Shown in pieces: positions 1 through 64,000 of a stretch of DNA of 64,000 nucleotides. The number at the start of each line of letters is the position of its first letter. Position 1 is the first letter of the stretch. Both the position numbers and the translations under genes were made by a program. The notes under the pieces are model-generated. The model was not told the origin of the DNA, made no database searches, and worked only from the letters and a program-made list of their open reading frames with translations. Origin of the DNA: Cenarchaeum sp. Lineage in GTDB: Archaea > Thermoproteota > Nitrososphaeria > Nitrososphaerales > Nitrosopumilaceae. The stretch spans positions 576,001-640,000 of the forward strand of contig OY843768.1 of the NCBI GenBank assembly GCA_963693095.2, read 5' to 3'.

Positions 1-2
1 CT

Positions 3-3000
3 GATGCGGCATCGGGCACGATCGCCGGAATCGACGACATTGTCCGCGTCAACGTGGCGGCCAGCGAGACGCTCGTCACGGCAGTAGGCGACATTGCGCT
101 CTTTGGGACGACGACTCCCGCCGACTCGGTGGCCACCGGCACGTCCAACGCGTACTCGTACGTGCGCACGATAGCCGCCTCGGACGTCGGCGGCGCGCTC
201 ACGTTCACCCTGACGATACGCGACACTGCGGGCAACACGGCGACGCTCACGCAGGCCAACGTGGCATCGAACGTGACGGTTGACTCTGGCGCGCCGACGT
301 TCAGCGCAGAGCTCACGTCGGCTAGCACCGTAAAGATCACCTTTGTCGAGGCCGTCAGCGGCACGACGGCGCGTGGCGAGTGGGCAGTCGCCGGCTCGTT
401 TGTCGCGTCGCTCTCGCTTCCGGGCGGCGAGGCCAACAGACTGGCGATCATCAATGCAGGCGACGAGCTCTACCTCAATCTCGCCTCCGCGAGCGCAGGC
501 ACAGACCTCGGCGACCTGACTGCCTCGGGCGTCACGTACACGCCGCGCGCCGGCGGCGCGCTAGTCGACGCGGCGAGAAACGCGTTCGTGACGGACAACG
601 GCATGGTCGTGGCCACGGCTCTGGCAGACAGGGCGGCCCCCATGTTTGTTCGCGCCGCCTTTGCGACTGGCGGCACTGGCGTGACGCTGACCTTTACTGA
701 GACGCTCGCCTCGCTGCCCTCCACGCTCGACTTTACGCTGACAACGACGGTGTCGGGCGCGCCGTCGACCACGCTCGGCACGGCGAGCGCCGAGGGCAGC
801 ATGATAACGATCCAGGTGACGTCTGCCATCACGGCTGCTGATGACGGGACGGTGTACACGTTGACGATCGGCGGCACGGGCGCCATAGAGGACACCAGCG
901 GCAACGAGTATGCCGGAGCACCTGTGGACGTCATATACGACTCTACGCCGCCGACGTTCACCGCAGGGTTCACCGGCGCGCGCACCATCGTGCTGACCTC
1001 CAATGAGGCCCTCGCGCCGGCGACAGTCGTGGCGGCCAACTTTGGCGTGACGGTGCCCAACGCAGTGTCGGGCGGCGAGCCCGTCAGCGTCGCGCTGGCC
1101 ACGGCAGACCCGGCAGCCGACCCGCCGGTGATGCCCATCGCCTATGACGCGACTGCACTCACAGTCACGCTCACGCTCGCCGCCGACGCGCCGCAGGGCG
1201 TGGTTCACACAATCACGCCGACTGACTCGCTGACCAACGTGGCGCACGTGCCGTACGCCGCCGGTGGCATCATGGCCTCGCGCGCACCCGCCGCGCCGAC
1301 GGCGACTGCCGTGGCTTACACGGTCTTTGAGGGCACAACGTCCACCGAGAGGACTTCGCCGTACGCATCCCACGCGCGCGCCGGCGACACGATCAGGCTC
1401 TCGATCACGCTTGACGGCGAGGCGAGCTCGGTTAGCGTGCTCTTTGTGGGCAAGACGGCCGCTGATGACGCAGTCCCAATGGACCGTGTCGATGCGACTA
1501 ACGAGTGGCGCGCGACGTATATCGTAGAGTCTGCAGGCTCCATAGACGGCCCGTTCACGTTTGTCGCGACGGCGATGACCTCCTCGGGCGCGACGGCGCC
1601 GGTGGACGAGACGACCCTGTCGACGCCGCCGCCTCCGACGATCGACCGCGCCGCACCGACCTTTGGCGCAGAGCTCACGTCTGCGGACACCGTGACGATC
1701 ACGTTTAGCGAGAATGTCAGCGGCACTACGGCGCCGGCCGAGTGGACCGTCGCCGGCTCGACAGTCACAGCAGTCACGCCCTCCTCGCCGTCCTCGGCCA
1801 GCGAGATCGTCCTCACGCTGTCGGCCTCGCGCGTGGGCACGGCACTGGCAGATCCGGACGGTGATGGCCCGCTCGCGGAGATCACGCCGGCAAGCGTGGT
1901 CTATACGCGCCCCGGGCCGTACTCGGCGACTGCGTCTAACACGATCGCCGACGCCGCTGCCCACGACCTCGCCGCAGCCGCCATGACGGCTGAGGCCACG
2001 GGGGTGACTGACGGCGCGCCACCGACGGCCAGGGCGGCCTTTTTGGGCAGCGCGATCGTCATCCTGTTCAGCGAGCCGGTCAACGGAGTGCCGGACACGC
2101 TGCAGGTCACGCAGCCGGGCGCATCGGCCGGCCCGCTTGGCGCAGACCACGCCGACGGCACCGACAGGGCGTCAGTCGCAGTCTCCTCGCCGCCTGCCGG
2201 CGATCACTCTGTCGCGCTGCCCACGGGCATAGATGACGCCGCAGACAACGCGCTCGCCGCCGCCTCGGTGACTGCCACGTACGCGGCGGACACGACTGCG
2301 CCGACGTTCAGGGCAGAGCTGGCCTCGGCGAGCACCGTGAGGATCGTGTTCAACGAGCCCGTCTTTGGCGCGAGTGCCGGCTCCGAGTGGGCAGTCGCCG
2401 GCTCGGGCGTCAGCGCCGTGGTGCCCTCCTCGCCATTTGACGCCACAGAGATCGTCCTCACGCTGGCCGTGGCGCGCACCCAGACCGTCCTGGCCGACAC
2501 CGACGGCACTGGCCCGCTCGCGGAGATCACGGCGGCGAGCGTGATCTACACGCGCCCGTCGACGGGCGATGACACGCTCCGGAACTCGGCGGAGCTTCAC
2601 CTTGCAACCGCCGCCGGCGGCACGACGGCTGCCACGGCGATAGCTGACAAGGCCCCGCCGACGCTCATAGCCGAGAGGCCGACGCTGGACCGCATCGACA
2701 ACACCCACATCGTGACCTTCTCCGAGCCGGTCATGCTGGCGTCAGGCAAGTCGCTGCCAGAGTCGGCGGACTGGACGTTCTCCGGCAGGACCAGCCTGGG
2801 GGACATCCCGGTGCCGTTTAGAGCCCAGACGGGAGAATACTTCTCCTCCGGGGTGGCCTTTGGCTACGCCATCGACCTGGGCACAGGCGACAGGGCGACG
2901 CTGGTCCCGCAGGATACGTCAAGAAGGGACCGCGATAATGGCGTTCCCGCGTTCAGGAACATCGCGCCGGCCACGGTCATGATCACCTTTGACGCGCAGG

Positions 3001-6000
3001 CCGACGGCAGGGTCGGCTCGATCGTCGACGCCGAGGGCAACGCGCTGGCAGAGGGGGCCTCGACGCCGGTGGGCGACTTTACGGCGCCGACGTTCACGGC
3101 CAGGACGCTTGGGCTGGCGCTCACAGAGGTCGCGTTCACCGAGGCCGTCACGGGCACGGCGCGCGCGGCGGACTGGTCGGTCTCCGGCACGCAGGCCACC
3201 GGCGTCTCCCTCACCAGTGGCGGCGCAGGCACGGCCACTATCGGGCTCGACCGCCAGTCGGTGATGTACCTCGTCCACGCCGACCTCGCATCGACTGACG
3301 CCGAGCCGACGGTGTCGTACGCGCGCCCGTCCGAGTCAGGAACCGGAACGCTGGCCGACCCCGCGACTATCGTCATGGGCACCGTCAGCACTCCGCTGGA
3401 GGCCACGGCCGCAGACGGCATCGCCCCGACGGTCAGGACCTCCGAGTTCACCGGGCCGAACAAGCTCGTCATCACGTTCAGCGAGCACCTGGCGGCGTTT
3501 ATACCGGTCAATGTTGATAATGATAGTGGTAAGTATGTTGTATTGCGCTATGGAGAGGCGGTTCCGACAGACATTGGCGAGTACCCCGTAACGCTCCCCG
3601 ACGGCGAGTCCGTGCCTCTCACCGGCACGGCCGACTATGCCGAGCAGGCCACCACCTCGACAGTCACGCTCACGCTGGCCTCGCCCTCGGCGACGGGCAC
3701 GATCCACACAGTGGCGCTCCCCAACAACATAACCGATGACGCACGCAACCAGCTCGCCGTGGACGCGACGGCGAGCGCGACGTACACGGCGTCGACGCAG
3801 ACTGACACCATGCCGCCAACGTTCACGGCGCGCGTGTTCAACACCACACACGTCGTGGTAAAGTTCGACGAGCCCATACAGGGCACGACGGCCGTGGCAG
3901 ACTGGGCGATCACCCTGACGGGCACCACCACGCCAACGCTGGTCGGGGCGACTCAGGATCCTGGTGCGGGCAACAATGCTCCGCGCCTCAAGGGCAGCGC
4001 CACCATACTGGCCGCCCACGAGTTCGACGGCCTGCTGTATGTCGGCGCCCTCAAAGCCGCCCCATTCCTGGCGCTCACTGACACGCCCACGGTGACGTAC
4101 ACGCAGCCGGCGACCGGAGGCCTCACCGACGTGCTGCCCGAGGGGGACACGCCCAACAGGGTGCAGACCGGCAGCACGGTGGCCTTGGCAGGGGACAAGA
4201 CGCGTCCCACGGTCACGTCCGCGGCATTTACGGCCGAGCACACGATCACGGCCACATTCAGCATGGATGTCACGTTCGTGACTGGAGTCGATAACTACGC
4301 GTCAGACGACGCGTGGACGGTGACGTCGCCGAGGGGCAGCCTGGCCGTAGAGTCCGCCGAGCGCACGTCCTCTGACACGTACACGCTCACGCTGGATGAT
4401 GACACCGATACAATTCCTGGCAGGGCGTACATGGTTACCCCAGACGAGAACGTCCTGGACTTTTATGGCAATTCCGCGCTCAGAGTCAGCGGCGGAGACA
4501 CCGGCCCCCTCATGTCATACCCCGTGCAGGCCTACGACGGGCCGCTTGATGCCAGGACACAGACGTCCACCACGACGCTCATCACGTTTGACGGCGGGAG
4601 CCTCACCGGCACGCTCGCCGTGGCCGACTGGGCAGTCGCCGAGGCGGCCCCCGAGACTGCCGCGAGCATTGCCATATCGAGCATCGCGACGGTGACTGCT
4701 GACGGGATGGGCCAGGTCACCGCGACGCCGGTTGACGGCTCCACGCCGGCAGTCACGCACGTGCTGGGATCCACGCCCACAGTCACGTCGCTGCTCATCA
4801 CGCACGCAGAGCTCTCCAACACGGCCTCCACGCCCATAGTCACGTACACGCGCCCTGCGTCTGACGGCCTGATGGCCGGCACGACTGCCGTGCCGACAGG
4901 CCCTGTTGACGCCGCAGACGGCGCGCCGCCGGCGCTTGCCGACAGCGGCTCGCTCTTTATGCTCAGGGCCGATCGCCACACTGCCCAGTCACAATATTAC
5001 ACCCAGAATCCTGCCGGCGCCGGCCATAACGCATGGGTGATCATAAAGCCCACCGAGCCCCTCCATGCCGGCGGCTCGCCCATAGAGTTTATTGGCGCCA
5101 ATCCTACCGACGACAGCTACACTCCATCTGCCGCCGCCGCTGACATTGCGTTCTTCCCCGGCACGTCCTCGCCCGCAGGCGCCCTGGTCGCGGGCAAGGC
5201 CCAGAGCACGCAGGTGTACAACTATTCGTACGCCGTCACGGCCTCCTCGCCGGAGGGCGCCATCCCGTTCACGCTCACCGTGCGCGACGGCGCCGGCAAC
5301 ACGGCGACGTTCACGCAGGCGGACCTGACTGACGACTCGTCTGACACCGGTTCAGGCGCCCTGATAGCCGGCGGGGGATACCGCGTGAGCGTCGACCGGA
5401 CCGCCCCCACGGTCGACTCCTCCGCGTTCACCGCGCCGAACGAGCTCACCATCACGTTCGACGAGCACCTGGTGGCGCTTGCGGCACCGGCGAGTGCGGG
5501 GGCGATCAGGGACGTGGCAGGCGTTCCGACAGACGTTGCCAGGTACCCCACAACGACCCCAGACGGCACCGTGACCCTCACCTCGGCCGTCTATGCCGAG
5601 CAGGCCACCACCTCGACAATCACGCTCACGCTGGCCTCGGCCGCGGCGGCCGGCACGGCCCACACAGTCACGCTTCCCGTCGTGGGAGTTGACCCAAACA
5701 CGCTCACCGCACTGGCAGATGACGCAAAGAACCTCCTCGCGGCCACGACGGCGAGCGCGACGCGCCAGGCATCGGACACCACGGCGCCAGTCGCAAGCTC
5801 GATAGCCTTCGAGGTGTACGACGGCACGCCGGATGCCGGCACGCTAAAGACCGGCGACAGCAGGCTGCTCGCAAGCGACGGGGACACGATCCGCCTGATA
5901 CTGACGCTCAGCGAGGACGCCGCCGGCACGCCGACGATAGAGGTGCACGGCCGGACGGCGGCGGGGACCGCGATGGGCGACAACGGCGACGCGCTGGCCA

Positions 6001-9000
6001 CGACGTGGCACCACGACCTGTCCGTGACGTCCTCCTGGACTGAGGCGGCCTATACGTTCACGATCGCAGCGGCCGACGCGGCGACCAACTCGGAGCCCAT
6101 CACGCGGACCGCAGGCCTGGCCGCCGGAGTCACCGTCACCGTGCCGACCATAGACCTGACTGCGCCGACGGCGACTGCGGTCTTCTCGAGCACCAACACG
6201 CTCGTCATCACGGTAGGCGAGGCGCTACTCAACACGAAGGCCCAGGTGGAGGGCTATGCGTTCACCGTGAGCGCCGCCAGCAGCACCGTCTCGCTGGCCA
6301 CAGAAGATCTGATGGCTAACCCGCAGGTGATGCCCATCGTCTATGACGCCACGGCCAGCACGATCACGCTCACGCTGGCCAGCCTCGCGGCGGCGGGCGT
6401 GGAGCACACCGTCACGCTGCCGGCCGCGCTCACCGACAGGGCCGGCAACGCGTTTGCCTCGCCTGCCGAGGTCGACGCGACGCACATGTTGCCGTTCTTT
6501 TCGGCCGAGACGAGATCAGATAGGACTGTTCTAGTCACGTTTGACGCGGCGCTCACGGGCGCGACGGCGCCATCAGAGTGGCGCGTGGGCACCGCAACGC
6601 CTGCGGGCATCGCAGTTGGGGACGGCACTGCGCTTCCGGTTTCGCAGACGCTGACGGCCGACACAAAGATCACGCTGCACCTTGCATCTGGGGACAGGCT
6701 GGCCCACACTGCGTCCACGCCCACAGTGTCGTACACGAAACCGTCTGGCACCGGCGCCAACGTCCTGAGGGAGGGCACCAACGAGCAGGGCATCACCGGC
6801 ACGGCACTAACGGCAACGGCAGCGGACAAGGCGCCGCCGACTGCGTCGATCACGTCTGGCGAGCTCGACGAGCTAGTCATCACGTTCAGCGAGCCGCTCG
6901 ACTCGGCCACGCTGCCGACGACGTACGAGATCGAGGTAGAGAGCGACGGCACGCTAGTGGACCTGCACGAGACCACCCTTCCAGCGTACGCCGCGCAGGC
7001 GACCTCCTCTACAGTCACAATCACGCTCGCCGATGACGCCACCGTCGAAGTCGAGCTCGTCGTAAAGATACCGAATTCGATAACGGACGCAAACTCCAAT
7101 GCGTACTCGGGCGATTCCCTCTCCGTTACGCCAAAGGCCGCCGCTGACACGACGAGGCCGACGTTCACCGCCGAGACCGTCAGGCCCGGCCACGTCACGA
7201 TAGAGTTTGACGAGCCGGTCTTTGGCGCGACGGCTACGGCCGACTGGAGCGTCGGCGGCGCCACGCCCTCGGGAATCACGGCTACGACAGTAGGCGGCGC
7301 ACCCGTCAGGACGTCGCTGATTCCGAGATTTGTCGAAGGCGTCCAACAGCCACCGCCGCTGGTTCTGGGCCCGATGATCGTGAGAATCGCCGACCCGATC
7401 ACCTCGATGACGCTGCAGCTCAGCCCAACGCTCGGGGCTGACGCAACGCCGAGCGTGGCATACACGGCACCGGCGCCTGAGACGCTCCCGCTCCCGCCCC
7501 CGTCATCGCCGACGAGGGGCCTGCGCGACACGGCGCTGCCCACGTCCAACGGGATGGCGACTGCGACGGTTATGGCAACTGACGGCATAGTGGGCGCCAT
7601 CGTGCCGTCTGCCACGGCGCTCACGCTGAGCACGCTCACCGCCGGCGACACCCCTGCGATCCCGCCGACCCTCGTCGGCACGGGCTACAAGGTCACGTTC
7701 ACCCTCACGCTTGACTCAACGCCGGCCTCGCTGCCGCAGATCAGGCTCTTTACGACGGGTGCGACGGCAACTGCCATGGCCTTGGACAGTGGCCAGGGCG
7801 TGCCGGCCAACACGTACACGCACACGCACACCGTGGTGGCCGCAGACCCCGACGGCCTCCTGTCGCTCTGGATAGACGTGGGCGCAAACACAGTCGTCTC
7901 GCACGTCGCGACGACAGTTGACCAGGGCACGCCGACTGAGAGGATAGAGTATGTCACGACGGGCCTGCCGAGCCAGGCCCCGCCGCCCCTGGCAGTGACA
8001 GTCGACACGACGGCACCGGGCGTTGAGTCCATCGTGCTCGGCTCGCCGCCTGATGACCCGACGACGACCGGAACGGACGAGTCGACAACGCGCTCGACGA
8101 TAACGCTGACGTTCAACGAATTCATGAATCGCCCGACGCTCACCAGGAGCTCGCTCCCCGTGACGCTGTCGACCGGAACGGCAAGTGTCATCGCAGACGA
8201 CACGAACACGGCCGGCATAGACGAGGGCGTGCTCATTGGCCAGGCTCCGCTGAGGTCGCTGACCGACGCGCCCCGCACGCAGGTCACCATCACGCTTGAC
8301 TCCCCGCTGGTGGTCAGCACAGAGTACACGGTCACACCGGCAACCACGGTGACTGACACCGTGGGCAACGCGTACGCCGGCACCGCCGTCTCTGCGACGC
8401 ACACGGTCATACAGCCTCTGGCCTACACGGCGCGCGCGACGTCGACGACAACCACTGTTATCACGCTTGCCGGCGCGCTGGCCTCGTCAGTCACGACGTC
8501 GACTGACCTCGACGAGCTAGAGTGGCATGTCGAGGACGCAGTGAGGGTGGCCGGAGAGCCGTCCGTCTCGGGCTCGCAGAGGATCGTCTCGCTTGCGGCA
8601 GTCACGGCGACTGGCACTGCGCCCACAGTCACGCTCACGCACGCGCCGCTGACAGTCACGCAGACGCCGCTCATAACGTACGTGCCCGGCACGGAGGCCG
8701 ACCTTGCCGGCGACGATGGCGCGCCGCTCATCACGACTGGCGTGCGCGCCGCTGACGGCATTGCGCCGACGGCGACTGCGGCATTTGGCACGGGGCTAGT
8801 CGCCGGCGATGACACGTTCTCGACGGTTCGCCTTACGTTCAGCGAGGCCCTCTCGACAATAACGGGCGCGACATTCGCCGTGAACGGCCCGAGGGTCGAC
8901 TCGGGCAACGGCCCGACAGTCGCGCTCCGGCAGGACGACCCCGCCACTACCGGCGTTGACGAGTCTGCAGCCAATGCCGTCTATGCGGCCGGCCCGCCGG

Positions 9001-12000
9001 CCACAGTCACGCTCACGCTTGACTCGGATGTTGCCGACGGCGTGTACACCGTCACGATCACCGGCGTCAGCGACGCGAACAGCAACGCGTACGCCGCCGG
9101 CGCGATCAGCGCGCGCAGCCCAGTCGACTTTGTGCCGCCGCGCACGGACTTCCACGTCTCCTCCTCCTCGTTCACGTCCCTAGACACGCTACGGCTCGAG
9201 TTCAGCGGCGTCCTTGTCAACACGGATGGCGCGCTTGACGGCGTGACGTTTGCGGTGAGCGGCCCGAGGGTCGACTCGGGTGACGCCGGTCCGGCAGTCA
9301 CGCTCCTGCAGGAGAGCGGCAGCCTGTCAGCGTCGGCCGTCTCGCACACCCTCATCACCGAGTCGCTTCCGGGCATGGCGCCCACGCCGGTCAACTCGGT
9401 CGTGACGCTAAGGCTCAACGCAGACGCCGCTGACGGCGAGTACACCGTCGCGATCGCCGGCGCCAGGCAGGCAGCAGACGCGACTGCCACGCCACCGCGC
9501 CTCGAGCGCGCGTACGCCGCCGGCGACGTCGCCGTGACGCTCGGGCCACTAGAGCCCAGGGCAGTGGAGCTGGACATTGTGGTTGCTGACACCAATGATG
9601 TGGAGCGGACCGGCGAGGCGACCTCGCTTGCGCGCGCCGGCGACAAGATAGTAATCACCGCAACGCTTGCGGACATGACGGCTAGCGCGCCTGTCATTCG
9701 CGCGTTTGGCGCCACTGTGTCAGAAGGCGAAGAGGAGACGACGACCTTTGGCGGCAGCGCCGTGGCCATGACTGCCGGCGCGACTGCGCGCGAGTGGACA
9801 TCAACGTTCACGGTGAGCGCCGCAGACGCAGACACGCCGGTGCCGGCAGCCGACGGCCCGTTCACGTTCCGCATGTCAGCGGACTGCACTGACGCGACTG
9901 ACACGGCCGCAGACCGCGACGGCTGCGTGGACACCGACCACGATGACGCCGCGCTCCTCGGCGCGATGCTGCCGACCATAGACCGGACACCGCCTGTGAT
10001 CGAGGACGTCACCATCGCGACAGTCAACGCCGCGAGCGCAAACGCGCTAGTCGTCGAGTTCAGCGAGCCCATAGCGGCCGGCACGCTCTCGCGCGACAGC
10101 CTCGTGGTGTCCACGGGAACCGGCGCGTCTGCGACGCGCGCGGCACTTGTGGCCGATGACGCCGACGAGGCAGGCGACTCGGCGCTCCTCCACAACGGAG
10201 CGACTGTCACGATCGTGCTCGCCGCCGCGCTGGCCGACGGCACGACGTACGTGATAACGCCGACGAATGCGCTCACCGACATCGCCGGCAACGCGTATGC
10301 GGCCTCGTCATACAGCGCGGCATACGGCTCGCTCGGCTATGCGGCTAGCCTGGAGTCGAGGACGACGACTGTGCTCACGTTCGGCGCCGCGCTACAGTCC
10401 TCACTCGGGGTCGGCTCCACGCTTGACGCCTCGCACTGGCGAGTCGAGGATATTGCCGGCTCGACCCCGCTGGCACTGCGCATCGCCTCGGTGGTTCCCT
10501 CGACTGTGGGTGCGACGACTGTCATGGAGGTGACGTTCAGCGACGCGCTGCGCTCCTCGACGGTGACTGCCTCGTCGATCACCGTCGCGGACTCTGATAA
10601 CAACGCGCTCACGCCGACAGTGTCGCACACGTCGGCCTCGCAAGTCGTGAGGCTCACCTTTGATCCCGCGCTGGCAGCCGGCACGTACACGCTCGGCGCG
10701 ACCACGGCCGTCACGACCACGTCCGGAGAGGCGCTGGGCGCCGCCGTGAGCAGAGCCGTCGCCTGGGACCCAGCCTCGTCGCCGACGGTCCAGTTTGACG
10801 ACGAGGGCCGCCCCACGCCGCACCCCTCGCGCGCCGCCGAGAGGAGCGTGATCTCGGCCACGCTGACGAGAGCCGGCACCTCGCCGCAGGTGACGATCGT
10901 CCACTCGCCGCTGCTCAACACGGACACGCCGGTCATCTCGTACTCGCAGTGCGACGCGGCCTGCCTGGCAGGCGCATCTGGCGCGCCGGTGACGACAGGG
11001 CGCATGGTCGCCGCCGACGGCGCGCCGCCGGAGGTCGTCTACGCCATGCGCACCTCAGACGGCAGGATTGCGATACCCTTCCACGAGGCCGTCGCCGGCA
11101 CGTCCACGGCGACGTTTACGGTGAACGGCCCGAGGGCGAGTGCAAGCGACGCCGGCCCGGCAGTGCCGCTCCACGGCACTCGCGCGACTGCCGTCTCGTA
11201 CAGCGACGCGTCACGGACGATCACGCTAACGCTGGTGGATCCGCTGCCGGAGACCGGCGAGTACACGGTGAGGATGATCGGCCTGACTGACACGGCGAGC
11301 CCCGTCAACCTGTACGACGCGGCTGACACGGTGAGCATATCACCGATCGACATGAGGCCGCCAGTCGAGTCCGTGGCGTTCACGACACCCTCGAGCCTCC
11401 TCGTCACCTTTGGCCTCGGGGTGGCCGGCGTGGGCGACATGGTGGGCGCCGAGGTGTGCGGCACTGCCGTGGAGGAGGGAGTCTCCGTCTTCCGCTGCGT
11501 CCTCGTCCCGTCTGATGAGACAGAGGGCACGGGCCTGACTGGCATCTCGGTCAGCTATCGGCGCGTCACCTCGTCAGTTGTCAACGGCGAGACAGTGCTG
11601 GCGCCACACTCCTCCTCCACGCTCGCCGGCGCGACCTTTGAGCTGCGCGGCCCGCGCGTTGACGACTCTGATCCCGGCCCGGTCATTGGCATATCGCAGG
11701 CGGCGTACTCTGGCGTCCCGCCGCCCACCGTCGGCATCGCGCTGGGCTCGCCGGTCTCGCCCGGCGCGTACTCGCTGAGCATCGCCGGCGTGACCGGCAT
11801 CACGCAACTGCGCCACGAGCTGGTCACTAGCATCGGCGTCGTCCTCGAGGCGCCAAGGCGCGCGGCGACTGCAATAGAGTACGATGTCCTAAAGGGCGCA
11901 GAGGGCAGCAAGACCATCGTGACTCCGGGCGACGGCAGGCTCTCACAGTTTGTGGGGGCTGGCGATGACATTAGGCTGACAGTCACGCTCAACGAGGCAG

Positions 12001-15000
12001 TCACGATGGCGCCGCAGGTCCGCTTTGTCGGCAAGGTCACAGCCGACGACGCCGACACGGCCGTTGACGAGTCCCTCGGCGTGCCGATGAGCGCAGTCTC
12101 GGGCAGGACCAACACGTGGACCACGACGTACACGGTAGAGACTGCCGAGCAGAACGCGGGACTGCGCGACGGGCCGTTCACGTTTGAGATACCGCACCCC
12201 GACGGCGTGTCTGTCGGCCCGACGATCACCGGCGCCTCTGGCCACGCCGCGCCGCTCATCGCGGCAAACAATGGCGTGCCGATAGGCCCTGTGGTGGACA
12301 CTGACCCGAGCAGCCCAACGTTCGAGCAGGTCCTCGACAGGCTTCACTCGGCGCCGACACCGCCGACGATAGACCGCACGGCGCCGACGATAGCGACAGT
12401 GTCGTTTGTTAGCGCAGATGCGGCCGCATCCAACGCGATCAGGGTAATGTTTGACGAGCGGATCAACCCCGCCACGCTCACCAGGGCAAGCCTGCCGGTG
12501 ACTGCCACCGACTCGTCAGGCAGTCCGCTGACCATCACGCTGCACACCGACGACGCGACCGAGGATGGCGACTCGGCGATACTCGTCTCCGCGGTCAACT
12601 CTGGCGTCGGCTCGGGCGCCTCCCAGTACACCGCCGTCACGATCGTCCTGGCCTCGGCGCTGACTGACGGCGCGACGTACACGGTCACGCCTGCGCCCAC
12701 AGTCACCGACCTGGCAGGCAACGCGCTGGCGCTCACCGGCACGGAGCCTGACACGCGCGCCGTCTCGGCGACGTACAGCGCCCCGCCGGCGGCCCTCACG
12801 TACACGGTGATGACGGCCTCGCCGACGCAGACGACAGTCACGTTTGGCGCCGCGCTCCATGCGAGGATCACGACGTCGACTGATCTTGACGAGGCAAAGT
12901 GGATCGTCGAGGACATTGCCGGCGCGAGCCCCGCCACGACACCGTCGGCCGCCGATGACCGCGCCGTCACTGCCATCACCGTCACCACGGTGGGCGCATC
13001 ACCCGTACTGACGCTCACGCACGAGGCGCTCACCGAGACCTCGCGCGCCCTCGTCTCGTACCGGCCGTCCCTCGGCGACCCGCCGACGTTCGACGCGGCA
13101 GGCGCGCCGGTCACGAGCCAGCCCGGCGCCACCGCGGGCCATGACATCGTCGGCGCCACCGGCGCAGCCGTCTCGACTGACGCGGTCCACGCCACGGCAG
13201 GTGGCGCGCCGACTGTAAGGACGGTCTTTGAGTCATCTGCCACCACGCGCACGATCCTGCTCAGCGAGGAGGTGTCTGCCACGCCGACAGTCGAGATGCG
13301 CGCGACAGGCACGCCGACGTATGCGAGCGCCGCCGTGGAGGCCACCGCGGGCCGCGCGATACTCGTCGCCTCGACGCTCTCTGGCAGCGTCGACGTGAGG
13401 ATAGCGGGCATACACTCATCGACCGTGGAGGCCACCGGCGTGCCAGTCGCCACGGACCGCATAGACACCGACGTCTATATCGTGCCCGGCGACGCGACGG
13501 CTGCCACGGTGGTCGGCAGGGACGCCTCGCATGGCCTGCGCGACGCCTCGGGCCGCGCCATGGCGCCGCTCTCGGCCTCCTTTAACGTGCCGGCCGACGG
13601 CGAGCTCGTCCTGATCGCCGTGTCCCCGTCAGTCAGCGACAGGTCAGTGAGGCTCCTGTTCAGCGAGGCCATCGATCCGGCATCGGTCAGCGCCTCGGCC
13701 TTTGAGGTCACCGGCCCCTCGCCGTCCACAGCACCGCTGACGATAACGACTGCCACGCTCGATGCCGCGTTGTCAGTCGGCGCGCCTCGCAACGTGGTGA
13801 CGCTGGTCATAGCAGAGGACATATCCGCCGCGGGCCAGTACGTCGTGACGGCAAGGGCCGCCGGCGGAATCACGCAGCCTGACGCGGTGCCCGAAGGCGC
13901 ACTGGCAGCCGACTCGGTCTCCGTGTTCCGCGTGGCCGCCGCCGGCACCGCCACGCTCACGGCCGCCGCGCCGTCAGGCGCGCAGACAGTCGTCGCGACG
14001 CTCACGCCGGCGATCGACATGACCTCTGCAGGTCCGCAGGTCTTTAGGATAGTCGGGCCGTCAGGCGCGCAGCAGTTCCGCGCGATCGAGTCGACTACGG
14101 CGACGTCGGCCACTACGGTGAGCATATCGGTGCGGGCAGCACTGCCGGCAGGCACGTACACGCTGGAGACCATAGAGCCCCCGCGCGCGACTGGCCTGAC
14201 GCTCAACCTCGACAGGCTTGACGGCACGGCGGGAGCCGGCACGGCAGCAGACACAGTCGACGCGCCGATAACTGCGAGGATTGACGGCGCCGAGCTCGTC
14301 ATCCCGTCCGGAGCCACGTTCACGTTTGGCAGCGCCGCCGAGGCGGTCCTCCTGGAGCGCGCCGCACTCGACGCGGATGAGGCATACTCGGCGCCGGGCT
14401 CGTCGCCGACTGCAGCGGACACTGCGGCTGCTGCTGCAATCTCCGCGATCATCGAGTCTGACGCGGCAGCCAGGGCGCTTGGCGCACGCGGCGACGCGCT
14501 CTCCTCGGTACCGCTCATAGAGGCCGGCAGCGCGTCATCGGGCATATCGCTCTCGGCACCCGCATCGCTGCGCATAGACGGCGATGCGTCTGACACCGGC
14601 GCCATCCACGCGTTCTACCTCTCTGGCGCCGATAACGACGTCGTCAACGCCGTGCCCGAGTGCGCGGACAGCGTGACGCACACGACTGCGCCGACGCTTG
14701 GCGCCGGCGAGGACTGTTACGTCGAGGACGGCGCCGACGTCGTCATCTGGACGAGCCACATGACGCAGTTTGGCGTCGCGACTTCTGGCACGCCACTCAC
14801 GTTCGTTGCGTCAAGCACGTCGGCCACGCAGACCCTCGTCACGTTCAGCCTGCCGGTGTCCGGCACGACGGCGGCAGCCGAGTGGGCGGTAAACGGCGTG
14901 CAGGCCACGGGAGTCGCCTCTGCTGGCGCAAGCGCAGCAGCGCAGACGCTCGACGACGACTATACGCTCACGCTGACCCACGCAGACGCCGGCACGGCGG

Positions 15001-18000
15001 CAAGGGACTCGGTCACGTACACCAGGTCGGCCGGCCAGTCCTCACAGATCCTCTTATCGGGCACTGGAGACGACACGATGGAGCTCGCAGCGCCGGGAGA
15101 CACGGTTAGCGCAGATGCGCTTGGTGATGCGGCATCGCCGACGTTCACGGCAGAGTTCCTTGATGCCGACACGATCACGCTCTTGCCAAGCGAGGCTCTC
15201 GACGCTGACACCGTCACGGGAGCCAACTTTGGGCTCAGCGGCCCGGACGGCCCTGATGCGGGCAGCCTGCGCGACATTCTCGCACTCGACGCGACGACGC
15301 CTGTAGATTACACGGCCGGCACGACGACTATCGCGCTAAACCTCGACGAGTCGGCGATTGCAGACGGCCTCTATGTCATCAGGCCATCCACGTCAGTCAC
15401 CGACGTCAGGGGCAACGCGTACGTCAGCAGCGCCGGCTCGCTTGCCACAGGCCTCGTCTTTGCTGCCACTGACGCGACGGCGACATACGACCCAACGCTC
15501 GGCGACTTTGATGCGCGCGCGCAGAGCCTGGTGGTGACGCGCGTCACGTTTGGCGCGGCCCTGGCCGGCACGCTTGATGTCGGCAACTGGACCGTGACTG
15601 ATGATGACGCAGACGTGGCCATGATCACGCGCGTGGCACTGGGCTCGGCGGATGACGCGCGCGAGGCTACGCCTGACACGACGCACGCGATCGCGCAAGG
15701 CTCTGCGGCTCTCGCACTGTTCATCACGCACGAGGAGCTCGACTCGACAGCTGCCACGCCGAGAGTCGCCTACGCCGGAGGCGACCTGACTGCCGGCGGG
15801 CTCGACGTGGCCGACCGCGGAGTCGAGGCCGCCGACGGGATCGCCCCGTCCATCGAGTCGGCCATGTTCACCGATGCTGACATGCTCGACATCACGATCA
15901 GCGAGACGCTCCTCAACTCAAAGGCAGACGTGGACGGCTACACGTTTGGCGTGACGGTGCCAGACACCGACTCGGACGGCGTTCCTGAGGATGTCCAGCT
16001 GGACGGCACCAACCCCGTCGACTATGACGCGACGGCCAGCACGATCACGCTCACGCTCGCCGGTGATGCCACGTCGGCCATCGTGCACACCGTCACGCTG
16101 CCTGCCGCGCTAGTCGACAGGGCAGGCAACGCGTTTGCCTCGCCGGCCGAGGCGGACGCGACGTACACGCCGGATGTCGCGCCGGCGGCGACTGACGTGG
16201 AGTACACGGTTCTTGAGGGGACAACGTCCAACGCGAGGCCTGACCCGTACTCCTCGCACGCGCGCGCAGGCGACACGATCATGCTCTCGATCACGCTCGG
16301 CGGTGAGGCGAGCTCGGTTAGCGTGCTCTTTGTGGGCAAGACGGACGATCCGGACACGACGGCAGACGACGCCAACACGGTTGCCATGGCGCGCGTCGAG
16401 AGCACGAACGAGTGGCGCGCGATGTACGTCGTAGAGTCTACAGGCACCATCGACGGCGCGTTCACGTTTGACGCGACGGTGACGGCCGCCTCGGGCGCGA
16501 CGCGCCCTGTGGACGAGGCGACCCTGTCGGCGACGACGCCGCCGACGATCGACCGCGCCGCGCCGACGGCGACGGTGACTGCGACTGTGAGGCTCGCGGG
16601 CCAGGGCACTGATGCGGCATCGGGCACGATCGCCGGCATCGGCGACACTGTCCGCGTCAAAGTTGCGGCCAACGAGCCGCTCGTCACGGCACCCGGCGAC
16701 ATTGCGCTCTTTGGGACGTCGACTGCCGCCGACTCGGTGGACCCCGGCACGTCCAACGCGTACTCGTACGTGCGCACAATAGTCGCCTCGGAGGCCAACG
16801 GCCCACTCACGTTCAGCCTGACGATACGCGACAGGGCAGGCAACGAGGCAACGCTCACGCAGGCCGACGTGGAATCGAACGTGACAGTCGACTCTGACGC
16901 GCCGACGCTATCCTCGGCGGCCACGGCGACGACGGCCACGCTGACTGTCACGCTCTCAGAAGCCGTCACGGGAGCCGGCGTCACCACCGAGTGGTCTGCA
17001 GAGGACGGCGCGACGGAGGCTATGATCTCCGGCGTCGACGTCTCGGGCAGCACGGTGACACTCACTTACGCGACGATCGCCGACACGTCATTTGCGCCGA
17101 CAGTAGAGTACACGGGCACGGGCATAGTCGACGCTGCCCGCAACGCCATAACGCTTGACTCCGCGACGTCTGCGGCCACAGTGGCTGCGACTGACGCCCT
17201 AAGGCCGGAGATAGACACCTCCACGTTCACGGCGGCCGACAAGATATCGGTGACCTTTAGCGAGGCCGTGACGAGTGACCTGAGGACAGGGGCGGAGGGA
17301 TGGTCCGTGGTGGCCGGCTCCAGCCTCACGGTGAGCGACGTCATGTTTGCCTCCCCCACGTACACGCTCACGGTGTCCGACGTGGTGCCCGGCACAGAGT
17401 ACACGATCAACGCAGCAGACATGATCGACGACCTCGTCACGCCGACGGCAAACAGGGTTCTCTCCACCGAGTCTGACACTGCGACGTACACGGCGCCTGA
17501 CCCCTTCGCGGCCGCCACGAGAAGCCTCACGACGACGCTCGTCACGTTTGACGGCGGCGCGCTGGCCGGCACCCTCGACGTGGACGACTGGACGGTCACG
17601 GACAACGACACCGGCTCGGCTGACGCGGAGCTGGTCATATCGAGCGTGGCGACGGTGGCCGCCTCCGGCTCGGTGACGGCGACGCCCGAGACCTCGGCGG
17701 GGGCCGGTGATGCGGTAACACCGGCCATACCGTCGAGCCCTGCGGCCACGCAGCTCCTCATCACGCACGGGCCGCTCTCCTCGACGGCGGCCACGCCGCG
17801 CGTCGACTATGCCGGCGGCGACCTCAGGGAGGGCGGCGCCAGCGGCACCGGCGTCGCCGACGGCGGCGCCGACGCGGCCGACGGCGTGCCGCCGACGTTC
17901 ACGGTTCACGACGCGACAGAGGCCGAGGAGGGACTCGTCGGCGTCACGGACGAGGACGGCCGGGTGATGTACTCCGTCTACACGGCCCGCATGTCCGAGG

Positions 18001-21000
18001 CGATGGACGCGGCGGACTTTGCCTCCACGCCGACCGGCGCAGACGGGCAGTGGTCCGTGGCGCTTGGCACGGCCACGGCGGCAGCCGACATGGTCCACCG
18101 CGCCGCCGCGGCCGGCCCGCTGCCCGACAGGGTAGTCGTGCGGGTCCTGGCGTCTGGCCTGGTGGCGTTCCCGTTCCCGCAGGGGACCCCGACGCTGACG
18201 TACACGGCCTCCGGCGACCTCGCGCTGGCCGACGCGGCCGCCGTGGCGATGGCCTCGCCGACGTCCGCTGCGGTGACCCCGGAGCCCCCGGCCGGGCCGC
18301 CGTTTGCCGCCGAGACGCGCAGCGCGACTACTACGATCGTGACCTTTGACGGCGGCGACCTGGGCGGCGCGCTCGCAGTCGCCGACTGGTCCGTCATGGA
18401 GAGCGGTGGCGTGGGGCAGCGCCTGGTCGCGCTGGTCGTGGAGACCGTCACGACCGACCCCACAGACTCTGTCAGGTCGAACACGGTCGGCACGCCCCAC
18501 GGCGCGCCTGTGGCCTCGGTGACGGTCGGGGCGTCGCCGGCAGTCACGCAGGTTCTCATCACGCACCCGCAGATCTCGACGGCGGCGACGCCGACGGTCT
18601 CGTACAGGGGGACTGGCCTGACCGAGGGCGGGATCGCCGTGGAGCTCGGCGACGCGGTGGCCGCCGACGGCGCGCCTCCGACGTTCGAGGCCGAGCTCAC
18701 GTCTGCGAGCTCCGTGAGGGTCATCTTTAGCGAGCCCGTCGACGGCGCGACGGCGGTTGGCGAGTGGGCAGTGGACGGCTCGGCTCCCGAGTCGCTCTCG
18801 CTGACAGAAGACGGGGCGGCCGAGGCGGGCACCGCGTCGCTCGCCGGCACCGAGGAGCTCTTTATCGCGCTCGCCGCGCCACGCCCAGGCACCGACCTGG
18901 GCGGGCTGACCGCAGCGGGCGTCACGTACACGGCGCCGACCCAGGGCGCGATAGAGGACGACACGGACAACGACCTTGGCACGGCAAACACCGCCCTGCA
19001 GGCCACGGCAGTCACCGACAAGGCGCCGCCGATGATCGTCTCGGCCACGTTCACCGACGCCGACACGATATCCGTCACGTTCACCGAGGACGTGACCAAC
19101 GTGACTGACATTGTGGGAGGCGACGGCTGGTCGGTGGAGCTCGGCAGCACCCCCGTCGGCCTGAACTCGGCGGCGCGCACGGCCGACTCGACGTACACGC
19201 TAGAGCTCACCGCCGGCGTGGACACCGGCATGGCGCACACGATCCACGCGGCCGACGCGATAGCCGACGTCTCAGACGCGGCCAACCCGATAGACGCCGG
19301 CGCCATGACGACGGCGACGTACACGGCGCCGGCGCAGGCGCCGACGATAACGGGCGCGACGCTTGACACGCCGACGTCAATCACCGTCACGTTCTCAGAA
19401 ATGCTTGACGGCGAGACGGACGCCGACGAGTGGAGAGTCGACAACACGGCGCCGGCCTCGGTGACGGCAGGCGGCTCGACGGCCGCCGCCGGCACGGAGC
19501 TCACGATAACGGCGGCCACCATGACGCTCACGCTAACGCTGGCCAGCGCGCAGGACGCCGACGCGACGCCGATAGTGACGTACACGCGGCCGACAGGCAC
19601 CAGCGCCAACTCGCTGGACAACCCGGCCGACACCCCGCTCGACTCGACGCTCTCGCCCCACGTCACGGCCGCCGACATGATCGACCCGTCCATCGATTCG
19701 GCCAGGTTCACGGCGGCAAACATGATCGAAGTCACGTTCACCGAGCCGGTGACAGAGGACACGTCGACGTCGGCGGCGGGCGGAACCGGCTGGTCGCTGA
19801 CTGACACGGTGGGCAGCCTCGCCGTGCAGACAGTCGCGCACTCGGGCAGCACGTACACGCTCACGCTCGACGGCAACGCCGTGCTTGCCAGGGCGTACAC
19901 GATAGACGCCGCTGACGGGATAACCGACGAGTCTCCGGCGGACAACCCTGTAGACGACGGTGAGAGGGTCGGCGTGACGTACACGATACCGGACACGTCA
20001 GTTCCGACGTTCAGCGCAGAGCTCACCTCGGCGAGCACGGCAAGGATAGAGTTCAGCGAGGCCGTCAGCGGCATGACGGCGGCCTCCGAGTGGGCGTTTG
20101 CCGACTCGACTGTCGAGTCGCTCTCGCTGATGGCCGACGGGACGTTTACGATGGGCAACCTCGTGCTCTCCGGCACCGAGCTCTTTGCCACCTTTGACAG
20201 GGCCCGCACGCGGACTAGCCTGGACAACGGCGACGGCAACGACGACGGCACCGCCGTGGAGATCACGCCGGCAGTCGTGACATACACGCGCCCGTCGACT
20301 GGCGACAACACGATCCAGGACGGCACGAACCACCTCGCCGCCGCCGGCGACTCGACAGACGCCACGGCCGTCACCGACAAGGCCCCGCCGACGTTCACGG
20401 CGCGCACGGTGACGGTGACGACGATCGCCGTCACCTTTAGCGAGGCGATACACAACACGTCCGCTAGCGCCGACAATCCGCGCGCCGACGTGCTAAGCGT
20501 GACAAATTGGGACGTGGACGACGGCACGCCGAGCTCCCTGGTCGCGGCCAACTTTACGCAGGCCGGTGCCCCGACGGGTCCCGGTAACGCGGCATACACG
20601 GTCTTTACGCTCACATTCGCCAGTGCCTTTGGCGTGGACGCCACGCCCACAGTCACCTATGTCCGCTCCGGCCCAGGCTATCTGAGCGACGCGCTGACGA
20701 GCCACTTCAGAGACCATTCCGACAACAACGAGATTTCAGACGACGCGCTGGCAGCAGTGGCGACCGACGGCATCGGTCCGGCCATCGACACGACAGCGCC
20801 GACTGTCAGCACGGACGACGTGGAGTTCAGGCGCAGCGCCGACGGCATGACCTATAGCATAAGGATCCACTTCAGCGAGGCACTCGACAGGGACACAGTC
20901 ACGGCGGCAGGCAACTTTGCGCTCACGTCCAACAGCAACCCCGTGACGGTCACCCCATCCTATGTCGCGCCGGCCTCGGGGCAGACCACCTCGCACGTGG

Positions 21001-24000
21001 ATCTCGCCCTGACGACTGCGCCGACAATGTCTGCCAGATATTCGATCACCATCGCCCCCGCCGTCACTGACGTGGCGATGAACGCAGTCGCCTCCGCAAG
21101 CCGCTCCTTCACGGTGGATCTCGACATCACCCCGCCGACGGTCTCCTCGGCGGCGTTTAGCGGCCTCTCGACCATAGTCCTCTCGGTCAGCGAGCCCCTT
21201 GACACTGACACCGTGACCGGCCTGACCGTCATGGGCCTGGGCAGTGCCACGGACCTCACGGTCTCCACGGCGGCAAACATGGGAACCTCCGCGCCATACA
21301 CGGTCCACGCCACGACAACCGACGCGACGGCCAACGCGAGGTACACGCTGACGGTCCCGACAACGGTGACTGACGACTCTAGCACGCCAACTGCGCTGGC
21401 AGCGCCGGCGACGTTCACGGTCACTGCGCCGGCGACGGGCGGGACGATCGCCACGCCGACTGTGATGTCTGCGCAGACTACGAGCCGCGAGACGACAACA
21501 GTCACGTTCAGCGGCACGCTCGCCCTCGGCGAGACGAGCGCCTCGGACTGGGCGCTAACGCCTGGCTCAATCACCGTCACATCGTTGCGGGCCGGCATGC
21601 AGACCGAGGCCGCCTCGACGCCGTCGGCTACGCTGGACATGGGAGACGTGTCGATCACGCCGACCAACATGATAACGCTGGTCCACACCACCATAGGCAC
21701 AGGCGCCACGCCGACCGTGCAGTATGACGGGACGGGAACGATAACGGCCTCTGGCGCGCCGGGCGTCGTGCCGACCACGGCCTCCCCGCACACCACGGCG
21801 ACTGACGGGGTCGCGCCGCTCGTGATGACTGCGACATACGCTGAGACAAACCGCGAGATAACGCTCACGTTCAGCGAGGGCCTGGACTCCGACACGGTCA
21901 TCGCGGCCAACTTTGCGGTGCGCGGGTTCACCGAGCCCACGACGCGCTCGGACACGCTGGCGTTCAACACGGCGCACGGCACGGACGGAGTCCTCTACAC
22001 GGCTGGCTCCTCGGACTCTGAGACCTCGATGGTCTCGATCAGGCTCGCCACCTCTGACTCGTATGACGACTACAAGGTCGTCATAGCGGGCTCGGTTATG
22101 GACACAAACACCAACGCGTACGTGCCCATAGACAACCCTGACGGCAGCGACGCTACTGACGACAGCGACGTCGACGTCGAAAAGGTCGACGAGACTGCCC
22201 CGCGGGCCACGGAGATAACAGCCACAGTCCACGACGGCACGCCGGGCGCGAGCACGGCAAAGACCGGCGATCACAGGACCTTTGCCGGCATCGGCGACAC
22301 GGTTCGCCTGGACATCACGCTCGACGAGGACGCCTCTGGCACGCCGACCATAGACGTGGCCGGCGTGACTGGCGCCTCGATGGACGACATGGCAGACGGC
22401 GACGCGACGACGTGGCGCTATGACCTCGTCGTGTCGGCCACGACGGTCGAGACGTCATCGCTGACCTTTACGATAAACGTCACCGACGGCGATAACTCTG
22501 GCACGATAACGGAGACGACCGGACACGTGGGCACGCTGATGTTCAACCGGCCGACCATAGACGTGACGGTGCCGACGGCGACGGTGACGACTAGCGTGAG
22601 GCTCGAGGACGCCCCGTCAGACTCGTCGACAGTCACCACGGCCGGCATCGACGACGAGCTTCGCGTGACGCTCACGGCCAGCGAGGCGCTCGACGCACGG
22701 GTCACTGACATTGATCTCTTTGCGGCTGCAGTGGACGCCGACTCCGTCGAGGGCGCCGGCGCCAACGCGTACGCGTACGTGCGCACGATAGTGGCGGATG
22801 ACGCCAACGGCGATATCGAGTTCTCCGTCACGTTCCGCGACAGGGCCGGCAACGCGGCAGCGGCCGCATTGACGCACACCGACGCGACGCCGCGCGTGAC
22901 AGTCGACGCCACGCCGCCGACCATAACGTCTGCCGCGACTGCATCCACCACGACGCTCACAGTCACGCTATCCGAGGCAGTCACGGGCGCCGGCACGTGG
23001 TCTGCAGTGGATGGCTCGACGACTGCAATGATCTCCTCGGCGGGCGTCTCGGGCGACACGGTGACGCTCACGTACACGGCGATCGCAGACACGTCATTTG
23101 CGCCGAGAGTCACGTACTCGGGCACGGGCATAGTCGACGCCGGTCGCAACGCCCTGGTGTCCGGCAGCCAGCAAGGCGCCACTGACGGGGTCTCGCCGAC
23201 GGCTGAGGCGGCCTTCTCGGGCAACTCCATCGTCATAACGTTCAGCGAGCCTGTCACCGGCGTGACGTCCATGGACGTCACGGCGCCGATGGCGTCCACG
23301 TCCGTGTCCACGACCGCACACCACACCGCCGGCGAGGCGACTGTGAGGATAGACCCACCCACGCCGGTGGCAATCGGCACGTGGACAGTCGCCATACCGG
23401 CAACAGTCACCGACGTGGCGACCAACGCGCGCGCCACGACTAGCGTCACGGCCGAGCGCGCAGAAGCCCCCACGGCGACAGTCGCCTACGAGGTGCAGGA
23501 ACAGGCCACAATGACGGCAAAGGCCTCTCCGCACACAAACCACGCGCGCGCAGACGACACGATCGTCCTCTCGCTCACGCTATCCGAGTCCGTCGACACG
23601 GCGCCGACTGTCCTCTTTGTGGGCAAGACGACAAACCCGGTCACGATGACCAGGGCCGGCACGACGAACGTGTGGAGTGCGCCGTATGTCGTAGAGTCGA
23701 CCGGATCCATAGACGGCACGTTCACGTTTGCCGCGACGCTCACGGGCAACACGGGCTCGACGCGCCCCGTGAGCGCCGACCCGGCCACGGCACCGACAAT
23801 AGACCGCGTGGAGCCGACGGTCTCCACGACGGTGTTTATGGGCAACTCGATCGTCATAACGTTCAGCGAGCCTGTCTACAATGTGCCGATGACGCTTGAT
23901 GTCACGGCTCCGGGGGAGACCATGGACGAAGACACGACTGCACACCACACCGACGGCGAGGCGACTGTGAGGATAGACCTGACTGAGCCGGTAGATGTCG

Positions 24001-27000
24001 GCTCGTGGACAGTCGACATACCGGCAGCCGTCATCGATGTGGCAAACAATGCGCGCGCCGCAGCATCGGCGAGCGTAATGGCCATGCGCACCGACGCACC
24101 CACGGCGACGGTGGCCTATGCGGTCTTTGAGTCTGACGGCACGACGCACCGCACCGCACCGCACGCGGACCACGCGCGCGTCGGCGACAAGATCAGGCTC
24201 TCGCTCACGCTCTCTGAGGCCGTCACCACTGCGCCGACGGTCGTCTTTGTGGGCAAGGTCGACGATCCGTCCACGCCGCTAGTCGATGAGTCGGGCAGTG
24301 CCAACATGGTGAACGTGGCGGGAACGAACGAGTGGCGCGCGACGTACACCGTGGAGACAGACATGCAGGACACGGCAGAGCTCGGCAGCCCGTTCACGTT
24401 CATCGCGACGATCACGGGCAACACGGGCTCGACGGGCACGGCGACAGAGGCCCTGGCGACGCCGCCGACAATAGACCGCGTGGTGCCGAGGATAACCTCT
24501 GCAGAGTTCACCGAGGCTGACACGATTGTCATCACGCTCTCTGAGGCCCTCGCCGGTACGGCCTCGACCATAGAGAGCTACACGTACGGCCTGACTGCCC
24601 CTGATAACACGAACACGCCGGACGACTCGGACGCCAATCCGGACGTCATCGTGCTGGCCACGGCAGCCCCCTCGGCCACGCCGCCAGTAAAGCCAGTCAC
24701 GTACAACGCCGGCTCGCGCACGATCACCCTCACGCTGGCAGCCGACGCGACTGCCGATGTGGCCTACACAGTAGAGCTGCCGACGGAGCTGGTCGACGTG
24801 GCAGAAAACGCGTTCACCGATAGGACAGAGGACGCGACGTACGACCCGCCAGAGGCCTCATCGCTCACGTTCACCGTGATGACCGGCTCGCCGCTGACCG
24901 AAAAGACTGGCGCAAACGCCAACCTGGCCGGAATAGGCAACACGATACGCATAACCCTCGGCCTCGACGCTGCCGTGACTGCGGTGCCGCAGATAACGCT
25001 GGACGGCAGGGACACGGCGTCAGTGGCCATGACCGCAGGCGCTGCCATGACGTGGAGCCACGACTATGTCGTGGACGCAACGCATGACAGCGCCACGGCC
25101 TCAGACCCGCTGGACATCTCCATGCTCGTCACGGGCAACAACGGCAACGTCGTGAGGATAACGGCCACGGACGGCCTGGCCTCGGGCACGTCAGTCACGC
25201 TGCCCCTGATCGACGCGGAGAGGCCGACGGCCACGGCGCTCACCGCCGCCGTGGTGCTCGCAGGGCAGTCCGCCGACGCGGCAGCCGGCACGGTGGCGGC
25301 CATCGGCGACAATGTCCTCGTGCGCCTCACGGCCGACGAGGAGCTCACCACGGCCGCTACCGACATTGCCTTCTTTGGCCGCACCGGCGTGAACGCCAAC
25401 TCGGTCACGCCGGGTGCGTCCAACCTGTACACGTACGCGCGCACGATACTCGACACGGACGACAACGGCCCACTCGCGTTCAGCCTTACCATGAGCGACA
25501 TTGCGGGCAACACGGCGACGGCGGCGCTCACGCAGGGCGACCTGACGGGCACGAACGTGACAGTCGACTCTGACGCGCCAACAGTCACCGCCATGTCGCA
25601 CAGCGACACGGCGCGCACGATAACGCTCACGTTCAGCGAGGGCCTTCTCGCGACCACGGCAGTGGCGGCCAACTTTGAGGTGCGCGGGTTCACCGAGTCA
25701 ACCCAGGTGCGCTCCCCCTCCGCACTGGCGCTCAACGCGGCACACGGCACGGCCGGAGTCGACTACACGGCCGGCACCCTGGCCTCTGACGCCTCGACGG
25801 TCACGATCGGCCTGAACGCAGACGACTCGTACGACGCGTACAAGGTCATCATCGCGACAGCAGTCACGGACACGGCGACCAACGCGTACGTGCCCATATC
25901 CAACCCCGACGGAGACGCGGCGACTGACGACAGCGACATCACGGTGCAAAAGACCGACATGACTGCCCCGCGGGCCACGGAGATATCCGTCACAGTCCAC
26001 GACGGCGCCGCCACGGTTGCGGCAAAGACGGGTGACGCTGCAGGCTTTGCCGGCATCGGCGACACGGTTCGCCTGGACATCACGCTCAACGAGGACGCCT
26101 CTGGCACGCCGACCATAGACGTGGCCGGCGAGACTGGCGAGATGATGAACGACAGGGGAGACGTCGACGCAAAGACATGGCGCTATGACCTTACCGTGTC
26201 GGCCACGACAACTGAGACGTCATCGCTGGACTTTACGATAACGGTCACCGACGGCACAACACAGGGCATGATAACTGCCACGACCGGCCACGTGGGCACG
26301 CTGACATTCGACCGGCCGGCCATAGACAGGACGGCGCCGACGGCCTCGTCTCTCACCACGACGGTGAGGCTCGAGGGCGCGGCAGCAGACTCGTCCACTG
26401 TCACGCTGGCAGGCATCGATGACGACGTTCGCATCAACGTCACGGCCAGCGAGCCGCTAGTCACGGCCGTCGGCGACATTGCGCTCTTTGGGACGTTGAC
26501 TGCCGCTGACTCGGTGGATCCAGGCGCGTCCAACGCGTACTCGTACGTGCGCACGATAGTCGACTCGGACGCCAACGGCCCGCTCGCGTTCAGCCTGACG
26601 ATGCGCGACAGGGCCGGCAACACGGCGACGCTCACGCAGGCCGACGTGGACGGCACGAACGTCACCGTCGATGCCGACGCGCCGACCATCATGTCTGCGG
26701 TGACGGCATCGACTACGACGCTCACAGTCACGCTCTCTGAGGCAGTTACGGGGACGTCCATGGGCGGACACTGGTCGGCAATCGACACGGATCCCGCCGT
26801 GACGGCCGCAATCTCCGCGGCAGACGTCTCGGGCAGCACGGTGACGCTCACGTACACGGCGATCGAGGACACGTCATTCAGCCCAGAGGTCACGTACACG
26901 GCGCCGTCCTCTGGAGCGCCGGCTGACGCGGCGCGCAACGCGCTGGGCGGCAGCCCCGTCACCGCCGCTGACGGCCTGAGCCCAACGGCCACGGCGGCCT

Positions 27001-30000
27001 TCTCGGGCAACTCTATCGTCATAACGTTCAGCGAGCCTGTCACCGGCGTGACGTCAATGGGCGTCACGGCGCCAAGTGCGTCCACGCCAACATCCATGAC
27101 CGCAGACTATGACGACGGCACGAGGACCGCGACGATAGACCTCACCGCGCCGATAGCAACAGGCACGTGGACAGTCAACATACCGATGACAGTCATTGAC
27201 GCGTCCAACAATGTGCGCGCCACTGCCAGCGTCACTGCCGATCGCGCGGCGGCTCCCACGGCGACAGTCGCCTACGAGGTGCAGGACCAGAGCACGGGAA
27301 CGGCGCGCGCCGCGCCGTACACAAACCACGCGCGCGAAGGTGACGTGATCAGGCTCTCGCTCACGCTCAGCGAGGCAGTCGACATGGCACCGACTGTCCT
27401 CTTTGTTGGCAAGACTGACAGTCCGGACACGACAGCAGATGACGCCAACACGGTAACCATGATGCAGGTCGGCAGCACGATGGAGTGGTACGCAGACTAT
27501 ATGGTCGAGACGGTGGCTGCCGCACCGGCCATAGACGGCCAGTTCACGTTCATCGCGACGCTCACGGGCAACATGGGCGCTATGGGTCCTGTGACGCAGG
27601 CCTCGACGTCGCCGCCGACAATAGACCGCGTGGCGCCGACGCTCAGCGCGGCGCAGACTGACGGCCTGCGCGAGGTCTCTGTGACGTTTAGCGAGAGCGT
27701 GTGGGGAACCACAAGTGCCTCCGAGTGGACAGTCGGCGGCACTGCTGCGGAGAGCATCACCACTGACGGCTCGGCGCAGACCGGCGACCTGAACCTCGTG
27801 CGGAGGGCAACTCTGGCCATCGGCCTCTCGCAGGCCGGCGAGCTCGCCGGCGGCGAGGCGAGGCCGGCAGTAGCCCTCATGGCACGCGCGTCCGGTGGCC
27901 TCGTAGATATCGCCGGCAACCCCGTGGATGGCACACCGGTCACGGCCATAGACCGCATACGCCCGAGCCTCGTCTCCATGGAGTTCACGGCGCCCCGCAT
28001 GATCACAGTCACGCTGAGCGAGCCCATTGATGCTGACACGCTAGGCAGGAGCATCCCGCAGGGCAGCCTGAGCCCGCGCCTCGGGGCAATCACGGTCAAC
28101 TATGCGGCCGGCGCCGAGTCGCTCACGCTGATGACAGTCAATGGCGCAGTGGAGGGCACAAGCCACTCGCTCACGCTGCCCTCGCGCGTGACTGACGCGG
28201 CCAACCCTGCCGGCGTGGCGCGCAACAACATCCTGCCGACCTCCGTCTCAGACAGCCTGCCTAGCACGGTGGAGCCGACATACACGGCGCGCACGTACAA
28301 CGCCTCGCACGTCATCGTGACGTTCAGCGCGCCCGTTCAGGGCACGACGGCGGCGTCAGAGTGGACATTTGAAGTGCCGCCATCTGACCTGGTGACACCA
28401 GATGGCACAGGGCGGGCGGTAAACGCGGTGGCTGACAAGATTGATCCGGACATGACCGAGAGGCTTGATGACACGATACTGGCGTCATCTGCGTTCACCG
28501 GCCCATTCTATGTCGGCCACAAGGATCCAAGTGACGGCACATTCCCCGTCTGGGGACCGGGCGCCACGCCGGTCGTGAGGTTCACGATGCCGTCCAACGG
28601 CCTCGCCAGCGTTGTTCCGGAAGGTGACACGCCCATCACGCTAAAGACGGGTGCCGTGACTGCCGCTGACGCCATCGCGCCCACGGCAGCCTCGGCAGTC
28701 TTTGACACGCCGACTGAGGTCCACGTCACGTTCAGCGAGGACGTCCGCATCCAGAACCGCGACGGCCTGACAGTCTCCGGACTTGCCGTCACCGGCGCCA
28801 TGCTCGGCATGTCAGACAACATAGTGGTCCTCACCGTCAGTCCGCCGGCCGTCGAGGGCACGGCGCACACAGTCGGCATCGCGCGCGCAAGCGTGCAGGA
28901 TGGCGGCGGCAACACGCTTGCGGCAGACAGGACATTTAAGAACGTCATGTTCCAGGACGTTCTGGCGTTCACGGCATCCACGTTCAGGGCCGCCTCTGGC
29001 GAGCACGTCAGGGTCGTCCTCGATGACGACACGGTGGGAACGACGGTGGCCGGCGAGTGGTTCATCGGCGTTGCCGCCGACGGGACCGGCGGTGCGTCGG
29101 CGGCCTCGCTCTCGGCAGTCTGCACGGCCGGCGCAGGCCCCGCGGTCCAGGCGTCGATCAACATGGCCGACATTTGCCCCGGTGCTGCCGAGTTTGAGCC
29201 CAACACGATATACCTCGCATACGTCGCGCCGGACTCGGGCGCGACGCCCCGCGTGGCGTACAGGGCGCCGGCCGGAGACGGCGCGACGCCCATAGTCTCG
29301 ACGGTCAACATGCTCGGCATATCCGATCGCGCAGTGCTCGCCACAGACGGCCTGGCCCCGCTCTTTACGGCGGCGGCGACGACGAGCTCGAAAACCCTCA
29401 CGGTGACGTTTGACGAGGACGTCACGGCAGCGGCCGGAGGGCCTGACGCCTCGCGCTGGTACCACTATGACTCGGCCGTCGACCCGCCCACGCGCGCCGA
29501 GCTCAACATGGCAGTCTCGGCGATGACAATGTTCGACTCGGCAACGCTGGACGACCGCACGCTCACGCTCACGCTGCCAGAGGATTACGCGCCCTCAAGC
29601 GGCTGGGGACCCGGCGACACGGCCGCCGTCCCGCAGACGATAGGCTATGTCGTGCCGGCCGGGGAGACGGCGGACATACTCGATGCCTCACCGGCGGCCA
29701 ACGGCCTGGCAGACGGCACGGCGATCCGTGGCGTCACTGACGACGCGCCGCCAGAGATCGCCATGCTCACAGTCGTGGTCCTCGATGACAGCTCGCCAAG
29801 GGTGCCAAAGACCGACGGCTATGCGCACATCGCCGGCGCCGGTGATGCGATACGCGTCACGCTAGAGCTCTCCGAGCCGTCCTCGACCACCTCGCTGCCG
29901 AGAATCTCGGCGCTAAACGTGCAGGCCACGATGGCGCTGAGCAACGGCGACATGACGGCCACATCAGCAGACATCGCCGTGCCCGGCTCGTGGCCGAGCG

Positions 30001-32168
30001 ACGGGCCACTAGAGTTCACCATCACCGTCAATGACGCCGTGAACCCACCCAACGAGGCGTCGTTCACGCAGGAGGACCATGACAACCAGGAAGACGTTCA
30101 GCCGGTCCTCGTGGACGTCAACATGCCGAGCATCGAGGCCGTCCTGAGAACGTCGACTGACATGGTCCAGCTAGTCTTCTCCGAGGATGTCACCGGCACG
30201 GACAGCGTTTCGGTGAGCGCTGACGCAACGCCAGACGCGGCCACTGACCCGACAGCGCCCGTACTCATCAGGCCGTCGCCGGCGGGCAGCGACGCGACTG
30301 CGGCACTCGCACTCGTGCAGGGCACGTACATATTCACGATAGGGACCGGCGTCACCGACCTTGCCGGCAACGCGTTTGTGCCCCAAGAGGTCACGATCGG
30401 CGAGGGCGGGGAGATCGAGTCAGACACGCTCGTCGTGCCGGCCAGCGGCGCGCTGCCTGTCACGATCAGCGCGCCTGATGAGCGAGGACGGCCCATGGCG
30501 CCTGTCACGCTCCTCGTCGACGATCTCGTGGCAGACGACAGCACGTTTGATGGGGATATCACGATTCGCCTCGGGCGCTCCGAAGTCACTATATTCAGCG
30601 GGACCATGATCAACGACCTCGGCCCGACAGACGACGACGCGCCCACGCAGGGCACGCTCATCGCCGAGCTTGCGCGCCGCCTCGCCGACCTGACATACCA
30701 CGGCGCACTTGATGCTGACGACGAGGCCGCGCAGACGGCCAACGAGCGCGCCGCGCGGGCCATCACCTCCAGTGAGCCGGCAGTCCTCGTCACGCTAGGC
30801 AAGAGGTCTGATGCCGAGTCGGTCCTGTTCTCGAAACCAGTCCTGATCAGGCTTGATGGCGTCTCCGAGTCAGACCACATATTCTACATGGAGGCCGACC
30901 AGGATGTCGTGGACCGCATGCTCGTGACGGCGATACCGACGTGCCGTGATGCCGGATACGAGGACTTTGACCCCGAGACGGGACCGACACTGGGCAGCGC
31001 AATGACAGAGGATGATGCGCGCGAGTGCCACGTGCGCGACGGCGGGGACATTCTCATCTGGACGAACCACTTTACGCAGTTTGGCGGCAGCTTGCAGGGC
31101 ATACGCGTGGGCGGCGGCGGCGACGGGTGCGATGACTGCACGCCGCCAACGCTAGGAATAGACAGCACCGGAGTCCGCAGGGTCGCCGGCGGGTTCTCGT
31201 ACAATGCCGACACAATAGACGCCGAGTACTATTACACGCCGCTCCCGCTAATCACGGTAGAGACTGGCGAGGAGAACACGGCTGTCATCAAGGTCTTTGA
31301 GGACACCGGGCCGCAGAACGTGCGCCACGTCGGCCTGGGCTTTGGCCTCTCGCGCGGGCAGCACTTTGCCGAGTCGCAGGCCGAGATTAGGGTGCACCTG
31401 CCGTTTAGCGGCGCGCCGACCATCTCGCTTGACGATCCGGCCGGCGCCATCGACGTCGACTCGCTGCGTGCCATGACGGCAACGGGTGACTGCATGGCCG
31501 GATCGACTGCCGAGTGCCTCATCGTCACGATATACCACACGTTCCATGAGCCACTCGACTTTAACGTAGTCTCGACGATGGTCTGGGATGACAGGCGCAA
31601 CTCGTGGCAGAACTTTTTCAACCACGGCATCCACATCACCGGCGAGTCGCTAAACCCGCGCCACGGCATCGCAGTCAACGGCGGCGGGCTTGTCCTCTAC
31701 CCGCTCATCTCGGGCCACGTCGATGATGACGGTGACGGGATATACGATTATGACGCGCGCCACGTGACGTACATGCTAGACGAAGACCACCGCGTGTACC
31801 GCCTCACGCCTAACGGGACGTACCAGCTTGCGCGCAACCTCGCCTCGCTCCACCACGAGATTGACGACTCGATGTATGACGAGTCGCGCCTGACCTCGCA
31901 TGGGGCCGCGCGCGGAACGGTATTCTTTGATGAAATAATCGATAGGGAGCGCCGCATAGCCGCCGAGTACCTCAGGTCCATGGGAATGTCAATTGACATT
32001 CCCAGGGACGAGCCTGACGTGGTTCGCTCGCATGCGCCAGAAGATCGGGACGCGTACATACTCAAGCTGCAGGAGATGATAACGCGCGAGATAAACCTGG
32101 CCGAGCTTGCCCTGCGCGAGATGTATCCCGAGATCGCCGATTCGCTCTCGGAGAGCGACATGCCGTAG
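3..32168 (+). CDS. Giant repetitive cell-surface protein/adhesin (>10,700 aa, 5'-truncated): Ig-like beta-sandwich repeats, two ZU5/GAIN-like domains, distinct C-terminal domain
   Basis: The frame is open from position 3 (DAASGTIAGIDDIVRVNV, matching the internal copy at ~16609), so the true start lies upstream of the window. T/A/D/S/V-rich, with many recurring 'D..APT....ITLTFSE.....D.AGN' Ig-like motifs. Stop TAG at 32166-32168. Confidence 0.9.
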   Translation, partial: DAASGTIAGIDDIVRVNVAASETLVTAVGDIALFGTTTPADSVATGTSNAYSYVRTIAASDVGGALTFTLTIRDTAGNTATLTQANVASNVTVDSGAPTFSAELTSASTVKITFVEAVSGTTARGEWAVAGSFVASLSLPGGEANRLAIINAGDELYLNLASASAGTDLGDLTASGVTYTPRAGGALVDAARNAFVTDNGMVVATALADRAAPMFVRAAFATGGTGVTLTFTETLASLPSTLDFTLTTTVSGAPSTTLGTASAEGSMITIQVTSAITAADDGTVYTLTIGGTGAIEDTSGNEYAGAPVDVIYDSTPPTFTAGFTGARTIVLTSNEALAPATVVAANFGVTVPNAVSGGEPVSVALATADPAADPPVMPIAYDATALTVTLTLAADAPQGVVHTITPTDSLTNVAHVPYAAGGIMASRAPAAPTATAVAYTVFEGTTSTERTSPYASHARAGDTIRLSITLDGEASSVSVLFVGKTAADDAVPMDRVDATNEWRATYIVESAGSIDGPFTFVATAMTSSGATAPVDETTLSTPPPPTIDRAAPTFGAELTSADTVTITFSENVSGTTAPAEWTVAGSTVTAVTPSSPSSASEIVLTLSASRVGTALADPDGDGPLAEITPASVVYTRPGPYSATASNTIADAAAHDLAAAAMTAEATGVTDGAPPTARAAFLGSAIVILFSEPVNGVPDTLQVTQPGASAGPLGADHADGTDRASVAVSSPPAGDHSVALPTGIDDAADNALAAASVTATYAADTTAPTFRAELASASTVRIVFNEPVFGASAGSEWAVAGSGVSAVVPSSPFDATEIVLTLAVARTQTVLADTDGTGPLAEITAASVIYTRPSTGDDTLRNSAELHLATAAGGTTAATAIADKAPPTLIAERPTLDRIDNTHIVTFSEPVMLASGKSLPESADWTFSGRTSLGDIPVPFRAQTGEYFSSGVAFGYAIDLGTGDRATLVPQDTSRRDRDNGVPAFRNIAPATVMITFDAQADGRVGSIVDAEGNALAEGASTPVGDFTAPTFTARTLGLALTEVAFTEAVTGTARAADWSVSGTQATGVSLTSGGAGTATIGLDRQSVMYLVHADLASTDAEPTVSYARPSESGTGTLADPATIVMGTVSTPLEATAADGIAPTVRTSEFTGPNKLVITFSEHLAAFIPVNVDNDSGKYVVLRYGEAVPTDIGEYPVTLPDGESVPLTGTADYAEQATTSTVTLTLASPSATGTIHTVALPNNITDDARNQLAVDATASATYTASTQTDTMPPTFTARVFNTTHVVVKFDEPIQGTTAVADWAITLTGTTTPTLVGATQDPGAGNNAPRLKGSATILAAHEFDGLLYVGALKAAPFLALTDTPTVTYTQPATGGLTDVLPEGDTPNRVQTGSTVALAGDKTRPTVTSAAFTAEHTITATFSMDVTFVTGVDNYASDDAWTVTSPRGSLAVESAERTSSDTYTLTLDDDTDTIPGRAYMVTPDENVLDFYGNSALRVSGGDTGPLMSYPVQAYDGPLDARTQTSTTTLITFDGGSLTGTLAVADWAVAEAAPETAASIAISSIATVTADGMGQVTATPVDGSTPAVTHVLGSTPTVTSLLITHAELSNTASTPIVTYTRPASDGLMAGTTAVPTGPVDAADGAPPALADSGSLFMLRADRHTAQSQYYTQNPAGAGHNAWVIIKPTEPLHAGGSPIEFIGANPTDDSYTPSAAAADIAFFPGTSSPAGALVAGKAQSTQVYNYSYAVTASSPEGAIPFTLTVRDGAGNTATFTQADLTDDSSDTGSGALIAGGGYRVSVDRTAPTVDSSAFTAPNELTITFDEHLVALAAPASAGAIRDVAGVPTDVARYPTTTPDGTVTLTSAVYAEQATTSTITLTLASAAAAGTAHTVTLPVVGVDPNTLTALADDAKNLLAATTASATRQASDTTAPVASSIAFEVYDGTPDAGTLKTGDSRLLASDGDTIRLILTLSEDAAGTPTIEVHGRTAAGTAMGDNGDALATTWHHDLSVTSSWTEAAYTFTIAAADAATNSEPITRTAGLAAGVTVTVPTIDLTAPTATAVFSSTNTLVITVGEALLNTKAQVEGYAFTVSAASSTVSLATEDLMANPQVMPIVYDATASTITLTLASLAAAGVEHTVTLPAALTDRAGNAFASPAEVDATHMLPFFSAETRSDRTVLVTFDAALTGATAPSEWRVGTATPAGIAVGDGTALPVSQTLTADTKITLHLASGDRLAHTASTPTVSYTKPSGTGANVLREGTNEQGITGTALTATAADKAPPTASITSGELDELVITFSEPLDSATLPTTYEIEVESDGTLVDLHETTLPAYAAQATSSTVTITLADDATVEVELVVKIPNSITDANSNAYSGDSLSVTPKAAADTTRPTFTAETVRPGHVTIEFDEPVFGATATADWSVGGATPSGITATTVGGAPVRTSLIPRFVEGVQQPPPLVLGPMIVRIADPITSMTLQLSPTLGADATPSVAYTAPAPETLPLPPPSSPTRGLRDTALPTSNGMATATVMATDGIVGAIVPSATALTLSTLTAGDTPAIPPTLVGTGYKVTFTLTLDSTPASLPQIRLFTTGATATAMALDSGQGVPANTYTHTHTVVAADPDGLLSLWIDVGANTVVSHVATTVDQGTPTERIEYVTTGLPSQAPPPLAVTVDTTAPGVESIVLGSPPDDPTTTGTDESTTRSTITLTFNEFMNRPTLTRSSLPVTLSTGTASVIADDTNTAGIDEGVLIGQAPLRSLTDAPRTQVTITLDSPLVVSTEYTVTPATTVTDTVGNAYAGTAVSATHTVIQPLAYTARATSTTTTVITLAGALASSVTTSTDLDELEWHVEDAVRVAGEPSVSGSQRIVSLAAVTATGTAPTVTLTHAPLTVTQTPLITYVPGTEADLAGDDGAPLITTGVRAADGIAPTATAAFGTGLVAGDDTFSTVRLTFSEALSTITGATFAVNGPRVDSGNGPTVALRQDDPATTGVDESAANAVYAAGPPATVTLTLDSDVADGVYTVTITGVSDANSNAYAAGAISARSPVDFVPPRTDFHVSSSSFTSLDTLRLEFSGVLVNTDGALDGVTFAVSGPRVDSGDAGPAVTLLQESGSLSASAVSHTLITESLPGMAPTPVNSVVTLRLNADAADGEYTVAIAGARQAADATATPPRLERAYAAGDVAVTLGPLEPRAVELDIVVADTNDVERTGEATSLARAGDKIVITATLADMTASAPVIRAFGATVSEGEEETTTFGGSAVAMTAGATAREWTSTFTVSAADADTPVPAADGPFTFRMSADCTDATDTAADRDGCVDTDHDDAALLGAMLPTIDRTPPVIEDVTIATVNAASANALVVEFSEPIAAGTLSRDSLVVSTGTGASATRAALVADDADEAGDSALLHNGATVTIVLAAALADGTTYVITPTNALTDIAGNAYAASSYSAAYGSLGYAASLESRTTTVLTFGAALQSSLGVGSTLDASHWRVEDIAGSTPLALRIASVVPSTVGATTVMEVTFSDALRSSTVTASSITVADSDNNALTPTVSHTSASQVVRLTFDPALAAGTYTLGATTAVTTTSGEALGAAVSRAVAWDPASSPTVQFDDEGRPTPHPSRAAERSVISATLTRAGTSPQVTIVHSPLLNTDTPVISYSQCDAACLAGASGAPVTTGRMVAADGAPPEVVYAMRTSDGRIAIPFHEAVAGTSTATFTVNGPRASASDAGPAVPLHGTRATAVSYSDASRTITLTLVDPLPETGEYTVRMIGLTDTASPVNLYDAADTVSISPIDMRPPVESVAFTTPSSLLVTFGLGVAGVGDMVGAEVCGTAVEEGVSVFRCVLVPSDETEGTGLTGISVSYRRVTSSVVNGETVLAPHSSSTLAGATFELRGPRVDDSDPGPVIGISQAAYSGVPPPTVGIALGSPVSPGAYSLSIAGVTGITQLRHELVTSIGVVLEAPRRAATAIEYDVLKGAEGSKTIVTPGDGRLSQFVGAGDDIRLTVTLNEAVTMAPQVRFVGKVTADDADTAVDESLGVPMSAVSGRTNTWTTTYTVETAEQNAGLRDGPFTFEIPHPDGVSVGPTITGASGHAAPLIAANNGVPIGPVVDTDPSSPTFEQVLDRLHSAPTPPTIDRTAPTIATVSFVSADAAASNAIRVMFDERINPATLTRASLPVTATDSSGSPLTITLHTDDATEDGDSAILVSAVNSGVGSGASQYTAVTIVLASALTDGATYTVTPAPTVTDLAGNALALTGTEPDTRAVSATYSAPPAALTYTVMTASPTQTTVTFGAALHARITTSTDLDEAKWIVEDIAGASPATTPSAADDRAVTAITVTTVGASPVLTLTHEALTETSRALVSYRPSLGDPPTFDAAGAPVTSQPGATAGHDIVGATGAAVSTDAVHATAGGAPTVRTVFESSATTRTILLSEEVSATPTVEMRATGTPTYASAAVEATAGRAILVASTLSGSVDVRIAGIHSSTVEATGVPVATDRIDTDVYIVPGDATAATVVGRDASHGLRDASGRAMAPLSASFNVPADGELVLIAVSPSVSDRSVRLLFSEAIDPASVSASAFEVTGPSPSTAPLTITTATLDAALSVGAPRNVVTLVIAEDISAAGQYVVTARAAGGITQPDAVPEGALAADSVSVFRVAAAGTATLTAAAPSGAQTVVATLTPAIDMTSAGPQVFRIVGPSGAQQFRAIESTTATSATTVSISVRAALPAGTYTLETIEPPRATGLTLNLDRLDGTAGAGTAADTVDAPITARIDGAELVIPSGATFTFGSAAEAVLLERAALDADEAYSAPGSSPTAADTAAAAAISAIIESDAAARALGARGDALSSVPLIEAGSASSGISLSAPASLRIDGDASDTGAIHAFYLSGADNDVVNAVPECADSVTHTTAPTLGAGEDCYVEDGADVVIWTSHMTQFGVATSGTPLTFVASSTSATQTLVTFSLPVSGTTAAAEWAVNGVQATGVASAGASAAAQTLDDDYTLTLTHADAGTAARDSVTYTRSAGQSSQILLSGTGDDTMELAAPGDTVSADALGDAASPTFTAEFLDADTITLLPSEALDADTVTGANFGLSGPDGPDAGSLRDILALDATTPVDYTAGTTTIALNLDESAIADGLYVIRPSTSVTDVRGNAYVSSAGSLATGLVFAATDATATYDPTLGDFDARAQSLVVTRVTFGAALAGTLDVGNWTVTDDDADVAMITRVALGSADDAREATPDTTHAIAQGSAALALFITHEELDSTAATPRVAYAGGDLTAGGLDVADRGVEAADGIAPSIESAMFTDADMLDITISETLLNSKADVDGYTFGVTVPDTDSDGVPEDVQLDGTNPVDYDATASTITLTLAGDATSAIVHTVTLPAALVDRAGNAFASPAEADATYTPDVAPAATDVEYTVLEGTTSNARPDPYSSHARAGDTIMLSITLGGEASSVSVLFVGKTDDPDTTADDANTVAMARVESTNEWRAMYVVESTGTIDGAFTFDATVTAASGATRPVDEATLSATTPPTIDRAAPTATVTATVRLAGQGTDAASGTIAGIGDTVRVKVAANEPLVTAPGDIALFGTSTAADSVDPGTSNAYSYVRTIVASEANGPLTFSLTIRDRAGNEATLTQADVESNVTVDSDAPTLSSAATATTATLTVTLSEAVTGAGVTTEWSAEDGATEAMISGVDVSGSTVTLTYATIADTSFAPTVEYTGTGIVDAARNAITLDSATSAATVAATDALRPEIDTSTFTAADKISVTFSEAVTSDLRTGAEGWSVVAGSSLTVSDVMFASPTYTLTVSDVVPGTEYTINAADMIDDLVTPTANRVLSTESDTATYTAPDPFAAATRSLTTTLVTFDGGALAGTLDVDDWTVTDNDTGSADAELVISSVATVAASGSVTATPETSAGAGDAVTPAIPSSPAATQLLITHGPLSSTAATPRVDYAGGDLREGGASGTGVADGGADAADGVPPTFTVHDATEAEEGLVGVTDEDGRVMYSVYTARMSEAMDAADFASTPTGADGQWSVALGTATAAADMVHRAAAAGPLPDRVVVRVLASGLVAFPFPQGTPTLTYTASGDLALADAAAVAMASPTSAAVTPEPPAGPPFAAETRSATTTIVTFDGGDLGGALAVADWSVMESGGVGQRLVALVVETVTTDPTDSVRSNTVGTPHGAPVASVTVGASPAVTQVLITHPQISTAATPTVSYRGTGLTEGGIAVELGDAVAADGAPPTFEAELTSASSVRVIFSEPVDGATAVGEWAVDGSAPESLSLTEDGAAEAGTASLAGTEELFIALAAPRPGTDLGGLTAAGVTYTAPTQGAIEDDTDNDLGTANTALQATAVTDKAPPMIVSATFTDADTISVTFTEDVTNVTDIVGGDGWSVELGSTPVGLNSAARTADSTYTLELTAGVDTGMAHTIHAADAIADVSDAANPIDAGAMTTATYTAPAQAPTITGATLDTPTSITVTFSEMLDGETDADEWRVDNTAPASVTAGGSTAAAGTELTITAATMTLTLTLASAQDADATPIVTYTRPTGTSANSLDNPADTPLDSTLSPHVTAADMIDPSIDSARFTAANMIEVTFTEPVTEDTSTSAAGGTGWSLTDTVGSLAVQTVAHSGSTYTLTLDGNAVLARAYTIDAADGITDESPADNPVDDGERVGVTYTIPDTSVPTFSAELTSASTARIEFSEAVSGMTAASEWAFADSTVESLSLMADGTFTMGNLVLSGTELFATFDRARTRTSLDNGDGNDDGTAVEITPAVVTYTRPSTGDNTIQDGTNHLAAAGDSTDATAVTDKAPPTFTARTVTVTTIAVTFSEAIHNTSASADNPRADVLSVTNWDVDDGTPSSLVAANFTQAGAPTGPGNAAYTVFTLTFASAFGVDATPTVTYVRSGPGYLSDALTSHFRDHSDNNEISDDALAAVATDGIGPAIDTTAPTVSTDDVEFRRSADGMTYSIRIHFSEALDRDTVTAAGNFALTSNSNPVTVTPSYVAPASGQTTSHVDLALTTAPTMSARYSITIAPAVTDVAMNAVASASRSFTVDLDITPPTVSSAAFSGLSTIVLSVSEPLDTDTVTGLTVMGLGSATDLTVSTAANMGTSAPYTVHATTTDATANARYTLTVPTTVTDDSSTPTALAAPATFTVTAPATGGTIATPTVMSAQTTSRETTTVTFSGTLALGETSASDWALTPGSITVTSLRAGMQTEAASTPSATLDMGDVSITPTNMITLVHTTIGTGATPTVQYDGTGTITASGAPGVVPTTASPHTTATDGVAPLVMTATYAETNREITLTFSEGLDSDTVIAANFAVRGFTEPTTRSDTLAFNTAHGTDGVLYTAGSSDSETSMVSIRLATSDSYDDYKVVIAGSVMDTNTNAYVPIDNPDGSDATDDSDVDVEKVDETAPRATEITATVHDGTPGASTAKTGDHRTFAGIGDTVRLDITLDEDASGTPTIDVAGVTGASMDDMADGDATTWRYDLVVSATTVETSSLTFTINVTDGDNSGTITETTGHVGTLMFNRPTIDVTVPTATVTTSVRLEDAPSDSSTVTTAGIDDELRVTLTASEALDARVTDIDLFAAAVDADSVEGAGANAYAYVRTIVADDANGDIEFSVTFRDRAGNAAAAALTHTDATPRVTVDATPPTITSAATASTTTLTVTLSEAVTGAGTWSAVDGSTTAMISSAGVSGDTVTLTYTAIADTSFAPRVTYSGTGIVDAGRNALVSGSQQGATDGVSPTAEAAFSGNSIVITFSEPVTGVTSMDVTAPMASTSVSTTAHHTAGEATVRIDPPTPVAIGTWTVAIPATVTDVATNARATTSVTAERAEAPTATVAYEVQEQATMTAKASPHTNHARADDTIVLSLTLSESVDTAPTVLFVGKTTNPVTMTRAGTTNVWSAPYVVESTGSIDGTFTFAATLTGNTGSTRPVSADPATAPTIDRVEPTVSTTVFMGNSIVITFSEPVYNVPMTLDVTAPGETMDEDTTAHHTDGEATVRIDLTEPVDVGSWTVDIPAAVIDVANNARAAASASVMAMRTDAPTATVAYAVFESDGTTHRTAPHADHARVGDKIRLSLTLSEAVTTAPTVVFVGKVDDPSTPLVDESGSANMVNVAGTNEWRATYTVETDMQDTAELGSPFTFIATITGNTGSTGTATEALATPPTIDRVVPRITSAEFTEADTIVITLSEALAGTASTIESYTYGLTAPDNTNTPDDSDANPDVIVLATAAPSATPPVKPVTYNAGSRTITLTLAADATADVAYTVELPTELVDVAENAFTDRTEDATYDPPEASSLTFTVMTGSPLTEKTGANANLAGIGNTIRITLGLDAAVTAVPQITLDGRDTASVAMTAGAAMTWSHDYVVDATHDSATASDPLDISMLVTGNNGNVVRITATDGLASGTSVTLPLIDAERPTATALTAAVVLAGQSADAAAGTVAAIGDNVLVRLTADEELTTAATDIAFFGRTGVNANSVTPGASNLYTYARTILDTDDNGPLAFSLTMSDIAGNTATAALTQGDLTGTNVTVDSDAPTVTAMSHSDTARTITLTFSEGLLATTAVAANFEVRGFTESTQVRSPSALALNAAHGTAGVDYTAGTLASDASTVTIGLNADDSYDAYKVIIATAVTDTATNAYVPISNPDGDAATDDSDITVQKTDMTAPRATEISVTVHDGAATVAAKTGDAAGFAGIGDTVRLDITLNEDASGTPTIDVAGETGEMMNDRGDVDAKTWRYDLTVSATTTETSSLDFTITVTDGTTQGMITATTGHVGTLTFDRPAIDRTAPTASSLTTTVRLEGAAADSSTVTLAGIDDDVRINVTASEPLVTAVGDIALFGTLTAADSVDPGASNAYSYVRTIVDSDANGPLAFSLTMRDRAGNTATLTQADVDGTNVTVDADAPTIMSAVTASTTTLTVTLSEAVTGTSMGGHWSAIDTDPAVTAAISAADVSGSTVTLTYTAIEDTSFSPEVTYTAPSSGAPADAARNALGGSPVTAADGLSPTATAAFSGNSIVITFSEPVTGVTSMGVTAPSASTPTSMTADYDDGTRTATIDLTAPIATGTWTVNIPMTVIDASNNVRATASVTADRAAAPTATVAYEVQDQSTGTARAAPYTNHAREGDVIRLSLTLSEAVDMAPTVLFVGKTDSPDTTADDANTVTMMQVGSTMEWYADYMVETVAAAPAIDGQFTFIATLTGNMGAMGPVTQASTSPPTIDRVAPTLSAAQTDGLREVSVTFSESVWGTTSASEWTVGGTAAESITTDGSAQTGDLNLVRRATLAIGLSQAGELAGGEARPAVALMARASGGLVDIAGNPVDGTPVTAIDRIRPSLVSMEFTAPRMITVTLSEPIDADTLGRSIPQGSLSPRLGAITVNYAAGAESLTLMTVNGAVEGTSHSLTLPSRVTDAANPAGVARNNILPTSVSDSLPSTVEPTYTARTYNASHVIVTFSAPVQGTTAASEWTFEVPPSDLVTPDGTGRAVNAVADKIDPDMTERLDDTILASSAFTGPFYVGHKDPSDGTFPVWGPGATPVVRFTMPSNGLASVVPEGDTPITLKTGAVTAADAIAPTAASAVFDTPTEVHVTFSEDVRIQNRDGLTVSGLAVTGAMLGMSDNIVVLTVSPPAVEGTAHTVGIARASVQDGGGNTLAADRTFKNVMFQDVLAFTASTFRAASGEHVRVVLDDDTVGTTVAGEWFIGVAADGTGGASAASLSAVCTAGAGPAVQASINMADICPGAAEFEPNTIYLAYVAPDSGATPRVAYRAPAGDGATPIVSTVNMLGISDRAVLATDGLAPLFTAAATTSSKTLTVTFDEDVTAAAGGPDASRWYHYDSAVDPPTRAELNMAVSAMTMFDSATLDDRTLTLTLPEDYAPSSGWGPGDTAAVPQTIGYVVPAGETADILDASPAANGLADGTAIRGVTDDAPPEIAMLTVVVLDDSSPRVPKTDGYAHIAGAGDAIRVTLELSEPSSTTSLPRISALNVQATMALSNGDMTATSADIAVPGSWPSDGPLEFTITVNDAVNPPNEASFTQEDHDNQEDVQPVLVDVNMPSIEAVLRTSTDMVQLVFSEDVTGTDSVSVSADATPDAATDPTAPVLIRPSPAGSDATAALALVQGTYIFTIGTGVTDLAGNAFVPQEVTIGEGGEIESDTLVVPASGALPVTISAPDERGRPMAPVTLLVDDLVADDSTFDGDITIRLGRSEVTIFSGTMINDLGPTDDDAPTQGTLIAELARRLADLTYHGALDADDEAAQTANERAARAITSSEPAVLVTLGKRSDAESVLFSKPVLIRLDGVSESDHIFYMEADQDVVDRMLVTAIPTCRDAGYEDFDPETGPTLGSAMTEDDARECHVRDGGDILIWTNHFTQFGGSLQGIRVGGGGDGCDDCTPPTLGIDSTGVRRVAGGFSYNADTIDAEYYYTPLPLITVETGEENTAVIKVFEDTGPQNVRHVGLGFGLSRGQHFAESQAEIRVHLPFSGAPTISLDDPAGAIDVDSLRAMTATGDCMAGSTAECLIVTIYHTFHEPLDFNVVSTMVWDDRRNSWQNFFNHGIHITGESLNPRHGIAVNGGGLVLYPLISGHVDDDGDGIYDYDARHVTYMLDEDHRVYRLTPNGTYQLARNLASLHHEIDDSMYDESRLTSHGAARGTVFFDEIIDRERRIAAEYLRSMGMSIDIPRDEPDVVRSHAPEDRDAYILKLQEMITREINLAELALREMYPEIADSLSESDMP
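21858..27630 (+). repeat. Internal segmental duplication in the giant gene: ~21858-23810 versus ~25620-27630
   Basis: Co-linear, highly similar DNA and protein in both copies, e.g. TNAYVPI.NPDG..ATDDSD, FAGIGDTVRLDITL.EDASGTPTIDVAG, TTGHVGTL.F.RP. Confidence 0.9.
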
Positions 32169-32230
32169 GGGCAGCCTGCGCGCCATGGGCGGGTTAAGGT
32201 TTAATGCAGGTTGTTGAGATACTGCGTGTG

Positions 32231-34021
32231 TTGGCCTTTTGCACCAACTGTGGACGGGAATTAAAGGACGAACACAAGTTTTGTCCATCATGCGGCACGG
32301 CCGCGGCAGGGTCTGAACCAACTCAAACATCAGAACCAGAACACACGCAAGAACGTGCTGCGAATCCACCTGAACCGATCGCCGCCTCCGCCCCGGAGCA
32401 CATGCCCGACGTGGCGTCAGAATCCCCTGATGCGCTTCGCCAAGCTGGTTCTCCATACATGATAGATCGCAAAACGCTTTTTGAGGACGGTATGTTGGTA
32501 ATGACGTCTAATGACCTCATTCTTTATTCCAGTGACGAGCAAGACGAGCTCCTCCGCCTTCCTGTATCAAAAATTGACTCGTGTGGGTATAGCATGATGC
32601 GCCGTAAACTCGTTGTGAAACGACGAGTGCACAAAGACGATAATCTTCAGCAGATCATCATACAGAAAGATCGTGATATTGCAGATTTAGTCTCCAAAAA
32701 AGAAGCTCTGATAAAAAGCAAAAGGGAAACTCGCGTGAAACAAGAACGTAAAAAACTAGAGAATGAAATCAATGACACAAAGAAAGAGTTGGGTGGTCTT
32801 CAAAAAGAAAAAGATGCACTTGAAAAAGACCCTGCAACTATCCAGCAAGCGATGGAAGAATGTGCAGATACAGAAAATGTGTCGTTTAGATTAAGTGATG
32901 GATCGCGTGATGAGTATCGTATATGGGAACACGTGATCAATCGACGCATCCAGGGTGTTGAGCGTTTAAAGGTGGAGTCGCTTCCTTATGGGGCTGTTGT
33001 GCTCATTAACGGCTCACCAGTTGGAACAACGCCTATCACAGTGGACAAGCCTATTGTGGATGATGCCATACTGTCTGGCAAGTATGATGTGTCGATCTTG
33101 ATGGAAGGCCATGAGGCAGCACTTCACCGTGTGTCAGTTGGATGTGGGGGAGAGTCAACTATCCTACATGACAACATCCGGAAAATTGATGTCCCTGATG
33201 TGGATCTTGACACACAAGTGTCCAAGCTACGTGCTAACGCACCCGTACTGAGTATAGATCTTTCTCAATGTGGTGTAATGCGAGAAGTAGAGTGCAGCAA
33301 TGAAAAGCTGGTTTTAACATCTGATGCATTACTTGTTGTTTCAAAACTTGGAGACGTTCTCTATTATGAAATACCCTATAGAGCAATCGCTGATATCAGT
33401 TACGGAGGCAGGCTTTTTGGGCGACTTGGAACTAAACATATGCGCATCACTTATCGCGAATTGCCTTACCCAAATTTGAATTTGGAGTTGGTATTGGATG
33501 ATTGCGAGGGGACAATCTCTGAAGCTGAGTTAAAGCGTCGTGGTGAGAGTGTTGTTGAGCTTGCGCGTGCTCATCGAGACGATGCTGAAACTAAGACTAG
33601 ATCACGCATACGACGTCCATCTCAACATTATGTGATTACTGAACAGGATTTAAACAATGACTTTCGACGATTCAGCCCAATAGATTTTGAAACTGTTATT
33701 ATGAAGCTATTTGAAAAAATGGGATACAATGCAACGGTGGGTCCTGGAAGGAGCGACTTTGGAGCTGATGTGATCGCACGTAGTGGTGGCGAAACACTGG
33801 TGATTCAAGTAAAGCACTGGGATGGAAAAGTTGGCGGCCCTGACGTGCATAAAACTCTGGGTTGCATGCCAACATTTTCTGCCCAACGTGCTATTGTGGT
33901 CACAACATCAGATTTTACAAATCAGGCCTATGAGATACAAAACCTTGGATCTCCAGTAGAACTCTGGAATGGTGAAAAGCTCAAAGACAAAATTCGTCAG
34001 TATATGTTGGGGCAGGAATAG
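32231..34021 (+). CDS. Mrr-family (type IV-like) restriction endonuclease fused to N-terminal Zn ribbon, PH-like segments, coiled coil and PEGA-like domain
   Basis: N-terminal FCTNCG...FCPSCG. PEGA-like 'VESLPYGAVVLINGSPVGTTPI'. C-terminal 'FETVIMKLFEKMGY...DFGADVIA...IQVKHW...VVTTSDFT.QA' (Mrr_cat D...QxK). A TTG start at 32231 fits the TTTAAT box at ~32200. AT-richer than the flanks. Confidence 0.8.
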   Translation: MAFCTNCGRELKDEHKFCPSCGTAAAGSEPTQTSEPEHTQERAANPPEPIAASAPEHMPDVASESPDALRQAGSPYMIDRKTLFEDGMLVMTSNDLILYSSDEQDELLRLPVSKIDSCGYSMMRRKLVVKRRVHKDDNLQQIIIQKDRDIADLVSKKEALIKSKRETRVKQERKKLENEINDTKKELGGLQKEKDALEKDPATIQQAMEECADTENVSFRLSDGSRDEYRIWEHVINRRIQGVERLKVESLPYGAVVLINGSPVGTTPITVDKPIVDDAILSGKYDVSILMEGHEAALHRVSVGCGGESTILHDNIRKIDVPDVDLDTQVSKLRANAPVLSIDLSQCGVMREVECSNEKLVLTSDALLVVSKLGDVLYYEIPYRAIADISYGGRLFGRLGTKHMRITYRELPYPNLNLELVLDDCEGTISEAELKRRGESVVELARAHRDDAETKTRSRIRRPSQHYVITEQDLNNDFRRFSPIDFETVIMKLFEKMGYNATVGPGRSDFGADVIARSGGETLVIQVKHWDGKVGGPDVHKTLGCMPTFSAQRAIVVTTSDFTNQAYEIQNLGSPVELWNGEKLKDKIRQYMLGQE

Positions 34022-35039
34022 CTCTACTTTGCTCGACCATGGTGCCCTAATTTGTGACGGCACTTATAGTGTGCACTGAACCCATACAACAAAATCTGAT
34101 GATGCTGGGTAGATAGGCCACTCCCTGTAACACGTAATCAGCACCAGTCGAGATTACCCAGATCCTGATGGGGCAAGAATCAGATATGGTCACGATCACA
34201 TGCAGGCTATGTTCGTCGATGGAGACCGGACTGGCCTGCGCGCCTCAATAGTCGAAATCAGGATGAGGGCGGTGTGGAATGGCGGGATGATTGTGGCTGT
34301 CTACCGTATGACAGGCTCTGATGCACAATTGTTCTAGGACGTGGGACTTGTGGCAATCTCCACATGTTGCCAAAATCACGCCTAAAAGCTGTGTGGAACG
34401 CCACAATTGATGGATCGTCTTTCCGCGCCTAGGGGAGCCTGAGACACGTACTGAGAGGGGAAAAACTCGGCGATCGGCCACCATGGTGTTCACTACGTGG
34501 GCATATCTGTCGCTACGCAAGAGTCACACCTGACATACGAAGGAAGTTATGATCACACTGTGTGCATCTGACAGATCCCAGTTGATGTCCTAACCGCAAA
34601 AGAACTGCCTTGCATCTAGTGGTGATAGTTTGACTTTGCAGTGTTGTGTGCTGCGAGCTCGTGACGCACATCCTCGAACACGTGACTGCTCTGACCAGAC
34701 GAGTCTCAAAAGCACAAGAGTTGCGCAATGTCGCAAGTGTGTGCTGGTGTCGAGTCGGAGAGTGCGCTGACCGGCGTCTCGTGGACGTGGCCACATGGGA
34801 CGGGGTGATGAGCCGCAATGGGGAGACAGACGACATGGGCGGGAGCTGACATGGCCGGCACGGCAGTGCCGTGGCGCCGAGTTCGGCGTCGAGCCCCGGC
34901 TGCCGCACCGGCGCGCCATTGTGCGGGGTGAGAGGATCCGGCATGATCCTGGATCGCAGGGTCGACACGTCCGTGGACTGCCCGTTTTTGGGCGGATCCG
35001 GCCGCTTTGTATAAATTAGAGCCAATGTGGGGGTGCGCC

Positions 35040-35420
35040 ATGAGAAAGTCGATGGAGAATCTTGCCACGAGCAAGATCACCGGGGGACGCAGGAGGCCAC
35101 TGAGGATACGGCGCAAGTACGAGATAAACCGCTATCCAAACGAGGCGCCGGCCGGCCCGCAGGCGACTGTCACGCGCAGCACGCGCGGTGGCGTGCTAAA
35201 GACTGCGCTAAAGGCAGCAGACTATGCAAACCTCACCGCTCCCGGAGCAAAGACAGTTCGCACAAAGATACTAAAGGTTCTTGACAACCCAACCAACAAC
35301 GATTACCGTCGGCGTGGAATCATCACGCGCGGCGCCGTACTCGAGACGGAGGCCGGCAAGTGCAGGGTCGTCTCGCGTCCTGGACAGGACGGCGCAGTCA
35401 ACGCAGTGCCGGTGCAATGA
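35040..35420 (+). CDS. rps8e: 30S ribosomal protein S8e
   Basis: KITGGRRRPLRIRRKYE...RRGIITRGAVLETEAGKCRVVSRPGQDGAVNAV. Upstream TTTGTATAAATT box at ~35006-35017. Confidence 0.97.
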   Translation: MRKSMENLATSKITGGRRRPLRIRRKYEINRYPNEAPAGPQATVTRSTRGGVLKTALKAADYANLTAPGAKTVRTKILKVLDNPTNNDYRRRGIITRGAVLETEAGKCRVVSRPGQDGAVNAVPVQ

Positions 35421-35725
35421 AGGACTATGATCACATAGTCGTTTGGCTGGACTATTTCAACAAGACCATAACGAGGGCAAAGGGCCGACGCCTTGGCCGA
35501 GAGAGCTGTGTCTTTGACCCGTCGCTCGCCGAGCTCGAGGGGGCCGCCAAGGCTGCGGGCCTCGAGGTCTCGGCATCCGAGTCCTCGGTGAGGTACCCGC
35601 GGCGCCAGTATGTTCGCTCGGGCTATATCACGGTGCCAAAGTCTGCCTCAAAGTCATCACTCCTTGCGACCATCTCCTCGCGCCTGGTCGAGGCGCGAGC
35701 TAGGCGCAAAAAAGATCGCTCCTAG
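35417..35725 (+). CDS. srp19: Signal recognition particle 19 kDa protein
   Basis: VVWLDYFNKTITRAKGRRL...YPR...SGYITV. ATGA overlap with rps8e. Confidence 0.92.
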   Translation: MKDYDHIVVWLDYFNKTITRAKGRRLGRESCVFDPSLAELEGAAKAAGLEVSASESSVRYPRRQYVRSGYITVPKSASKSSLLATISSRLVEARARRKKDRS

Positions 35726-35787
35726 CTCTAAGATCAAGTATTTTTGACCGGACCCTTATGATATAGGGTGTATTGACCCCCTGTCAC

Positions 35788-36921
35788 TTGCAGGAGGTAG
35801 GACATGTGACACACGTCGCAAAGAGTGGAAGGGTCATCGTTGAGCTGGCAGCCTCGGTCAGGGACGGGACGGTCCTGTGCGACAGCCTCGGAACCCGCCT
35901 CGCGCGCGTGATGGAGACGATAGGTCCGGTCTCGCGTCCATTCGCCTCGGCTAGCCCAATAACCAACAACATGTCACCGCACGTCGGCAAGGAGATATTT
36001 GCGATTGACGAGGAGCGCGCCTCAACACGGTACGAGAGCCGCACGCGGACAAATGATGATGATGACAATGGTGGCGAGCCCCAGACAGAACGCTCCGAGC
36101 GCACCTCGAGCACGTCACGCGAGGAGCGCACACCTGCACGGCGCGAAGGTGGCGGATCGCGCTCGCGTGGGCAGGGCAGGTACTCTGAGCGTCGGGGACC
36201 GGCGCGACGCGACTCTTACTCAAAGTCCGGACGCAGCGACGGCCGGCGCACTCCACGGCGCGACGGCGGGCCGGCCTCGCGTGGACAGGGCAGGTACTCT
36301 GATCGCAGGGGGCCTTCACGGCGCGACTCTTACTCAAAGTCTGGAAGCAGCGACGGCGGTCAGGGCAGGTACTCTGATCGCAGGGGGCCTTCACGGCGCG
36401 ACTCTTACTCAAAGTCCGGAAGCAGCGACGGCGGCCAGGGCAGGTACTCTGATCGCAGGGGGCCTTCACGGCGCGACTCTTACTCAAAGCCAAGTCGCGA
36501 GGGCGGTCAGGGCAGGTACTCTGATCGCAAGGGGCCTGCGCGGCGCGACTCTTACTCAAAGCCAGGACGCGACGGCGGCCAGGGCAGGTACTCTGATCGC
36601 AGGGGGCCTTCACGGCGTGACGACTATTCAAAGTCGGCGCGCAGTGACGACAGGCCATCGTCTCGCGGCCAGGGCAGGTACTCTGATCGCAGGGGACCGG
36701 CGCGGCGCGACAGCTATTCGTCATCATCTCGCAGCGGACCGCGCGGTGACGGCCGTCGCGCACCGCCAAGGCGCGGTCCGGCCCGACGTGACGCAAGCTC
36801 GGGGACGCCGCGAGAGGACGGCGGCCATGGCGCGTCGCGCAACAATGTCACATTTAGGTCGCGCGGGCCGGATCGACGTGGAACCGGCCGTCGCGACAGG
36901 ACAGGGAGGCGGCGTGAATGA
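35788..36921 (+). CDS. gar1: H/ACA RNP protein Gar1/Naf1 with long C-terminal Arg/Gly/Ser-rich repeat extension
   Basis: N-terminal (L/M)QEVGHVTHVAKSGRVIVEL...ARVMETIGPVSRPFAS is the Gar1 core. It sits in the usual srp19-gar1-tfb order. About 300 aa of low-complexity tail follows in frame. Confidence 0.85.
   Translation: MQEVGHVTHVAKSGRVIVELAASVRDGTVLCDSLGTRLARVMETIGPVSRPFASASPITNNMSPHVGKEIFAIDEERASTRYESRTRTNDDDDNGGEPQTERSERTSSTSREERTPARREGGGSRSRGQGRYSERRGPARRDSYSKSGRSDGRRTPRRDGGPASRGQGRYSDRRGPSRRDSYSKSGSSDGGQGRYSDRRGPSRRDSYSKSGSSDGGQGRYSDRRGPSRRDSYSKPSREGGQGRYSDRKGPARRDSYSKPGRDGGQGRYSDRRGPSRRDDYSKSARSDDRPSSRGQGRYSDRRGPARRDSYSSSSRSGPRGDGRRAPPRRGPARRDASSGTPREDGGHGASRNNVTFRSRGPDRRGTGRRDRTGRRRE
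36172..36720 (+). repeat. Coding tandem repeat, 7 copies of CAGGGCAGGTACTCTGA.. (GQGRYSDRRGP.RRDSYSK)
   Basis: Copies start at 36172, 36286, 36361, 36436, 36508, 36580 and 36670. Spacings of 114/75/75/72/72/90 are all multiples of 3. Confidence 0.93.
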
Positions 36922-37862
36922 GCAAACTCGAGGTTCCCGCGTGTGCCGAGTGCAGCAGCACGTCACTCATTGACGACCTCGAGCGCGGCGAGACGGTCTG
37001 CCAGTCATGCGGAATCGTTGCGGCCGACCAGATGGTCGACCATGGCCCGGAGACCGCACGCACGGGCTATGAGGACAAGATGAACCTTGCGCGCGCGTCA
37101 GGAACGATGACATACTCGCAGCATGACCTTGGCCTCTCCACGACCATAGCGACCACGTCGAGGGACTTTAGCGGCAAGTCGATATGCTCTGACACGGCCT
37201 CGACGATGCGGCGCCTCGACAAGTGGCAGTCGCGCGTGCGCGTGACGAGCAACGACGAGAGGCGCCTAGTCGGCATGCTCTCAAAGCTCGGAGACGTGTG
37301 CCGCAGCCTGGACCTGCCTGACAACGTCCTAGAGACGGCCTCCATGATATACCGTGACCTTGACGGCAAGGCAGTCAAGGGGCGCCACATCGACAGCATG
37401 GCCGTCGCGACAGTCTACATGGCATGCCAGCGCTGCGAGATCGTCAGGTCACTTGAGGACATCTGCCGCAGCTTTTGCGACCCGCGCGAGATCCGCTCAA
37501 AGACAAAGCTCGCAGCAAAGTACTATCGTGACATGCGCCTGAGCATGGAGACGGCACCGACAATATCAGTCACGATGGACCGGAGAATATCGCAGATAGC
37601 CAACATCACGAGGACAGACCCGCGCGTTGAGCGCCTCGCGCTCAGGCTGGCCGACAAGACGCGCAACGGCGGCTTTGCCGGAGGCAAGACGCCGCAGGGA
37701 ATAGCGGCCGCGTACCTCTATGTCGCCTCGATCCTAAGGGGCCAGAGCGTGCTGCAGCGCGACATCTCGTCTGTGGCGCAGGTCACCGAGGTGACGATTC
37801 GCAGCCGCTGCAAGGATCTCTTGGCAAGCTATCGCCTCGTCGTGACGCTCTCGCCTGCATGA
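36918..37862 (+). CDS. tfb: Transcription initiation factor IIB (TFB) with Zn ribbon
   Basis: CAEC...GETVCQSCG Zn ribbon, HDLGLST B-reader, two cyclin repeats (KGR..., GKTPQGIAAAYLY, QVTEVTIRSR). Confidence 0.95.
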   Translation: MSKLEVPACAECSSTSLIDDLERGETVCQSCGIVAADQMVDHGPETARTGYEDKMNLARASGTMTYSQHDLGLSTTIATTSRDFSGKSICSDTASTMRRLDKWQSRVRVTSNDERRLVGMLSKLGDVCRSLDLPDNVLETASMIYRDLDGKAVKGRHIDSMAVATVYMACQRCEIVRSLEDICRSFCDPREIRSKTKLAAKYYRDMRLSMETAPTISVTMDRRISQIANITRTDPRVERLALRLADKTRNGGFAGGKTPQGIAAAYLYVASILRGQSVLQRDISSVAQVTEVTIRSRCKDLLASYRLVVTLSPA

Positions 37863-37924
37863 CGCCTTAGGGCAAGCTAAGATACGCCAATGCTATATAA
37901 CTCGGGACTGGTGCCCCATGCCAG

Positions 37925-38695
37925 TTGGCACGCCTAGAGATACGGGACCTGCACGTAAAGCGCGAGGGCAAGGAGATCCTAAAGGGGGTAAACCTCACGA
38001 CTGGTCCCGGCGAGGTCCATGCGATAATGGGGCCCAACGGCTCTGGCAAGTCCACGCTGGCATACACGCTGCTTGCGCACCCAAAGTACGAGGTCGTCTC
38101 TGGTGACATACTCCTTGACGGCGAGAGCATCATGGGCATGTCTGCTGATGAGCGCTCAAGGAAGGGGCTCTTTTTGGGGTTCCAGTACCCCGTCGAGGTC
38201 TCCGGCGTCGGCTATTCGCACTTTTTGCGCACGTCATACAACTCGCTCAGCAAGGCCATACAGGGCGATGAGCGCGAGGTCTTTATCACGGTTCGAGAGT
38301 TCCAAAAGTACCTAAAGGAGAACCTGGCGCGCGTTGGGCTAAAGGACGAGTTTTTGAGCCGCTACCTCAACGAGGGCTTTTCGGGAGGCGAGAAAAAGCG
38401 CTCCGAGGTCCTGCAGATGGCGGTCCTAAAGCCAAAGGTGTCGATACTCGACGAGCCAGACTCGGGACTAGACATTGACGCAGTTCAGTCCGTGGCCAAG
38501 GCGATAAGCGAGGTGTCAGGCAAGGACTCGACAGTCATCGTGATAACGCACTATGCGCGAATACTAAAGTTCCTCAACAAGCTAGATCATGTCCACGTCT
38601 TTGCCGAGGGTCGCGTGATCAAGAGCGGTGACGCGTCCCTGGCTGACGAGCTAGAGTCAAAGGGGTACGAGTGGGCAATAACGTCGGCGACATAG
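37925..38695 (+). CDS. sufC: Fe-S cluster assembly ATPase SufC
   Basis: GPNGSGKST, GLFLGFQYPVE, RYLNEGFSGGEKKRSE, LDEPDSGLDIDA, ITHYARIL. TATATAA box at ~37894-37900. Confidence 0.96.
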   Translation: MARLEIRDLHVKREGKEILKGVNLTTGPGEVHAIMGPNGSGKSTLAYTLLAHPKYEVVSGDILLDGESIMGMSADERSRKGLFLGFQYPVEVSGVGYSHFLRTSYNSLSKAIQGDEREVFITVREFQKYLKENLARVGLKDEFLSRYLNEGFSGGEKKRSEVLQMAVLKPKVSILDEPDSGLDIDAVQSVAKAISEVSGKDSTVIVITHYARILKFLNKLDHVHVFAEGRVIKSGDASLADELESKGYEWAITSAT

Positions 38696-38746
38696 GTGAT
38701 CCTACGATGCGCCAAAATGCATCCAATGGGAGTGTTGAGTTCCGTC

Positions 38747-39412
38747 ATGCCTGACATGCGCACAATCCTGGAAAAGTCCATGGATGGGCTGACCTGGAAC
38801 ATCAGCGGAATTGTGCATTCGGACAACACCATCTCTAGCCTTCCTCCGGAATCTCGTGTGGTCACAGAGCTATTACAATCTGCAGTCATTAGGCGCCTTT
38901 TATTGCTCCCAAAAACGTATCCGCAGTTATCGGTTACTGATTATTCTCAATTTGGACGAAGTTACCCTGATGCTGCAATTAATTGGAATGGTGACTTGCA
39001 TGCCATTGACGTCAAGTCAGCAAGGGTTGTCCCAACGGTTCCAAATCGTATAACTCGTATGACGTTAGGGACTTACAACGGTTATTTTTTGCACCCCAAT
39101 GAAAAAAAATTACATAATAACAAATATTGCTATAATGATTATCATCAACATTGGGTAATCGCACTTATCTATCATTGGAAACCTAGAGAAACAACACAGA
39201 ACATGGTCACAATCAACTCCGTTTGCGTTGGACAAAAATGGCAATTTGCTGGAACAGTTGCTGGTTCAGGCGACACTGCAAACATTGGTGGCATTACTTC
39301 ATTGAGGCGTTTACAAACCCTCGATAGTGTTTTTGCCAATAATGAGAAATTTGAGCAATACTGGCGAGACTACGCTAAAAAGCATCCCAGAAAACGCACA
39401 CAAATTTCTTGA
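38747..39412 (+). CDS. EcoRV-family type II restriction endonuclease (start uncertain; ORF open from 38696)
   Basis: YPD...AIDVKS catalytic core, TLGTYNGYF, HWVIALIY, KWQFAGTVAGSGDTANIGGI and FEQYWRDY all parallel R.EcoRV motifs. AT-rich. Confidence 0.85.
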   Translation: MPDMRTILEKSMDGLTWNISGIVHSDNTISSLPPESRVVTELLQSAVIRRLLLLPKTYPQLSVTDYSQFGRSYPDAAINWNGDLHAIDVKSARVVPTVPNRITRMTLGTYNGYFLHPNEKKLHNNKYCYNDYHQHWVIALIYHWKPRETTQNMVTINSVCVGQKWQFAGTVAGSGDTANIGGITSLRRLQTLDSVFANNEKFEQYWRDYAKKHPRKRTQIS

Positions 39413-39414
39413 CT

Positions 39415-40293
39415 TTAATTTTTGATTATCAGAGCCTCAATCATGGGGTGTCTCAAATCCTCTGTTGAACCTAGGTGATAGAAATGCTCGAATGTTTTAA
39501 TTTCGTAATTTTTGAACAACTGAATATCGGGGTTTTTTCTATATTTGTTCTTGTACCACAACGACAATGCAAACTTGCATGGCACACTCTCCAACATCCG
39601 TGACAACTCTGTTATTGCATTTTCATCCCACACGTCATAATAGTTTGCGCTCCTTCCTGAATATGGCGGGTCTAGATAGATAAAATCATTCTTGGTTGCG
39701 TCTAGTAGTGTTTGCTTCCAATCGTTCGTTGTGAACATCCATGATCTATGTGTTTGTAGTGTTGCACATATCCACGTGGATTGATTTGTGATCTTTGTTA
39801 TGTATGACTTGCTAAATCTGCTTGTTTTTCTGCAAAAAGGCACATTGAATTTTCCTTTTGAATTAAACCTCATGAGCCCATTAAATCCAGCTCGATTTAA
39901 AAACAAAAAATCCAACGAATTAAAGTCCTTGTTGAACCTATCGCGAATTTCATAATAGTGGGATTCCCCATCCTTGTGCAATTTGGCCCCCTCAAACTCC
40001 AAATATTCGCGTATTGATTCTGGTGTTATCTTTTTCTTTTGAAGTGCTTTGTAAAAATCAATTATGTGTATATTTGTCTCTGAGCCTAGTGCGTTTTTTG
40101 GAGATGCGTTAAACAACACCACCCCAGATCCCAAAAATGGCTCGATCCACCTGCCTTTGTCGCCCCATTTGACGCTTGTTAGTATGAAATTCACAAGTTT
40201 TGTCTTTATGCCCTGTGTCTTGATTGGGGGCACCTTTACTATTGAACTTCGCTCCTGCGTCGCCATGGTTTGCTGTTGAACTGCCCGCTTCAT
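39415..40293 (-). CDS. M.EcoRV-like N6-adenine DNA methyltransferase (Dam/D12 class)
   Basis: VPPIKTQGIKTKLV, EPFLGSGVV, LDFLFLNRAGFNGLMRFNSKGKFNVPFC, DPPY and EHFYHLGS...PMIEALI closely follow M.EcoRV. AT-rich, convergent with the endonuclease. Confidence 0.92.
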   Translation of the reverse strand: MKRAVQQQTMATQERSSIVKVPPIKTQGIKTKLVNFILTSVKWGDKGRWIEPFLGSGVVLFNASPKNALGSETNIHIIDFYKALQKKKITPESIREYLEFEGAKLHKDGESHYYEIRDRFNKDFNSLDFLFLNRAGFNGLMRFNSKGKFNVPFCRKTSRFSKSYITKITNQSTWICATLQTHRSWMFTTNDWKQTLLDATKNDFIYLDPPYSGRSANYYDVWDENAITELSRMLESVPCKFALSLWYKNKYRKNPDIQLFKNYEIKTFEHFYHLGSTEDLRHPMIEALIIKN

Positions 40294-40501
40294 CGAGACT
40301 GGGTGCCGGCCTTTGGTTTAAGAATTTTACGCCAATCGGGACTGGCCGCCTGGGTGAATTTGCACGGTTTCTAGTCGTGGGCGTCTGGCCGGGACCATGC
40401 CGGATCCTGCGTGTGTGGTCTCGGGGGCGCCGCAGCGTGCCCGCGCAGGCGTGGCGGATCACCGAGCTTAAAATATCCCGTTACCCGCCGCCTCGCTGTC
40501 A

Positions 40502-41206
40502 ATGGACGATTCTGGCGAGCAGGGCGGAGCAGAGGCGGCACCAACGTGGTTTTACACGCACGCGTTCTTCAAGGTGGACCCAAAATGGCGCTGGATGGCC
40601 GACCTGGCAAAATCCGAGTCAGCAAAGGAGGTCGAGGCGACGATGGCCTCATCAGGCGTGCGCTTTAGGACATACTCGACGCTTGGACTGCGCGATGACT
40701 CTGACATACTGTTCTGGTTTGTCTCCGAGTCAGTCGAGAAGATGCAGGAGGCCATATCGCGGCTGTACCTGACGGTCTTTGGAAAGTATATCGTGCCGTC
40801 GCGCTCGTACCTGTCATGCTCGCGCCCCTCGACGTACTCGGGGGGCACTGGCAAGAGCACGACGTCGTTTGCGGACAGCTCCGAGGCGCGCCGCTATGCC
40901 ATAGTCTACCCGTTCACAAAGACGCGCGAGTGGTATCTCCTGCCGATGGCGAGCCGGCGCGAGATGATGTCCGAGCACATACGCGTGAGCCAAAAGTATC
41001 CCGGCATACTCCTCAACACGACATACTCGTTTGGCATACACGACCAGGACTTTATGCTCGCCTTTGAGACTGACAGCCTCGTGGACTTTCAGAGCCTCAT
41101 CGTGGACCTGCGCGCCACGGCCGTCTCGGCGTATGTGCAGTCTGACACGCCGATGATCGTCTGCGTAAAAAAGGACATTGTCCCGCTTATAGAGAGCCTG
41201 GGATAA
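40502..41206 (+). CDS. Chlorite dismutase/coproheme decarboxylase (HemQ/ChdC) family protein
   Basis: YSTLGLRDDSDILFW, VYPFTKTREWYLLP...RREMMSEH, TTYSFGIHDQDFMLAFE. Confidence 0.9.
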   Translation: MDDSGEQGGAEAAPTWFYTHAFFKVDPKWRWMADLAKSESAKEVEATMASSGVRFRTYSTLGLRDDSDILFWFVSESVEKMQEAISRLYLTVFGKYIVPSRSYLSCSRPSTYSGGTGKSTTSFADSSEARRYAIVYPFTKTREWYLLPMASRREMMSEHIRVSQKYPGILLNTTYSFGIHDQDFMLAFETDSLVDFQSLIVDLRATAVSAYVQSDTPMIVCVKKDIVPLIESLG

Positions 41207-41748
41207 TGCGCGCGCTAAAGGAGTGGTCATCGGTGGTTCGCGCGCTAGAGGAGGGCACGCAGAGCGTCATACTTCGCAAGGGCGGAATTCACGACGATGA
41301 GGGCGGCATCACGTTTGGCAGCGGCACATTTGCGCTATTCCCGACACACGAGCACCAGGACGCCTCGGCCATAAAGCCGGACTTTCGGCACTATCTTGGG
41401 GACGGCGTGCCGCACGGCGACTCGTTCAACACGGTTCGCTCGTACGCCACAGTCATCGCGACATCCGAGGTCTGGCCTGGCCCGGCACTCGATGCGCTCT
41501 CGCCGATGCACATATGGAGCGATGACTATGTCTCAAAGCGCGCGGCGTGGAAGCCCGAGAGGCCAATATGGGCGGCCCTATTGCGCGTTCACAAGGCCGC
41601 CGAGTCGCGAGTCCAGACCGGTCCAGAGCACGCCGGATGCAAGTCGTGGATCGACGTTGGGTGCGAGCTCGGCGGGGGCGAGCCGGCACTCGGGGACAGT
41701 GAGGCGGCGTCTGCGCGTGAGGCCTTTGAGGTGGCACTCGCGAAATGA
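41206..41748 (+). CDS. DUF1802 family protein
   Basis: ALKEWSSVVRALEEGTQSVILRKGGI...FALFPTHEHQ...GCKSWI. Confidence 0.9.
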   Translation: MRALKEWSSVVRALEEGTQSVILRKGGIHDDEGGITFGSGTFALFPTHEHQDASAIKPDFRHYLGDGVPHGDSFNTVRSYATVIATSEVWPGPALDALSPMHIWSDDYVSKRAAWKPERPIWAALLRVHKAAESRVQTGPEHAGCKSWIDVGCELGGGEPALGDSEAASAREAFEVALAK

Positions 41749-42734
41749 AGTACAGGAGGCTTGGGCGCAGCGGCATTCGCGTCTCGGAGATCGGCTTTGG
41801 CGCATGGGCCATAGCCATGGACTGGTGGGGCAAAAAGATCGAGGAGGACGAGGCGATTCGCATGATAAGGCGGGCATATGACCTCGGAATCAACCTCTTT
41901 GAGACTGCTGACATGTATGGCCGCGGCAAGAGCGAGCGCCTCCTTGGCCGCGCGCTAGATGGCGTGCGCGAGGAGGTCGTCATATCGACAAAGTACGGAT
42001 ATGACTTTGCCAACGCCGAGCAGATCGGCCACTCGGAGCTCCCGCAGTCCTTCTCTGAGGACTTTACGCGCGCTGCGCTGCGCGCAAGCCTCGAGCGCCT
42101 CAGGACAGACCACGTTGACGTGTATGGCATGCACAACCCAAAGATAGGGCATATCAGGGACGACTCGATATTCGCGACGCTCTCGTCGATAATATCAGAA
42201 GGCCGTGCGCGCGCAGGCCAGGTCGCCCTCGGGCCCGCTATTGGCTGGACGCGCGAGGGCATTGAGGCGATGGACAGGCCCGAGGTCTCGGCAGTCCAGA
42301 CAGTCTACAACATACTCGAGCAGACGCCGGGCAACGAGCTTGTGGAGCGCGCCTCAGACGCTGATGTCGGCATCCTCGTCAGGGTTCCGGACGCCTCGGG
42401 CATACTGACGGGCAAGGTGGGCGCAGACACAAAGATAGACGAAAAGGACCACCGCTCCGTCAGAAAGGGCGAGTGGATACGCGCATCGCTGGCAAAGGTC
42501 GAGGAGCTTCGCCCGATAGCCGAGTCCAACGGCCTCCGAATTGACGAGCTCGCCATAAAGTTCCTCCTCTCGCGCAGCGCAGTCTCCTCTGTCCTGCCGA
42601 CCGTGGTGAGCGAGGCGGAGATCGAGTCGTTTGCCGCAATGTCTGACGGGAAGGGCCTTGGGGCATCTGACATGGACGAGATTGCGCGCCTCTACTCGTC
42701 ATGGCCGGCGTACGACCTAAAGGCCTCCGCATAG
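41745..42734 (+). CDS. Aldo/keto reductase
   Basis: YRRLGRSGIRVSEIGFGAW, ETADMYGRGKSE, STKYG, SLERLRTDHVDVY.MH, YNILEQ. Confidence 0.93.
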   Translation: MKYRRLGRSGIRVSEIGFGAWAIAMDWWGKKIEEDEAIRMIRRAYDLGINLFETADMYGRGKSERLLGRALDGVREEVVISTKYGYDFANAEQIGHSELPQSFSEDFTRAALRASLERLRTDHVDVYGMHNPKIGHIRDDSIFATLSSIISEGRARAGQVALGPAIGWTREGIEAMDRPEVSAVQTVYNILEQTPGNELVERASDADVGILVRVPDASGILTGKVGADTKIDEKDHRSVRKGEWIRASLAKVEELRPIAESNGLRIDELAIKFLLSRSAVSSVLPTVVSEAEIESFAAMSDGKGLGASDMDEIARLYSSWPAYDLKASA

Positions 42735-42782
42735 GGGTACAACTGTGGGTCAAAATCAAACGAGATGGTCTGTTGGGCTGTC

Positions 42783-43088
42783 CTACCCGAACAGTGACGA
42801 GAGGCCCTCAATGGCCTGCTCCTCGGACTTTGCGTCCTTTTTGGCCTCGGCCTTGGCATCATCGCCCTTTGCGGCCGGTGCTGCCTCGGCTGCAGGCGCT
42901 GCGGCCACCGCCACGGGGGCGGCCTTTACGGCCTCGTCGATGTTGACGTCGGCCAGGGCAGCCACTAGTGACTTTACCTGGGCCTCGTTAACCTCGGCAC
43001 CTGACGCCTTTATGACGCTAGAGACGGTCTCCTCGCTGACCTCCTTCTTTAGCTTGTGAAGGAGGAGCGCGGCATAGACGTATTCCAT
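42783..43088 (-). CDS. rpl12: 50S ribosomal protein L12 (P1/P2 type)
   Basis: MEYVYAALLLH, Ala-rich hinge, EEQAIEGLSSLFG C-terminus. Confidence 0.97.
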   Translation of the reverse strand: MEYVYAALLLHKLKKEVSEETVSSVIKASGAEVNEAQVKSLVAALADVNIDEAVKAAPVAVAAAPAAEAAPAAKGDDAKAEAKKDAKSEEQAIEGLSSLFG

Positions 43089-43111
43089 TTTCAACGCGAC
43101 GCTCGAACGGC

Positions 43112-43122
43112 TTTATATAAAA
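43112..43122. promoter_or_regulatory. TATA box (TTTATATAAAA) for rpl12, potentially bidirectional
   Basis: AT tract ~25-30 nt upstream of the rpl12 start, in otherwise GC-rich sequence. Confidence 0.7.
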
Positions 43123-43140
43123 CTATGGCGTTATGGGCAG

Positions 43141-43248
43141 GTATGAGGCCAGCACCTCTGCCCATTCATGCCTAGACAGGCGCCGAAATGGCAAGTAGAT
43201 CGACAGGATCACGCCTATTTGGCCAAATGAGGGGTGCTAACCTCATAC
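43141..43248. mobile_element. 108-bp MITE-like element, 18-bp imperfect TIRs, 9-bp target-site duplication
   Basis: Left end GTATGAGGCCAGCACCTC versus reverse complement of the right end GTATGAGGTTAGCACCCC (15/18). TATGGGCAG is repeated directly at 43132-43140 and 43249-43257. Confidence 0.75.
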
Positions 43249-43399
43249 TATGGGCAGGCCTGCCCTATACGAAAAGTAGTGGACTGGGCGAGAACGCCTG
43301 CCTGGCGCAGATCCTGGAGCCCCGGAGGGCCGGCGGGTTCGACAGGCTGCCAAAACAAACGTTTGGGGGCCTCCGGCGCGGGCAGGCCACGCCAGTCAG

Positions 43400-43607
43400 G
43401 AGGCCGGACGCGCGGGCGCTTCGGTACGTGGCAAGGACGCTGGCGATCCGGAGCGCCGGGAAGGTGGCGCAGGAGCTCGGGATTTTCCGGTCGTGGGCAT
43501 ACGAGCTGCGCGCGCACTGCCGGCAGACCGACGCGCCGCCGGAGCCGCTGCCGGTGGGGAGGCCGCGCAGGGAGATCACGCGGGCGCAGGGTTATGGCGT
43601 TTGCTAA
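43400..43607 (+). pseudogene. Transposase N-terminal helix-turn-helix remnant (IS481/IS630-like)
   Basis: ALRYVARTLAIRSAGKVAQELGIFRSWAYELRAHCRQT...PVGRPRREIT is an HTH followed by GRP, typical of transposase N-termini. No DDE domain follows. Confidence 0.5.
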
Positions 43608-43781
43608 ACGTCGCAAACTAGACAGGGAGATCGGGCGCTATGTCGGGGATGCCATATGATCTTGGATCGGATGAATGGCCAAAAGATCAGGGCTATGGCA
43701 TGAGAACATCAGTTTCATCAACCTCTTTATCTTGAAATGTTTGTGGCCTTTGGCCTGCCATGGGCTACGCATTCAGGGGCA

Positions 43782-44315
43782 CTACGCGCGTGGGCTTGCG
43801 ATCCCATGATCTTGCAGCACGCCGGCAATTCCTGATGCGTCATCGAGGCGCGCATAGTCTGCGAGGAGAGACTCGTTTAGCTCGTAAAACGTGTGCCCCC
43901 ACGCAAACCTGGCGAGTATGTCCTGCGCCCATGTGTCATCTCCCAGGATAAAGAGCGCTGCGGCCATGGCCTCGGCCGTGGTGAGGAATCCGATCCTGGA
44001 ATAGTTTACGGGGTTTCCGGCCATCAGCGGCGGGAGGCTCTTGCGCGATGCCATCGTGGTGGACGCAAAGACGCCGTCGGCGAGGCGCCATGAGCAGTCT
44101 ATGGCAGTTATCGATCCGGTGGAGCGCGCATCGCCGCGCAGCAGGACGCTCTCCGAGTATGGATCCAGCACAACAGCGCCACTGCTGCGCGGTGCGTGGC
44201 GCACGCCTCGCGCAATGCCGAGGCGAACCATCTTGGCGGCGGTGCACTTTTTTGGATCGTCCTGGCGCATGAGAACTACTCCGAGGTGCACTCGCCGCGG
44301 CTGGCCACGTGGCAT
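43782..44315 (-). CDS. tsr3: rRNA aminocarboxypropyltransferase Tsr3 (DUF367)
   Basis: QDDPKKCTAAKM, IDCSW, LPPLMAGNPVNY, LTTAEAMAAAL, FAWGHTFYELN. Start is ATG 44315 or a GTG slightly downstream. Confidence 0.93.
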   Translation of the reverse strand: MPRGQPRRVHLGVVLMRQDDPKKCTAAKMVRLGIARGVRHAPRSSGAVVLDPYSESVLLRGDARSTGSITAIDCSWRLADGVFASTTMASRKSLPPLMAGNPVNYSRIGFLTTAEAMAAALFILGDDTWAQDILARFAWGHTFYELNESLLADYARLDDASGIAGVLQDHGIASPRA

Positions 44316-44316
44316 G

Positions 44317-47300
44317 TCAGGGTGTCTGGGTCGTGTAGACGACCTTGTGCGTGAGCTCCGCGTCGCCAGCATTGCCTGCCTCGACTGTCCACTCTGAGTC
44401 TGGCAGCGAGCCTCCGCGCTCCATGGGTATGATGGTGAGCTTTACCGGCCCTGATCCGTCGCCGCTGTACCTGACGCTAAAGTCGTGCGCCCCTATGCTG
44501 ACCGTGCGATAGAGCGAACCGGCAGACCTCGTCGGGCCGTCGACTAGGCATCCGGTCGACGATCCAATGACGCATGTTCCGTCCACGTGCGTGAGGCTCA
44601 GCGAGGCGCCGGTTCCGGCCGGCGCATGCAGCGTTGCGACTATCGAGCGCGGCAGGAGGATCGTCCCGCTCACATCGCGCGCCACGACCGAGATCGACGC
44701 AGTCGTCCCGTCAGCATCACGCTCCTCGACTATGCGCCGCGGTGGCTCTGCGCCCGTGGCCGCATCAGAGGGCTCGGCGAGGCTGACACTCGTCGCCTTG
44801 ACGTCCATGGGCACCTCGCCAACGTAGAACGTGTCGCGCGCCTTGTCTCCCCTGTACGTCGCAGTCACGACGTATGCGCCGTCGGCATATATGCCGGGCG
44901 TCATCCTCTCGCTTATCTCGAACTCGCCTGACCTGTCTGGCGTGACGAACGTCTCGTTGCGCATGTTGCGCGGGTTGTTCGCATCGGCGATGACCACCCT
45001 CACCTGGTCATTGGCCGGATAGGTGTAGCTGCCCCTGGCCTCAGGCACGTCTGCCGTGCCAGTTATCATGACCACCGAGCCGCGCTCGTGTGAGTCGCCC
45101 TCGACATTGATCGTCACCGGAGGCCGGTCCCCGTCATCACCCTCGACCCCGCCGACCCTAAAGACAAGCTCGCGCGCCTCGTTTGTCGAGGCGACCGTGA
45201 GGAGATATGGCCCCATGTTGGACTCGTGCCTCTCTGTCGGCGTCTGCCATCCCCACTCGTACGTCCCGTCCTCGCCCACCGTCACTGATGAGGACGTGCT
45301 CTTGCCGTTGGGCCGGAGTACTGTCACGTCTAGTGCGCGTATGTCGACTACTGCGGACGTCAGGCCCGTGAGCCTCACGCTGTCGCCAAACGTGAACGCC
45401 TTGCGCTCAAGCTCTGCGGTAAAGTGCGCGCCCTCTAGGTCTCGCGGGTCATTTATGATGATCATCTTTGTCGCAGAGTGCTCGGGCTTGTTTGAGATCG
45501 ACTTTGTGTGGTATGTGCCCACAAAGTCGTACTCTACGCTGGACTCTATCCTCTCGCCAACCGTGTTCTCCCTGACCGAGCCGAGGACAGACTCCACTGT
45601 GCCGCGAATGTACATGGCAGTCACCTTGTACTCGCCGGGCTCAAAGACGCCGCGCTCCACGGTGTTTGTCACATAATAGTTGCCGGCAGCGTCAGGCGAG
45701 GCGGACAGGAGGAGGGCGTCTGAGGGATCCGCGCCCTCTGCGAGGAACCTGACTATGACGATCGCCGTCTGGTACAGTGGGTCAAGCTCGCCTAGCGCGC
45801 CAGAGATGATGAACTTGCTGCCAATGTCGTACGAATCGGCGTCCGTGCGTATGGAGAACTCGCTGTCGGTGTGCAGCTCGGGGTCTTCCACAACGCGAAA
45901 CGACGTCGATGCCGAGTGTGGCCCGTCTGTGGCCGAGACTGTATAGCGGCCAATCCTGTCAGGGTCATCCGGTATGGAAACCTCGTGGTCAAACCGGCCG
46001 TCCGGCATTGGCTTTAGCTGCTTGAACACGACAAACTTTGACGCCGGCGTGACTGCGGTGTTCTGTATCTGCTCAATGTTCAGCATCACCGTGTCGGCCC
46101 ACACCCTGTTGACCCTGCCGTCAATGCTCACGATGTCGCCAATCCCATAGACGGGGCTGTCTGAGGCAAGCGATATGTCAGTGTCCTCCTTTACGTCCCT
46201 GTCTAGCGCAAATGCCGTAGATGCCGCAAGCGTGCCGTAATTGCCCACTATCGAGTAGGAGCCGTACACGGGCTTGATCGTGCTCATATAGATCGTGCCG
46301 GCAAACTGTACCCCGTCTGCCCCAAAGCCGCCCTGCGCGGAGTCTCGCTGCACGCCACTGGGAAACAGCACGCCCTTGTCGATCACCGTTCCCCTGGGGT
46401 CGATGACGTCGTACTCGAGGCCCTCTAGCGCAAAGGTCTGGCTTGACACGGCAAGCACGCCGACCTTGTCACCGGGCAGGTATGACTCTGTATCGGTCCG
46501 CATGGCGAGGCCCTCGATTGCCTCCTCGGGCTCTGGCTCGGGCTCGTCACTCGCCACGGTAAACGACGTTGCCGCAGTGCTCCCAACGTACTTTGCCACG
46601 ACATCATAGACCCCAAGCCCTGTCCCGAGTGCCTCGCGCAGCTTTATGCTCGTTTCGTACCGGAGATCCTCTCCGGGGGTTATTGATGTCACGCTCGTAT
46701 AGTCTGTTCCGTTGACCGTTATCTTTACGTGCGCAGGCAAAAAGAACGCCGTTGACTCGGGGCGAATTCCGCCGACACTTCCGCTTATCGTCACCGTCTC
46801 GCCGGGCTCATACATATCCTTGTTTGTGGCCACGTGAATGGAGATCGTCTCGGGCACCTCGCGCTCAGTGGACTTTCCATTGGACGTCCCGCGTGTGTAT
46901 ATGTCAAAGTGCCAGTCATTGCGTGAGTCTGTGTCAAGGGCATCGTGCTTTCGCTGCCATGTGTCAAGGTTGTCCTCAACGTCAATGAGCTGTGGCGTTT
47001 CATCCACTATCTCCCACTGCAGGTTGCGCAGTATGGCCGACTCGGCAACGTTGACAAACCACTCGCCGGTTCTTGTGAACGTAAAGAACTGCTCTGGCCG
47101 AAGCACGACGCCAGACGGAATGGTCGTTGTCGTTTGCGTGACGCCAGAGGTCACGGTCCAGCCCCCGACGTCCACTTTGGAGGACGTTGGGTTGTATATC
47201 TCCACCCACTCAAACGTGTTAAAGCCGTCCTCGCCAAACGGGTTGATCTCAATCTCGTTGATCACAATGCGTCCCTCGTCCTCTCTTGCCATGGCCGCAG

Positions 47301-47613
47301 TACCTGCGGCATCCCGCATGGAGTCATCCTCGCCCTCGTGCGTGTGCTCCTCCTCGCCCTCGTGCGTGTGCGGCTCAGGGTCACCCTCGTGCGTGTGCTC
47401 GTCTGCGTCATGCGTGTGCGGCTCAGGGTCACCCTCGTGCGTGTGCTCTTCTTCGCCCTCGTGCGTATGCGGCCCCGCATCGCCTTGCTCCATGGCCATG
47501 GCCGGATCCGCAAGCTCGACTGCCTGCTGCCCCGCATCCTCCTGGGCGAGTGCTGAGGGAGTGGCTAGCGCAATGGCTAGGACCACCATGGACATGAGAG
47601 CTGCCGGTGTCAT
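44317..47613 (-). CDS. Secreted lamin-tail-domain protein with tandem Ig-like repeats and N-terminal His/acidic repeat
   Basis: Signal peptide (…LAIALATPSALA), lamin-tail motif IVINEIEINP...EWVEIYNPT...VDVGGW, repeated 'T....Y..G..V.ISG...G.Y.V.A.Y' modules. Confidence 0.82.
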   Translation of the reverse strand: MTPAALMSMVVLAIALATPSALAQEDAGQQAVELADPAMAMEQGDAGPHTHEGEEEHTHEGDPEPHTHDADEHTHEGDPEPHTHEGEEEHTHEGEDDSMRDAAGTAAMAREDEGRIVINEIEINPFGEDGFNTFEWVEIYNPTSSKVDVGGWTVTSGVTQTTTTIPSGVVLRPEQFFTFTRTGEWFVNVAESAILRNLQWEIVDETPQLIDVEDNLDTWQRKHDALDTDSRNDWHFDIYTRGTSNGKSTEREVPETISIHVATNKDMYEPGETVTISGSVGGIRPESTAFFLPAHVKITVNGTDYTSVTSITPGEDLRYETSIKLREALGTGLGVYDVVAKYVGSTAATSFTVASDEPEPEPEEAIEGLAMRTDTESYLPGDKVGVLAVSSQTFALEGLEYDVIDPRGTVIDKGVLFPSGVQRDSAQGGFGADGVQFAGTIYMSTIKPVYGSYSIVGNYGTLAASTAFALDRDVKEDTDISLASDSPVYGIGDIVSIDGRVNRVWADTVMLNIEQIQNTAVTPASKFVVFKQLKPMPDGRFDHEVSIPDDPDRIGRYTVSATDGPHSASTSFRVVEDPELHTDSEFSIRTDADSYDIGSKFIISGALGELDPLYQTAIVIVRFLAEGADPSDALLLSASPDAAGNYYVTNTVERGVFEPGEYKVTAMYIRGTVESVLGSVRENTVGERIESSVEYDFVGTYHTKSISNKPEHSATKMIIINDPRDLEGAHFTAELERKAFTFGDSVRLTGLTSAVVDIRALDVTVLRPNGKSTSSSVTVGEDGTYEWGWQTPTERHESNMGPYLLTVASTNEARELVFRVGGVEGDDGDRPPVTINVEGDSHERGSVVMITGTADVPEARGSYTYPANDQVRVVIADANNPRNMRNETFVTPDRSGEFEISERMTPGIYADGAYVVTATYRGDKARDTFYVGEVPMDVKATSVSLAEPSDAATGAEPPRRIVEERDADGTTASISVVARDVSGTILLPRSIVATLHAPAGTGASLSLTHVDGTCVIGSSTGCLVDGPTRSAGSLYRTVSIGAHDFSVRYSGDGSGPVKLTIIPMERGGSLPDSEWTVEAGNAGDAELTHKVVYTTQTP
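47323..47469 (-). repeat. Coding His-Thr-His repeat (6 units)
   Basis: HTHEGEEE-HTHEGDPEP-HTHDADE-HTHEGDPEP-HTHEGEEE-HTHEGEDD. Confidence 0.9.
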
Positions 47614-47838
47614 GTGTGCTCGATTTCTATGATCAGGTATATAACCCTTAGAGCGTCTCCCCGCCTAGCATTCCACTGCCGTATGGCAGGACGCTAGGAT
47701 CTTGGGCGTCTTGCGCACGGGATGTCCGGCCCAGTCGGCAACAATAATAACGCCGGGCATGCGCGCAGCACGCATGGGAGAGCGTAGCGTCACCGGCGCG
47801 TGCACGCTCGCGGCTCACGCGCGGATGGTGTGCCCCGC

Positions 47839-49431
47839 ATGACAAAGCTCATCTTTGTGACAGGCGGCGTGATGTCTGGCCTCGGCAAGGGCGTCGTCTC
47901 CTCCTCCATCGCCAAGCTCCTGCAACTCTCAGACCAGCGCGTCTCTTGCATAAAGATCGACCCATACCTAAACTATGACGCCGGCACGATGAACCCAGTG
48001 GCCCATGGGGAGGTCTTTGTGACCGAGGACGGGGGCGAGTGCGACATGGACATTGGCAACTATGAGCGCTTTCTCAACCAGAACATGACAAAGTCGCACA
48101 ACATCACGACATCGCAGGTGTACTCGTCGGTGATGGAAAAGGAGCGGCGCGGGGACTATCTTGGAGCGTGCGTCCAGATCATACCGCATGTCACAGACGA
48201 GATAAAGTCGCGCATACGAAAGACGGCCGAGGACGAGTCCCTTGACATGCTCGTTGTGGAGTGTGGCGGAACTGTCGGGGACATTGAGAGCCTGCCGTTT
48301 CTTGAGGCATTGAGGCAGATACGCGTGGAGGACGGCCCGCAGAATGTCGCATTTGTCCATGTCACGCTTGCGCCATCGCTTGAGGCCGTGGGGGAACAAA
48401 AGACAAAACCGACACAGCACAGCGTGCAGGAGCTTCGGCGTATAGGCATACAGCCAGACTATGTCGCCGTGCGGTGTGAACAGGAGCTCGAGGGTTCCAC
48501 AAGGAAAAAGATTGCGCTCTTTACAAACGTTCCAGAGGGCGATGTCCTCTCGTGCCACGACGTGAGCACGATATTTCGCGTGCCGCACGAGCTGTACGGC
48601 CAGGGCATTGTGGACTCTATGTTCAAAAAGTTCGGCAAGGTTGGCCTCGTCAACACGTCTGGCCTCTGGACCGACTGGTCGTCCATAGTCGACTCGTTGG
48701 CCCCACAGGGAGACGCCGTCCGCATAGCCATGGTCGGCAAGTATGTCACTCTAGCTGACAGCTATGTCAGCGTAAACCACGCGCTCCACCACGCCGGCGC
48801 GGCCATCGGGCGCAAGGTCGAGATTGATTGGCTTGACTCTGAGCATCTCGACGAGGGCTCGCTTGGCGGATATGGCGGGATAATCGTGCCGGGCGGGTTT
48901 GGCACACGCGGCGCCGAGGGGATAATCGCCGCCGCCGAGCACGCGCGCCTCACAAACACCCCGTACCTCGGGATATGCTTTGGGTTCCAGCTCGCCGCAG
49001 TCGCCTTTGCGCGCGGCGCGTGCGGAATCAAGGGCGCAACGTCCACGGAGCTCGACGAGTCGGCCTCCGAGCCAGTCGTGGGCCTGCTCCCCGAGCAGCG
49101 CGACGTGGACGGCATGGGCGGCTCGCTGCGCCTCGGTGCCCACGAGATCGAGCTAACAGCCGGCTCGCGCGCCGAGTCGATATACGAGACGGGCGGCATA
49201 TCGCGGCGCCATCGGCACCGCTACGAGTTCACGCTTGACTATCGCGAGCGCTTTGCGCAGGCCGGCATGGTCTTTAGCGGCCAGAGCGACTCTGGCAGGC
49301 GCATGGAGATCCTCGAGATACCAAGGCACAAGTTCTTTATCGGCGTGCAGTTCCATCCAGAGTTTAGCAGCAGGCCGGGCGCGCCAGAGGGCGCATTTGG
49401 CGCCTTTGTCGCAGCCGCAGCCGGCGCCTAG
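47839..49431 (+). CDS. pyrG: CTP synthase
   Basis: [63 protein letters not shown]. Confidence 0.98.
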
Positions 49432-50432
49432 GGCGTGTGGGCGAGCTCATAGATGCCCTGCCTAGAGTCCCTGTCCGAGACGCGCCTGTTCACGTGGCCG
49501 TTGTCGATGAGGTTCCTTAGGGCAAAGCGCATCGTGCGCGCCGGCAGCATTGTCCTCGACGATATCTCGCGCAGCGTCATCGGCGTGCCCCCGTACTCTA
49601 GGGCCTTTAGGATTAGCTTTGCGCTCGGCGACATCTTTAGCAGGTCACCGGCGAGATCAACCTTTTTTGCGAGGCCAGACATTGCGGATATGGCAGTGCC
49701 CATGCGCACAATGTTTGCCGTGTGGTCCATCCTCGTGCATTTCACCCTCTCCTTGACGGCAAGGCGATCAATGCCGTCAAGGACAACCTCACAGTGCGTC
49801 TTTGAGGATATTCCGACTATCTCTATTGAGCTGGTGTCCGGAACAATGACTGGGCGTCGCGTCACGTCAAGCGAGTTTACCGAGACGATTCCAAATGCGC
49901 GCGTGCTGGGAAATATCACCGGCCCGCCGGCTGACATTGAGTATGCCGAGGAGCCCATGGGAGTTGCCACAATTATGCCATCCCCGTTGTCGTGCCAGAC
50001 CTCCTCGCCGTCGACCCTGAGCTCGTGCTCCATGAGCATCGCGCTCTTTGAGGCAAAGACGGCCACGTCGTTGAGGGCCGGATGCACGCGCTTTCCGTCA
50101 ATGCTCACCCCTATGCGCGGCATCGCATCAACGTCATACTTGCGCGCGGCAAGCCCGTCGATGTGCGAGCGCAGGCTCTTGACGTCGAGGCTTGCTAGGA
50201 GCCCGGCGGACTCGCCCTCGCCTAGGCCGAGCACGGGAACCTCCGAGAGCGGCCTGTCATGAAAGTAGGCGCGCACTCCCCTGTCGCCCCCTAGGACGAC
50301 GACAATGTCAGCGCTGTCGGCGTCTGCCTTTCGGGCACCAATGACGAACGCGTCAATGCCGCCCCACTGCAGCTCGCCTACTATGGCCTTGGGCGTCGTG
50401 CGCGTGCCCTGGCCGTATACCCCCACCCTCAT
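49428..50432 (-). CDS. nadK: NAD(+) kinase with C-terminal winged HTH
   Basis: LGGD, ALND, GDGIIVATPMGSSAYSMSAGGP. C-terminal SPSAKLILKALEY...REISSRTMLPARTMRFALRNL HTH. Confidence 0.88.
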   Translation of the reverse strand: MRVGVYGQGTRTTPKAIVGELQWGGIDAFVIGARKADADSADIVVVLGGDRGVRAYFHDRPLSEVPVLGLGEGESAGLLASLDVKSLRSHIDGLAARKYDVDAMPRIGVSIDGKRVHPALNDVAVFASKSAMLMEHELRVDGEEVWHDNGDGIIVATPMGSSAYSMSAGGPVIFPSTRAFGIVSVNSLDVTRRPVIVPDTSSIEIVGISSKTHCEVVLDGIDRLAVKERVKCTRMDHTANIVRMGTAISAMSGLAKKVDLAGDLLKMSPSAKLILKALEYGGTPMTLREISSRTMLPARTMRFALRNLIDNGHVNRRVSDRDSRQGIYELAHTP

Positions 50433-50628
50433 CTGGACGCGGCGCTGTGGCGTGGGTGGTATATTTGGATCCCGCGCCCAACGCCGGCATGGGCGTGGTT
50501 TTGGCACTCATGGCATGCCCACGCGCGCGCCGCGCCATGGGCATTCATGCGTCCGGCCCCGGCGCGGGCGCACCCTGGACCACGTGGCTCATCTACACAT
50601 AATAACTCGCGCCCTGGGCCTCGCGGCG

Positions 50629-51926
50629 TTGTCCACGGTCTCTGAGACGAGCACACCGCTACTGGAGCTGATGGCCCGAACGCGCGCCGAGACGATGTCA
50701 CTCGTCTCCACGCTTGAGCCTGATGACCATGTCGTCCAGACTGCGCCGTACACGAGTCCGCCAAAGTGGCACGTGGGGCATGTCAGCTGGGTGTTTGAGA
50801 TGGTCATTCGCAAGCTCGATACATCCTATGCGCCAACGCCGATGGCCGAGTCGCCATACCTCAACTCGTACTATCGGCAGGCCGGCAGCCCGCACCCAAA
50901 GGCCGAGCGTGGCGCAGTCTCACGACCCACGGCACGCGAGCTGCTTGACTATCATGGCGAGGTGACGCGCCGGCTGGGCGATGCCATGCGCCACTGCAAA
51001 GGCGCAGCCGAGGCGCAACGCCTCCTCGCAATGGCTATCCACCACGAGTGCCAGCACCAGGAGCTCATGGTGTACGACCTACAGCACATGCTCGCCTCGG
51101 CATACGAGCCGGCATCGCGAACCGGCCCGCCGGCGCCTGCACTGCATGAGCGCCCGCGCAGCGTGCGCATCGGCGGAGGCACGCGGCGCGTTGGCCACGA
51201 CGGGCGCGGATACTCGTATGACATTGAGATGCTGCGCACACGGTTCACCTTGATGACTATGAGATTGATGTCTTTCCGGTGACGTGCGGGGAGTATGCCG
51301 AATTTATCGATGACGGGGGCTATTCGGACTATCGCCACTGGCTCTCTGACGGATGGGACGCGGTGTGCGAGAACTCGTGGAAGGCGCCAATGTACTGGGA
51401 GCGCGACGGGGACTCGTGGACTGTCCATGACTTTGCCGGAAGGCGCGTGATCGACGCAGACGAGCCGGTCTGCTGCGTGAGCTATTACGAGGCCGACGCG
51501 TACTGCCGATGGGCCGGCAGGAGGCTCCCGACTGAGTTTGAGTGGGAGGTCGCCGCCTGCCATGATGACGATGGCCGCGCCATGGCGTTTCCGTGGGGAG
51601 ACTCGCCGCCTGATGCGACGCGCGCAAACCTCCTCGAGTCGCGCCTCTGGAGGCGCGCGAGGGTCGGCTCGTATCCGGCCGGCGCGAGCCCGTCCGGATG
51701 CGAGCAGATGATCGGCGATGTCTGGGAATGGACGAGCTCCGAGTTTGCGCCATATCCGGGATTCCAGTCTGGATTTGACGAGTACAACGACAAGTGGTTT
51801 GGGGGCCAAAAGGTCCTGCGCGGCGGCTCGTCGGCGACGCCGGCGGCCTCGATCCGCCCCACATACCGCAACTTTTTCCGGCCCCATGAGCGCTGGATGT
51901 TTGCGGGATTTCGCTGCGCGAGCTAG
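50629..51926 (+). pseudogene. egtB: Ergothioneine biosynthesis sulfoxide synthase EgtB, split by a 1-nt frameshift at ~51232 (pseudogene or sequence error)
   Basis: SPPKWHVGH and HHECQHQEL (DinB-like metal site) in frame 1. FGE-sulfatase domain ([35 protein letters not shown]) in frame 3. Confidence 0.85.
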
Positions 51927-52936
51927 CGCGAGCAGAGAACTAGCGCATAGCGGCGCGCCGAGTCATTCCATGTGCGCCTCACGCGCAGGCCGGCTCCGGC
52001 GAGCATGCCGGTGATCCCCTCTGGCGTGTACTTGTGCGAGTATTCGGTGAGGACAAGCTCCCCACGGCGCAGGCTTACGCGCTTGCCGCACACCTCTATA
52101 TCCTGCATCTCTAGTGAGCGCAGGTACATCTCTATCCTGCGCTCATCTGCATTGTACACGACATGGTGCTCGAACTTTGAGACGTCGATGCTGCCGCCGA
52201 GCTCCGAGTTTATGCGGTGGAGGAGGTTTAGGTTGAACTCTGCGGTGACTCCAGAGGCGTCATCATATGCGGGCACGAGGGCCGACTCGGGCTTGTCGAG
52301 GTCGACTCCGATGAGCAGCATGTCATCATCGCCCATCACCGAGGCGATAGTGCCAAGAAACGAGCGCGCCTCGTCATCGGCAAGGTTGCCTATGCTCGAT
52401 CCGAGAAACGCGATCAGTGCGGGCGTGTCGCCGGAGTCGTGCGCTAGGCGCAGGCCATTCTCGTACGTGTCCTCCACGCCGACTATGCGAAGCCACGCGT
52501 ACGCGTCAAGGAGGCCGCGCGAGCTGGACTCTAGCGTGCGCGAGACGTCTATTGGCGAGTACACGACGTCGCCCTGCGCCTCGTTCATCCTCTCTAGGAT
52601 TATCCTCGTCTTTGTCGACGAGCCGCTTCCGAGCTCTATCAGGCGGCAGCGCGGCGGCAGCATTGATGCAAGCTCGCCGCCGGCGCACTCGAGTATCTCA
52701 GTCTCGGCGCGCGTGAGATAGTACTCGGGCAGCGCGCATATCCTCTCAAATATCTCCGAGCCGCGCTCATCATACAGGAACCTCGCGTCTAGCCTCTTTT
52801 CCTGCCCGCACAGGCCCCGCCTCGCGCAGTCGCCAAAGTCCGCAGCAGCGCCTCCATTCTGCGGCACATAGTACTCGAGCCGGGGGGACGGACTGCGCCT
52901 CTCGTATGCCGTGCTGTGGCCTGTCTCTGTATTCGT
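51923..52936 (-). CDS. egtD: L-histidine N(alpha)-methyltransferase EgtD (start uncertain: ACG 52936 or GTG 52867)
   Basis: [67 protein letters not shown]. Confidence 0.9.
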
Positions 52937-52953
52937 GCGCGCCGCGCGCGGAG

Positions 52954-52965
52954 ATTTACATAAAT
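52954..52965. promoter_or_regulatory. Bidirectional TATA-like element between egtD and the ABC ATPase
   Basis: Near-palindromic ATTTACATAAAT, roughly 20-30 nt from both divergent starts. Confidence 0.55.
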
Positions 52966-52988
52966 GCCTATTGCAACGGCGCCGACCC

Positions 52989-53942
52989 ATGGTCGGCGAA
53001 CCGCTGCTGCGCATGAGCGGGGTCTCAAAGTCGTTTCTCGGCGCGCGTGGGGGCACCGTGGACGCGGTCCGCGACGTCTCCGTTGAGGTCTCGCGCGGCG
53101 AGATACTCGTGCTAGCCGGCGAGTCCGGCTCGGGCAAGTCGACGCTAGCGAGGCTGATTCTTGGGGCCGAGAGGCGCGACTCGGGAAGCATGACGTTTGC
53201 GGGCCGCGAGATCGGCCATGGTGCGGCTGACATGTCATACGTGCGAAGGCGCTGCTCGTTCGTCCAGCAGGATCCGTACGACTCGCTAAACCCGCGCATG
53301 GCACTCGACGAGATAGTCGCCGAGCCGCTTGAGGCGCACAAGATCGGCAGTGGCCGCGAGAGGCGCGCGATCGCCACATCGGCCCTAGCGTCCGTTGGAC
53401 TAGAGCCGGCCGCCGAGTTTGCCGCGCGCCTTCCGCACGAGCTCTCCGGCGGGCAGCGCCAGCGCGTGGCCATAGCGCGTGCGCTGTCCACAAAGCCTGA
53501 CCTGATAGTGGCCGACGAGCCCGTCTCCATGCTTGACGTGTCAGTGCGGGCCGAGGTTCTCGGACTGATGCGCGAGCTGCGCGACTCGCGCGGCGTGGCG
53601 TTTGTCTATATCACGCATGACCTGGCGACTGCGCGCCACCTTGGGGACACGCTGGCACTCATGTATCACGGGCGCATAGTTGAGCACGGGCCAGTAACGC
53701 GCGTTCTCCAACGCCCGCGCCATCCGTACACGCAGGCGCTCATCGATGCGCTTCCTTCCGCTGAGCGCCGCGGGCGAATGGACACGCCCGTCATGGCCTG
53801 CGGTGCTGCGTCTAGTGGGTGCGCGTTTCGCCCCCAGTGCGCACATGCCATAGACGAGTGCAAGAGCGTGCCGACTCTTCAAAGGCGCAACGGCGAGTGG
53901 GATGTCGCGTGCTTTGCGCCCCTGGATCGCGTGGACGGCTAG
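52989..53942 (+). CDS. Oligopeptide/dipeptide ABC transporter ATP-binding protein (OppF/DppF-like)
   Basis: GESGSGKST, QDPYDSLNPR, PHELSGGQRQR, ADEPVSMLD, HPYTQAL, C-terminal Cys cluster GCAFRPQC...C...C. Confidence 0.93.
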   Translation: MVGEPLLRMSGVSKSFLGARGGTVDAVRDVSVEVSRGEILVLAGESGSGKSTLARLILGAERRDSGSMTFAGREIGHGAADMSYVRRRCSFVQQDPYDSLNPRMALDEIVAEPLEAHKIGSGRERRAIATSALASVGLEPAAEFAARLPHELSGGQRQRVAIARALSTKPDLIVADEPVSMLDVSVRAEVLGLMRELRDSRGVAFVYITHDLATARHLGDTLALMYHGRIVEHGPVTRVLQRPRHPYTQALIDALPSAERRGRMDTPVMACGAASSGCAFRPQCAHAIDECKSVPTLQRRNGEWDVACFAPLDRVDG

Positions 53943-56900
53943 GCCGCAACACGCTGCGCGTGGCGATCCTTGTACACCACCACGTGCGAGACGCCGTTCT
54001 TGGGATAGACGCCGTATATGAGACCGGCCCTCTTTACTACAGAGTCCTTGAGCGAGACGGCGATAAACTGGCTCTCGTCTGCGCGCTCGGCAAGTATCTT
54101 TGAGAGCCTCTCGGAGTTTGGCGTGTCAAGGTGCGCATCGACCTCGTCGAACAGGTAAAACGGCGAGGGCTTTAGCTTTTGCAGCGCGAGGACGAACACT
54201 ATGGCGGCCAGTGACTTTTCCCCGCCGCTTATGGACGCCGAGTCGCGCTTTGGCTTGTTTGGGAACTGTATGATATACGATATGCCCGAATTGAATATGT
54301 CATCCTCGTTTTGCAGCTCTATCCACGCGTTGCCGCCGGTCATCTTTTCAAATGTCTTGCGTATCTCGCCTTCCACGGTGTCAAACGCGTCAAGGAATGT
54401 CTGGCGCTTTTCCTTCTCGACACCCTCGATAAAGCTCACAATGCCGTTCCTCTCGGCCTCGAGCGAGTTCTTTTTGGCCGACGTCTCGCGGTATCCGCCT
54501 GACACCTCGATGTACTTTGCGGGCGCGCCGGCATTGAGGCTGGTCATCAGGTCAAGCTCCGCCCGCAGTGCGCGCAAGAGCGGCGCGACATCAATGTCGC
54601 CGGCGTCAGCATCCACGCTGTGCGCTGCGCACACCCTGCGCAGCGATGTCTCACTTGATGCCAGGTCGTCTAGGTCACGCCGCAGCGCGTCCTCCTGCCG
54701 CTGCGCCGATCCAATGTCCCTGCCGATCGAGCGCTCGCGCTCGCGCATCTTGCCGAGCCTTGCGTCATACTCGGACAGTTGCGAGACGGATGCGCCAGTG
54801 GTTGATATGAGCTCCTGCTCGCGCTCGCGCATCCTCACCACCCTGGCCTCGCGCTCTGACGCGTGCGACTGGAGCTCGGACACCCGCGCCTCAATGTCAG
54901 ACTGCTCGGCGACCAGCTCGGAGCGTTCGGCCTCTAGGCGCTCGATCGTCATGTCTGAGCGCTCCACCGAAGACTCGGCGGCAGTCAGCCTTGATGAGAC
55001 CTCGCGCTCCTCGGCGAGCGCGAGCCTGTCCTCGTTCTCGAGCTCTGCCTTTTTCTCGCCGAGGCGCGTGACCTCGCCGGCTATTGCGTCATGGCCATCA
55101 CCGCGCTCTGACCTTATTGCCGATATCTTTGCGTCAAGCTCCTTCACTGCGGGCTCTAGGCGAGCGACTTCGCCCTCGGCATACTCGCGCCTCTGCGCAA
55201 GCCTTGCGTTCTGCTCGTCAAGCCGACTGACAACGCGCCTTGCGCCACCAATCTTTGCCACAAGGTCATCGTGCGTGCTCTTTGATGTCGCAATGCCTGA
55301 CTCGTGCGTCGCAAGCCTTGTGCGCGCGTGCTGCATGGCTCCCTCCATGCGCAACTGCATTGCCCTCTTTTTTTCAGCATAGCGCTTTATCATGCCTATT
55401 GACTGGAGCAGCCCGTCAACGGTGGCGCCCATTGATATTCGCTTTGTCAGGTCAGTTATCCTCGAGCCCGCATCCATGATAGAGGCCGAGGCGCCGGGCT
55501 CAAAGAGCTCCCCGTCAAGCGTGACTGCCCTGTGGCCCGCTGCTGCTAGCCTGCGCGCTGCCTCCCCCGAGCCCGCAATCGCGACGTCCCCAAAGAGAAA
55601 CGCCACGATCGCCGCATGGCGGCGATCGCACCTAATGTGCTCGGCGAGGAGCCCGTCTGAGCCCTCGGGGGCCACGGGTCTTGATCGCGGTATGCCCCCT
55701 AGCGCGATCACCTTTAGGCGCGGCATGCCCTGGGAGCGCGCATACTCGGTGATGCCGACCATGGTGTCAATGTCCCTTGTGACTATGGCCTTGAGCCACT
55801 CCGAGCCTGCCGCAAGCACTGCGCGCTCGTACGCAGGATCCCAGGAGACCATCTCGTATGCGACTCCCTCGATCCCAATCTCGCCGGCATTCTCCCTGAG
55901 TCGCGACACCGAATAGTCCTCGTGCATTATGCCCTTTATGATCTTCATCTTTGCCCTGTACCGCGTTGCTGCCCTCTCGGACTTTGCGACTATGGTGCCA
56001 AGCTCCTCAATGTCCTGCGCGATTTGGGACTTTTTGGACTCTAGTGCCCCAATTCGCTCGCGCATGTCTGCGTGCGACCTAGTGTGGTATGCTATCACGC
56101 GCCGAAGTCGCGAGTCTATGGACTCGAGCCTTGCAATGTCCTCGGCGATTGCCTTGCGCCTTGACGCGTTGGCCGATGATCTCGTGTCAATCTCGCCCAT
56201 CTCCCTCTTTAGGTTTGATGCAGAGAGCGCGCCGGCATCGCGCGTGCTGGCAGCCTCCTTTGCCCTGCGCTCCGAATCCGCTGCGCGCTCTGAAATCTCG
56301 GCGTGTCGCTGCAGCGCCTCGGCTAGTGCTGCGCCGCTCTCCTCTAGCCTGCCGCCGATTCCACTCCTCCTCTCGCCAACTGTGTCAAGGGTCTTGCGCA
56401 GCGCATCGGTGTTCAGGACGGCCTCGCCCCGTTCCGCAGATGCTGACTTTACCTCTGTGTCGATCGCCGGAAGCCTCGCGCGTATGTGCGCAGCGCGGCG
56501 CTCGGCCACTGCCACGGTGCCCTTTGCCTCCTCGACCATTCGGTACGCCTCGGCTAGCTCTGTGTCGACCTCTGCCCTTGCGCGGCTGTGAGCGTCGGCC
56601 TTTGCGGCAAACTCGGCCTTTTCTGCCTCGAGTGCGGCCATCTCTGCGGACAGGGCCGTGTCCTCCTCGCGTTTCACGCGTATGCGCTCGGCAATGAGCC
56701 TGGCCTCCTCGCCCTTTGCGGCCCTCTCTGCCACAACGCCCCTGAGGCGCGCTGCGGCATCTATGGCGTTGAGGCGTGATATCTCGGCCTCTAGTGCGCC
56801 ATGGCGCAAGAACGCGTTGCGCTCGGCCTCTAGGTCATCGATGTACTTTTTGACCTCGCCCATCTTTGTCAGCGCGATCTCGAGCCGGTGGTCGGCATCA

Positions 56901-57451
56901 CTGAGCTGCTTTTGCGCCTCTTGCTTTTTCTCATCAAAGTACGACAGGCCGACGAGATCCTCGATCGCCTTTCGCTTCTCCTCGGGGGTAAACTCGGATA
57001 TCTTGGTCACGGTTCCCTGCTGGAGCGCATTGAGCTGGTTGAGGCCCGCATTTGCCATGTCGAGGAGGTCGAGCACGTGGCCGCGCTGCGACTTTTTCTT
57101 GTTCACATAGTATGTGTTGTCCCCCGAGCTGTCCATCTCGCGCGTTATCTCCACAGAGTCAGAATTGATGGGTATCTTGCGATCCGAGTTGTCAAAGACG
57201 ATGCTCGACCTGGCTATCCTCGGACCCCTGCGCTGGCCGTCAATGTCATGTATGAGTGATCGCAGCTTGTCGACCCTCATCATTCTCGGCTTGTTCTCAC
57301 CCATGGCAAATATGATCGCATCTAGTATGTTGCTCTTGCCGCTTCCGTTGGGGCCGGATATTGACACGAGGCCTGGCCTAAAGTCGACTGCCGTGGTTCT
57401 AAACCCAAACGACTTGAAGCCAAAGATCTCCACCCTCTTTATGTGAACCAC
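53939..57451 (-). CDS. smc: Chromosome segregation protein SMC
   Basis: GFKSF, GPNGSGKSN, long coiled coils with central hinge (VTLDGELFE), SGGEKS, FYLFDEVDAHLD. 1170 aa. Confidence 0.97.
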   Translation of the reverse strand: MVHIKRVEIFGFKSFGFRTTAVDFRPGLVSISGPNGSGKSNILDAIIFAMGENKPRMMRVDKLRSLIHDIDGQRRGPRIARSSIVFDNSDRKIPINSDSVEITREMDSSGDNTYYVNKKKSQRGHVLDLLDMANAGLNQLNALQQGTVTKISEFTPEEKRKAIEDLVGLSYFDEKKQEAQKQLSDADHRLEIALTKMGEVKKYIDDLEAERNAFLRHGALEAEISRLNAIDAAARLRGVVAERAAKGEEARLIAERIRVKREEDTALSAEMAALEAEKAEFAAKADAHSRARAEVDTELAEAYRMVEEAKGTVAVAERRAAHIRARLPAIDTEVKSASAERGEAVLNTDALRKTLDTVGERRSGIGGRLEESGAALAEALQRHAEISERAADSERRAKEAASTRDAGALSASNLKREMGEIDTRSSANASRRKAIAEDIARLESIDSRLRRVIAYHTRSHADMRERIGALESKKSQIAQDIEELGTIVAKSERAATRYRAKMKIIKGIMHEDYSVSRLRENAGEIGIEGVAYEMVSWDPAYERAVLAAGSEWLKAIVTRDIDTMVGITEYARSQGMPRLKVIALGGIPRSRPVAPEGSDGLLAEHIRCDRRHAAIVAFLFGDVAIAGSGEAARRLAAAGHRAVTLDGELFEPGASASIMDAGSRITDLTKRISMGATVDGLLQSIGMIKRYAEKKRAMQLRMEGAMQHARTRLATHESGIATSKSTHDDLVAKIGGARRVVSRLDEQNARLAQRREYAEGEVARLEPAVKELDAKISAIRSERGDGHDAIAGEVTRLGEKKAELENEDRLALAEEREVSSRLTAAESSVERSDMTIERLEAERSELVAEQSDIEARVSELQSHASEREARVVRMREREQELISTTGASVSQLSEYDARLGKMRERERSIGRDIGSAQRQEDALRRDLDDLASSETSLRRVCAAHSVDADAGDIDVAPLLRALRAELDLMTSLNAGAPAKYIEVSGGYRETSAKKNSLEAERNGIVSFIEGVEKEKRQTFLDAFDTVEGEIRKTFEKMTGGNAWIELQNEDDIFNSGISYIIQFPNKPKRDSASISGGEKSLAAIVFVLALQKLKPSPFYLFDEVDAHLDTPNSERLSKILAERADESQFIAVSLKDSVVKRAGLIYGVYPKNGVSHVVVYKDRHAQRVAA

Positions 57452-57543
57452 GCCGCACCCGCGCCTAGTGCCTAGCTCAATATTGCTTTATTGACAACAT
57501 TAGCTGACAAAACCCGTAATGGCGCGCACCACACGCCGTGGCG

Positions 57544-57864
57544 CTAGCTACCCTCTTCCTCGGCGATCTTTGCGGTGATCGACGCGATCTCGCCGAGAAT
57601 CTCCTTTCTGGCCGCCGCGTCGCCCTCTGCAGAAAGGCGCCCAGTGAGCTCCACTAGCCTCGCCTCCAGCTCGCCGCGCCGCGGCGCATCAGCACCCTCG
57701 CCGGGGGCCTTTCTCGAGGCGTCTGGCTCGCTTTGGCACGATGAGCAGAACGCGTGGCCTCCCTTCATGACACGCACGCCCTTGCAGTATGGGCACGGCT
57801 CGCTGACCATCCTGGCCCCCCCGAGGAGCATCTCGGCGGCCTTTTTGACGGCGTCATCGGCCAT
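57544..57864 (-). CDS. Sjogren's syndrome/scleroderma autoantigen 1 (Auto_anti-p27) family Zn-ribbon protein
   Basis: KKAAEMLLGGARMVSEPCPYC...AFCSSC followed by a helical tail. Confidence 0.8.
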   Translation of the reverse strand: MADDAVKKAAEMLLGGARMVSEPCPYCKGVRVMKGGHAFCSSCQSEPDASRKAPGEGADAPRRGELEARLVELTGRLSAEGDAAARKEILGEIASITAKIAEEEGS

Positions 57865-57976
57865 GTCGATCCGGCAGGCTGGCTGGCTTAAAAGCTCGAC
57901 GCCAATCTTGATCGCAGTAGGCGCGGGCATCCCAACAAGGCTTAATAGTGCGCACGTCTCCCATGTTCTCGTACGC

Positions 57977-58285
57977 ATGGCAGTGATCTGTAGCACGTGT
58001 GGACTCCCTGAGGATCTTTGTGCGTGCGGCGAGCTCGCCAAGGACAGCGCAAAGATTATCGTCAGGCTTGAGACGCGCAGGTTCAAGAAAAAGGGCACAA
58101 TGATAGAGGGTCTTGACCCAAAGATGGGAAACCTCGAGGGCGTTGCCCGTGAGCTAAAGGCAAAGTACGCGTGTGGCGGAACCGCAAAGGAGGGCTATGT
58201 GTTTCTGCAGGGCGACCACAGGGACACGATCAAGGAGGCGCTCGTGGGCCTCGGGTTTACCGAGTCGGCCATCGAGCTGCACTAG
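57977..58285 (+). CDS. sui1: Translation initiation factor SUI1/aIF1
   Basis: CSTCGLPEDLCAC, ETRRFKKKGTMIEG, LKAKYACGGTAKEG..LQGDH. Confidence 0.95.
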   Translation: MAVICSTCGLPEDLCACGELAKDSAKIIVRLETRRFKKKGTMIEGLDPKMGNLEGVARELKAKYACGGTAKEGYVFLQGDHRDTIKEALVGLGFTESAIELH

Positions 58286-58302
58286 GGGAAGGGTATCCTG
58301 GC

Positions 58303-59256
58303 ATGCGGCGCCCTGCGCTGCGCGCGCTTGGCCCGCCACATGCGGCGCTCTCATCGGCACTCGTTGCCCTCATGCTCGCCTCGCTGCCAATGGGCGCGTA
58401 TGTCATGTTCAGCTCTGCAGACCTTGATGGCGAGCTTGACGGCGTAGAGTTTACGCTTGGCGGCCTTCGCGTGTCCCTGCCCGTCGGCCCGACTGTCGGA
58501 TATGCCCTAGCCGCCCTGTGGTGCGTGTATGCGGCAATGCTGGGCATCGCCCTCGTCGGCCCGCGCATTGGGTTTGCCCGTGCCATCATGCGCATTGCCG
58601 CCGGCCAGGACAACGGCGCATGGCTTCACACAAGCGCAATGGCCGCAGTGGCAAGCTGGTTTGCGGTTCTCATACTGGTGTCTGCTGCCATCAACGCAGT
58701 GCAGTCTAGCCAGGGAATAGAGATAGAGCCGCCCGAGTACGGCAACGACCTCTTGCGCCTGTATGACGCCACGCGCGCGCCGATAGCCGAGGAGGTTGGG
58801 TTTCGCATGTTGCTCATCGGCGTGCCGCTTGCGGTGATCTGCATGAGGCACATGCCTGTCACGCGCGCACTGCGATCGCTCCTGCACCCATACGCGTCAC
58901 TAGACGGGCGCGGCTCTAGAATTGCAGTCGCACTTGTGATTGGAGTCGCAGTCCTCTTTGGCGTGCTTCACGTTGTTGGTGATGGCACATGGAGCGCAGG
59001 CAAGGCGACGCAGGCCGCCGCTGCCGGAGTCATATTAGGATGGGTCTATTACCGCCACGGCCTGCTCGTCGCCATACTTGTACACTGGGCAGCCAACTAT
59101 TTTGTACTTGCGTTCCTCTACTTTGTGTCATCCTCTCCGGGAGACATTGCCGCTGTCTCCTCACACCCTGCGGCAATTGCCCTTGAGGTGCTCCTCATCG
59201 CCTCAGGGGCCGTTGCCATTGCCGCGATTGCCCTTGGACGAGGCCGCCGCCTCTAG
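58303..59256 (+). CDS. CPBP (Abi/CAAX) intramembrane metalloprotease
   Basis: Multiple hydrophobic helices, motifs APIAEEVGFR, LFGVLH, HWAAN. Confidence 0.85.
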   Translation: MRRPALRALGPPHAALSSALVALMLASLPMGAYVMFSSADLDGELDGVEFTLGGLRVSLPVGPTVGYALAALWCVYAAMLGIALVGPRIGFARAIMRIAAGQDNGAWLHTSAMAAVASWFAVLILVSAAINAVQSSQGIEIEPPEYGNDLLRLYDATRAPIAEEVGFRMLLIGVPLAVICMRHMPVTRALRSLLHPYASLDGRGSRIAVALVIGVAVLFGVLHVVGDGTWSAGKATQAAAAGVILGWVYYRHGLLVAILVHWAANYFVLAFLYFVSSSPGDIAAVSSHPAAIALEVLLIASGAVAIAAIALGRGRRL

Positions 59257-60000
59257 CCGATCAATCTCGTGCTTTAGGCCCTTGTACCTGTTCCTGATGG
59301 TCACCTCGGTGACATAGGCTGCGCGCGCAATGTTCTTTTGCGTCTCGTGCTCGCGCAGCCTGGTGCATGCGAGGTATAGTGCGGCTGCCGCAAGTCCCAT
59401 TGGATCCTTTCCTGCCGAGATGCCGCCTGCCTTGCTCTTTTTGAGCAGCATTGCGGCCTCTTTGCGAACGGCCTTTGTGAGTCCGGCGTTGTCCGATATG
59501 CGCTCTATGCACTCTGTTGCGTCAACGACGGGCATTGTGATGTCCAGCTCGCGCAGCATGAGCCTATAGCAGCGCGATATGTCCTTTCTTGTCGTGTTGC
59601 ATGCCTGCTGTATGTCCTTTAGCGTGACCTGCGCGCCGCATGCGCGACATGCCGCATAGAACGCCGAGGCTGTCAGCGCGGCTATCGAGCGGCCGCGCAC
59701 CAGGCTCTTCTCTATTGACATGCGGTATATCTCGTGTGCCTTCTCCATGACGTCATCTTCCACCTGCAGCGTGTCCCTCAGCGCCTCTAGCTCAATCTCG
59801 GCCTGCCGGTAGTTTCGCTCAAGTGATCGCGGCGATCCGCCCGTGGTGCCATAGTTTACGCTATTGCGCGCCTTTGCCGGCCTTGCGCGCGCTGCCTTGC
59901 CGCCCCTGCCCTTGGGGCTGGCCTTGCCCTTCGAGGCAGCCTTGCTGACCCTGGCCTTGGGGGCGTCCTTGTCTGTCTTGCCCCTGCCTGCGCCTTTCAT
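59203..60000 (-). CDS. tfb: TFB paralog lacking the Zn ribbon, with Lys/Arg/Ala-rich N-terminus
   Basis: Cyclin repeats intact (LVRGRSI, GKDPMGLAAAALY, TQKNIA, VTEVTIRNRYK). No CxxC pairs upstream in frame. TTTTTAAG box (60026-60033, minus strand) fits ATG 60000. Confidence 0.85.
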   Translation of the reverse strand: MKGAGRGKTDKDAPKARVSKAASKGKASPKGRGGKAARARPAKARNSVNYGTTGGSPRSLERNYRQAEIELEALRDTLQVEDDVMEKAHEIYRMSIEKSLVRGRSIAALTASAFYAACRACGAQVTLKDIQQACNTTRKDISRCYRLMLRELDITMPVVDATECIERISDNAGLTKAVRKEAAMLLKKSKAGGISAGKDPMGLAAAALYLACTRLREHETQKNIARAAYVTEVTIRNRYKGLKHEIDRLEAAASSKGNRGNGNGP

Positions 60001-60149
60001 GACGGTCAGCAGGTTCATGTCATGACTTAAAAATCTGCTCATCAATCTGGCCCATGAAATGGCGTCAAAGCGCGACCTCGTGGCCACGCCTGTGCGTGCG
60101 CAGCGATCACTCAATAGGTTTTTAAGATAAAACTAGCGCGTGCGCCCTC

Positions 60150-60314
60150 GTGAGCAAGAACAAGGGCGCACCGCTGCCGGCCTCTAGTGCCGGACTCCTG
60201 CGCTTCTTTGAGGACGAGACAAAGGGCTTCAAGGTGGACCCAAAGATCGTCGTCTCCATGCCGATAAGCCTAATCGTCGCGTCGTGGCTGATCGACATAT
60301 TCCTTACCCCGTGA
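60150..60314 (+). CDS. secG: Preprotein translocase subunit Sec61beta (absent from ORF track, 54 aa)
   Basis: GTG start. MSKNKGAPLPASSAGLLRFFEDETKGFKVDPKIVVSMPISLIVASWLIDIFLTP has the AGL.RFF...K.DP motif plus one TM helix. Confidence 0.92.
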   Translation: MSKNKGAPLPASSAGLLRFFEDETKGFKVDPKIVVSMPISLIVASWLIDIFLTP

Positions 60315-60321
60315 TGGGACA

Positions 60322-62070
60322 ATGAGCGCCCCGACAGACAATGTCCACAGCATCCATAGATGGCACACGCTCACCCTCATAAACCCGTCCTCACACAGGC
60401 AGTCATTCGTCTTCTCCCTGGCGATCACGCTGACGCTTGCGCTCGTTGTGCACTTTTCATACGTGGAGCCCGGCGACTGGCTAGTTGTGCACGTGCTCGC
60501 CGCCATGGCGATCCTGCCCGCAACGCAGCTTGCCGACATGCTCGCGATAAGAAACCGCGAGCACTCAAAGTCAATACACCTGTCCCTCTTTGGCACCGCA
60601 ACGTGGCTTGTGGCCGCGTCAGCAGGGGTTGGGGCCGCGGCCATACTCGGAAGGGACGTGATCCCGTCGCAGTACCTCGTCGTCGGGATGTTTGTCCTGG
60701 CGGCATTTAGGATTGGGATGCTCACGTCTGTCCTGGGTGTCAGCCTGCGCAGGGCATGGATGGTGTGCGCAATACAGCCAGTCGCGCTATTTTGCGCAAT
60801 CGTGCCGCCTGGAATGTGGAGCATGCTCTACGAGCCGGCATCACTCGCATTTGGCGCGATATTTCTCACCATTGCGACTGTGTGGTCAACGCTGACTGAC
60901 AGGGCTGGCAGGCCGCCACTGCACAGCACGCATGAGGTGATCCAGGCGTACCTCACGTCCATTCGGCATGACCATTCCGAGATGGAGGCGCTACTTGAGC
61001 GCCACTCGCACCCACTTGACGTCTCGACGACACAGCTCAGGCTTCGAAGCGGGGACGACTCGACTGACATGCGGCTTGTCCTACCAGACGTGCATCCCGG
61101 CCCATACCATCCGGTGGGGGGAAGCAACATACCGTATCTCATATACGAGCGGCTCGACTCGTCGGCAATGGTGATGCACAGCGTCTCAAACCACACGCAC
61201 AACCTGCCCTCGCGCGGGGAGGTCACGAGGTATCTTGACTCCCTTGCGTCTAGCACGGTGGCCATGTCTGGCTCCTCATGCACGGAGCCAGTTACGGCCA
61301 GGGTCAACCACGCGCGCGCCATAGGGGTGATGTTTGAGGGCAGCGCGCTGCTCGTCCTGTCGCTCTCGCCCCATGGGATGGAGGACCTGCCCACACGCGT
61401 AAAGACGGCGATCGAGGGGCATGCGCGCAAGATCGGCATCGAGCGCGTCATGGTCATTGACTCGCACAACGCAATGGGCGCCGAGATATCCGGAGACGAC
61501 GAGGATGACATGCTGTCTGCGTCACGCTCGTGCCTCGACTCCCTGCGAAGCAAGCCAATGCACCCAATGGAGGTTGGATACGCCAATTCTGCGGGGATGG
61601 CCGTCGAGGCGCCAGACATTGGCATGGGCGGCCTCGGCGTGCTCTGCCTAAGGGTGAACGGCAAGGAGCACTTTTTGGCGTGGGCCGACGCAAACAACAT
61701 GGAGAACGGCATGCGCGAGCACATTGTGGACACGCTTGCCGGCGACGGGCTTGACCTGCTTGACATCTGCACGTCAGACACGCACTTTTCACGCACGACG
61801 GTGAGGACAAAGAACGGGTACTATCAGTTTGGGGCAGTGACTCCCCGGACCGTTGCCGCATCGTGGATACTGGAGATTGCAAAGCGCGCGAGGGTGTCGG
61901 CCAGCCGCGCATCATTTGAGGTCCTAGTGGCCAGCGCGCGCGTGCGAATCATGGGCGAAAAGGTCTTTGAGGACTATTCTGCTGCGCTCTATAGGGCGCT
62001 TGGACTCACAAAGGGACTATCTGCCCTCGGATTTGGCGTGTTTATTGCGAGCCTCGTGCTCGTTCCATAG
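60322..62070 (+). CDS. DUF2070 family membrane protein
   Basis: N-terminal TM helices, VHPGPY..VGGSNIP, HSVSNH..N, IDSHN, DANNM, TSDTH. Confidence 0.85.
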   Translation: MSAPTDNVHSIHRWHTLTLINPSSHRQSFVFSLAITLTLALVVHFSYVEPGDWLVVHVLAAMAILPATQLADMLAIRNREHSKSIHLSLFGTATWLVAASAGVGAAAILGRDVIPSQYLVVGMFVLAAFRIGMLTSVLGVSLRRAWMVCAIQPVALFCAIVPPGMWSMLYEPASLAFGAIFLTIATVWSTLTDRAGRPPLHSTHEVIQAYLTSIRHDHSEMEALLERHSHPLDVSTTQLRLRSGDDSTDMRLVLPDVHPGPYHPVGGSNIPYLIYERLDSSAMVMHSVSNHTHNLPSRGEVTRYLDSLASSTVAMSGSSCTEPVTARVNHARAIGVMFEGSALLVLSLSPHGMEDLPTRVKTAIEGHARKIGIERVMVIDSHNAMGAEISGDDEDDMLSASRSCLDSLRSKPMHPMEVGYANSAGMAVEAPDIGMGGLGVLCLRVNGKEHFLAWADANNMENGMREHIVDTLAGDGLDLLDICTSDTHFSRTTVRTKNGYYQFGAVTPRTVAASWILEIAKRARVSASRASFEVLVASARVRIMGEKVFEDYSAALYRALGLTKGLSALGFGVFIASLVLVP

Positions 62071-62089
62071 TGTCGCGCGCGCAGCGGCA

Positions 62090-64000
62090 ATGTGTGCCGC
62101 TGCGCTGGCCCTAGCCGTGTGCGCCGGCAGCGCGTATGGCGCGCCGGCCACGTTCATTGACGGCGTGACGTATGTCCAGTACTCTGATGACGCCGTCGCG
62201 CTAGCCGACGTGCGCGCGGGCCGGCTTGATGCGCACTATGCGGGACTGCCGCCCGAGCTCCTCGATGCTACCCTGCGCGAGGGGGTTCGAGTCTACGAGT
62301 CAAGCAGCGGCTCGTACAGCCTGCTCGTCAATCCCGCCGTCGGCGATCGCCTAAACCCGTTCTCTGATCGCACGGCCCGGCAGGCGCTCAACCTAATCGT
62401 CGATCGCGCGCTAATCGTCAATGAGCTCCTCGGCGGCCACGGGACTCCAATGTCATCGGCATACGCCCCGCATGATCCCGACTATGCGGCACTGGCAGCC
62501 GCCGGCGCGCCCGAGTTCTCCTATGATCCCGAGCTTGCCCATGACATGCTCTACGAGTCGCTTCGCCGTGCCGGCGCCGAGAGGGTTGGAGACTATTGGA
62601 CACACGACGGCGAGCGCGTTCACACGACAGTGTTCATACGCGGGGATGACCTCGTGCGCAAGTCAATAGGCGAGCTGCTCTCCCTGGAGCTCGAGCGCGC
62701 CGGAATCGAAGTAGAGCGCGAGTACGGCGACCTCAGCAAGGCGTTCTCCGTCGTGTATGGCTCTGATCCCGCCGAGCTGCGTTGGGGTGTCTACACGGAA
62801 GGGTGGGGTGGCAAGTCGGCGTTTGTCAGGTATGACCCCGTGACCCTGGCTCAGATGTATGCGCCGTGGTTCTCCTCTATGCCGGGGTTTAACGACCCGC
62901 TTTACTGGAACTATCACAACGCGACAATAGACGGGCTGACACGCGACATTTATGCCGGAAAGTTTGCAGACTCGAACGAGCGCAATGGCATGGTTCGCCG
63001 CGCCGCGCAGATGGGCGTCGAGGAGGCCGTGCGCGTGTTTCTTGCGGCCCGTGATGACCTGTATGCCGTCGGCGATAAAGTCGGGGGAATAGTCAACGAC
63101 TTTGGCGCCGGCGTTCCGTCGAGGTTTAGCGCAATAAACGCGCAGACGCCGTCCGGACACATGCGCATAGGCGTAAAGCAGGTGTACCAGGGGGCGTGGA
63201 ATCCGGTAATGGGGTTTAGTGACACGTACAGCTCGAGGGTATGGTCAACACTGTCGGATCCCGCCGTGTTTCGCAACCCATACAGCGGCTCGCCAATGCC
63301 TGTTCGGGCCACATGGGACGTGGAGACGGGTGGCCCGGACGCAAGGATCGACGTGCCGCCGTCTGCGGTCCTCTGGGACACGGCAACGCAGTCGTGGACC
63401 GGTGCGGCCGAGGGCACGACTGCGTCTAGTGCAGTGACGTTTGAGCTAGAGATGTCGCGCTGGCACAACGGTGAGATGATGGACATGCGCGATGTCATGC
63501 ACGCCGTCTACTTTGCGCTGGAATGGGGCTCAGAGGCCACGCCGGCTGACACGACGCATGACGCCGAGTATGCCTCACGCGCAGCACAGCTGGTCTCGAC
63601 GCTTCGGGGAGTCGAGCCGCTTGACGGCGACACCGTGCGCGTGTATGTGGACTATTGGCACTTTGATGAGGCAGAGATAGCCAACTGGGCCTCTGTGTGG
63701 GCACTGGTTCCCTGGGATCTCCTTGCGGGCATGGAGCGCGCAGTCTCTGCGGGCGAGGCGTCCTTTTCGCGCTCGGGGGCCGGCGCCTCTGGCGTGCCGT
63801 GGCTCTCGCTTGCGATACCGGCTGATGCCGCCATGGTCGCCAGGCATGTCTCCGAGATGGACGCCTCTGGCCATGTCCCCGGCGCCCTCGCGCAGCTCGG
63901 CGCCGATGCCGACTATGCGCGCTCTAGGTACGGCGCCACGCTTGACTGGATTGGGGAGCGCGATCATGCGGTGATATCCAATGGGCCATACGAGCTAGTG
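62090..64000 (+). CDS. Peptide/nickel ABC transporter substrate-binding protein (family 5), 3'-truncated, absent from ORF track
   Basis: Signal-like MCAAALALAVCAGSAYG, then LLVNPA...NPFSDRTARQALNLIVDR, YTEGWG, WHNGEMMDMRDV, ISNGPY. Open to the end of the window. Confidence 0.85.
   Translation, partial: MCAAALALAVCAGSAYGAPATFIDGVTYVQYSDDAVALADVRAGRLDAHYAGLPPELLDATLREGVRVYESSSGSYSLLVNPAVGDRLNPFSDRTARQALNLIVDRALIVNELLGGHGTPMSSAYAPHDPDYAALAAAGAPEFSYDPELAHDMLYESLRRAGAERVGDYWTHDGERVHTTVFIRGDDLVRKSIGELLSLELERAGIEVEREYGDLSKAFSVVYGSDPAELRWGVYTEGWGGKSAFVRYDPVTLAQMYAPWFSSMPGFNDPLYWNYHNATIDGLTRDIYAGKFADSNERNGMVRRAAQMGVEEAVRVFLAARDDLYAVGDKVGGIVNDFGAGVPSRFSAINAQTPSGHMRIGVKQVYQGAWNPVMGFSDTYSSRVWSTLSDPAVFRNPYSGSPMPVRATWDVETGGPDARIDVPPSAVLWDTATQSWTGAAEGTTASSAVTFELEMSRWHNGEMMDMRDVMHAVYFALEWGSEATPADTTHDAEYASRAAQLVSTLRGVEPLDGDTVRVYVDYWHFDEAEIANWASVWALVPWDLLAGMERAVSAGEASFSRSGAGASGVPWLSLAIPADAAMVARHVSEMDASGHVPGALAQLGADADYARSRYGATLDWIGERDHAVISNGPYELV

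What the first reader, a model, noticed from the sequence alone, without database searches (positions are those of the whole stretch)
14190..31090. Two ZU5/GAIN-like domains with H-x-T motifs: candidate self-cleaving release system for the giant adhesin
Seen: a non-Ig domain of ~200 aa occurs exactly twice (~14190-14790 and ~30490-31090). The copies share LSAPASLRIDG/FSKPVLIRLDG, AVPEC/AIPTC, PTLG, and a terminal C.V.DG.D..IWT-S-H-M-T-QFG / IWT-N-H-F-T-QFG (His at 14757 and 31068). Known: eukaryotic GAIN/GPS domains self-cleave at H-L|T/S, and PIDD ZU5 and Nup98 cleave at H-F|S, by N-O acyl shift. Inference: cis-autoproteolysis would cut the protein into >4,900-aa, 5,437-aa and 364-aa pieces that stay non-covalently attached. 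This would allow force- or signal-dependent shedding in two stages. The internal copy may also mark a fusion of two ancestral giant genes.
Basis: partly seen in the sequence, partly recalled or inferred. Interest (0 to 1): 0.8.

Follow-up and report, generated by a model that had tools for sequence, protein, structure and literature searches.

The report
GAIN-like self-cleavage modules, giant archaeal adhesin
A giant surface protein of an ammonia-oxidising archaeon carries two copies of a small domain that looks built to cut its own chain, like the GAIN domains of animal adhesion receptors, so parts of the protein could be shed under force; comparable microbial domains were first described in a 2026 preprint.

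Summary
Two ~200-aa non-Ig domains (window ~14151-14798 and ~30432-31109) are homologous (BLASTP E 2e-18) and end in W-T-x-H-[M/F]-T-Q-F-G. They are the only two copies in the gene.

The domain is not private to this protein. It precedes a conserved C-terminal module in 8 giant open frames of this 2.0-Mb genome. Its core was found in 34 of 121 genomes sampled from the same archaeal family. Clear relatives occur in Bacillota, Actinomycetes, Patescibacteria and Methanosarcinales, just upstream of SLH, sortase-like or membrane anchors.

T-x-H-hydrophobic-[T/S] is kept in 111 of 114 copies. A confident AlphaFold model (pLDDT 92.7) is a 13-strand beta-sandwich with the motif between the last two strands. 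Its eight best PDB neighbours are all GAIN or ZU5 chains, but their scores are weak (best E 0.02).

This fits the "MAIN" (microbial GAIN) domains of Brogan and Rudner (bioRxiv, May 2026), which self-cleave at H-X-(S/T). Cleavage here is untested.

New points are an unannotated sequence family, a second internal copy, and the protein's size: short-read contigs remove an assembly frameshift, which gives about 30,700 aa.

The parts
3..32168 (+). 3' two thirds of a giant surface-protein gene. The open frame is 14,652 aa and starts at G000:C1:564210, 11.8 kb upstream of the window. The passenger is mostly Ig-like repeats.
   Evidence: Pfam Big_5 in 6 + 4 stretches, weak CopC-like and SWM_repeat hits
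14151..14798 (+). Internal copy of the GAIN/ZU5-like domain, with no anchor module behind it. The next repeat domain starts about 8 aa after the motif.
   Evidence: HMM match C1:590151-590783, E 1.9e-59 (this copy is itself a row of the query alignment A2, so that score is partly circular); hhalign to the independent bacterial profile A4 prob 97.2, E 3e-11; translation
14661..14717 (+). The two family-invariant Cys codons of the internal copy (14661-14663 and 14715-14717). A disulphide is inferred.
   Evidence: invariant columns of A3; positions counted on the translation
14751..14774 (+). Motif T-S-H-M-T-Q-F-G. The predicted scissile bond is Met|Thr, between 14762 and 14763.
30432..31109 (+). 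C-terminal copy of the GAIN/ZU5-like domain, modelled as a 13-strand beta-sandwich with one helix
   Evidence: HMM match C1:606432-607097, E 4.6e-96 (this copy is itself a row of the query alignment A2, so that score is partly circular); AlphaFold pLDDT 92.7, pTM 0.89; Foldseek; hhalign to A4 prob 96.9, E 1.9e-10
30942..31028 (+). The two family-invariant Cys codons of the C-terminal copy (C151 at 30942-30944, C179 at 31026-31028)
31062..31085 (+). Motif T-N-H-F-T-Q-F-G. The predicted scissile bond is Phe|Thr, between 31073 and 31074. In the model the break falls between the last two strands (E186-194 and E196-200).
31086..31127 (+). Gly-rich linker (GSLQGIRVGGGGDG). Relatives in other genera have G/S/T/P-rich linkers at this place.
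   Evidence: pLDDT below 50 in the 602-aa model
31128..32165 (+). Conserved C-terminal module, starting C-D-D-C-T-P-P-T-L-G. Its fold is unknown and it has no membrane-spanning segment. I infer that it is the cell-surface anchor.
   Evidence: present at the end of 9 giant open frames of this genome; no Pfam, NCBIfam or Atlas lead; maximum 19-residue hydropathy 1.18

Best explanation
Both stretches are copies of a beta-sandwich domain of the GAIN-B/ZU5 type. It is the same kind of module as the recently described microbial 'MAIN' domains.

The proposed mechanism, all inferred: the invariant His (P2) activates the invariant Thr/Ser (P1'). That residue attacks the preceding peptide bond, after a hydrophobic P1 (Phe or Met here), in the tight turn between the last two strands. 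An N-to-O acyl shift followed by hydrolysis cuts the chain. The short last strand (TQFG...) stays hydrogen-bonded in the sandwich, so the pieces remain attached until pulled apart.

The C-terminal copy is the standard junction between a huge Ig-repeat passenger and a ~345-aa C-terminal module. That module probably holds the protein on the cell envelope. The internal copy would add a second breakable joint 5,437 aa further out. The mature protein would then be three non-covalently joined pieces of about 24,900 (or 8,759), 5,437 and 364 aa.

Shown by computation: homology of the copies, conservation of the motif, the predicted fold and the motif's position in it, and the domain architecture. Inferred: the chemistry, the continued association of the pieces, the anchoring role and release by force.
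For: - The two copies are homologous (E 2e-18).
- All 10 copies in this genome keep W-T-x-H-[FLM]-T-x-[FV]-G. So do 9 of 9 true database hits.
- A profile finds the core in 34 of 121 sampled genomes of the family, with at least 25 copies in two of them.
- Over all 114 places listed there, 111 keep T-x-H-hydrophobic-[T/S]-x-aromatic/Val. The nucleophile is Thr in 101 and Ser in 10. P1 is F 53, L 51, A 4, M 2, W 1. Free Thr/Ser exchange and a merely hydrophobic P1 are what a catalytic H-X-(S/T) site predicts.
- In the 38-row alignment only G, C, C, T and H are invariant; the P1' Thr and the following Phe are at or above 90%.
- The AlphaFold model has pLDDT 92.7 and pTM 0.89, with 13 strands and one helix. 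The chain break falls between strands 186-194 and 196-200. GAIN subdomain B has 12-14 strands with HL|T/S before the last strand (PMC11697300, passages).
- Foldseek against the PDB: ranks 1-8 are CD97 (8ikj E 0.02, prob 0.84; 9mqr_A E 0.042, prob 0.89), ankyrin ZU5 chains and BAI3 GAIN.
- The nearest named protein-language-model cluster is ZU5 (score 0.87, a lead only).
- Architecture: a signal peptide at the start of the upstream open frame, an Ig-like passenger, the domain, a linker, and a conserved C-terminal module 300-347 aa from the end in 8 of 10 own copies.
- Relatives from Bacteria and Methanosarcinales (hhalign prob 99.9, E 2e-34 over 129 columns) sit just before three SLH domains, an LAATG-plus-membrane-helix tail, or a C-terminal membrane helix.
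- Brogan and Rudner (bioRxiv 10.64898/2026.05.12.724683; I read the abstract, part 1 of 2 of the Results (to mid-section 7) plus section 8, the Discussion and the bioinformatics methods) showed self-cleavage of MAIN domains at H-F|S. The fragments stayed together, and the architecture was signal peptide - passenger - MAIN - anchor.
Against: - No experiment, proteome or RNA data bear on cleavage.
- The structural matches are weak. No PDB hit reaches E 1e-3, the query-normalised TM-score is at most 0.39, and the BAI3 rows have probability 0.06-0.07. The tool does not show which residues were aligned.
- No Pfam GPS, GAIN or ZU5 model and no PDB sequence matches the domain.
- Profile comparison with the ZU5-like 'HFSxFAVL' domain, which lies next to this domain in Syntrophomonas-type proteins, is not significant (prob 1.5 and 17.7).
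- The bacterial set A4 was picked by a pattern that contains the motif, so its motif conservation is partly by construction.
- Some ZU5 domains (ankyrin, among the top hits) and some GAIN domains do not cleave (recalled).
- The internal copy was not modelled on its own.
- The anchoring role of the C-terminal module rests on position only. It has no membrane helix.
Confidence: 0.6

Rival explanations
1. The domain is a non-cleaving structural beta-sandwich: a stalk or hinge between passenger and anchor, comparable to ankyrin or UNC5 ZU5 domains and to uncleaved GAIN domains. On this reading the conserved T-x-H-hydrophobic-T-x-F-G is kept for folding or for binding a partner, not for catalysis.
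For: The structural neighbours include non-cleaving ankyrin ZU5 domains (ranks 3, 5, 7 and 8). All fold scores are weak. Nothing here tests cleavage. Two further invariant residues (the Cys pair) and the Gly are plausibly structural.
Against: The residues kept are exactly the catalytic triad positions of GPS/MAIN sites. The P1' position accepts only Thr or Ser (101 + 10 of 114), while P1 varies among hydrophobic residues. The motif sits at the last hairpin, as in GAIN. The three copies that lost it are a pseudogene with stops, a weak hit, and one of the 25 listed paralogues in one genome.
Confidence: 0.25
2. The motif is a recognition site for a separate protease or sorting enzyme, which cuts or transfers the passenger at the passenger/anchor junction.
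For: The motif lies at the junction and is followed by a flexible Gly/Ser-rich linker. Archaea and bacteria do have dedicated sorting enzymes (recalled). In one Actinomycetes relative a sortase-like LAATG signal follows within about 10 residues.
Against: The motif is buried in a confidently modelled strand pair (pLDDT above 90), not in a tail. The family spans bacteria and archaea with four or more different anchor types, so no single partner enzyme is expected. No protease gene lies next to this gene. Co-occurrence with a protease was not tested.
Confidence: 0.06
3. The domain forms an autocatalytic intramolecular cross-link, such as a Thr-Gln ester or an isopeptide bond as in Gram-positive adhesin Ig domains. 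It would then strengthen the stalk rather than cut it.
For: His-assisted Thr chemistry in adhesin domains is known (recalled; search listing of PMC10619420). In both window copies a Gln follows the Thr.
Against: That Gln is not conserved: the position holds Q, R, L, P, K, S, V, G, T, D, H, E or A across the family. No Gln, Asn, Lys, Asp or Glu column is invariant in the 38-row alignment.
Confidence: 0.04

Closest known systems
MAIN (Microbial Autoproteolysis INducing) domains, e.g. B. subtilis YfkN (Brogan and Rudner, bioRxiv 10.64898/2026.05.12.724683, May 2026)
   Same: A predicted GAIN-B-like beta-sandwich; a conserved H-X-(S/T) with hydrophobic X at a beta-turn; the architecture signal peptide - adhesion passenger - domain - cell-surface anchor; very large proteins; reported in both bacteria and archaea.
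   Different: - The sequence family here (W-T-x-H-F-T-x-F-G with one Cys pair) could not be linked by sequence to a YfkN-type domain. No YfkN sequence was available from the tools.
- The anchor is an unknown ~345-aa module, not a sortase signal, SLH domains or a wall-binding domain.
- A second copy lies 5,437 aa inside the passenger. The preprint says virtually all of its proteins have one arrangement; 'tandem', 'two MAIN' and 'giant' do not occur in its main text.
GAIN domain / GPS motif of adhesion GPCRs and polycystin-1
   Same: A beta-sandwich of 12-14 strands with H-L|T/S just before the last strand (PMC11697300 passages). The best Foldseek hits are CD97 chains. A large adhesive ectodomain lies on the N-terminal side.
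   Different: There is no helical subdomain A, only one helix. P4 is Thr, not Cys. There is one conserved Cys pair. No Pfam GPS or GAIN match was found. No 7TM or other membrane domain follows, so no tethered-agonist signalling is expected.
ZU5 superfamily autopeptidases: PIDD (two H-F|S sites), the NLRP1/CARD8 FIIND, Nup98, and the ZU5 domains of bacterial polymorphic toxins and surface proteins (Zhang et al. 2012, PMC3482391, passages)
   Same: An H-F-[S/T] site at the end of a beta-sandwich. PIDD is a precedent for two self-cleavage sites in one chain. Zhang et al. already noted ZU5 domains in large bacterial surface proteins with adhesion modules. Ankyrin ZU5 chains are among the top fold hits.
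   Different: No PF00791 match was found. Zhang et al. define the superfamily by a C-x-H motif; here it is T-x-H. The two sites here are 5,437 aa apart and extracellular.
SEA / SEAL domains (mucins; clostridial RsgI anti-sigma factors)
   Same: Self-cleavage in a loop between two strands, with the fragments held by the sheet and separated by force (Discussion of the preprint).
   Different: SEA-type sites are G|S-V-V-V in an alpha/beta fold (recalled). No such site is present here, and the model is almost all beta.

Membership tests
MAIN domain (Brogan and Rudner 2026) | Predicted fold like GAIN subdomain B | tested here: inconclusive
   The model has pLDDT 92.7 and 13 strands. Foldseek ranks 1-8 are GAIN or ZU5 chains, but the best E is 0.02, TM is at most 0.39, and none reaches 1e-3.
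MAIN domain (Brogan and Rudner 2026) | Conserved H-X-(S/T), X hydrophobic, in the turn before the last strand | tested here: met
   111 of 114 copies. His is invariant and Thr at or above 90% in 38 rows. The break lies between the last two strands of the model.
MAIN domain (Brogan and Rudner 2026) | Order: signal peptide - adhesion/enzyme passenger - domain - cell-surface anchor | tested here: met
   Met for the C-terminal copy and for bacterial relatives with SLH, sortase-like or TM anchors. Not met for the internal copy, which is followed by 5,437 aa of passenger. The anchor role of the C-terminal module is inferred.
MAIN domain (Brogan and Rudner 2026) | Sequence relatedness to the YfkN MAIN domain (their set was built by PSI-BLAST from it) | not tested
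   No YfkN sequence could be drawn from the tools. As a proxy, hhalign against the ZU5-like HFSxFAVL domain of Syntrophomonas-type proteins was not significant. The preprint's supplementary tables were closed.
MAIN domain (Brogan and Rudner 2026) | Autoproteolysis with fragments that stay associated | not testable with these tools
   This needs expression, mutants and N-terminal sequencing.
GAIN domain (adhesion GPCR / PKD1) | Beta-sandwich subdomain B of 12-14 strands with HL|T/S before the last strand | tested here: met
   The model has 13 strands, with H-F|T between strands 186-194 and 196-200. The definition is from PMC11697300 passages. This rests on a model only.
GAIN domain (adhesion GPCR / PKD1) | Helical subdomain A (2-6 helices) | tested here: not met
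   One helix (78-93). The N-terminal part is beta.
GAIN domain (adhesion GPCR / PKD1) | Match to the Pfam GPS/GAIN models, followed by a membrane domain | tested here: not met
   No Pfam hit at E up to 1. No membrane-spanning segment in the last 364 aa.
ZU5 domain (PF00791; ZU5 superfamily of Zhang et al. 2012) | Match to PF00791, or the C-terminal C-x-H motif | tested here: not met
   No PF00791 hit for either copy or for 8 relatives. The motif is T-x-H, not C-x-H. Leads only: ankyrin ZU5 fold hits at E 0.23-0.34 and an Atlas ZU5 cluster at 0.87.
SEA / SEAL autoproteolytic domains | G|S-V-V-V-type site in an alpha/beta sandwich | tested here: not met
   No such site in either copy. The model is all-beta with one helix. 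The SEA motif itself is recalled.

The most novel reading that the evidence does not exclude
A single archaeal surface protein of about 30,700 aa is processed by two GAIN-like self-cleaving modules into three pieces (about 24,900, 5,437 and 364 aa). The pieces are held together only by beta-strand insertion, so they act as two mechanical fuses in series and allow staged, force-dependent shedding of an adhesin from a cell that has no wall.

The W-T-x-H-F-T family would be a second, unannotated lineage of GAIN-like autoproteolytic domains. It is spread across Bacteria and Archaea, and in some Bacillota proteins it is paired with a ZU5-like H-F-S domain.
Probability: 0.3. Interest if true: 0.7.

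Novelty: new variant of a known kind. Interest (0 to 1): 0.55.

Why it matters
GAIN-type self-cleavage was long treated as a feature of eukaryotic receptors. A 2026 preprint extended it to microbes, mainly wall-anchored Bacillota proteins.

This locus adds four things:
- The same logic appears in ammonia-oxidising archaea, which have only an S-layer (recalled), through a sequence family that no database names.
- That family marks the passenger/anchor junction of nine giant genes. Together these take up about 15.6% of a 2.0-Mb genome.
- A second, internal module suggests a protein built to break at two defined places.
- It offers concrete test objects: two ~200-aa domains and the predicted neo-N-termini TQFGGSL and TQFGVAT.

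Congeneric records are titled Cenarchaeum sp., a genus known as a sponge symbiont (recalled). Regulated shedding of giant adhesins could therefore bear on how the symbiont attaches to and detaches from host tissue.

Tried and rejected
- Pfam and NCBIfam scans of both copies, the C-terminal module and relatives gave nothing above threshold.
- Sequence and profile searches of the PDB with A2, A3, A4 and the Syntrophomonas second domain gave nothing significant. The best were a Bap-like chain at E 0.021 and ice-binding proteins at E above 0.1.
- Foldseek with the 602-aa model (mean pLDDT 56.3) returned mostly antibody Fab chains. Only rank 33 was an ankyrin-G ZU5 chain. I set this result aside as noise from a poor model.
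- hhalign of A3 or A4 against the ZU5-like HFSxFAVL domain, as a single sequence and as the 4-row A5, was not significant. It did always pair the same 'EIG..F..PV.I.L' element.
- The Atlas search of the C-terminal module gave no lead (best score 0.77).
- The first 602-aa model left the C-terminal module unfolded.
- No RNA holder was listed for the stretch I searched.
- The search for related loci with A3 failed for lack of a conserved stretch, so I repeated it with A2.
- The search of earlier findings held nothing on this genome.
- An N-glycosylation sequon was rejected: the motif has no N-x-S/T in register.
- An ester or isopeptide cross-link was rejected: no conserved partner residue.
- A SEA-type site is absent.
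- Identity between the two paralogous internal copies (82%) does not differ from their flanks (80%), so it says nothing about selection.
- Not used: complex prediction (halves of one domain would pass by construction) and the third Foldseek job (no further model).
- Rows left out: P0013 (a repeat protein, a false hit). L037 was left out of A3 (stops in frame) but was counted in the census. P0005, P0008, P0009 and P0010 were left out of A1 (long; P0009 and P0010 are this genome's own proteins). L141 and L136-L140 were left out of A4, which was meant to hold only sequences from outside the archaeal family.
Full report
**The observation.** The + strand frame of window 3-32168 is open. It runs 11.8 kb further upstream in the genome, giving a 14,652-aa open frame. 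BLASTP of one against the other gives E 2e-18 and 33% identity over 203 columns. The short motif alone would not be convincing, since 33 of 1000 residue shuffles gave two or more hits; the 200-aa similarity is. The gene holds no third copy.

**The organism and its giant genes.** The genome has 2.0 Mb, 60% G+C and two contigs. It carries an archaeal 16S rRNA gene and archaeal amoA. Records of congeners are titled 'MAG: Cenarchaeum sp.'.

The domain occurs 10 times in this genome, in open frames of 14,652 (twice), 16,125, 24,633, 6,067, 4,447, 3,498, 3,064, 3,062 and 1,061 aa. Eight copies lie 300-347 aa before the end of the frame. Each is followed by a Gly-rich linker, C-[DS]-D-C-T-[PS]-P-T-L-G, and a strongly conserved C-terminal module. 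The other two copies are internal: the one in this window and one in the 24,633-aa frame. They lie in a 2,400-aa block that the two giants share at 79% identity.

An 11,156-aa frame has the C-terminal module without the domain, so the two modules are separable. The eleven open frames that make up these nine genes add up to 103,931 aa, or 15.6% of the genome.

**How widespread the domain is.** A single-sequence search of 1.84 billion representatives found only 10 proteins. One of them, P0013, is a false repeat hit. All 9 true hits keep W-T-N-H-[FL]-T-x-F-G.

A profile of the ten own copies reaches further. The C-terminal ~100 aa of the domain was found in 34 of 121 genomes drawn from the same family, and in 13 of 27 genera. 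It lies in open frames of roughly 100-9,000 aa, with at least 25 copies in each of two 3.7-3.9-Mb genomes.

I fetched all 114 places listed by that search. T-x-H-hydrophobic-[T/S]-x-[F/W/V/Y] is present in 111 of them. The residue after the predicted cut is Thr in 101 and Ser in 10. The residue before it is F 53, L 51, A 4, M 2, W 1. The three exceptions are a pseudogene with in-frame stops (L037), one of the 25 listed paralogues of G105 (L081, A-Y-H-L-A) and the weakest hit (L133).

In a 38-row alignment only Gly, two Cys, Thr (P4) and His (P2) are invariant. The P1' Thr and the following Phe are at or above 90%.

**Relatives outside the family.** A pattern scan of one genome per species found relatives outside the family: Syntrophomonas, Pelotomaculum, Cohnella, an Actinomycetes MAG, a Gammaproteobacteria MAG, three Patescibacteria, an uncultured bacterium and a Methanosarcinales MAG.

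Their profile aligns with the archaeal one at probability 99.9, E 2e-34, over 129 columns. It also aligns with each window copy alone: internal copy prob 97.2, E 3e-11; C-terminal copy prob 96.9, E 1.9e-10. One caveat applies. These rows were selected by a pattern that contains the motif. The alignment does extend well beyond it.

In these proteins the domain follows cadherin-like, Ig-like, fn3 or phosphoesterase passengers. It precedes a Gly/Ser linker and then three SLH domains, an LAATG-plus-helix-plus-Arg tail, or a C-terminal membrane helix.

**Fold.** With 38 sequences AlphaFold gives a confident model: pLDDT 92.7, pTM 0.89, 13 strands and one helix. H193-F194|T195 falls at the break between the last two strands. 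GAIN subdomain B is described as 12-14 strands with the HL|T/S triad before the last strand (PMC11697300, passages).

Foldseek against the PDB puts GAIN or ZU5 chains at ranks 1-8:
- CD97 twice (E 0.02 and 0.042; prob 0.84 and 0.89; query TM 0.38-0.39);
- ankyrin ZU5A-ZU5B;
- BAI3 GAIN twice (prob only 0.06-0.07);
- the ankyrin-B and ankyrin-G complexes;
- ZU5-ANK.

No hit reaches E 1e-3, so the result points clearly in one direction but is statistically weak. The protein-language-model search names a ZU5 cluster as the nearest annotated one (score 0.87, a lead only). No Pfam, NCBIfam or PDB sequence match exists.

**What is known.** Zhang et al. 2012 (PMC3482391, passages) united ZU5, GPS and Nup98 in one autopeptidase superfamily. 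They noted ZU5 domains in bacterial toxins and in large surface proteins.

Brogan and Rudner (bioRxiv, May 2026) report 'MAIN' domains in bacteria and archaea. I read the abstract, part 1 of 2 of the Results (to mid-section 7) plus section 8, the Discussion and the bioinformatics methods. Their findings:
- a predicted GAIN-B fold;
- cleavage between Phe and Ser of H-F-S in YfkN, shown by Edman degradation;
- loss of cleavage with S-to-A and rescue with S-to-T;
- fragments that stay together;
- the order signal peptide - passenger - MAIN - anchor;
- a proposal of release by shear force.

Their main text does not contain 'tandem', 'two MAIN', 'giant', 'Nitrosopumil' or 'Thaumarchae'. A search for papers joining Nitrosopumilus or Thaumarchaeota with GAIN, MAIN, ZU5 or autoproteolysis found none among the 11 papers that held three of the six terms.

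**Interpretation.** The most likely reading (0.6) is that both copies are GAIN-B/ZU5-type self-cleaving modules of the MAIN kind. The C-terminal one is the regular breakable joint between passenger and anchor in this lineage.

I could not show that the W-T-x-H-F-T family is the same sequence family as YfkN-type MAIN. In Syntrophomonas-type SLH proteins it lies 144-148 aa upstream of a second domain that ends in H-F-S-x-F-A-V-L. This holds in 6 of the 11 proteins found with that second domain, and also in L142. The second domain gives a sub-threshold Pfam ZU5 hit (E 0.0097). Profile comparison between the two domain types is not significant. The family here may therefore be a sister lineage, and two such modules in one protein are not unique to this archaeon. 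What is unusual is that the second copy sits 5,437 aa inside the passenger.

No internal-type copy was found in 4 of 4 congeners, one of which is a complete genome with a 25,697-aa homologue.

**Rivals.**
- A non-cleaving structural domain (0.25). This is disfavoured by the exact retention of the catalytic positions with Thr/Ser exchange.
- A site for a separate protease or sorting enzyme (0.06). This is disfavoured because the motif is buried in a folded hairpin and the family uses many different anchors.
- A cross-linking domain (0.04). No conserved partner residue exists.

**The C-terminal module.** It has no database match and no membrane-spanning segment, and it holds 4 Cys. The 14,652-aa frame has only 16 Cys in all; by my count from the sequences, 8 of them lie in the two domain copies and this module. 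Its first ~190 aa also occur in small proteins of other genera. Other genera use other C-terminal regions, some ending in a short ...LLSWL.. helix. Its role as anchor is inferred from its position.

**Noticed beside the finding.** The frame that enters the window overlaps, by 240 nt and in another frame, an upstream open frame of 16,166 aa. That frame begins with a signal-peptide-like sequence. Contigs of four public runs (one study, possibly the source sample) all carry one extra base at C1:564254, at full depth. This removes the break, so the gene would be one frame of about 30,699 aa and the N-terminal piece about 24,898 aa. The 24,633-aa and 1,061-aa frames overlap in the same way, but I did not check that junction against reads.

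**Verdict.** As of May 2026 it is no longer new as a concept. The remaining interest lies in the unannotated family, the archaeal setting with an unknown anchor, the internal second module and the extreme size of the protein.

Noticed in passing
G000:C1:515953-564450 and C1:564254 (11.7 kb upstream of window position 1; L134 place 555): An upstream open frame of 16,166 aa starts with a signal-peptide-like sequence and overlaps the start of the window's giant frame in another reading frame. Contigs of 4 public runs (one study) all carry one extra base at this place, at full depth. The assembly's frame break is therefore probably an error, and the gene would be one frame of about 30,699 aa (92 kb, about 4.6% of the genome).
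   Followed up: yes
G000:C1:1247713-1324529 (- strand): A 24,633-aa open frame (signal-peptide-like start, with an internal copy of the domain) overlaps a 1,061-aa frame that holds the C-terminal copy and the anchor module. This looks like one gene of about 25,600 aa, split in the same way. A congener has a single 25,697-aa frame. I did not check this against reads.
   Followed up: partly
whole genome G000: Eleven open frames, making up nine genes that share the same C-terminal module, add up to 103,931 aa. That is 15.6% of a 2.0-Mb genome.
   Followed up: partly
G000:C1:82000-84200 (L024): An 11,156-aa open frame ends in the same C-terminal module (SSCDDCTPPTLG...) but has no GAIN-like domain before it. 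The module follows an Ig-like repeat directly.
   Followed up: partly
L142 (Syntrophomonas MAG) 3-1508; P0020, P0022-P0026: In SLH-anchored Bacillota proteins the W-T-x-H-F-T domain is followed, 144-148 aa later, by a second domain ending H-F-S-x-F-A-V-L (sub-threshold Pfam ZU5). That puts two putative self-cleaving modules side by side. In P0019, which is 99% identical to L142 there, the His of the second motif is a Tyr.
   Followed up: partly
window 32204-34021 (+): The gene directly downstream encodes a zinc ribbon, a PEGA domain and an Mrr-type restriction endonuclease domain in one 605-aa protein.
   Followed up: no
window 38696-39412 (+) and 39415-40293 (-): An EcoRV-like restriction endonuclease lies next to a D12-class N6-adenine methyltransferase. 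This is a likely type II restriction-modification pair.
   Followed up: no
window 44317-47613 (-): A 1,098-aa protein with a lamin-tail domain and an MG2 (alpha-2-macroglobulin) domain.
   Followed up: no
L041, L046, L032, L042, L051 (other genera of the family): Some relatives end in a short conserved C-terminal helix (...LLEQLLSWLRLD, ...FEQIISWLFG, ...GLLRWLGLA) after Pro/Glu-rich repeats. This may be a different anchoring signal.
   Followed up: no
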